Source of the DNA: Desulfobacteraceae bacterium
Lineage (GTDB): Bacteria; Desulfobacterota; DSM-4660; Desulfatiglandales; B25-G16
Length of the DNA stretch: 26,581 nucleotides
Reading direction: 5' to 3'
Assembly (NCBI GenBank): GCA_028572035.1
Contig: JAPVWE010000001.1
Coordinates: forward strand, 1-26,581
The position numbers and the translations under genes are program-made. The notes under the pieces are model-generated. The model had not been told where the DNA came from. It did not search any database and saw only the letters and a list, made by a program, of their open reading frames with translations. Positions 1 to 26,581 of this stretch are shown in pieces; positions within the stretch are counted from its first letter, which is position 1, and the number at the start of each line of letters is the position of its first letter.

Positions 1-314
1 TTACAGGTACCAAAGTTCCGAAGGTGTTCTCTGAGGTTGGTTTTTCCACAATATCCTCCACGGCTTCTAAATATAGTAACTAATCGTGTTTCCTTCCCGA
101 CTAATATAGACGCCTTGATACAATCTTAAGCCCTCCTGTAGCAAAAGCTCATATTTTTGCGTGTCTGTTCCTTGCCCAGATATAATTACCTGATTGCTGT
201 CTCTAAAGCCCACATTTTGCAGTGGAATTGAGGAGAGTATTGACAATACGTATAACTAGTTGATTGTGCGACTCCTATGTGGTGGGGAACCATCATAGAA
301 AGGAGCTCGAAGGA

Positions 315-416
315 GTGATAGATGTTAGGCATTTGAATAGCAAGTTGCTGCGCGTCGATCAGGTCCGGATTGAATTTGCCCATAAACCAATAACGCCATG
401 GCGAGGTTTTGGCTGA
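315..416 (+). pseudogene. IS1380-family transposase N-terminal fragment (remnant)
   Basis: Not in the ORF track. AAGGAG (300-305) precedes GTG 315; the frame reads (M)IDVRHLNSKLLRVDQVRIEFAHKPITPWRGFG*. IEFxxKPITPW(G)G resembles the conserved N-terminal motif of IS1380 transposases. Stops after 33 codons. Family call is from motif memory only. Confidence 0.5.
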
Positions 417-462
417 GGTGCCGGTGAGGGGTTTTTACACCCTTCATTGTTAGATCTGTTAT

Positions 463-491
463 TTGACAGTGTCCTCTCTAAGATTTACAAT
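463..491 (+). promoter_or_regulatory. sigma70-type promoter for the DUF47-pit pair
   Basis: TTGACA (463-468), 17 nt spacer, TACAAT (486-491), about 30 nt upstream of ATG 524. Confidence 0.65.
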
Positions 492-523
492 TTATATATT
501 GATAAGAAATTGTGGAGGAAGAA

Positions 524-1180
524 ATGAAATTACTCGATTTCTTTTTGCGAAAACAAAGACTAATAGAAAAGGATGTATTTGATTATCTCTACCAGTGGAA
601 AAAATGTCTCGAAGATTTCAAAGCTGGGATGGAGATATATCTGGATGAGGGTCTCGGGGAGAAATTTAATTATTACGTTCAGCAGGTACATAAAACGGAG
701 GACAGGGCTGATGAGCTGAGGAGAAAGGTTGAATGGGAAATGTATTCGAAAGCACTACTTCCCGAATCGAGAGGCGATATTCTCGGATTCTTGGAAACGA
801 TGGATAAAATTCCTAATAAGGCTGAATCACTTCTTAACCAGATTAAACTTCAAAGACTTGAATTTCCCAAAGAACTGAATCCAAACCTGCAACGAATTGT
901 GGCTCTTTCCTGTGAAGCAATCCAACTTGTTTATGAGGCGGCAACAAATCTTATCAGCCGGAAGGGTGGTATTCACAAGCTTGCAGATGAAATTGGTGTC
1001 AAAGAGACTGAATGCGATCACGCTGAACAGGATACTATAGAAAAGATATTTACAATGGATATTGATAAGGCAGACAAAATCCTTTTAAAGGAATTCATCA
1101 TCGAACTTGGAAATCTTACAGACAGGGCGGAAGATGTCTCCGAAAGACTTACCCTTTTAAGCGTAAAGAGAAGAGTTTAA
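524..1180 (+). CDS. DUF47 / TIGR00153 PhoU-like phosphate transport regulator
   Basis: All-helical protein with E-x-x-AD-x-L-RR (EDRADELRRKVE) and E-x-E-C-D / D-R-A-E-D repeats, directly upstream of a PiT gene. Start moved from GTG 512 to ATG 524 because GGAGG lies at 514-518. Confidence 0.88.
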   Translation: MKLLDFFLRKQRLIEKDVFDYLYQWKKCLEDFKAGMEIYLDEGLGEKFNYYVQQVHKTEDRADELRRKVEWEMYSKALLPESRGDILGFLETMDKIPNKAESLLNQIKLQRLEFPKELNPNLQRIVALSCEAIQLVYEAATNLISRKGGIHKLADEIGVKETECDHAEQDTIEKIFTMDIDKADKILLKEFIIELGNLTDRAEDVSERLTLLSVKRRV

Positions 1181-2119
1181 ATGTTTTATCTCATTTCAGC
1201 CATATATCTTGGCTGGTCTCTTGGTGCAAACGACGCTGCCAATATATTCGGCACGGCAGTCTCCTCAAAGATGGTAAAATTCATAACTGCCGCAATACTT
1301 GCATCCATCTTTGTCATTCTCGGGGCAATTCTTGAAGGCAGAGCAGGAATAGAGACAATAGGTAGACTATCTGCTATGGACCTGGGTACGGCAGGGATCT
1401 CATCACTTGCAGCAGCTATAGCAGTGACAATTATGACAATTTTGAAACTGCCGGTTTCCACATCGCAGGCAGTGGTTGGCTCTATCGTAGGTGTTGGAAT
1501 AATGGAGAAGCACGTAACGCTTACAGGCCTGGATAAGATTATTATATGCTGGATAGGAACACCGATCGGTGGATGTATATTGAGTATTGTTTTATATCTG
1601 GTTCTGGCGAGGATTATTAACAGATTTCAGCCATCATGGGCAGGCTTTGATTTTATCATGAGGACAGGCCTTATCATTACCGGATGTTATGGTGCTTATG
1701 CACTCGGTGCAAATAACGTGGCAAATGTAACTGCAGTTTTCTATGGCGCCGGTTTTCTTTCCTTAAAGACCGCTGCTCTGATTGGAGGTGTGAGCATTGC
1801 CCTCGGGATTCTGACATTCAGCAAGGGTGTCATGAAGACGGTAGGAAGAGGTATCGTAAAGCTCGATGCATACTCCGCCCTGATAGTAGTACTCTCTAAC
1901 GCAATAACCGTTCATATCTATGCTGTTATCGGGGTTCCAGTATCTACATCCCAGGCAGTTGTCGGGGCAGTTCTGGGGATTGGTTTGTTGAAGAGGGCAG
2001 AGGCATTGAAAAGGAGAGCCATTGTTGGTGTATTTTCAGGTTGGATTGCCACACCCTTTATTGCTGGTCTGGTTTCGATATTTATCTATTTTGTGACTCA
2101 TCTAACATATGTGGGTTGA
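1181..2119 (+). CDS. pit: PiT family inorganic phosphate transporter
   Basis: Two PiT signature repeats: GANDAANIFGTAV...LPVSTSQAVVG and GANNVANV...VPVSTSQAVVG. Hydrophobic, 312 aa, abuts the DUF47 stop. Confidence 0.93.
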   Translation: MFYLISAIYLGWSLGANDAANIFGTAVSSKMVKFITAAILASIFVILGAILEGRAGIETIGRLSAMDLGTAGISSLAAAIAVTIMTILKLPVSTSQAVVGSIVGVGIMEKHVTLTGLDKIIICWIGTPIGGCILSIVLYLVLARIINRFQPSWAGFDFIMRTGLIITGCYGAYALGANNVANVTAVFYGAGFLSLKTAALIGGVSIALGILTFSKGVMKTVGRGIVKLDAYSALIVVLSNAITVHIYAVIGVPVSTSQAVVGAVLGIGLLKRAEALKRRAIVGVFSGWIATPFIAGLVSIFIYFVTHLTYVG

Positions 2120-2237
2120 GTATCTTCCTATTGCTACAGCGAAAGAATTCAGTTCCTTTTCCTGTTTCAGTGTCGGCGCTTTTAAGCCGAATTCTTGCTC
2201 CACAAAACAGGCGAGATACCCCTAACCCAGATAAACC

Positions 2238-2324
2238 GGAATTGAGGAATTGCGAATTGAGGGATTAAGGAATTAAGATATGGAATAATTGCATTTTATC
2301 TACTAATCCCTGAATCCCTAAATC
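2238..2324. repeat. Octamer tandem-repeat hairpin element
   Basis: Left arm GGAATTGA-GGAATTGC-GAATTGA-GGGATTAA-GGAATTAA (2238-2276); right arm CTAATCCC-TGAATCCC-TAAATC (2303-2324) is the reverse complement of the unit. Confidence 0.8.
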
Positions 2325-2394
2325 ATGTTGGTGATGCTTAGAATTCAGGTTAGAATTTTGTGACCATTTTGAGCATGATCTTATTGATAAGGGA

Positions 2395-2487
2395 CTAAGA
2401 TTTTGACATATTTCCTTCATAACAAGACCTCTCCACCACCTGCATTATAATATCTGAGATAACCAGGTCAATCCTGTCTTTATTATT
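2395..2487 (-). pseudogene. Degenerate response-regulator receiver domain fragment
   Basis: NNKDRIDLVISDIIM, then after a frame change GGGEVLL and MKEI, follows the receiver pattern 'DxIDLVILDxIMPxxGGxE...KEI' of hybrid kinases. No N-terminus or intact frame. Confidence 0.6.
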
Positions 2488-2722
2488 TCCTATCAAGAAT
2501 CGGCAGAGGAGCCCGGGCGTAAGCCCGTGAGTGCCTACTTTTCCCTTTTTGCAAATAGGCCCTTGAATCACAATGTGGGATTTTCCTTCTCCTGGTTGAG
2601 ACCGAAACATTTTCCACTGAGACATTTTCCACTTGAAATTATCTCCCCATTAGCAGATAGTTTTTAAAGGATGCTTATCATTATTTCACGGATCTAATAA
2701 CATTTACCTTCTCATTAGAAGA

Positions 2723-3460
2723 ATGCCAGGCATTGAATTGACAAGGAGAGGATTTTGCAGACTAATAGGCTTCGTTTGCCTTTGTGGATCTCTTTTTGTT
2801 CCTCACAGCGTTTTATCCAGTGCAAAACGAAGGTCTCTTAAACGGAAAGGAGGTAGCAGAATGCACTTACCTGATCCAATGGCAGATGGAGATGTGTCCC
2901 TTGAAAGGACAATCCATCAAAGAAGAACCATCAGATCCTTCGAGAGTAAGGCCCTCACCCCCAAGCAGTTTTCCCAGTTACTCTGGGCAGCGCAGGGAAT
3001 TACAGAGACAGGAGGATTTAAGAGGGCTGCCGCATCTGCCGGGGCACTATATCCTATGGACATTTATGGAGTGGTTGGAGGAGATTGTATCGAAAAACTG
3101 GATCCCGCCGTTTACCACTATGAGCCTACCAACCATACCATCTCCCTTGTTAGAGAGGGAGATGCCAGAAGGGATATAGCAATAGCCGCGCTGAGCCAGA
3201 TGTGGATGGCCCACGCCCCGCTGACCCTTGTCATTACCGCAGAATACAGTCGAATCATGGGTAAATATGGCCACAGGGGAGTTAGATATGCCATGATAGA
3301 GGCAGGGCACATCGGGCAAAATATCTTCCTTCAATCTCAGGCGATGGGACTGGAAGCAGGAATCGTAGGGGCCTTTGAAGACGAGAAGGTTATCGAGGTT
3401 ATGGGGATTAAGAAAACACATGAACCCCTGCTTCTCATGCCAGTTGGGTACAAGAGGTAA
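2723..3460 (+). CDS. SagB/ThcOx-family nitroreductase-like FMN dehydrogenase with Tat signal peptide and internal second start (ATG 2861)
   Basis: Motifs RRTIRSF, ASAGALYP, EAGHIGQN. N-terminal LTRRGFC plus hydrophobic stretch is Tat-like. AAGGAGGT at 2847-2854 lies 6 nt before in-frame ATG 2861. Confidence 0.88.
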   Translation: MPGIELTRRGFCRLIGFVCLCGSLFVPHSVLSSAKRRSLKRKGGSRMHLPDPMADGDVSLERTIHQRRTIRSFESKALTPKQFSQLLWAAQGITETGGFKRAAASAGALYPMDIYGVVGGDCIEKLDPAVYHYEPTNHTISLVREGDARRDIAIAALSQMWMAHAPLTLVITAEYSRIMGKYGHRGVRYAMIEAGHIGQNIFLQSQAMGLEAGIVGAFEDEKVIEVMGIKKTHEPLLLMPVGYKR

Positions 3461-3672
3461 GCCATAGCAAGGGATCTTAGTTGTTAGAACTTGATATCTT
3501 TTGGATGTCACTGTGATGTGATTCCATCCGGTTATGGATCCATTCGATTCAGGATTTTTGCAAGGAGGTTAACAATGTTTAAGAGAGTTTTTGTTTACTA
3601 ATTCCCTTCTTTTTTCTTTGCCTTTTGCAGGGCAAAAATGAAGTTCATTCCAAGATGAGAGGAGGTAGGAAG

Positions 3673-4131
3673 ATGGAAATAAAAATTACGAGCACTGCTT
3701 TTTCTGAAGGCAGCATGATTCCAAAACGCTATACATGCGATGGGGAAGATGTTTCTCCCCCTCTGGCATGGACTGGTGTTCCTGAGGGCACAAAGAGTCT
3801 TGCCCTTATCTGTGATGACCCTGATGCGCCCGTGGGAACATGGGTACATTGGGTACTCTTTAATATACCAGCAGACATGCAGGAGTTACCTGCCAACATA
3901 CCTCTGGAGAAGATCATCAAAAATGGTGCAAGACATGGAACAAACGACTTTCGAAAATTCGGTTACGGGGGCCCATGTCCTCCTGGTGGAACGCACAGAT
4001 ATTATTTCAAACTCTATGCCCTTGATACAGAGATTGATCTTGAGAGTGGAATTACTAAGGCACAATTGCTCAAGGCCATGGAAGGTCATATCTTGGCCGA
4101 AGGCCAGTTAATGGGAAGATATAAGAGGTAA
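3673..4131 (+). CDS. YbhB/YbcL family Raf kinase inhibitor-like (PEBP) protein
   Basis: PEBP motifs DPDAP, WVHW, YGGPCPP, HRY. GAGGAGGT at 3659-3666 lies 6 nt before ATG 3673. An upstream signal-peptide frame starting at ATG 3575 is disrupted (see findings). Confidence 0.92.
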   Translation: MEIKITSTAFSEGSMIPKRYTCDGEDVSPPLAWTGVPEGTKSLALICDDPDAPVGTWVHWVLFNIPADMQELPANIPLEKIIKNGARHGTNDFRKFGYGGPCPPGGTHRYYFKLYALDTEIDLESGITKAQLLKAMEGHILAEGQLMGRYKR

Positions 4132-4430
4132 ATGATACTCTTTGACCGGATAAACCTCAATTATGTCAAATTATTAGACTATTGCCAGATTCTTGACAAC
4201 TTTTCCGTCCTGCGGGTACGTGTTAGTATAATGCTTGAGATGATAACCTATTGATATTACAGGCTTATTGACCTAAAGAGAAATAATTTCCTCTATCGCA
4301 TGCAGCGGGCACACCTCTTATCATAAGTGACTGGGTGCTTGCATCTTGCATGCTAGTTGTGACAGATATAGCAGAAGACTCCAGGGAATTTATGATCAGT
4401 GATTATATGGAGAGGGCAGGCAATCCTTTT

Positions 4431-4742
4431 CAGGCTGTTGCCCAAGGCCGTTTTACAACGCGATTCTCATCAGTAGGGAACAGCGGAAAAGAATCGTATT
4501 CATGAGCTCTCGCTCAGAGCTGACATTGTAGAGGATTAGGAGGAGCATCATCTTGACAATAACAGGGGAGGCACTGAAACACTACCATTTTCCCCATAGC
4601 CCTCTTTTGCTTTAGCATAGATAAAGTCAAAATCGATCTATTCTTTAATCTTGCGTAGAAGGTGATTTTGTGGAATTCTTTTCTCAAGATTCGCGCTGTA
4701 GTAAGAGAGCTTCGGTTGATAGTTGGACTGATAACCCATCAT
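4431..4742 (-). mobile_element. Internally deleted, inactivated IS1182-family element (transposase N-terminus, DUF772-like)
   Basis: Not in the ORF track. SD AGGAG then ATG 4742: MMGYQSNYQPKLSYYSANLEKRIPQNHLLRKIKE*IDFDFIYAKAKEGYGENGSVSVPP/[fs]VIVKMMLLLILYNVSSERELMNTI. In-frame TAG at 4640-4638, frameshift at the G run 4565-4568, similarity lost near 4492. TTGGGCAACAGCC (4445-4433, minus) is a candidate right end. Confidence 0.8.
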
Positions 4743-4756
4743 GGCAAACTCCTAAT

Positions 4757-5104
4757 CTATTGATTAGAGCTTAGGTCCTCTAAGATTGATAGTCCAACTA
4801 AATAGAGTCCTTTGAATCGTCCATTTTCATCTTTGGCGATATCTCTGATCTCTGTTTCTAAGTATTCAATAGGTCTTGATGAATTAGTCGTGTAGTATTT
4901 CAGATTCAGGATGTCACCGGCCTTCAGGCGATTCAATAAACCAGAATCTTCCATTACCAATACACAGATTCCCTTCGGTGATATATCCCAGATTTTGAAT
5001 TGATAAGCAAAGGCGCTTTCACTTATTGAAAATTCTACGCTGTGGTATTGATCTATAATAATGCTTCTGGGTTTTGATCTTCTCTCTGTAAAGCTGTCTT
5101 CCAT
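4757..5104 (-). CDS. PilZ-like domain protein (putative c-di-GMP receptor)
   Basis: RRSKPR (RxxxR) and DISPKG (DxSxxG) motifs with a beta-rich pattern. ATG 5104 preceded by AAGGG is preferred over TTG 5176. Confidence 0.75.
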   Translation of the reverse strand: MEDSFTERRSKPRSIIIDQYHSVEFSISESAFAYQFKIWDISPKGICVLVMEDSGLLNRLKAGDILNLKYYTTNSSRPIEYLETEIRDIAKDENGRFKGLYLVGLSILEDLSSNQ

Positions 5105-5611
5105 AAACTGCCCTTTTATTGTTTCCACCTGGATGCATCCGAGATTCTTAGATAACGATGATTTAATTGCTTTCAAATTGCGTGCCAGAAGCTAGTTTTT
5201 TATCATCTCATTCAAAATAGGCAGAATTGAGAAAATGATTCCACCCCAGGGTTCCGGAAATATCTACTCTATCGAAGCTTCACACGATCACGTTGTAATG
5301 CATAAATAAAAGAGGTGATTTAACCGGGGAGCTCTGATGAAGGCAGGGAGTATGAAAATGCATATAAAACAGTGCATGTGTGCACAATTTTCGCTGTAAC
5401 CTGTTATTCATGCTCTTAACTTCTCGGGGACAGGTTGCAAAGGAAAGCACAAAATAGACCGAGCAGTGCAGAATTTATGATCAGGATAAGGCAACAGAGA
5501 TCCAAAAGAAAGGAAAGGGGTCAGGCGTTTTTTGAATAGAAGTTGAGCTGGCCATTTCTCTGATTTGTTCGATGCGGCGGCACAGGGTCTGACGGAGACG
5601 ACAGCCTTGTA

Positions 5612-6907
5612 TCAATCATCGAAATCGCCTTCAGGGCCCTTATCCGTCCCGATTCTGGCTGCACGCTGACGGATTTTGCCCTCTGTCCAGTCGGAGGGAT
5701 CCTCGATTCGGTTCACCTTGGCGCCGGGATCATAGGAGCCTGCCTTGAGGATGGCCTCAATTGCCAGGGGGGCCGTATCCTGTGCATTGAAGACATTGGT
5801 CAGGAGTTCATAGACAAAGTCCTCCACCCCCTTGCATATCCTCTGCCTCACCTCACGCGGCAATCCTAAGAGTTTGTTTTCAAAGGGGAGGTTGAGCTTC
5901 TTGTAATCCCCGGCCTTGATGCCCTTTGAATCTGCATAGGCCACCATCTCAGTCCACATGGCCTGTGTCATGCCCTTTTCAGGTTCCTTTAAGAATTCTC
6001 CGTTTTCATCTAAATAGGCGTTGCCGTAGTCATTGACCCTGACACCCCAGGAGATCATCTGGAGGGCCGTGGCCACGTTGGCCTTGGTGGTGCTGGTCTC
6101 CTTGGTGATCCTTCGAAGGCGTTCGGAGTTGTTCCCTGATGTCCCGTGCTGAGCACCCGATATCTTGTATTTGGCCAGGGCCTCATGAATCTCCCGCGTT
6201 AATGGTACCTGAATCCCCTGATCACTCTCCTCTATCCCATGGATGGTACCATTATTGAGCGCTATCCAGTCAGGAAAGATATCATGGGCGTTCAGGCCCT
6301 GGATCAAAAAGAGCGCCTCCTCTACCGTGGAAATACCTTCCTTGCCCTTGATCTCCCCGACCTCGGTCTCATAACCAGCCCATACGGGGATATAGGCGTT
6401 CAGGGTCAAATTGGCGAGAAGATTTCTGTCGTCAGGCAGGTGCGAGGCATCAATGGCAATGGAGGTGATGCCCGCATCAAACATAGATGGAATCTCAGTC
6501 TTGGCTGCCTCGACATCCTGATCCCCTTTAATCCCGTAATGGTCCGCGTGAATCGCTACGGGGATGGTGATGCCCAGTTCGTTGCAGACGGCATCAACCT
6601 GTCTTGCCAGATTCCAGTAATTCACTGCACAGTAAGCATCTGCTCCGCCTTCTGATTTAGCAATCTCTATGAAGATGGCGGCATTGGCCCTCTGGGCTGC
6701 CGCCAGTGCTCCGTGAATGACAAAATGATTTCTTGCGTTTGCAGCGATGGTCACCGCCTTTCCCTTGGCCATCATGGCCCGGTCTATAACCTTGCCGCTG
6801 ACGATCAAGGCCTTTGAGTGTGGAAACAGATGGGTGATATTGGGTGGGCGCCCAATCTCCAGGGCTCTTTCAAACTCTGCTGTGAATTTCTGACTCTCCA
6901 AAGGCAT
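5612..6907 (-). CDS. fba: Class II fructose-bisphosphate aldolase
   Basis: Metal-binding HADH, AIDASH, ETEVGEI, NGTIHG, AQHGTSG and KANVATALQ motifs; SD AAGGAG upstream of ATG 6907. Confidence 0.85.
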   Translation of the reverse strand: MPLESQKFTAEFERALEIGRPPNITHLFPHSKALIVSGKVIDRAMMAKGKAVTIAANARNHFVIHGALAAAQRANAAIFIEIAKSEGGADAYCAVNYWNLARQVDAVCNELGITIPVAIHADHYGIKGDQDVEAAKTEIPSMFDAGITSIAIDASHLPDDRNLLANLTLNAYIPVWAGYETEVGEIKGKEGISTVEEALFLIQGLNAHDIFPDWIALNNGTIHGIEESDQGIQVPLTREIHEALAKYKISGAQHGTSGNNSERLRRITKETSTTKANVATALQMISWGVRVNDYGNAYLDENGEFLKEPEKGMTQAMWTEMVAYADSKGIKAGDYKKLNLPFENKLLGLPREVRQRICKGVEDFVYELLTNVFNAQDTAPLAIEAILKAGSYDPGAKVNRIEDPSDWTEGKIRQRAARIGTDKGPEGDFDD

Positions 6908-7308
6908 GTTTAGCTCCTTTCCATCCTTGTTGTTCGGTGTGCCGGTGGCTTGGTTATGTTTATGAGCACAACAAGGGTATAAGTTCTACTGTTAAGATGA
7001 TTCATCATTATTCTTAGGCCAACTCACAGGCCCTGTCAAGCGGCAATTGGATCAAGGTGTGGACACCCGAGAGAAGGCCTCATTACTTGTAAGCAAGATG
7101 CTTTATGTTGCAGCCCTGTGAACGGTTAGATAAGAAATGATCAATCGTGAATCCTTTCCCAGTAGGCCTATTTCGGTTAGGATTGGGAAAATTATCCCTT
7201 GCCATGTTTCCCGATTAGTAGTATGTAAAATGCCTTTCACTGAGATGACTCCTGGTGAGATGCTACACACGACCGAAGGAGCTGCATTAGTTGCAAAAGG
7301 AGCTGTTG

Positions 7309-9381
7309 ATGGTTGATGATATTCAATACCTAAGAAACATAGGCATCAGTGCCCATATTGACTCAGGCAAGACAACCCTGACAGAGAGAATACTTTACTA
7401 TACGAAGAGGATATTTGCTGTCCACGAGGTAAAGGGAAAAGATGGGGTTGGCGCCAAGATGGATTCCATGGACCTGGAAAAGGAGAGAGGTATTACCATT
7501 TCCTCTGCTGCGACATACTGTGAGTGGAAGGGGCATAAGATCAATATCATAGACACGCCTGGGCATGTGGACTTCACCATTGAGGTTGAGCGCTCTCTGA
7601 AGGTTCTGGATGGGGCCATTTTGGTTTTATGTGCTGTAGGAGGCGTGCAATCCCAGTCCATTACCGTTGACCGGCAGATGAACCGGCATAAGGTACCAAG
7701 GGTGGCCTTTATCAATAAATGTGATCGGGCAGGTGCCGATCCATACCGGGTTGTGGGGCAACTTCGTCAGAGGTTGAATCATAATGCCATACTCATGCAG
7801 ATACCCATAGGGCTGGAAGGAGATTTCTCCGGTGTGATAGATCTGGTCTCCATGAAGGCTATCTATTTTGAGGGGCCCTTTGGAGAGGACGTTAAGGAAG
7901 GAGAGATTCCATCTTCCCTCCTCGATGAGGCTGTTTCTAAAAGAGAGGAGTTGCTGGAGGCTGCCTCCATGTTTTCCGATGAATTGATGGAGGCTATCTT
8001 AGATGGCAGCGTCAGTGAGGAACGGATACATGAGGCGGTGAGAGAAGGGACGATCTCAAGGCAGTTAACCCCTGTCTTTATGGGGTCAGCATATAAAAAC
8101 ATGGGGGTACAGCCTGTACTCGATGCCGTTGCCAACTATCTCCCTTCACCGGAGGAGGTGGAAAACAGTGCGCTGGATATGGATGAGGAGGAAAAGGAGG
8201 TATTGCTTTCCTCGGATCCGAATGATCCCCTGGTGGCCCTGGCCTTCAAACTGGAGGTAACCCTGTACGGGCAACTCACCCATCTCAGGATCTATCAGGG
8301 CACTATAGGCAAGGGAGATGATCTGGTAAATACCAGGACAAGAAAAAGGATCAAGGTGGGAAGGCTGGTGAGGATGCATGCCGATGAAATGAAGGATATC
8401 CCTGGGGCCAGAGCAGGCGACATTGTGGCCCTTTTCGGGGTTAGCTGCTTTTCAGGGGATACATTTACCGATGGCCGCTTAAACTGGACCATGAGCTCCA
8501 TTTTTGTTCCGGACCCGGTAATCTCCCTGGCCATATCACCAAAGGACAATAGATCTGACACCAATATGGCCAAGGCCCTTAGCCGTTTTATCAGGGAAGA
8601 CCCTACCTTTCAGTCCCGGGTAGATGGGGAATCCGGCCAAACTATTATCTCCGGGATGGGAGAATTGCATCTTGAGATTTATGTGGAGAGAATGAAAAGG
8701 GAATTCGGGGCGGAGGTGGATACAGGGATTCCCCAGGTGGCCTACAGGGAGGCCATCTCACGGCGATTGGAGTTTGATTATACCCATAAGAAGCAGACAG
8801 GTGGGGCAGGTCAGTACGGGAGAGTCGCCGGATTCATGGAACCCTCAGAAGAGGGTGGTTATGAATTCATTAACCGGGTCAAGGGGGGCGTCATTCCTTC
8901 AGAGTTTATTCCCGCTGTTGACAAGGGCTTCCAGTCCTGTCTAAGAAAGGGTCTTTTGATAGGATTTCCGGTTCTCGGGATGAGGATTACGGTCAACGAT
9001 GGAAGACATCATGCGGTTGATTCCTCTGAGAGGGCATTTATCCAGGCCGCTATAGGTGCCTTTAAACAGGCATACTTAAGAGCCAATCCCGTGATACTGG
9101 AGCCGATTATGAAGGTATCGGTAGAAAGTCCCTCTGAGTTCCAGGGAAATGTCATGTCTTCTATCAACCAGCGCAGGGGCTTGATCATGAGCTCGGCGGA
9201 AGATGGGGTGTTTACAACCGTTGAGGCCGAAGTTCCTCTGGCAGAGATGTTCGGATATGCTACCATCTTGAGATCAATGAGTCAGGGAAAGGCAGAGTTT
9301 ACCATGGAGTTTTCCAGGTATTCAAAGGTACCTGAATCAATAAAAGAGGAGCTAAAATTGAGGTATAAAGAAAAATCATAA
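7309..9381 (+). CDS. fusA: Elongation factor G, stand-alone paralog of the spdEFG1/mitochondrial EF-G1 type
   Basis: [55 protein letters not shown]. Not flanked by rpsL/rpsG/tuf. ATG 7309 has AAGGAG at 7297-7302. Confidence 0.95.
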
Positions 9382-9464
9382 CCGTTCAGCCCCCACTTCT
9401 ATAATGGGGCTGGGGCAATTCGCCAAGGTGGACAGCCCCAGCCCCTGGCAGTGGTGAACGGTTA
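9379..9464. repeat. Palindromic REP/MITE-like element
   Basis: Perfect 10-bp terminal inverted repeat TAACCGTTCA (9379-9388) / TGAACGGTTA (9455-9464); internal perfect 11-bp inverted repeat GGGGCTGGGGC / GCCCCAGCCCC. Confidence 0.75.
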
Positions 9465-9488
9465 CAAAAAATCAAAAAGGAGAGAACC

Positions 9489-10184
9489 ATGAAAGATTTC
9501 CTAAAGGTCAGCCCTTTAAAGATACTGGAGGGGTCTACCTATAAAGAATTGGGCAAGGGCAATCTGGGGGTTCTCATGGCCCGGGCAGGTGTTGGTAAGA
9601 CATCATGCCTCATCAACATTGCATTTGATAAGCTCTTTCGTGGGGGAAAACTTGTACATGTTTCCCTCAAGGATGCACCGGAAAAGGTTACCTCTTATTA
9701 CCATGTTATCTTCTCCGATCTTGTTAAGGTACTGAATATGGAGAATGAATATGAGGTTCGGACCCTCCTGGATAAAAACAGGATAATCCTCGCGTATCTA
9801 AAAGAGAGCTTTGACCTTAACAGGCTTCGGAAGAACCTCACAAATCTAATAAAAGAGATTGATTTCACACCAGATACCCTGGTTGTTGATGGTGTTGATT
9901 TCGCAGAGGCCGGCAGAGACATATTTGAGGGATTTAAAGGGATAGCCAAGGAGTTTAACCTCGAGGTATGGTTTTCAGCCCTCTCACACAGGCATATTAC
10001 TGAGGTAAATGAGAGAGGTATTCCCTTTCCCTGCAACAACCTGGATGACCTCTTCAACCTTATTATCCAGTTAGATTCGACTCAATCAGGGGTCTTCCTA
10101 AAGCTTCTAAAGGAGCACGACAGTGAAGTCTTACCTGATGCTATGGTAAGGCTTGAGCCAAACAACTTTTTGGCCATGGAGTAG
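9489..10184 (+). CDS. Uncharacterised RecA/KaiC/DnaB-fold P-loop ATPase
   Basis: Walker A-like MARAGVGKT, hydrophobic strand KLVHVSL, Walker B-like TLVVDG; SD AAGGAG upstream. Confidence 0.75.
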   Translation: MKDFLKVSPLKILEGSTYKELGKGNLGVLMARAGVGKTSCLINIAFDKLFRGGKLVHVSLKDAPEKVTSYYHVIFSDLVKVLNMENEYEVRTLLDKNRIILAYLKESFDLNRLRKNLTNLIKEIDFTPDTLVVDGVDFAEAGRDIFEGFKGIAKEFNLEVWFSALSHRHITEVNERGIPFPCNNLDDLFNLIIQLDSTQSGVFLKLLKEHDSEVLPDAMVRLEPNNFLAME

Positions 10185-10200
10185 TTGGAAAATTTTTTTC

Positions 10201-10228
10201 TTGCATCTGAGAATCTGTAGGGTATAAC
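10201..10228 (+). promoter_or_regulatory. Candidate sigma70 promoter of rpmB
   Basis: TTGCAT (10201-10206), 16 nt spacer, TATAAC (10223-10228). Confidence 0.45.
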
Positions 10229-10346
10229 TTACCTGTCAAACAGGAAGGAAATCAACGGACATTACCTGGTAGATGGTGTTAGGTTAGAAGGCCAGACACT
10301 GATAAATATCTGCTAACAACACATTAAGGCTAAAGGAAGAAATAGA

Positions 10347-10553
10347 ATGTCTAAGGTATGTGAAATATGCGGTAAAGGACCGGTTTCAGGCCACAATGTA
10401 AGTCACGCCCACAATAAGACCAAAAGACGCTGGTTACCAAACCTTCAAAGCGTGAGGGTTAAGATAAAAGGCGGGACAAAAAAAATGAAGGTCTGCACGG
10501 GGTGTCTCAGATCAGGACTGGTATACAAAGAAGCAGTAGGCAGTAGGCAGTAA
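10347..10553 (+). CDS. rpmB: 50S ribosomal protein L28 (Cys-containing type)
   Basis: [34 protein letters not shown]...[10 protein letters not shown]. The last residues AVGSRQ* are encoded by the heptamer repeat. Confidence 0.97.
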
Positions 10554-10615
10554 GCACTTTGTATTGAGCCTGTCCCTGCTTCATACTGCATACTCCATAC
10601 TGCCTACTGTTTTTT
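10533..10615. terminator. Heptamer-repeat hairpin, probable bidirectional terminator between rpmB and rel
   Basis: GCAGTAG-GCAGTAG-GCAGTAA (10533-10553) faces CATACTG-CATACTC-CATACTG-CCTACTG (10582-10609). T6 follows on the plus strand and TTCTTT on the minus strand; the genes converge. Confidence 0.7.
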
Positions 10616-12756
10616 CAAATCCGTTCCACCTTTAAGACCTCCTTGATCTTCTTTATCTTTGAAATAATATCTCTTAATTGATTGTAATCGGAAACCTCAA
10701 TTGTAAAGGTGGATATCCCTTTCTTGTCAACTGTTGTCCGCACATCCGCATCTACAATATTAGCCTCGTTCTGGGCAAATATAGCACTCAGATTGGCCAG
10801 CATACCCTTTTTAGAGATATTGGTGATCTTCAATGTGGCCAAATAATTCACATCTTCCGAACGTTCCCATTCCACCTCCACTAAGCGATCCAGGTCAACA
10901 TCCCTAATATGCCGGCAAGCTTTTGCATGGATGGTGACCCCCCTTCCCCTGGTAATAAAACCGATAACCAGCTCCCCTGGTAATGGTTGACAGCACTTTC
11001 CAAAGCGAACGAGCATGTCACTCATCCCTTTAACCTTGATCCCGGTCTCTTCCCTTTTTCTCTTTATCCTGTGAACTATCTTCTGGACAAGGCCCTCTGA
11101 TTTATCCTCTTTTATGTCTAAATGGGGCATAAGCCGGTTCAAAACCTGCTTTGCTGAGATCTTGCCATAGCCGACACTGGCCAGCAGATCATCCACACTC
11201 TTTAGTGAAAATCTATGGATTACATCTAGAATCTGCTTGTTGTTGATGAGCCTGGATAGATTAAGATTGACTTTCCTAAGCTGCTTTTCCAAGATATTCC
11301 TGCCAATATCTATGCTCTCTTTTCTCTCCTCTTTTTTTATCCACTGTCTGATCCTGGTTCTGGCCGCGGATGTCTTGGCAAAATTGAGCCAATCTTTACT
11401 GGGTTTATGATTTTTGGAGGTAATAATCTGGACTATGTCTCCGGTTTTAAGCTGATAGCTTAAGGGGACTATTCTCTCGTTTACCTTAGCACCTGTGCAT
11501 CTGTGTCCTACCTCTGAATGGATACTATAGGCAAAATCAACCGGGGTTGCTCCCTTGGGAAATTCCTTAACCTCCCCTTTAGGCGTAAAGATATAGACCT
11601 CGCCACTGAAAAGATCGAGCCTGACTGTTTCTAAGAACTCCTTTGGGTCAGTCACGCTTTCCTGCCATTCTAACAACTGTCTCATCCATGCATATTGCCT
11701 GTCTATGTCTTTTTCCGACCCATCTCCCTCTTTATACCTCCAGTGAGAGGCAATTCCCTCTTCGGCAATTCTGTCCATATCCCACGTTCTTGTCTGTATC
11801 TCCATTCTCTCTCCCAGGGGGGTGATTACTGTGGTGTGCAAAGACTGATACATATTGGCCTTAGGCAGGGAGATATAATCCTTAAAACGACCTGTTACTG
11901 GTTTCCACATGGAATGTATCAGGCCCAGGACCTCATAGCACTCCCTTACAGAATTCACTATTATCCTGAAGGCCAGGACATCATAGACCTGTTCTATATT
12001 CAGATCCTGCTCCATCATCTTTTGATAAACACTAAAGAAATGCTTATTTCTTCCCTTTATCTTGGCCTTTATCTTGGCCTCACTCAATGTCTTGGATAAG
12101 ACCTCCTTTGTCTCCCTGATAAATTTCTCCTGTCCTTCTCGCCTCTGGGCAATACCCAATCTTATGTCCTCGTAAATCTTTGGCTCAAGATAAAAAAGGG
12201 AGAGATCCTCCAGGGTTGACTTTAGCCAGTAGATACCCAGTCTTCCAGCAAGAGGTGCATAAATATCAAGGGTTTCCTTTGCAATTACTTCCTGCTTTTC
12301 AGGGGGTTGAAAACCAAGGGTCTGCATATTATGCAATCGATCTGCCAATTTGACCAGCAGGACCCTGATATCAGTTGCCATGGCAATAATCATCTTTCTT
12401 ATATTCTCCGCCTGCTGTTCCTCTTTGCTCAAGAACCGTATCTTACTGATCTTGGTAACACCATCTACTATGGTTGTCACCTCCTTGCCGAACAGATATT
12501 CAATATCCTTTAGTTCAGCCAATGTATCCTCGACCGTGTCATGGAGAAGACCGGAGGCAATACTCACTTCGTCCATCTTCATCTTGGTAAGAATTCCAGC
12601 AACTTCCAGAGGGTGGGAAAGGTATGGTTCCCCTGATAAACGGACCTGGCCCTTGTGAACCTTGGCCGAATAGACATATGCCTTTTCGATGAAATCTATG
12701 TCTGCGGTAGGATGATAAGAAACGAGGTTTGATGTTATGTCAGTTAAGCGAATCAT
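10615..12756 (-). CDS. rel: Bifunctional (p)ppGpp synthetase/hydrolase (long RSH, Rel/SpoT)
   Basis: Intact hydrolase motifs (HxGQxRxSGEPY, LHDTVED, KLADRLHNM), synthetase (YQSLHTT, EIQTRT), TGS, CC and ACT domains. ATG 12756 (MIRLTDI) overlaps the proS 3' end. Confidence 0.95.
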   Translation of the reverse strand: MIRLTDITSNLVSYHPTADIDFIEKAYVYSAKVHKGQVRLSGEPYLSHPLEVAGILTKMKMDEVSIASGLLHDTVEDTLAELKDIEYLFGKEVTTIVDGVTKISKIRFLSKEEQQAENIRKMIIAMATDIRVLLVKLADRLHNMQTLGFQPPEKQEVIAKETLDIYAPLAGRLGIYWLKSTLEDLSLFYLEPKIYEDIRLGIAQRREGQEKFIRETKEVLSKTLSEAKIKAKIKGRNKHFFSVYQKMMEQDLNIEQVYDVLAFRIIVNSVRECYEVLGLIHSMWKPVTGRFKDYISLPKANMYQSLHTTVITPLGERMEIQTRTWDMDRIAEEGIASHWRYKEGDGSEKDIDRQYAWMRQLLEWQESVTDPKEFLETVRLDLFSGEVYIFTPKGEVKEFPKGATPVDFAYSIHSEVGHRCTGAKVNERIVPLSYQLKTGDIVQIITSKNHKPSKDWLNFAKTSAARTRIRQWIKKEERKESIDIGRNILEKQLRKVNLNLSRLINNKQILDVIHRFSLKSVDDLLASVGYGKISAKQVLNRLMPHLDIKEDKSEGLVQKIVHRIKRKREETGIKVKGMSDMLVRFGKCCQPLPGELVIGFITRGRGVTIHAKACRHIRDVDLDRLVEVEWERSEDVNYLATLKITNISKKGMLANLSAIFAQNEANIVDADVRTTVDKKGISTFTIEVSDYNQLRDIISKIKKIKEVLKVERI

Positions 12757-14503
12757 AGAGGACCTGGACAACCTCCTTTACCGCTTTAGGGGCCTTGTCT
12801 ACCGGTATCAGTCTGAGATCTGGCTTGGAGCGTATCTTGATCTCAATGGCATCTTTCTTAAGTGTTCTTAGACTGACCGTGACCCTCACAGGTATGCCAA
12901 GAAGATCGGCGTCCTTGAGTTTGAAACCTGGTCTTTCATCCCTGTCATCGATAAAGACTGTCAGGCCTAGATCACTTAGCTGCTGGCACAGATTTTCAGC
13001 CACCTCTCTAACATGGGCTTCATGCATTTCAAGGGGTAGAATCGTTACTTCAAAAGGGGAAATAGATATGGGAAAGATAATGCCATTCTCATCGTGACTC
13101 TGCTCTATAGCTGCTGCCACAATCCTGCCAATACCTATCCCATAACACCCCATAACAAAAGGAGTTTCCTGGCCATTCCTATCCAGAAAATCGGCCTTAA
13201 GGGCTGTAGAGTACTTGGTCCCTAACTTAAAGACATGGCCAACCTCTATTCCCTTACCAAACAGTAATTCACCACCACACCTGGGACATGGATCAGAGGA
13301 AGTTATCATCCTTAGGTCTGCGTAGGTCTCCACCTGAAAATCCCTGCCTTCATTTACATTAAGAATATGCTTATCCTCCTCGTTTGCCCCCATTACCATG
13401 TTTTTCATCTCCTTAAGGGCAAAATCAGCCACTTTCTTTACCTGTAAACCAATGGCTCCTGCAAAGCCCATCGGGGCACCGGTTACATCAAATACAGTTT
13501 CTGGATCTGCCATAGTGAGCTCTTGAACGTTAAGGACATTTCTTAGTTTGGTTTCGTTCAGTTCATGATCCCCCCTTACCAAAGCAGCCATTGGTCCATG
13601 CTCAGTTTGATAAATAAGGGTTTTGACCAGTTTTTCGGGCCTCACGGACAGAAACTTAGTTACTTCATCCACGGTTCTAATTCCCGGTGTATCTACAACC
13701 TGTAATTCTTCTTCTCTCTCGGTATGTTTGGAATCATCCTCCCTTGACAATATCTCCGCCTTCTCTAAGTTAGAGGCATACGGGCAATTTTGACAGCTTA
13801 CAATATCATCCTCACCGGTATCTGAGAGAACCATGAATTCATGAGAAAAACTGCCACCTATAGGCCCTGTATCAGCCTCGACTGCTCGGAATTTCAGTCC
13901 GCACCTTCTAAAAATAGCCTCGTATGCCACGTACATCCTCTCATAACTCCGGTTGGCCCCCTCTTCATCAATATCAAAGCTATAGGCATCCTTCATAATG
14001 AATTCCCGAGCCCTCATGACTCCAAATCTCGGCCTAATCTCATCCCTGAACTTTGTCTGGATCTGATACAGGTTAATGGGCAGTTGTTTGTATGAATGAA
14101 TCTCCCTTCGTACCAGATCAGTAATTACCTCCTCGTGGGTTGGGCCCAGGCATGATTCCCTGTTGTGTCGATCCCTGAACCGTAAGAGTTCTGGACCATA
14201 CTGATCCCATCGACCGCTTTCCATCCATAGATCACCTGGTTGCACCCCTGGAAGCAAGACTTCAATAGCACCAGCCCTATCCATCTCCTCCCTGACGATG
14301 CTTTCTACCCTTTTAAGGGCCCTCAAACCAAAAGGAAGATAGGTATAGATTCCTGCTGCCAGCTTTCTGATCATTCCAGCCCTGAGCATTAATTGGTGAC
14401 TTATGATCTCAGCCTCGGCCGGTGTCTCTTTGAGAGTAGGAGTAAAGAATTGTGAATATCGCCTTGAAAGAGATGTCATAATGTAGGTAACGTCATACGT
14501 CAT
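12740..14503 (-). CDS. proS: Proline--tRNA ligase (bacterial type with editing insertion)
   Basis: SHQLMLRAGMIRK, LGPTHEE, QIQTKFRDEIRPRFG, GIEVGHVFKLG, MGCYGIG. Start codon uncertain (14503 or 14479). Confidence 0.96.
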   Translation of the reverse strand: MTYDVTYIMTSLSRRYSQFFTPTLKETPAEAEIISHQLMLRAGMIRKLAAGIYTYLPFGLRALKRVESIVREEMDRAGAIEVLLPGVQPGDLWMESGRWDQYGPELLRFRDRHNRESCLGPTHEEVITDLVRREIHSYKQLPINLYQIQTKFRDEIRPRFGVMRAREFIMKDAYSFDIDEEGANRSYERMYVAYEAIFRRCGLKFRAVEADTGPIGGSFSHEFMVLSDTGEDDIVSCQNCPYASNLEKAEILSREDDSKHTEREEELQVVDTPGIRTVDEVTKFLSVRPEKLVKTLIYQTEHGPMAALVRGDHELNETKLRNVLNVQELTMADPETVFDVTGAPMGFAGAIGLQVKKVADFALKEMKNMVMGANEEDKHILNVNEGRDFQVETYADLRMITSSDPCPRCGGELLFGKGIEVGHVFKLGTKYSTALKADFLDRNGQETPFVMGCYGIGIGRIVAAAIEQSHDENGIIFPISISPFEVTILPLEMHEAHVREVAENLCQQLSDLGLTVFIDDRDERPGFKLKDADLLGIPVRVTVSLRTLKKDAIEIKIRSKPDLRLIPVDKAPKAVKEVVQVLYDSLN

Positions 14504-14578
14504 TGGTCATTAGTCATTCGTTAAAACAGGAAGTCTCTGACTCTTGATCTCATTTACCAGTGACAAATGACTATTGAC
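14491..14578. repeat. Heptamer tandem-repeat hairpin (STRR2-like) between ispG and proS
   Basis: CGTCATA-CGTCATT-GGTCATT-AGTCATT (14491-14518) faces CAGTGAC-AAATGAC-TATTGAC (14558-14578). Confidence 0.8.
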
Positions 14579-15641
14579 ATTCGCTGTAATTGACCATCTG
14601 TTTGACTTCTTTGATAAGTATCCTGGCCAGATCTGACTCAGGCACTTTTTTGATCAATCTACCCTTCTTGAACAATGTGCCATGGCCCTGTCCGCCGGCA
14701 ATGCCAATGTCGGCCTCTTTTGCCTCTCCGGGCCCATTTACGACACATCCCATAATAGCTATCTTAAGAGGGGTCGTAATCTGATCCAGGGCATTTTCAA
14801 TTGTCTCTACCAACGTAAGAAGATCTATCTGACACCTTCCGCAGGTAGGGCAGGATATAATATCCACTCCCCTCTGCCTCAGACCCAGGGCCTTCAAAAT
14901 CTCATATGCCACCTTGACTTCATCAACCGGATCACGTGTTAGAGAAACCCTGATTGTATCTCCTATGCCCTCGGATAGTAATAGTCCAATCCCTAAGGAG
15001 TTCTTAACGGTCCCTGAAACGAGGCTCCCGGCCTCGGTTACACCTAAATGCAAGGGATAGTTAACCTTCTCACTAAGAAGCCTGTATGCCGATATCATTT
15101 GCAAGACATCTGACGATTTCAGGGAAATCTTAATAAGATGGAAATCCAAATCCTCCAAGATTCTTACATGATTCATGGCACTCTCAACCATAGCATCTGG
15201 TGTCGGGTGACCATATTTTTTTAGGATAGCCCTGTTAAGAGAGCCGGAGTTAACCCCAATCCTTATAGGAATACCTTGAGATCGGGCAGCGGCAACAATC
15301 TCCCGGATTTTTTTCCTTCCACCAATGTTGCCTGGGTTCAATCTTAGACCATCAGCTCCGTTCTCTATGGCTGCCAAGGCCAGCCTGTAGTCAAAATGAA
15401 TATCGGCAATAATCGGAAGGGATACCTCAGATTTTATCTCTTTGATGGCAGAGGCGGCCTTCATATCTGGCACTGCCAGGCGAACAAGCTCACAGCCAGC
15501 ACACCTTAACCGGTCTATCTGTTTTACCGTGGCAGCTACATCCTGAGGTGGGGTATTGGTCATGGACTGCACCACTACCGGAGCTCCACCACCTATCTTT
15601 ACTCCACCGATGTCTATTTGTGTGCTGTACCGTCGTTTCAT
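14571..15641 (-). CDS. ispG: (E)-4-hydroxy-3-methylbut-2-enyl-diphosphate synthase (flavodoxin)
   Basis: VVQSMTNT, IADIHFDY, RINPGN-like RLNPGN, RIGVNSGSL, PLHLGVTEAG, SCPTCGRC, MGCVVNGPGEA. Confidence 0.97.
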   Translation of the reverse strand: MKRRYSTQIDIGGVKIGGGAPVVVQSMTNTPPQDVAATVKQIDRLRCAGCELVRLAVPDMKAASAIKEIKSEVSLPIIADIHFDYRLALAAIENGADGLRLNPGNIGGRKKIREIVAAARSQGIPIRIGVNSGSLNRAILKKYGHPTPDAMVESAMNHVRILEDLDFHLIKISLKSSDVLQMISAYRLLSEKVNYPLHLGVTEAGSLVSGTVKNSLGIGLLLSEGIGDTIRVSLTRDPVDEVKVAYEILKALGLRQRGVDIISCPTCGRCQIDLLTLVETIENALDQITTPLKIAIMGCVVNGPGEAKEADIGIAGGQGHGTLFKKGRLIKKVPESDLARILIKEVKQMVNYSECQ

Positions 15642-15770
15642 ATTCTATGGGGCAAGGGGATAAATCCCAAAGGCATGGGATTCCAGGTACCCTTATTTTC
15701 TTGTTTGTCCTTCGATACACAAGGCTCTATGCATATGGTAAAATCAAGTATAATCATAAATTACATTTTG

Positions 15771-15799
15771 AAGGTAACTAAAAACATATACCATGTCAA
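15771..15799 (-). promoter_or_regulatory. Candidate sigma70 promoter of ispG-proS-rel
   Basis: Minus strand TTGACA (15799-15794), 17 nt spacer, TACCTT (15776-15771). Confidence 0.5.
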
Positions 15800-15835
15800 G
15801 GCGATTTCCCCTCATCCTTAACTTACGATTTTCTC

Positions 15836-15865
15836 TTGCACTATATGCCCATATTCTGGTACATT
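15836..15865 (+). promoter_or_regulatory. Candidate sigma70 promoter of DUF1844-ispE
   Basis: TTGCAC (15836-15841), 18 nt spacer, extended -10 TGgTACATT (TG 15857-15858; -10 at 15860-15865). Back-to-back with the ispG promoter. Confidence 0.5.
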
Positions 15866-15943
15866 TATAAAAGTAAGTTAGCAAATTTAATATGAAAAAT
15901 TTGAAGTCTAATAGGCGCATTTGCTTCTTTAAAGGAGGAAGAC

Positions 15944-16348
15944 ATGTCTGAAGAAGAAATACAGGGCCCAGGATTTACTGTCAGAGATAAAAGAACCTTT
16001 GATAGTCAGGGAGAGGTAAAGGAATCGGTAAAGGCTGAAAGGGAAGAGGAGAAGAAAAAGGACAAGGACAGAGAAGAGAAGAAGGAGAAGGGTGCTGCTC
16101 CCTTGCCAGAAGTCAATTTTTCCTCCTTCATTCTCTCACTGAGCTCTTCAACCCTTCTTCACCTTGGTGAAATTGCAGATCCCCAGTCGGGAGAAAAAAA
16201 GAAAGACATGGCATTAGCCAAACAATCGATTGATATTATCAACCTACTCAAAGACAAGACCAAGGGCAATCTTACCCAGGAAGAGGAAAAACTCCTGGAT
16301 CACCTTCTCTACGATCTCCGGATGCGTTTTGTTAAAGCAGGCGAATAA
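15944..16348 (+). CDS. DUF1844 domain-containing protein
   Basis: GFTVRDKR N-terminus, LPEVNFSSFILSL, AKQSIDII..L..KTKGNL..EE..LL..LLYDLRMRFV; SD AAGGAGG. Confidence 0.85.
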   Translation: MSEEEIQGPGFTVRDKRTFDSQGEVKESVKAEREEEKKKDKDREEKKEKGAAPLPEVNFSSFILSLSSSTLLHLGEIADPQSGEKKKDMALAKQSIDIINLLKDKTKGNLTQEEEKLLDHLLYDLRMRFVKAGE

Positions 16349-17250
16349 TGATGCCATCCCCACCTGCAAATAGGAAATCGAGCTCCCCTTTCCTCAATCA
16401 GGCCACCATTGAAATGTTGGCCCCGGCCAAACTTAATTTGCTGCTGAAGATTACTGGACAGAGGGTTGATGGGTATCACGAGTTAGTGTCCATTCTGGTT
16501 CCCGTGGCTCTGTATGACAAGCTAACGATAAGTAAGGTAGAAAGAGGAATAAAGGTTTATTGGAGTGGCAGGGAGTTGCCCAAGGGCCAAAATAATCTGG
16601 TTAATAAGGCGGCTGTCTCTTTTTTTGAAAAAACGGGAATCAGGAAAGGGACCAAGATCACAGCAATCAAGAGGATACCTCTCGCTTCTGGTCTGGGTGG
16701 TGGCAGTAGTGATGCCGCAGCAACATTGAAAGGACTTAACCAGCTTTGGGGAAACCCTCTCTCAAATGGAGATCTTGAAGGACTTGCCCTCTCTTTAGGC
16801 GCAGATGTGCCATTCTTTCTCCTTCAGAGGCCGGCTTTAGCCAGGGGGATTGGGGAAATACTCGAACCAATAAGAGATTTTCTTTCATTCTGGTATGTTA
16901 TTTTTAGTCCAAATCTCACGGTCTCAACAGCGTGGGCGTACGAAAGAATCAAATTGAAGTTGACAAATAAAGAGATCCAAAATATAATCAAGGATTGCAA
17001 AAAAGCCTTTTTCAATATGTCAGAGCTACTTTCCAACGATCTTGAAAGAGTTACCCTTGGAAAGTACCCTTTTCTTTATTCAATCAAGGATTCCTTAATA
17101 AAGTTAGGTGCTCTGGGTGCATTGATGACTGGTAGTGGCCCGAGCCTCTTTGGCCTTTTTGACTCAGCTAAAAAAGCACATGAGGCTGGTAAGATTCTGG
17201 TCCGCCAATGGCGGAAAGGAGATGTGTTTGTAGTTAAAGGACTGGGGTAG
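16348..17250 (+). CDS. ispE: 4-(cytidine 5'-diphospho)-2-C-methyl-D-erythritol kinase
   Basis: APAKLNL, GHMP kinase loop IPLASGLGGGSSDAA, LGADVPFF, MTGSGPS; TAATG overlap with the upstream stop. Confidence 0.95.
   Translation: MMPSPPANRKSSSPFLNQATIEMLAPAKLNLLLKITGQRVDGYHELVSILVPVALYDKLTISKVERGIKVYWSGRELPKGQNNLVNKAAVSFFEKTGIRKGTKITAIKRIPLASGLGGGSSDAAATLKGLNQLWGNPLSNGDLEGLALSLGADVPFFLLQRPALARGIGEILEPIRDFLSFWYVIFSPNLTVSTAWAYERIKLKLTNKEIQNIIKDCKKAFFNMSELLSNDLERVTLGKYPFLYSIKDSLIKLGALGALMTGSGPSLFGLFDSAKKAHEAGKILVRQWRKGDVFVVKGLG
17201..17215. repeat. 15-nt micro-palindrome inside ispE
   Basis: TCCGCC-AAT-GGCGGA, perfect 6-bp stem, read as VRQWRK near the IspE C-terminus. Confidence 0.5.
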
Positions 17251-17271
17251 AAATGTTTTACAAAAAATAAT

Positions 17272-17374
17272 ATCAAATTCCAAAGCTCAAAGTTCAAATG
17301 AATGTCAAATGACAAATTACAAAAATTGATAGGTTTGTGCTTTATTTGGCCTTTGGATTTTGGAATTTGGCATT
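17272..17374. repeat. Heptamer tandem-repeat hairpin upstream of tRNA-Gln
   Basis: ATCAAAT-TCCAAAG-CTCAAAG-TTCAAAT...GTCAAAT-GACAAAT-TACAAAA faces TTTATTT-GGCCTTT-GGATTTT-GGAATTT-GGCATT. Confidence 0.75.
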
Positions 17375-17381
17375 AAATGAT

Positions 17382-17456
17382 TGGGGTGTCGTCAAGCGGT
17401 AAGACACGGGCCTTTGGAGCCCGCATTCGGAGGTTCGAATCCTCCCACCCCAGCCA
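17382..17456 (+). tRNA. tRNA-Gln (TTG)
   Basis: Full cloverleaf: acceptor TGGGGTG/CACCCCA (U1-A72), D arm GTC..GAC, anticodon stem CGGGC/GCCCG with loop CT-TTG-GA, T arm GGAGG-TTCGAAT-CCTCC, discriminator G, encoded CCA. Usual position between ispE and prs. Confidence 0.98.
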
Positions 17457-17501
17457 AAAAAGAGGACCACTTTTACGTTAGAGGAGCAAAGGGAAGATCC
17501 T

Positions 17502-18452
17502 ATGGAGGAGCTAATTGATAATTTGAAGCTATTTGGTGGTACATCCAACGTAAACCTAACCAGAGAGGTGTGTGATTATCTCAATGTCCTTCCTGGGGAG
17601 ATGGTAAACAAGGTCTTTAGCGATGGAGAGATTCGGGTTGAGATCGACGAAAACGTGAGAGGAATAGACACCTTCATCATTCAGTCCACCAGCAGCCCAG
17701 TTAATGATAACCTAATGCAGCTCCTGATAATAACAGATGCACTCAAAAGGGCCTCTGCCAAAAGCATAACAGCTGTAATCCCTTATTATGGATATGCCAG
17801 GCAGGATAAGAAGGTCAAGCCACGGGTTCCTATAAGTGCAAAGCTCGTAGCTGATCTGATAACCGTGGCTGGGGTGAATCGGGTAATCTCAATTGATCTT
17901 CATGCCGGGCAGATCCAGGGATACTTCAATATTCCTGTGGACAATCTATTCGCAGCACCTATTCTCCTGAATTACATTCGGAAGCATTTTGAAAACAATC
18001 TGGCAATAATTTCTCCTGATGCTGGTGGTGTGGAGAGGGCACGGGCCTTTGCTAAGAGGCTTAATGCCGCTCTGGCTATAATAGATAAGAGAAGAGAGGA
18101 ACCTAATGTTGCCGAGGCCATGAATATAGTTGGGGATGTAAAAGGAAAAACAGCCGTTATTCTTGACGACATGGTTGATACAGCTGGGACGCTGGTCCAG
18201 GCTGCTCATGCATTAATCAGAAATGGGGCAGCACACGTCTACGCCTCCTGCACGCATCCAGTCCTCTCTGGTGATGCTATAGAAAGGATAGAGGAATCGC
18301 CTATAGAGTCACTGGTAGTAACAAATACAATTCAATTAAATCAAAACGCCCCTGAGTATTCCAAGATTAAGGTTGTTTCCGTGGCAGAGATCTTGGGAGA
18401 GGCCATAAAGAGAGTATACTTTTCAAGATCTGTCAGTTCATTATTTGTATGA
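17502..18452 (+). CDS. prs: Ribose-phosphate pyrophosphokinase
   Basis: FSDGEI, PYYGYARQDKK, DLHAGQIQGYF, SPDAGGVERA, PRPP loop ILDDMVDTAGT. Confidence 0.97.
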   Translation: MEELIDNLKLFGGTSNVNLTREVCDYLNVLPGEMVNKVFSDGEIRVEIDENVRGIDTFIIQSTSSPVNDNLMQLLIITDALKRASAKSITAVIPYYGYARQDKKVKPRVPISAKLVADLITVAGVNRVISIDLHAGQIQGYFNIPVDNLFAAPILLNYIRKHFENNLAIISPDAGGVERARAFAKRLNAALAIIDKRREEPNVAEAMNIVGDVKGKTAVILDDMVDTAGTLVQAAHALIRNGAAHVYASCTHPVLSGDAIERIEESPIESLVVTNTIQLNQNAPEYSKIKVVSVAEILGEAIKRVYFSRSVSSLFV

Positions 18453-18502
18453 ATAGCTTGGTTCAAGCAGTTGTAACTCAGATGAGTTATTGGAGGTAAT
18501 AT

Positions 18503-19135
18503 ATGGCTACTATGCAATTAGACACTACAATAAGAACCCAGACAGGTAAAGGCCCGGCCCGGAGGCTGAGAAGTGCGGGCAAGCTTCCCGCCATATTTTA
18601 TGGGCCAAAGACAGACCCCATCATGCTTTCTCTAGATTATGAACAGATCAAGAAGATGCTCAAAGGAAAATCTGCTGAAAGTATAATATTTGATCTAATG
18701 ATAGATTCCGATGAAAAGGGTCAATCCAAAAAAGTCATGATAAAAGAGATACAGAGGGATCCGGTTACAAGGGATTACCTTCATGTAGATCTTTACGAGA
18801 TAGCCATGGAAAAAGAACTAGAGGTAAATATTCCTGTCTATCTCATAAACACACCGATAGGGGTAAGCGAGGGAGGTATTTTGCAGCATATGCGGAGGGA
18901 GTTAGGGGTATTGTGTATGCCAAAAGATCTGGTAGACAAAATAGATGTTGATGTATCTGGTCTTGATATCGGACAGTCACTTCATATAGAGGATATTTCT
19001 TTTCCTCCGGGGTTGAAATCAACAGAAGATTTAAGTCTCACCATTGCCACCGTGGTTGCCCCGACGATAACCGCCGAGGAAGAAGAGGTAGAGGAAACTG
19101 AAGGTGAGGAAATAGAAGGCGAAAAGGAATCTTAA
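18503..19135 (+). CDS. rplY: 50S ribosomal protein L25/general stress protein Ctc
   Basis: GKGPARRLR..GKLPAIFYG, KEIQRDPV..LHVDLY, P.GVSEGG, DVSGLDIG, acidic tail; SD GGAGGT. Confidence 0.96.
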   Translation: MATMQLDTTIRTQTGKGPARRLRSAGKLPAIFYGPKTDPIMLSLDYEQIKKMLKGKSAESIIFDLMIDSDEKGQSKKVMIKEIQRDPVTRDYLHVDLYEIAMEKELEVNIPVYLINTPIGVSEGGILQHMRRELGVLCMPKDLVDKIDVDVSGLDIGQSLHIEDISFPPGLKSTEDLSLTIATVVAPTITAEEEEVEETEGEEIEGEKES

Positions 19136-19139
19136 AGGC

Positions 19140-19730
19140 ATATACCTGATAGTAGGGCTCGGTAATCCAGGTATTCAATACAGAAGCTGTAGACATAACC
19201 TTGGATTTAAGGCGGTTGATCTTTTACGTAAAGAATTAGGCCTTCATTTGTCTGATCAACGCTTTCAAGCCTTAAGCACAAGCACGAATTACCATGATGA
19301 GAAGATAGTATTGGCCTGCCCACAAACCTTTATGAATAGATCCGGTCTTGCAGTTAGACATTTAGTAGAATATTACAAACCAGAGATCAGAAACATAATG
19401 ATTGTCCATGATGATATTGATTTGGATGTTGGTCGCATAAAGATTATCCCCGGAGGGGGGGCAGGAGGTCATCATGGGATAGAGTCTGTGATCTATCATC
19501 TTGGAACAAATGGATTCAACAGGACCAAGATCGGAATAGGGCGGCCAAGATATAATGAACCGATTGAGGGTTTTGTTTTGAATCCCCTGTATGACGATCA
19601 AAAGAAAACAATGAAAGATGTACTTCATGTGGTAATACAGGGCCTTAAGTCATTCATTTTGGATGGAGTGGAGGCGGCAATGAATAACTTCAATTCTTTG
19701 ACCATGAGAAAAAAGGAGGTAGAAAGATAA
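19140..19730 (+). CDS. pth: Peptidyl-tRNA hydrolase (non-canonical start; track ORF from 19248 is truncated)
   Basis: In frame with the track ORF, the upstream sequence reads (I)[22 protein letters not shown]. Also [32 protein letters not shown]. No ATG/GTG/TTG between the in-frame TAG 19113-19115 and 19248. Confidence 0.9.
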
Positions 19731-21799
19731 TGCAAGGTTTAACTATTTACGCACCTTATTTGGGGATACTGGGTTTAATAATTGCCTATTTCATATATGT
19801 TTATGTCAAAAAACATCCCAATGGAAGCCAGGTAATGAAGGATCTGGAGGATATGATCCATTCTGGTGCCATGGCCTTTTTGAAGAAAGAATATTCAGTT
19901 CTATTGTTTTTTATAGCCATTGTTTTTCTTATTCTTGGATATAGTATATCCTGGAGAACGGCTATTGCCTTTGTGACTGGAGCATTTTGCTCTATGTTAG
20001 CTGGCTATTCAGGTATGAGTGCTGCTACCAAAGGTAATTCGCGAACAGCAGATGCCGCTAATAAATATGGGCAGGCTAAGGCCCTTAACATCTCTTACTT
20101 TTCCGGCTCGGTAATGGGCCTTTCCGTAGCCGGTCTTGGTCTCCTTGGGCTTGGTTTCTGGTTCTGGTATTATGGAGGTGACCCAGAAACCGCTCAATAT
20201 ATTAATGGCTTTGCTATGGGAGCAAGCTCAATTGCTCTATTTGCGAGGGTTGGTGGTGGTGTATTCACAAAGGCAGCGGATGTAGGGGCCGATCTGGTAG
20301 GAAAGGTGGAGGCTGGCATCCCTGAGGATGACCCCCGAAACCCCGGGGTTATTGCAGATAATGTGGGTGACAATGTGGGTGATATCGCCGGGATGGGGGC
20401 GGACATATTTGAATCCTATGTTGGCTCTGTAATTGCCACCATCGCAATTGGAGCCACCCTTGTTATCAATACACCGGAGGCCCTTGACGCATTTGTTAAA
20501 GACTTCCCTGTACTGAAAGGTCTGTCCGCCGAGGTCATCAAACTGAAATACATGGCCATGCCCATCCTTGTTGTTATGGCAGGGTTACTGAGCTCCTTTG
20601 CGGGTGTCTTCTCTATCAAGATCTTTCAGGCTGGAAACCCGGCCGGTGCCCTCCGGTATACAACCTTTGTGGCAGCCGGTGTTTTCGTAATCTTGACTGC
20701 TATCATTACAAATTCCATCGGCATGCCCTGGGGAGCATTCTGGGCCATCTTTTCCGGCCTTCTCTGCGGTATCGCAATCGGTCTTTTGGCAGAGTATTAT
20801 ACCTCTGGACCTCCGATCAGGCGTATTGCTCGTCAATCGGTTACTGGCCCTGCTACCGTAATCATAGCTGGTCTTGCCGTGGGTATGCAATCTACCTATC
20901 TCCCCATACTCGGTATCTGTGCGGCCACGTTTATTGGGTTTAAGGCCGCAGGGATTTACGGTATTGGTCTTTCCGCAGTGGGAATGCTGGCAACGGTTGG
21001 TGCCACTATGACCGTCGATGCATATGGACCGATAGCAGACAATGCTGGAGGCATATCAGAAATGTCAGGCCTTGGCCCTGAAACCAGAAAAATCACCGAT
21101 GGGCTTGATGCCCTTGGCAACACTACTGCTGCTATAGGTAAGGGTTTTGCCATAGGTTCTGCTGCATTGACTGCACTGGCCCTATTTGTTGCATATACCC
21201 AGGCAGCGGGTCTAGAAATAATAGATCTTAAAAACCCCATGGTAGTAATAGGTATTTTTGTTGGCGGTATTGTGCCCATGCTTTGTGCAGCCATGACAAT
21301 GACCTCAGTGGGTAAGGCCGCCTTTTCTATTGTGGAAGAGATACGACGTCAGTTCAGGGAAATCCCCGGGCTTCTTGAGGGAAAAGAAGGAGTTAAGCCG
21401 GATCCGGCAACCTGTGTGTCCATCGCAACCGGGGCAGCCCTCAGGAGGATGGTGGGACCAGGTCTGGTTGCTGTTCTTACCCCTGTGGCAGTAGGTTTTC
21501 TCTTGGGAAAGGAGACCCTGGGCGGGATGCTTGTCGGTGCCACGGCCATGGGCGCATTTCTTGCTCTTTTTATGGCCAATGGAGGCGGTGCCTGGGATAA
21601 TGCCAAGAAATACATAGAAGCAGGTAACTTAGGAGGCAAGGGAAGTGATAACCATAAGGCCGCTGTAGTTGGTGATACCGTGGGTGATCCTTTCAAGGAT
21701 ACCTCTGGGCCAGCAATGAATATCTTGATCAAATTAATGTCGGTCGTATCCCTTGTAATGGCACCAGTACTACCTGTGGTTGGTCTATTCTTGAGATAG
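19730..21799 (+). CDS. hppA: Membrane-integral ion-translocating pyrophosphatase, K+-dependent, probably Na+-pumping
   Basis: [67 protein letters not shown] overlap with pth. Confidence 0.95.
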
Positions 21800-21810
21800 A
21801 AATATTGTAA

Positions 21811-21837
21811 ACCTCAATCCGCTTGCGGCGGACCTCA
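21811..21837. repeat. Micro-palindrome flanked by a 6-bp direct repeat
   Basis: ACCTCA-[ATCCGCTTGCGGCGG]-ACCTCA; hairpin TCCGC-TTGCG-GCGGA (21818-21832). Confidence 0.6.
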
Positions 21838-21899
21838 TAGAGGAAATATTGTGTTTTCTCGATTGAATATCTAACTACGTAGGGTGAGAGGAGGCAGCA

Positions 21900-22403
21900 A
21901 TGTTTAAGGTAGGGGATTTGGCAGTGTATCCAGCACATGGTGTTGGCGTTATTGAGAGAATTGAAAATAGGAAAATTTCAGGTTGTCAGGAAGATTTCTT
22001 TGTCATGAGAATACTTGAGAACAATATGATTATTATGATCCCGTCTTCAAACGCTGAAAATGTTGGATTAAGACAAATTATAGACCAGAACGAGGTACTA
22101 AAGGTTTACGCCATACTTAAAGAGAGAGAGAGATCTGTAGATGGTAGTCAGACCTGGAACAGACGTTATAGAGATTACATGGATAAGATTAAAAGCGGCT
22201 CTGTCTTTGAGATTGCAGAAGTCTATCGCGACTTAAGTACAATACAACAGGATAAAGAGCTATCCTTTGGAGAAAGAAAGATGTTGGATACAGCCCGAAG
22301 TTTGCTTGTAAAGGAGATCTCCCTTGCTAAGAACATGAAGGAAGAAGATGTGGAAAGAGATATTCAATCGAATCTCTTTGTACAGACCGTGGATAAAGAG
22401 TAA
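21900..22403 (+). CDS. carD: CarD/CdnL family RNA polymerase-binding regulator
   Basis: MFKVGDLAVYPAHGVG, conserved Trp in QTWNRRYR, LSFGERKML..AR..LVKEI; SD GAGGAGG. Confidence 0.93.
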   Translation: MFKVGDLAVYPAHGVGVIERIENRKISGCQEDFFVMRILENNMIIMIPSSNAENVGLRQIIDQNEVLKVYAILKERERSVDGSQTWNRRYRDYMDKIKSGSVFEIAEVYRDLSTIQQDKELSFGERKMLDTARSLLVKEISLAKNMKEEDVERDIQSNLFVQTVDKE

Positions 22404-22427
22404 GGCCTGCGTTAATAGAAAACTGTG

Positions 22428-22594
22428 GTAAACCCCGTTAGAAAGCTTAAAACAAGCTTTAGAACTGACTCAAACTTATTAGTTCTTTCTGCCATAAATG
22501 GTTTACCCCGTTAGATAAAATCAATCAAATGGGACGAACCCTGGATAATATTTCATATCTAACGGGGCGAGGCCTTCTTTCTAACAGGGTAAAC
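22428..22594. repeat. Nested palindromic element (CCCCGTTAGA / TCTAACGGGG family)
   Basis: Outer arms ACCCCGTTAGAAAG (22432-22445) / CTTTCTAACAGGGT (22577-22590), 13 of 14 pairing. Inner arms CCCCGTTAGATA (22506-22517) / TATCTAACGGGG (22556-22567), perfect. Confidence 0.8.
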
Positions 22595-22597
22595 GCC

Positions 22598-23584
22598 GTG
22601 CAGAAAACCTTTATCTTTCATCAATCATCACCAGATATAGATGTAAGGCTTGACAAATTTCTCTCCGCTAACAGAGATGTGGATTTGGCCAGGTCCAGGG
22701 TTCAGAATCTCATTAAGATCGGTGCAGTAACAGTTAATGGTGAGAAGAAAAAGCCTAGTTATCAACTAAGACCTGGCGATAGGATAAGGGTTTCATTTTT
22801 ACCCCCATCGGTCCTTTTTGAGGCATCTGAGAACATAGAGTTCGGTCTTCTTTACGAAGATAACTCGATTTTGGTAGTTAACAAACCTCCAGGTCTGGTA
22901 GTTCATCCTTCTGCTGGCCATCATACAGGAACTCTGGTCCATGGCCTTCTCCGCAAATGTACTAATCTCTCTTCCTTTGGTGGTCCGGTAAGGCCGGGGA
23001 TTGTCCACAGGCTTGATAGAGATACGTCAGGCGTGATGGTAGTAGCTAAGACAGATCGGGCCCACAAATTCTTGGCTCATCAATTCAAAAGAAGGGAGGT
23101 AAAGAAAGAATATCTGGCCCTTGTCCACGGCAACGTAGAAAAAGACAGGGGAATGATGGATTTACCTATCAGGAGGCACCCGGTAAAAAGAAAAGAGATG
23201 CACATCTCCCTTTTAGAGGGTAGAACGGCCATGACCCAGTGGGAGGTCATATCTGTTTTTTCTCTTGGTTTTTCGCTGTTGAAAATAAGCCCCTCTACTG
23301 GTAGAACTCACCAGATAAGAGTTCATATGGCATATATGGGTTATCCGGTAGTAGGTGATGGTGTGTATGGGTACGGAAAAAGATGGTGGAAGCAACAGTC
23401 TTCGATAGTTAAGGAGGCCCTCACGTTGGCAAAAAGGCAGATGCTCCATGCCGAATTATTGGGATTTGTTCATCCTGATTCAATGAGATATGTAGAATTT
23501 CAGGCCCCTCTTCCAATGGATATGGTCTGCCTACTGAAATGGCTAAATGAGAATCAAAAACCAAAAATGCTAAATAACTTGTAA
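22598..23584 (+). CDS. rluD: RluA-family pseudouridine synthase with S4 domain (RluD-like)
   Basis: RLDKFL S4 domain, VVNKPPGLVVHP, catalytic HRLDRDTSG, TGRTHQIRVH, RQMLHA. The track start ATG 22529 lies inside the repeat; GTG 22598 with AGGGT 7 nt upstream is preferred. Confidence 0.9.
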   Translation: MQKTFIFHQSSPDIDVRLDKFLSANRDVDLARSRVQNLIKIGAVTVNGEKKKPSYQLRPGDRIRVSFLPPSVLFEASENIEFGLLYEDNSILVVNKPPGLVVHPSAGHHTGTLVHGLLRKCTNLSSFGGPVRPGIVHRLDRDTSGVMVVAKTDRAHKFLAHQFKRREVKKEYLALVHGNVEKDRGMMDLPIRRHPVKRKEMHISLLEGRTAMTQWEVISVFSLGFSLLKISPSTGRTHQIRVHMAYMGYPVVGDGVYGYGKRWWKQQSSIVKEALTLAKRQMLHAELLGFVHPDSMRYVEFQAPLPMDMVCLLKWLNENQKPKMLNNL

Positions 23585-23590
23585 AATCCC

Positions 23591-23619
23591 TTGACATAAA
23601 GGTATTGGAGCTATATTAT
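23591..23619 (+). promoter_or_regulatory. sigma70 promoter of rho
   Basis: TTGACA (23591-23596), 17 nt spacer, TATTAT (23614-23619). Confidence 0.7.
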
Positions 23620-23862
23620 ATTAGGTGCTCTATACATCCACAAGAAATGCATTCCTTGCTAGATTAAGTTATTAACCCTTTCATCTTTGAAGGTCTGCTT
23701 AACAATCGGCGTTTACTCATAATCTTCAAGAATAAAGAAATTATAGTAGAGTGCCTCGTTTGAGGTTACAGACTGCATTTCTCTTTTTTGCCAAGCTGGC
23801 CAAAAAAGCGGTAAAAGGATAATAATAATAAATATATTCAGATCTATGAGGTATAGTAAGAG

Positions 23863-25110
23863 ATGAACTTACTGGAGCTTAAAGGCAAGAATATAGGTGA
23901 ATTGATAGGTATGGCTAAGACATTCGGAATTGGTGGTGCTGCTGGTATGCGAAAGCAGGATCTCATTTTCTCTCTCTTGCAGGCCCAGACAGAACAAAAT
24001 GGTGTCATTTATGGGGAAGGGGTGTTGGAGATCCTGCCAGATGGCTTTGGTTTTCTCAGGTCACCAGATTCTAACTACCTTCCCGGGCCAGACGATATGT
24101 ATGTCTCGCCATCCCAAATAAGACGATTCACCTTAAGGACAGGAGATACTGTTTCAGGACAGATAAGACCACCAAAGGAAGGGGAAAGATACTTTGCTTT
24201 GCTAAAGGTAGAGCATATCAACTATGACGATCCAGAAGCAGCTGCAGATAAGATACTCTTTGATAATATGACTCCTCTTTACCCGACGGAGCGAATAAGA
24301 CTAGAGTCAGACCCTGATAACCTTTCGACAAGGATCATGGATCTAATGACCCCAATAGGAAAAGGGCAGAGAGGATTGATTGTCTCTCCCCCCAGAACAG
24401 GAAAGACAATGCTTCTTAAAGACATTGCGAACGCAGTTACCGCAAACCATCCGGATATACATAAAATAGTCCTTTTGATTGACGAGAGACCTGAAGAAGT
24501 TACTGATATGGCCCGCTCTGTGGAGGCTGAAGTTATTAGCTCGACCTTTGATGAGCCTCCTCAACGTCATGTGCAGGTAGCTGAGATGGTTATAGAAAAG
24601 TCCAAGAGATTGGTCGAGCATAAAAAGGATGTCCTTATTCTCTTGGACAGCATTACTCGTCTGGCTAGGGCCTATAACACCGTTGTTCCACCAAGTGGCA
24701 AGATATTATCCGGGGGCGTTGATTCAAATGCCCTCCATCGGCCGAAGAGATTTTTCGGGGCCGCCAGGAACCTTGAGGAGGGAGGAAGTCTGACCATAAT
24801 TGCCACCGCCTTGATTGATACGGGGAGCAGAATGGATGAGGTAATCTTTGAAGAGTTCAAAGGTACTGGTAATATGGAGCTCAATCTCGACAGAAAACTG
24901 AGCGACAGGCGAATATTTCCTGCTGTGGACATCAATCGTTCAGGAACAAGGAAGGAGGAACTCTTGATTGAGGAAGAAGATCTCAATCGTATCTGGATCC
25001 TCCGTAAACTCCTTGCCCCTCTTACACAGGTTGATAATATGGAATTCCTATTAGATAAAATACAAGGAACGAAGACCAATAAGGAGTTTTTGGCATCAAT
25101 GAATCAATGA
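23863..25110 (+). CDS. rho: Transcription termination factor Rho
   Basis: GFGFLR, [12 protein letters not shown], [40 protein letters not shown]. Confidence 0.98.
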
Positions 25111-25122
25111 TTTGTGTTTCTT

Positions 25123-25222
25123 GGGTTTGTCGGGTTTGTTGCCTTAATTTTAGGCACTTTAGGTCACTTTAGGCCTGCCCGTCCCGCTCTGCGGGACGAG
25201 GCGGGCGGGCACTTATAACTTT
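25123..25222. repeat. Composite repeat: 9-10-nt tandem units interrupted by a nested GC palindrome
   Basis: GGGTTTGTC-GGGTTTGTT; TTTAGGCAC-TTTAGGTCAC-TTTAGGC-[36-nt insert 25175-25210]-AC. Insert stem CCTGCC-CG-TCCCGC-TCT-GCGGGA-CG-A-GGCGGG. Confidence 0.7.
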
Positions 25223-25250
25223 TGATCCTTAATAAATGGAGACTTTGAGT

Positions 25251-25484
25251 ATGAAGAAAGACATTCATCCACCCTTTGAGAAGGCAATTGTGCATTGTGC
25301 CTGCGGTAACGAATTTGAGACCTTTTCTGCCACCAAAGAGATTAAGGTCGAGATATGTTCTCAATGTCATCCTCTCTTTACCGGGCAACAAAAGATTGTC
25401 GACTCCAGAGGACGTGTTGAGCGGTTCAGACGTAAGTACCGGAAGATCGATGAAAATAGCAGAAGTAACAAAAAGAAAAAATAA
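25251..25484 (+). CDS. rpmE: 50S ribosomal protein L31 (zinc-ribbon type)
   Basis: MKKDIHP...CACGNEF...[26 protein letters not shown] 25251 is used rather than 25236. Confidence 0.96.
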
Positions 25485-25492
25485 GAGAATAA

Positions 25493-26575
25493 TTGATTAT
25501 GTTCCCTCAAATTGAAGAGGTAGAAAGACGGCTGAATGCCTTGGAATATGAACTGAGTAAGCCGGAGGTTATTCAGCAGCAAAGCCTCTACCAGAAATAT
25601 CGAAAAGAGCATGTTAGTCTTCTACCTATTGTGGATACCTTTCGCAAGTACAGATCGACAAAAGAGAAGATCAAGGATACCCGAAGCCTCCTTAATGATC
25701 CTGACAGGGAGATGAGGGAACTCGCTCAGATAGAGATAGGCAGGTTGAAGGATACCTTGGCGAAGCTGGAACATGAGGTGGGGCTCTTGCTTGTTCCCAA
25801 GGATCCAAAGGATGAAAAGAATATTATTTTTGAAATAAGGGCAGGCACTGGTGGGGAAGAGGCAGCCCTCTTTGTCGCAGATCTCTTTAGGATGTATGGC
25901 CACTATATAGAAAAGAAAGGCTGGAAGATGGATATCCTGAGCCAGAGCCTTACGGGTCTGGGTGGTTTTAAGGAAATCATTGCCTTAGTAGAGGGGGAGA
26001 GGGTGTATAGTTGTCTAAAGCATGAGAGTGGGGTTCACAGAGTACAGAGGATACCGGAGACAGAGTCAAAGGGGCGAATACATACCTCAGCTGTTACTGT
26101 AGCAATACTACCTGAGGCAGAAGAAGTGGATGTGTCAATTGATCCGGCTGATCTCAGGATAGATGTGTATAGATCCTCAGGCCCGGGAGGCCAGGGCGTT
26201 AACACCACAGATTCAGCTGTGAGGATCACACATATTCCTACTGGATTGGTGGTCTCTTGCCAGGACGAAAGATCTCAACACAAAAACAGGGCCAAGGCCA
26301 TGAAGATCTTAAGATCTCGTCTTCTTGACCTTCAAGAGGAAGAACAACGCGCTCAGTTATCTGAGGATCGAAAGAATATGGTAGGTAAGGGAGATAGAAG
26401 CGAGAAGATAAGGACTTACAACTTTCCCCAGAGCAGGGTAACCGACCATAGAATTGGGTTGACAATCTATAGACTTGAGGAGATTCTGCACGGTGAGCTT
26501 GATCTCATCTTGCATCCCCTCCTAGCTCATTACAAGGCCGAGTCCGAGAAAGGCCAAGCAACCCAACTGTCATGA
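25493..26575 (+). CDS. prfA: Peptide chain release factor 1
   Basis: [23 protein letters not shown] (PxT), [30 protein letters not shown]. The stop overlaps an ATG at 26572 (ATGA), probably the next gene (prmC expected from gene order). Confidence 0.97.
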
Positions 26576-26581
26576 CCCAAA

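Follow-up and report, generated by a model that had tools for sequence, protein, structure and literature searches.

Tandem-repeat hairpins at gene junctions of a Desulfatiglandales-like genome are probably gene-less members of a small insertion cassette population

Repeat arrays at five gene junctions

The window, meaning the whole stretch of 26,581 nt that was analyzed, contains arrays of short tandem repeats at five gene junctions, designated sites A to E (Table 1). Five such arrays had been proposed in the initial annotation, and all of them were recovered, with sequence reading, Tandem Repeats Finder and an inverted-repeat search in agreement. Sites A to D are complete hairpins, and site E is a solo arm with a nested palindrome. 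The host assembly is a fragmented MAG (80% complete, approximately 1.7 Mb) with crude gene calls. The nearest proS relatives were found in Desulfatiglandales and Thermodesulfobacteriota MAGs, and the host genome falls among such MAGs in a concatenated tree. Judged from these sequence relationships, the host is a Desulfatiglandales-like Desulfobacterota MAG.

Table 1. Repeat arrays and neighboring features at the five window sites
Feature	Positions	Strand	Description	Method
Site A left array	2238..2274		GGAATTRA-type units, period 8, 4.8 copies	Tandem Repeats Finder, inverted-repeat search
Site A right array	2305..2324		AATCCCTR units, reverse complement of the left array	Tandem Repeats Finder
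Site B left array	10533..10556		CAGTAGG-type units
Site B right array	10582..10609		CATACTG/CCTACTG units
T6 run	10610..10615	+	directly 3' of the site B hairpin
Site C left array	14491..14521		GTCATTN units; adjoins the probable proS start (ATG at 14479, minus strand)
Site C loop	14522..14562		non-repetitive; conserved among dispersed copies of the site C family
Site C right array	14563..14578		AATGAC-type units
Site D left arm	17268..17323		YCAAATG / AAAGCTCAAAG units
Site D right arm	17334..17375		ATTTGGM units; ends 7 nt short of tRNA-Gln
tRNA-Gln(TTG)	17382..17456	+	neighbor of site D	ARAGORN, Rfam
Site E first part	25112..25143		GTTTSTTG-type units, immediately after the rho stop (25108-25110)
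Site E array	25149..25174		TTTAGGCAC units, period 9-10, 2.8 copies	Tandem Repeats Finder
GC-rich palindrome	25174..25209		36 nt, CCTGCCCG...CGGGCGGG, splits one TTTAGG|CACTT unit

According to the inverted-repeat search, the arms of site A are 76% complementary and lie 36 nt apart, while site B has 34-nt arms of 79% complementarity at a distance of 20 nt. Site B lies between the convergent genes rpmB and rel; its left array encodes the end of the rpmB reading frame, final codons and stop (10551-10553) included, and the adjoining T6 run reaches into the rel stop codon (10615-10617, minus strand), whose first base is position 10615. The arms of site C show 88% complementarity across 16 nt and are separated by 41 nt, and ispG ends within the right array, which provides its final codons and stop (14571-14573). 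The inverted pair of site D (17268-17309 and 17334-17375) consists of 42-nt arms with 74% complementarity, 24 nt apart. Thus, the annotated placement of arrays on the rpmB and ispG stops and of one array next to a tRNA holds. For site E, the inverted-repeat search yielded no inverted partner array. Its array represents a single arm from the AAAGTGCCT / ACTTTAGGCAC family; the interrupted unit picks up again at 25210-25219.

DNA of the window was also matched in cold-seep and marine sediment metagenomes. Some weak joints (sides of approximately 30 nt, likeness at least 90%), which were not counted as evidence, were observed in metagenome contigs: one X12 contig skips 14480-14593, and with it cassette C, and joints in X6 and X10 skip 25110-25208.

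Abundance and sequence families of the cassettes

Short-period arrays are not a peculiarity of the window. Period-7 arrays were detected 222 times in the host genome versus approximately 29 times in third-order Markov simulations and are therefore about seven times commoner than simulated; the corresponding numbers were 131 versus approximately 39 for period 8 and 177 versus approximately 37 for period 9. Even though 83% of the genome is called coding, 147 period-7 arrays lie in intergenic DNA and 49 in coding sequence. For 131 arrays, an inverted partner was located no more than 160 nt away, compared with 11 in each of two controls. Cassettes composed of an array, a spacer and an inverted array number 100 in 1.7 Mb (22 of them at contig ends), approximately 8% of which are expected to be false. 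The proposal that one design is shared by several unit families was thereby borne out on a genome-wide scale.

At least ten families of repeat units can be distinguished, and homologs of each window site are present at other places in the genome. Homologs of the whole site A cassette are present in three relatives (G014, G010 and G011), and the site E family occupies at least 15 loci in the genome. Site C matches C86 at 84.5% across 71 nt, and the whole site C cassette including its loop recurs with 74-90% identity at no fewer than 10 non-orthologous loci in 6 genomes; conservation of the loop is evident from an alignment of 10 copies from 6 genomes. The units do differ among the five window sites, as had been stated; every unit family is nevertheless present in many further copies across the genome. 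The description as a shared architecture without a shared sequence was thus too strong, given that the sites belong to multi-copy families and that the loop of site C is conserved as well.

Short tandem heptamer repeats of cyanobacteria are known as STRRs, and the arrays had been filed with those of heterocystous cyanobacteria. This assignment is wrong because the host is no heterocystous cyanobacterium but, by its proS relatives and its position in the tree, Desulfatiglandales-like. TTGGTCA, the consensus of STRR2, occurs once in site C, at 14503-14509, as one phase of the degenerate GTCATTN units that characterize this family. None of the other unit families resembles TTGGTCA.

Small genes enclosed by the arms

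Full-length members of the cassette families carry one of two small genes. The cargo is either a PF05635 gene (TIGR02436 four-helix-bundle, 23S-IVS protein) or a PF13366 gene (TIGR04256, GxxExxY nuclease-like), and neither protein is a known transposase. A sequence search against solved structures matched the four-helix-bundle protein to a single uncharacterized structure (2gsc) and gave no match for the GxxExxY protein. Both TIGR02436 genes of the host genome (C28 and C83) are enclosed by site-D-type arms, and the left arm of site D is 97.7% identical across 43 nt to the arm of the C28 element. Two intact and one truncated GxxExxY genes of the host lie between CGCAAAGRA or ACGCAGAT arrays. 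In the relatives, inverted arrays flank 21 of 27 four-helix-bundle genes and 10 of 16 GxxExxY genes; as these genomes are kin, the counts are not independent. The reverse and complement controls each reached the flank score once in 43 loci. When small genes of the host were scored, 13 of 251 reached the flank score, four of which are the cargo genes themselves. The window ORF at 4757-5176 obtained a score of 13 in the control test and was rejected as cargo; since it is a PilZ-like gene without arrays, its score is ascribed to chance. The flanking of TIGR02436 and GxxExxY genes by such arrays, which had been mentioned in the initial annotation, is therefore real in the host genome and in its relatives, and the reading of the window sites as empty cassettes stands.

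Gene-bearing forms were also identified for the families of site B (G010), site E (G006) and site C (G009:C322), while for the site A family neither 60 cargo loci nor the arm matches yielded a gene-bearing counterpart. Four-helix-bundle proteins with at least 75% identity have a common arm family in four of four pairs, and those with less than 60% identity have no arm family in common. Arms and cargo gene are inherited together, and the suggested mechanism of building new arrays at every site need not be invoked. The ACGCAGAT family provides a deletion series. Compared with the C145 element, its gene-less copies retain the leader, the initial codons and the trailer, and they show four different deletion breakpoints (56|406, 69|406, 90|415 and 130|379). 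Gene-less cassettes outnumber gene-bearing ones by approximately 20 to 1 in the host genome. By analogy with the ACGCAGAT family, sites A to E themselves may have been derived from gene-bearing parents by gene deletion.

Variable states of orthologous junctions

The junctions were compared among the host and 11 relatives, which together form a 12-genome tree. At ispG/proS, five genomes show a stop-N-ATG arrangement, three contain family X (G007 among them also has family Y) and four further genomes contain family Y alone, in one case with an additional nested element. These states need at least six changes on the tree, and supported sister genomes differ from each other. Empty, filled and replaced states were likewise observed at the rpmB/rel, ispE/tRNA-Gln and rho/rpmE junctions; at the latter, the GTTTSTTG-type units of site E are also present in G001 and G007. 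No phylogenetic pattern is apparent in the junction states across the relatives. The presence/absence variation that the initial annotation implied for these junctions is real. None of its three refuting conditions holds, since the arrays are not rare outside the window, are not invariant at orthologous sites and do enclose cargo genes. We infer that the pattern arises by insertion and not by loss alone. Neither the comparison of empty and filled junctions nor the flanks of ten site C copies revealed a consistent target-site duplication; one 11-bp direct repeat flanks a nested element in G010 and is the sole candidate.

Terminators, passive elements and regulatory sites as alternative explanations

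The hairpins could in principle be host terminators or regulatory stem-loops that have grown by slippage, with like units produced by convergence or gene conversion and without any insertion. Every window site lies at a gene 3' end, and unit numbers do vary: a unit of site D is duplicated in one metagenome, and the two arms of the G009 element contain approximately 20 and 5 units, respectively. Only site B resembles a terminator. Its hairpin reaches -42 kcal/mol (z = -7.6 against shuffled sequences, + strand), and the strong stem followed by T6 makes it very probable that rpmB transcription ends here. Site B is kept at the convergent rpmB/rel junction in five genomes of four genera; as it is conserved and not variable, at least some copies act like ordinary host features. 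Some copies have probably been co-opted by the host, as at site B, which closes the rpmB reading frame. The fold of site D scored z = -4.6 (+ strand), that of site C z = -2.5 on the transcribed (-) strand and that of site A z = -1.7 (+) and -2.9 (-). Among the window sites, a stem-loop followed by a U-tract was found at site B alone, and a scan with a terminator consensus gave no match at sites A to D. In tandem-gene contexts elsewhere in the genome, a set to which the convergent site B does not belong, a T-rich tail (at least 5 T within the first 8 bases past the stem) follows a single one of the 46 cassettes tested between same-strand genes. The sense hairpin is not significantly stabler than the antisense one (25 versus 20, p = 0.3), nor does the G.U bias of the stem mismatches differ significantly; both comparisons served as tests for selection at the RNA level. 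Cassettes occupy tandem, divergent and convergent gaps at 67/20/13% compared with 64/24/12% predicted by gap length. Slippage at terminators also does not account for non-repetitive loops that are conserved among distant loci, for genes enclosed by the same arms or for the outgroup, in which ispG and proS are separated by approximately 1 nt from stop to start without a hairpin. As a general account, growth of terminators by slippage is largely refuted, and we consider it extremely improbable.

An origin as REPIN-like passive elements that are moved in trans by an HUH (Y1, IS200/RAYT-type) transposase, with the cargo genes as passengers, would fit several features of the relatives. Y1_Tnp (PF01797) is present in 16 of 20 of them (G019 with a weak match only), its count tracks that of the four-helix-bundle genes (Spearman 0.76, n = 21), and the three relatives without a four-helix-bundle gene also lack Y1_Tnp. 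RAYTs are known to move hairpin-forming intergenic inverted pairs, and GC-rich REP-like palindromes are abundant here. However, both counts also correlate with genome size (0.51 and 0.53) among genomes that are kin, PF01797 was not found in the 80% complete host assembly, and the arm family co-varies with the lineage of the cargo protein, contrary to what is predicted for passengers. The arms are moreover built from tandem non-palindromic 7-10-nt units, unlike REP. Passive movement by a Y1 enzyme is accordingly regarded as unlikely. Even less weight is given to a role of the arrays as repeated binding sites in a network that controls the neighboring genes post-transcriptionally or at translation, as suggested for the TAACTGA heptamer repeats of Beggiatoaceae; such a role appears very unlikely. 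A function in translational regulation has been proposed for heptamer arrays close to start codons (PMC4679880), site C coincides with the ispG stop and lies directly at the proS start, and the co-variation of arms and cargo would suit a protein that reads its own repeats. Nevertheless, the Beggiatoaceae sets are direct and start-oriented, with one inverted among 170 (PMC4679880), whereas inverted pairing is the rule here. The cassettes have no preferred side (the median distance is 24 nt to the stop upstream and 43 nt to the start downstream), and junction states that change between sister genomes are unexpected for a conserved regulatory site.

Relation to known elements and proposed life cycle

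Intervening sequences (IVS) of the 23S rRNA occur in helix 9, 25 or 45 and are excised from the transcript by RNase III. Copies with an ORF have been described in helix 45 of Coxiella burnetii and in Leptospira; the insert comprises approximately 430-760 nt, has complementary ends that form a long stem and contains a PF05635 gene (PMC4990558). Their sporadic distribution suggests horizontal transfer, and they are deemed selfish with an unknown mode of mobility (PMC4990558). The cassettes share the complementary ends and stable stems, and PF05635 genes lie within the same arm families. They differ in residing between protein-coding genes or beside a tRNA gene and not in rRNA helices, in stems built of degenerate 7-10-nt tandem units, in a second, unrelated cargo (GxxExxY, PF13366) within the same design and in the predominance of gene-less forms. 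An rRNA copy of the cassettes was sought, and no 23S rRNA is assembled in the host or its 12 nearest relatives. Like MITEs, the cassettes are short, non-coding, multi-copy, intergenic and hairpin-forming, have inverted ends and occupy non-orthologous loci. A further likeness is that their ends are shared with a longer gene-bearing element, from which they derive by internal deletion: the site D arms match those of the C28 and C83 elements, the ACGCAGAT copies show several independent breakpoints, and the same is presumed for sites A, B, C and E. The parent encodes no recognizable transposase, and unlike in MITEs the ends are tandem-repeat arrays instead of unique terminal inverted repeats.

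Tandem heptamer arrays have been known for decades, to our knowledge without an accepted origin. Repeats of the TAACTGA type are found in Beggiatoaceae, cyanobacteria and Bacteroidetes, with a patchy distribution across phyla (PMC4679880). The cassette arrays resemble these and the STRRs in being short, mostly of 7-nt units, strongly intergenic and divided into several families. They differ in forming inverted pairs around a spacer or gene, and neither cargo genes nor an empty/filled series was reported for the TAACTGA repeats (PMC4679880). Like the cassettes, REP/REPIN sequences with their RAYT are inverted pairs of short hairpin-forming repeats, intergenic and present in tens to hundreds of copies, but each REP unit is itself an imperfect GC-rich palindrome and belongs with a single RAYT gene (PMC3116915). 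No description of array-bounded small-gene mobile DNA outside of ribosomal RNA was found in the literature searched.

Taken together, the window sites are probably gene-less members of a small insertion cassette population, i.e. MITE-like relics of IVS-type selfish cassettes. In a full-length cassette of approximately 450-570 bp, a tandem array of 7-10-nt units and its reverse complement enclose a short leader, a single small gene and a trailer. The two arrays can pair to form a long stem from which the insert is looped out, and mobility may involve a hairpin intermediate on which either the cargo protein or an enzyme supplied in trans acts. Cassettes would insert into short intergenic gaps, often overlapping stop or start codons, and would turn over faster than species diverge. 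Internal deletion would shrink them to hairpins of approximately 90-120 nt such as those in the window, and they would in turn host nested micro-palindromes. We further propose, as a possibility that is itself doubtful, that the array-bounded four-helix-bundle and GxxExxY cassettes are self-contained mobile elements without a canonical transposase, whose protein recognizes its own arms in an iteron-like manner and for which the hairpin is an intermediate of insertion and precise loss. Such recognition would explain the co-variation of arm family and protein lineage. The same elements might also be the source of rRNA IVS and, as gene-less debris, of the heptamer arrays of cyanobacteria, Beggiatoaceae and other bacteria.

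The cassettes link heptamer arrays to the 23S IVS, as the same arms are found with an IVS-type gene, with an unrelated nuclease-like gene, with remnants or empty. If the proposal is correct, many repeat hairpins that are unannotated or taken for terminators would be debris of one class of insertion elements, and core genes would have their ends rewritten by these elements, as seen here at the tails of L28 and ispG and in the proS start region. For a mobility assay, gene-bearing copies with gene-less counterparts are available, as are empty target sites.

A nested palindrome within site E

The GC-rich palindrome of site E holds an inner 15-nt palindrome and is a more REP-like object than the arms. 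The idea that such nested elements target the apex of the host hairpin was rejected, as the GC palindrome was found in arm units and at arm/spacer borders instead. Metagenome contigs break precisely at 25174 and 25209, and the genome contains 36 intergenic copies of the palindrome, six of which lie in the same TTTAGG|CACTT context.

Repeat arrays at five gene junctions

The five repeat-array sites of the window lie where the initial annotation had placed them, as found by sequence reading, Tandem Repeats Finder and an inverted-repeat search. In the inverted-repeat search, the arrays pair as arms of 16-42 nt with 74-88% complementarity and a gap of 20-41 nt, and no second arm was found for site E in the window. 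RNA folding gave -42 kcal/mol for site B (z = -7.6), -32.5 kcal/mol for site D (z = -4.6) and weaker folds at sites A and C (z of -1.7 to -3.4). Some coding sequence is partly furnished by the cassette arms, as listed for L28, ispG and proS.

Repeat arrays (Tandem Repeats Finder, periods 7-10) and other features of the window
Feature	Coordinates	Unit family	Context or description
Site A	2238-2274 and 2305-2324	GGAATTRA	permease-like gene / 76-aa ORF
Site B	10533-10556 and 10582-10609	CAGTAGG/AGTAAGC	convergent rpmB / rel; left arm contains rpmB stop
Site C	14491-14521	GTCATTN	ispG / proS; right arm contains ispG stop
Site D	17301-17323 and 17344-17374	YCAAATG	ispE / tRNA-Gln
Site E	25149-25174	AAAGTGCCT/ACTTTAGGCAC	rho / rpmE
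GC palindrome	25174-25209		36 nt; interrupts third unit of site E
Insert in run X10	25141-25145		within site E
L28	10347-10553		68 aa; site B arm holds its tail and stop
ispG	14571-15641		5 codons more than in relatives without site C
proS, longest frame	12740-14503		begins at repeat-made ATG, 14503; relatives' alignment begins at ATG 14479
pth frame	19113-19250		listed with TTG 19248 as start
In-frame repeat	19075-19119		near L25/Ctc gene end
Inverted repeats	22432-22594		upstream of and into pseudouridine synthase gene start

A terminator function is unlikely for the cassettes in general. Only one of the 46 cassettes between same-strand genes carries a T-rich tail, and the sense fold has no advantage in stability, being the better one in 25 cases versus 20 for the antisense fold (p = 0.3). 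None of sites A-D was flagged by a consensus terminator scan. Site B is the exception, combining a strong stem and a T6 tail with conservation across genera.

Genome-wide abundance and unit families

Genome-wide, 222 arrays of period 7, 131 of period 8 and 177 of period 9 were counted, against approximately 29, 39 and 37 expected from third-order Markov simulations. The period-7 arrays are intergenic in 147 cases, at gene edges in 23 and coding in 49, with the coding share of the genome taken as 83% from a crude gene call. A scan for arrays with an inverted partner, which had been proposed as a check, yielded counts well above the controls, as 131 arrays have such a partner within 160 nt versus 11 in each of two controls. 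These arrays resolve into 100 distinct inverted-array cassettes. Their share in tandem, divergent and convergent gaps is proportional to gap length, and 22 of them are located at contig ends, as expected because repeats break assemblies.

The units had been taken to share no sequence between cassettes, which proved wrong: they belong to recurrent families, and unit polarity is nearly always uniform within one family. Further families in the genome are GTTCAGG, ACGCAGAT, CACCAAGR, TGGAATRATGG and TAACGAG. Significant matches elsewhere were obtained for each of sites A-E. Whole-cassette homologs of site A occur in three relatives. The entire 95-nt site C cassette recurs with 74-90% identity, non-repetitive loop included, at no fewer than ten non-orthologous loci across six genomes. 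As a class, the cassettes are dispersed, are inherited as units and vary at orthologous sites.

Cargo genes and gene-less copies

The statement of the initial annotation that similar arrays flank four-helix-bundle (TIGR02436) and GxxExxY genes was borne out in the window's own genome (contigs C28, C83, C194, C145 and C32), where Pfam assigns the cargo to PF05635 (23S rRNA-IVS protein) and PF13366 (PD-(D/E)XK). Both TIGR02436 genes (C28 and C83) lie between inverted YCAAATG arrays; one arm of these elements is 97.7% identical to site D, and identity between the two elements over their full arm-to-arm length is 83%. The GxxExxY genes are found between CGCAAAGRA arrays (C194) and ACGCAGAT arrays (C145), and a truncated copy lies within ACGCAGAT arms in C32, as in C145. 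Gene-bearing forms of the site B, site C and site E families were detected in the relatives G010, G009 (contig C322) and G006, respectively, and none was found for the site A family among the cargo loci and arm matches searched.

Across 20 relatives, inverted arrays are present on both sides of 21 of 27 four-helix-bundle genes and 10 of 16 GxxExxY genes, and the reverse and complement controls reached that flanking score once each in 43 loci. Among the small genes of the own genome, 13 of 251 reached the score, four of these being the cargo genes. Four-helix-bundle proteins from different genomes with at least 75% identity have a common arm family in all four pairs, and the arms of pairs below 60% identity have essentially nothing in common. 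The cargo gene and its arms travel together.

The idea that the gene-less copies are 'empty' cassettes was right. In one family, a deletion series links such copies to gene-bearing forms. Gene-less ACGCAGAT copies keep the leader, first codons and trailer of the C145 element, with deletion breakpoints at its positions 56 and 406 (C27), 69 and 406 (C298), 90 and 415 (C122) and 130 and 379 (C32). In CACCAAGR cassettes, the first part of the spacer is a short, conserved stretch led by ATG (ATGAGTTTTACCCC), which by eye looks like a remnant of a gene start. Many four-helix-bundle and GxxExxY matches in the relatives are partial or contain stops, which is consistent with ongoing decay.

Variation at orthologous junctions

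Comparison of orthologous junctions among relatives, also proposed with the initial annotation, revealed empty, filled and replaced states. In five genomes, the more distant ones among them, the ispG/proS gap consists of the stop, one base and the ATG. Three genomes carry the GTCATTN cassette there, one of them (G007) together with a GAAAATY-type cassette, and four more have the GAAAATY-type cassette alone, in one case with a nested element of approximately 300 nt. These states require at least six changes on a 12-genome tree, and well-supported sister genomes differ. At rpmB/rel, the CAGTAGG cassette is retained in five genomes of four genera and shortened in one; one genome has a cassette of GTTTSTTG units in its place, and two lack it. 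The ispE/tRNA-Gln junction is empty in five genomes and filled in the window alone, and two genomes have a 300-nt composite there. The rho/rpmE gap measures 15-41 nt in four genomes and holds various arrays in the remaining ones, an array with a nested GC palindrome being common to the window and G001.

The nested element of G010 (locus L100) has GTTCACGG arms and sits in the loop of the GAAAATY-type cassette. An 11-bp direct repeat (GATCTAACATA) borders it and may be a target-site duplication; G001 and G006, whose cassettes lack the nested element, have this sequence only once there.

In three metagenome studies, contigs run through site B with no change. Over sites D and E, the depth goes up 10- to 80-fold, and contig ends coincide precisely with the GC palindrome borders in site E. 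The insert in run X10, from one marine-sediment population, is a 35-nt palindrome of the GGTTGA...TCAACC type and represents gain or loss of a micro-element at strain level.

Host, known systems and possible mechanism

The cassette idea of the initial annotation stood; its lack of shared sequence was not borne out. The host is not a cyanobacterium. By proS, the genome is closest to MAGs of the Desulfatiglandales and other Thermodesulfobacteriota, and it also groups with these in a tree built from proS, ispG and rel. Metagenomes of cold seeps and marine sediments contain near-identical DNA in at least 13 studies. The assembly comprises 1.70 Mb in 369 contigs with 44% G+C and is approximately 81% complete.

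Among described objects, the ORF-bearing intervening sequences of 23S rRNA (PMC4990558) come closest, having the stem and a gene family in common with the cassettes. However, those sequences reside in rRNA by definition, whereas the cassettes lie between protein-coding genes or beside tRNA-Gln. The logic is also that of MITEs, but the kind of parent differs. Heptamer repeat arrays are known from Beggiatoaceae, cyanobacteria and Bacteroidetes as direct repeats (PMC4679880), and the searched parts of that account do not mention cargo. Literature searches retrieved no account of four-helix-bundle or GxxExxY cassettes bounded by arrays, nor of their gene-less forms. The cassettes are classed with IVS-type or MITE-like selfish DNA.

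Such cassettes would enter gene junctions as whole units; the insert would be tolerated by virtue of its stem, and its precise loss would be favoured by the flanking hairpin. As a possible lead on the moving agent, counts of Y1 (HUH) transposase genes and four-helix-bundle genes correlate in 21 kin genomes (Spearman 0.76), with genome size as a confounder. In the relatives G001-G012, G014 and G017-G019, Y1_Tnp (PF01797) domains were matched 1-8 times per genome, in open frames of ~320-350 aa; the window's own, ~81% complete assembly yielded none.

Nested palindromes and other observations

The GC-rich palindromes (CCTGCCCG...CGGGCGGG, 24-77 nt) form a family of 36 intergenic copies, comprising that of the window, those on contigs C27, C47, C97, C262 and C369 of the same assembly (G000) and ~30 more. 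They recur inside other cassette families in three fixed contexts and frequently contain nested palindromes of their own, TCCCGCTCTGCGGGA and TTCCGAATTCCGGAACTCGGAA. In appearance, these palindromes resemble REP elements, with one layered inside another as in Russian dolls.

The pth frame agrees with its family model from model position 46 onwards only; the real start must therefore be further upstream, in a region for which no common start codon was listed. Several inverted repeats of the CCCCGTTAGATA / TATCTAACGGGG type lie ahead of the pseudouridine synthase gene and extend into its start, and alternative joints occur there in metagenome contigs, linking 22501 to 22573 through 5 other letters. 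The in-frame repeat near the L25/Ctc gene end consists of 15-18-nt units of the AGGTAGAGGAAACAGA type with a period of 15. One metagenome contig contains two extra blocks (18 + 15 nt), a difference that is length variation of the acidic tail.

Follow-up and report, generated by a model that had tools for sequence, protein, structure and literature searches.

Two neighboring genes of the analysed DNA stretch raise the question whether a single bacterial gene can supply both an exported and a cytoplasmic form of its product, i.e., by initiating translation at either of two in-frame starts. The stretch, in the following referred to as the window, comprises 26,581 nt, and its host appears to be a relative of cold-seep sulfate reducers. 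Genome-scale statistics and screens refer to the window's own assembly of 1.7 Mb. The two genes encode a SagB-type nitroreductase and a PEBP of the YbhB/YbcL family. For each of them, the original prediction had reported a strong Shine-Dalgarno sequence (SD) followed by an in-frame ATG behind a signal leader, and on re-reading its motif coordinates and sequences are correct at both genes. That is, AGGAGGTAGCAGAATG covers positions 2848-2863 and encodes K42-G43-G44-S45-R46-M47 of the ORF 2723-3460, and AGGAGGTAGGAAGATG covers positions 3660-3675 and encodes R-G-G-R-K-M, where the PEBP domain begins at 3673. The features of both genes are the following.

2723-2725, forward strand: upstream ATG of the long nitroreductase form, read off the sequence, without SD
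2723-2860, forward strand: Tat-like leader and linker of the nitroreductase, 46 codons, with RR at 2744-2749
2723-3460, forward strand: long nitroreductase ORF, 245 aa, nitroreductase fold, SagB-type
2846-2854, forward strand: internal SD of the nitroreductase, AAAGGAGGT, formed by the codons K42-G43-G44 (AAA GGA GGT)
2861-2863, forward strand: internal in-frame ATG of the nitroreductase (M47), with GGAGG 7 nt upstream
2861-3460, forward strand: short nitroreductase form, 199 aa, SagB-type domain (PF00881, TIGR03605)
3562-3569, forward strand: SD of the PEBP leader start, AAGGAGGT, with an SD-like sequence at the equivalent place in orthologs
3575-3601, forward strand: truncated PEBP leader ORF, eight codons (MFKRVFVY) followed by TAA, stop at 3599-3601
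3583-3672, forward strand: leader remnant in the PEBP frame without usable start, comprising hydrophobic stretch, LQG site and linker
3588-3592, forward strand: run of five T, one base short compared to orthologs (TTTTTG here, TTTTCTG in relatives)
3659-3666, forward strand: internal SD of the PEBP, GAGGAGGT, within the R-G-G codons (AGA GGA GGT at 3658-3666)
3673-4131, forward strand: PEBP (YbhB/YbcL family) from ATG 3673, 152 aa (PF01161, TIGR00481)

Both internal ATGs are in frame and located after the leader region at the start of the folded domain, as judged from Pfam and PDB alignments. With regard to the nitroreductase, the curated profiles PF00881 (1.3e-27, 97.5 bits vs. a cut-off of 23.5) and TIGR03605 (1.7e-35, 122.1 bits vs. 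78.4) are matched, and solved homologs align from about residue 3 of the short form. The PEBP matches the curated profiles PF01161 (5.6e-49, 166.4 bits vs. a cut-off of 24) and TIGR00481 (1.1e-49, 168 bits vs. 57.75). Its closest solved structure is 3n08, followed by YbhB and YbcL, and the cytoplasmic YbhB of E. coli (1vi3) aligns from residue 1 of the PEBP short form.

To put the strength of the internal SDs into context, we consider the long ORFs of this genome, which contain 4916 internal in-frame ATGs. Of these, 2.3% have an SD duplex energy at or below -9 kcal/mol, and only 0.04% reach -13 kcal/mol or lower. The two sites studied here (ATG 2861, ATG 3673) show duplex energies of -13.3 and -13.4 kcal/mol, and the spacing from GGAGG to ATG is 7 nt in the window and 5-9 nt in most homologs. 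A chance origin of the two internal SD-ATG sites is ruled out. When the entire assembly was screened for hydrophobic leaders followed by GGAGG and an in-frame start, no clear case emerged beyond the nitroreductase; a weak GTG candidate for the same layout was observed on contig C99. We thus reject the idea that the layout is a habit of the genome as a whole. Given this screen and the SD energy statistics, it is a property of these two genes.

A strong SD within a coding region could still be a by-product of the encoded residues, such that we assessed synonymous sites. Test columns were invariant residues with four-fold-degenerate codons, i.e., 38 columns from 12 orthologs for the nitroreductase and 29 columns from 27 orthologs for the PEBP. 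The third base is invariant in just one of the 38 nitroreductase columns, namely the GGA of G43 within the SD. The same holds for one of the 29 PEBP columns, which is again a GGA and encodes the first Gly of the SD. For the second Gly, which follows the SD's GGA, all four third bases are used, and GGA makes up 28% of the Gly codons in this genome. That the SD's GGA alone is frozen among the tested columns is direct evidence for selection at the level of the RNA sequence rather than the protein.

This is also reflected in the way the SD is spelled among homologs. For the nitroreductase, we compared about 90 homologs that fall into three groups. The closest relatives are from Desulfobacterales and Desulfobacteraceae MAGs of cold seeps and hydrothermal sediments. 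Group 1 comprises about 36 long forms with an R-R leader, all of which have the junction Met (M-x-L-P-x-P) after an SD. Short forms that start at the junction Met are found as well (L016-L019, L050, L052 and L055). Distant homologs carry Sec-like, membrane-anchor, lipoprotein or Tat-like leaders and have I, V, L or F at the junction, with the SD absent. Because leader-bearing homologs do without it, the junction Met is, by this comparison, not required for fold or export. Within the window's family, the SD is spelled AAA GGA GGN (K-G-G). Other homologs encode it as GTA AAG GAG GAT (V-K-E-D; L012) or AAA AGG AGG GTG (K-R-R-V; L013 and L014), and further species use Q-E-G, R-K-E, P-K-E-E, E-E-E-A, Q-G-G and others. 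The SD is hence kept across three reading frames and many amino-acid spellings. Strain variants of the window's site were observed at 2848 (A to G) and 2857 (C to T), both synonymous; the former yields AAG GGA GG, a spelling also found in orthologs. A double-glycine protease site behind K-G-G was considered and rejected, given that homologs encode the SD with quite different residues.

For the PEBP, 70 homologs across the order were compared. Their leaders have diverged past recognition, and A-K-G-G-x-x-M or an equivalent is retained; the SD is spelled K-G-G, A-E-E-V, A-K-E-V, G-E-G, R-E-E-V, I-E-E-V or A-E-E-K. About 16 of the homologs begin exactly at the junction Met. One homolog (L135) has changed the SD's GGA to GTA and the ATG to GCG jointly, and the PEBP leaders of one family of the order have neither SD nor ATG. 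Such joint loss also shows in the SD energies of leader-bearing proteins. The median is -11.7 for nitroreductases with a junction ATG compared to -3.5 for those without (n=36 each; the genomes are related and not independent), and -12.9 (n=43) compared to -3.7 (n=10) for PEBPs, again among related and thus not independent genomes. Across the compared sequences, SD and ATG are present or absent as a pair. Within the PEBP tree, the dual state is found in 37 of the 70 rows and on both halves of the tree. For the leader state, the tree implies at least 9 changes, for the internal-start state 3; some lineages are confined to export (internal start lost) or to the cytoplasm (leader lost).

Taken on the comparative evidence, we hold with high confidence that the internal SD and ATG form a working start site that is maintained by selection. 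A conservation of the SD beyond the protein-level need, as anticipated by the original prediction, is seen both in the synonymous-site test and in the varied spellings, and synonymous variation has not removed the SD from either gene.

The second ingredient of a two-start gene is a leader that is translated. The nitroreductase leader consists of a T-R-R-G-F motif (T-R-R-G-F-C-R), a hydrophobic stretch, an SSA site and a basic linker, and inspection finds the R-R to be invariant in the about 36 long forms. Using as criterion an S/T-R-R-x-F-L-K motif that is followed by a hydrophobic stretch and a site of the A-x-A type, we consider the leader Tat-like by motif inspection. When six leaders were searched against NCBIfam and Pfam with E-values up to 10, no match to Tat-signal profiles (TIGR01409-type, PF10518-type) was obtained, where HMMER filters often drop such short motifs. 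The label Tat-like depends therefore on the motif. TatC (PF00902) is encoded in this genome (G000:C9:4136-4765, E-value 7e-74) and, counting this genome, in 21 of the 25 that were searched.

The protein frame is free of stops over the 1670 leader codons of 36 long forms, whereas the two other frames contain 106 and 82. The fraction of variable sites at the three codon positions is 0.45, 0.35 and 0.72, respectively, within the same long forms, and pN/pS is 0.45 for the leader vs. 0.23 for the domain. By these measures, the nitroreductase leader is genuine coding sequence, i.e., the leaders count as translated because of their stop-free frame, their third-position variation and their pN/pS of 0.45. 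The upstream extension is, as expected, retained as a conserved signal-like peptide.

The two starts of the nitroreductase differ strongly in their SD. The claim that the start at 2723 has no good SD was borne out here and in the orthologs scored: the upstream start shows duplex energies of +3.6 to -4.5 kcal/mol in 13 long-form orthologs, with -7.4 for an alternative ATG in L009, and the internal start scores -12 to -16 kcal/mol in long-form orthologs. Public gene calls follow the stronger start. The public gene-call collection contains the exact 199-aa nitroreductase but not the 245-aa form, and all 37 members of the respective cluster are short forms or fragments, such that the leader is unannotated. 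Given the SD-less start and the short-form gene calls, the long form could be rare or conditional. From this contrast between an upstream start with no SD and a very strong internal one, we infer that the cytoplasmic nitroreductase form would be dominant and the exported form minor.

The PEBP leader presents a different picture. It is Sec-like, having K-R and not R-R, and in orthologs it is preceded by a strong SD of its own, unlike the nitroreductase leaders. In the window, the ATG at 3575 also has its own SD (3562-3569), and the reading frame from there ends after MFKRVFVY at the stop at 3599-3601. The hydrophobic remnant sits in the PEBP frame downstream of the TAA at 3580-3582. This frameshift was reproduced without gaps in DNA contigs of three separate studies, such that we reject an assembly error; a co-occurring strain within one of these studies has an intact leader. 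Because the leader is frameshifted and its remnant has no start, the ATG at 3673 is the sole usable PEBP start in the window, and this genome can, judging from its reading frames, only make the PEBP short form. Of the signal leaders predicted ahead of both internal starts, the one of the nitroreductase is thus in place (in frame from 2723), while the one of the PEBP is frameshifted in the window. Broken leaders with SD, ATG and domain intact are found in the window and in three further homologs. These have an extra T directly 3' of the leader ATG (L105), a degraded leader with a stop just upstream of the SD region (L114), or a linker that is one base short such that the leader ORF ends in an ATGA overlapping the domain start (L160).

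Other signals around the starts were also inspected. An Rfam search of positions 2000-4800 yielded no RNA element, and local mRNA folding is unremarkable at all four starts (z-scores between -0.5 and +1.75). The nitroreductase SD forms a small hairpin with the L-P-x-P codons; this hairpin is invariant, and covariation is absent. A consensus scan found no internal promoter within either leader, and a weak promoter-like site was observed at 2633-2661. No small ORF terminates beside the ATG at 2723 that could act as a coupling uORF. One RNA-library run contains related-strain contigs that cover 3529-3803 and 3945-4132; these possibly result from DNA carry-over and are silent on transcription, ends and strand.

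In the light of these results, both genes are probably two-start genes that would provide exported and cytoplasmic isoforms by alternative initiation. Within the two families, leaders are Tat-like for the SagB-type nitroreductase and Sec-like for the PEBP, as far as their motifs suggest. The codons of the short linker behind the leader form what would act as a full SD 5-9 nt ahead of an in-frame ATG, and this ATG would provide residue 1 of the folded domain. Initiation at the upstream start would then give a precursor that is exported and presumably cleaved, and initiation at the internal SD would give a leaderless protein that is retained in the cytoplasm. After cleavage by signal peptidase, the two mature products are expected to differ by about 5-20 residues. 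We infer that both products are made and that they reside in different compartments. For the PEBP of this genome, the model predicts the cytoplasmic form only, given its frameshifted leader. The proposal that one gene yields exported and cytoplasmic forms is thereby retained in part: an internal start after a signal peptide has strong comparative support in both families, while the PEBP of the window is short-only. The further idea that the two genes constitute a dual-compartment redox/stress module was not borne out. Their adjacency, shared by about ten genomes within the window's family and absent outside of it, is all that speaks for such a module, and it is confined to one family of the order.

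The observations have to be weighed against other uses of the two starts. For the nitroreductase only, leaderless subunits may pair with rare subunits carrying the Tat leader and be exported along with them, such that the starts would set the subunit ratio and not the compartment. Oligomers are exported by the Tat pathway in their folded state, and proteins with the nitroreductase fold are dimers; furthermore, an SD-less upstream start combined with a very strong internal one predicts a surplus of leaderless subunits, and the genome encodes TatC. However, the same layout is found in the neighboring PEBP, where the leader is Sec-like, and hitchhiking cannot account for it because Sec translocates unfolded chains. 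Many homologs are also leaderless only, from which it follows that a cytoplasmic role exists. We thus regard hitchhiking as unlikely. The same has to be said of its elaboration into a ratio device, in which a small number of subunits with the Tat leader would take along many leaderless ones as folded dimers, with one signal peptide per exported dimer and the remainder staying cytoplasmic. In this broader view, the junction would be a switch that persists over long times, with lineages arriving repeatedly at an exported-only or a cytoplasmic-only state.

Alternatively, the internal start alone might be used, with a leader that is decaying or rarely translated and a protein that is simply cytoplasmic. 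The missing SD of the nitroreductase leader ATG, the gene callers' constant choice of the nitroreductase short form and the at least four breakages of PEBP leaders are in line with this reading. On the other hand, a leader frame that is open in 36 of 36 long forms, shows codon periodicity and a pN/pS of 0.45 and keeps its R-R invariant is at odds with it, as are PEBP leaders with a strong SD of their own. We therefore consider it decidedly unlikely. Somewhat more doubtful again is the reading that the internal SD is no start at all but a programmed elongation pause, which would aid targeting, cofactor loading or folding of the precursor. SD-like pauses early in coding regions have been proposed for membrane proteins of E. 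coli (PMC4359368), and the SD is located directly after the signal peptide. Yet a pause requires no ATG, while SD and ATG co-occur here at start-like spacing and homologs begin at the junction Met. Moreover, a ribosome at the SD would presumably leave most of the signal peptide inside the exit tunnel, and exported homologs of other lineages, Tat-like ones included, do without the SD. In addition, SD-like pauses are scarcer in periplasmic than in cytosolic proteins (PMC4359368). Finally, the site could be a relic of a cytoplasmic ancestor that gained its leader by upstream extension, such that SD and ATG have simply not decayed and the long form alone is made. Short forms starting at the junction Met in sister lineages would fit, but leaders have diverged unrecognisably between families around an invariant SD, all other tested synonymous columns have changed in both genes, and the SD outlasts changes of frame and amino-acid spelling. 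A relic is for these reasons highly improbable. Alternative initiation into two compartments accordingly stays our preferred reading for both genes.

Eukaryotic genes commonly bypass a signal peptide through alternative initiation. For bacteria, a handful of cases is known, mostly from one species. In E. coli, in-frame internal starts that drop the signal were found by Ribo-RET for SpeA-74/70 and as candidates for bamA, ivy and yghG (bioRxiv 10.1101/520783). As in these cases, a second downstream start would drop all or part of the export signal here, and an exported and a cytoplasmic form are expected. The SpeA-type cases come from profiling of a single species; most of their internal starts cut inside the signal, and their conservation is modest. 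The start described here, in contrast, is positioned exactly at the junction of signal and domain, uses a full GGAGG and is found order-wide in two unrelated families; its evidence is from sequence comparison.

For PilB (MsrAB) of Neisseria and HBP35 of Porphyromonas gingivalis, the full-length protein is secreted and a form from an internal AUG, which has no signal peptide, is cytoplasmic (PMC2907840 and its reference 19). The internal starts studied here would likewise give a signal-less cytoplasmic form. The short forms of PilB and HBP35, however, lose a whole thioredoxin domain and thus differ in function, while the mature products predicted here would be near-identical. Compared to the pauses proposed for membrane proteins (PMC4359368), the common trait is a strong anti-SD match in the coding region soon after a hydrophobic N-terminus; the SD in our families is in contrast coupled to an ATG, with the spacing of a start site, and this ATG is where homologs begin. 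N-terminal proteoforms in general have been reviewed elsewhere (PMC13515050). With SpeA, PilB and HBP35, the mechanism itself is already known, and the two families are, by the comparative evidence, new members. What appears to be distinctive is the position at the junction, the depth of conservation, a Tat-like case whose primary start has no SD, and a design shared by two unrelated neighbors.

The two unrelated families provide clean comparative evidence, i.e., the SD is the sole frozen synonymous site, tolerates changes of frame and is lost together with the ATG. From this, a simple sequence rule follows by which such two-start genes may be detected in other genomes. The nitroreductase also reveals a blind spot of annotation, namely a conserved Tat-like leader that is missing from public gene calls. 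As the leader is unrecorded there, predictions of the exported proteome are incomplete for relatives of cold-seep sulfate reducers. With regard to the PEBP, the TIGR00481 family serves both compartments in E. coli as well, where YbhB is cytoplasmic (PDB 1vi3/1fjj) and YbcL periplasmic (1fux). E. coli uses two genes for this, while one two-start gene would cover both compartments here, which suggests that a single gene may be able to do the job of the YbhB/YbcL pair.

With regard to the SagB-type nitroreductase, the public gene-call collection holds the protein solely as the 199-aa short form, i.e., the leader encoded at 2723-2860 of the window is missing and the 245-aa sequence is absent from the collection. 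Because the gene calls hold the 199-aa form only, the conserved Tat-like leader is unannotated across the whole nitroreductase cluster. About 600 nt (2120-2722) separate the gene from that of a Pit-type phosphate transporter. Within this stretch, we found no convincing ORF and an Rfam search returned no match; it contains the following feature:

2633-2661: weak promoter-like site

The internal Shine-Dalgarno (SD) sequence GGAGGUAG of the nitroreductase is able to pair with the L-P-D-P codons CUUACCUG..CC directly 3' of the AUG (2849-2877). These pairs are invariant in 12/12 orthologs, such that no covariation can be observed, and the fold energy is ordinary.

The leader of the YbhB/YbcL-type PEBP gene (3575-3601) is broken at a T5 run (3588-3592). 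A -1 slip of tRNA-Phe on the UUU of this run would yield Cys-Leu-Leu-Ile-Pro, which is identical to the orthologs. Low-level frame recovery there is conceivable, although the run lacks a canonical slippery heptamer. In the homologous locus L105, the leader break likewise lies at a T run, here adjoining the ATG. Another relative (L160, G037:C31) carries the leader as a separate 38-codon ORF upstream of the PEBP start. This ORF codes for an intact signal-like peptide, and its terminal TGA shares bases with the ATG of the PEBP (ATGA), as is typical of translationally coupled genes.

We also considered further candidates for an export leader followed by an SD and an in-frame start. The sole one in the genome of the window (G000) is a gene on the minus strand of contig C99 (~2149-4095); behind its clear signal peptide come GGAGGAGGTG and, at codon 34-35, a GTG in the same frame. 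A nitroreductase homolog from a Desulfobulbaceae MAG (L073) has a Tat-like leader with a lipobox-like A-G-C at its end, followed by a strong SD (TGGAGGTG) upstream of the junction ATG; the two-start layout may thus also occur on a lipoprotein-type leader.

Finally, we examined the loci of both genes in family f4 of the order (L016-L019, L142-L146). Here, the nitroreductases are leaderless only, the PEBPs have a Sec-like leader without internal Met or SD, and the two genes are non-adjacent. Both genes look 'resolved' in this family.
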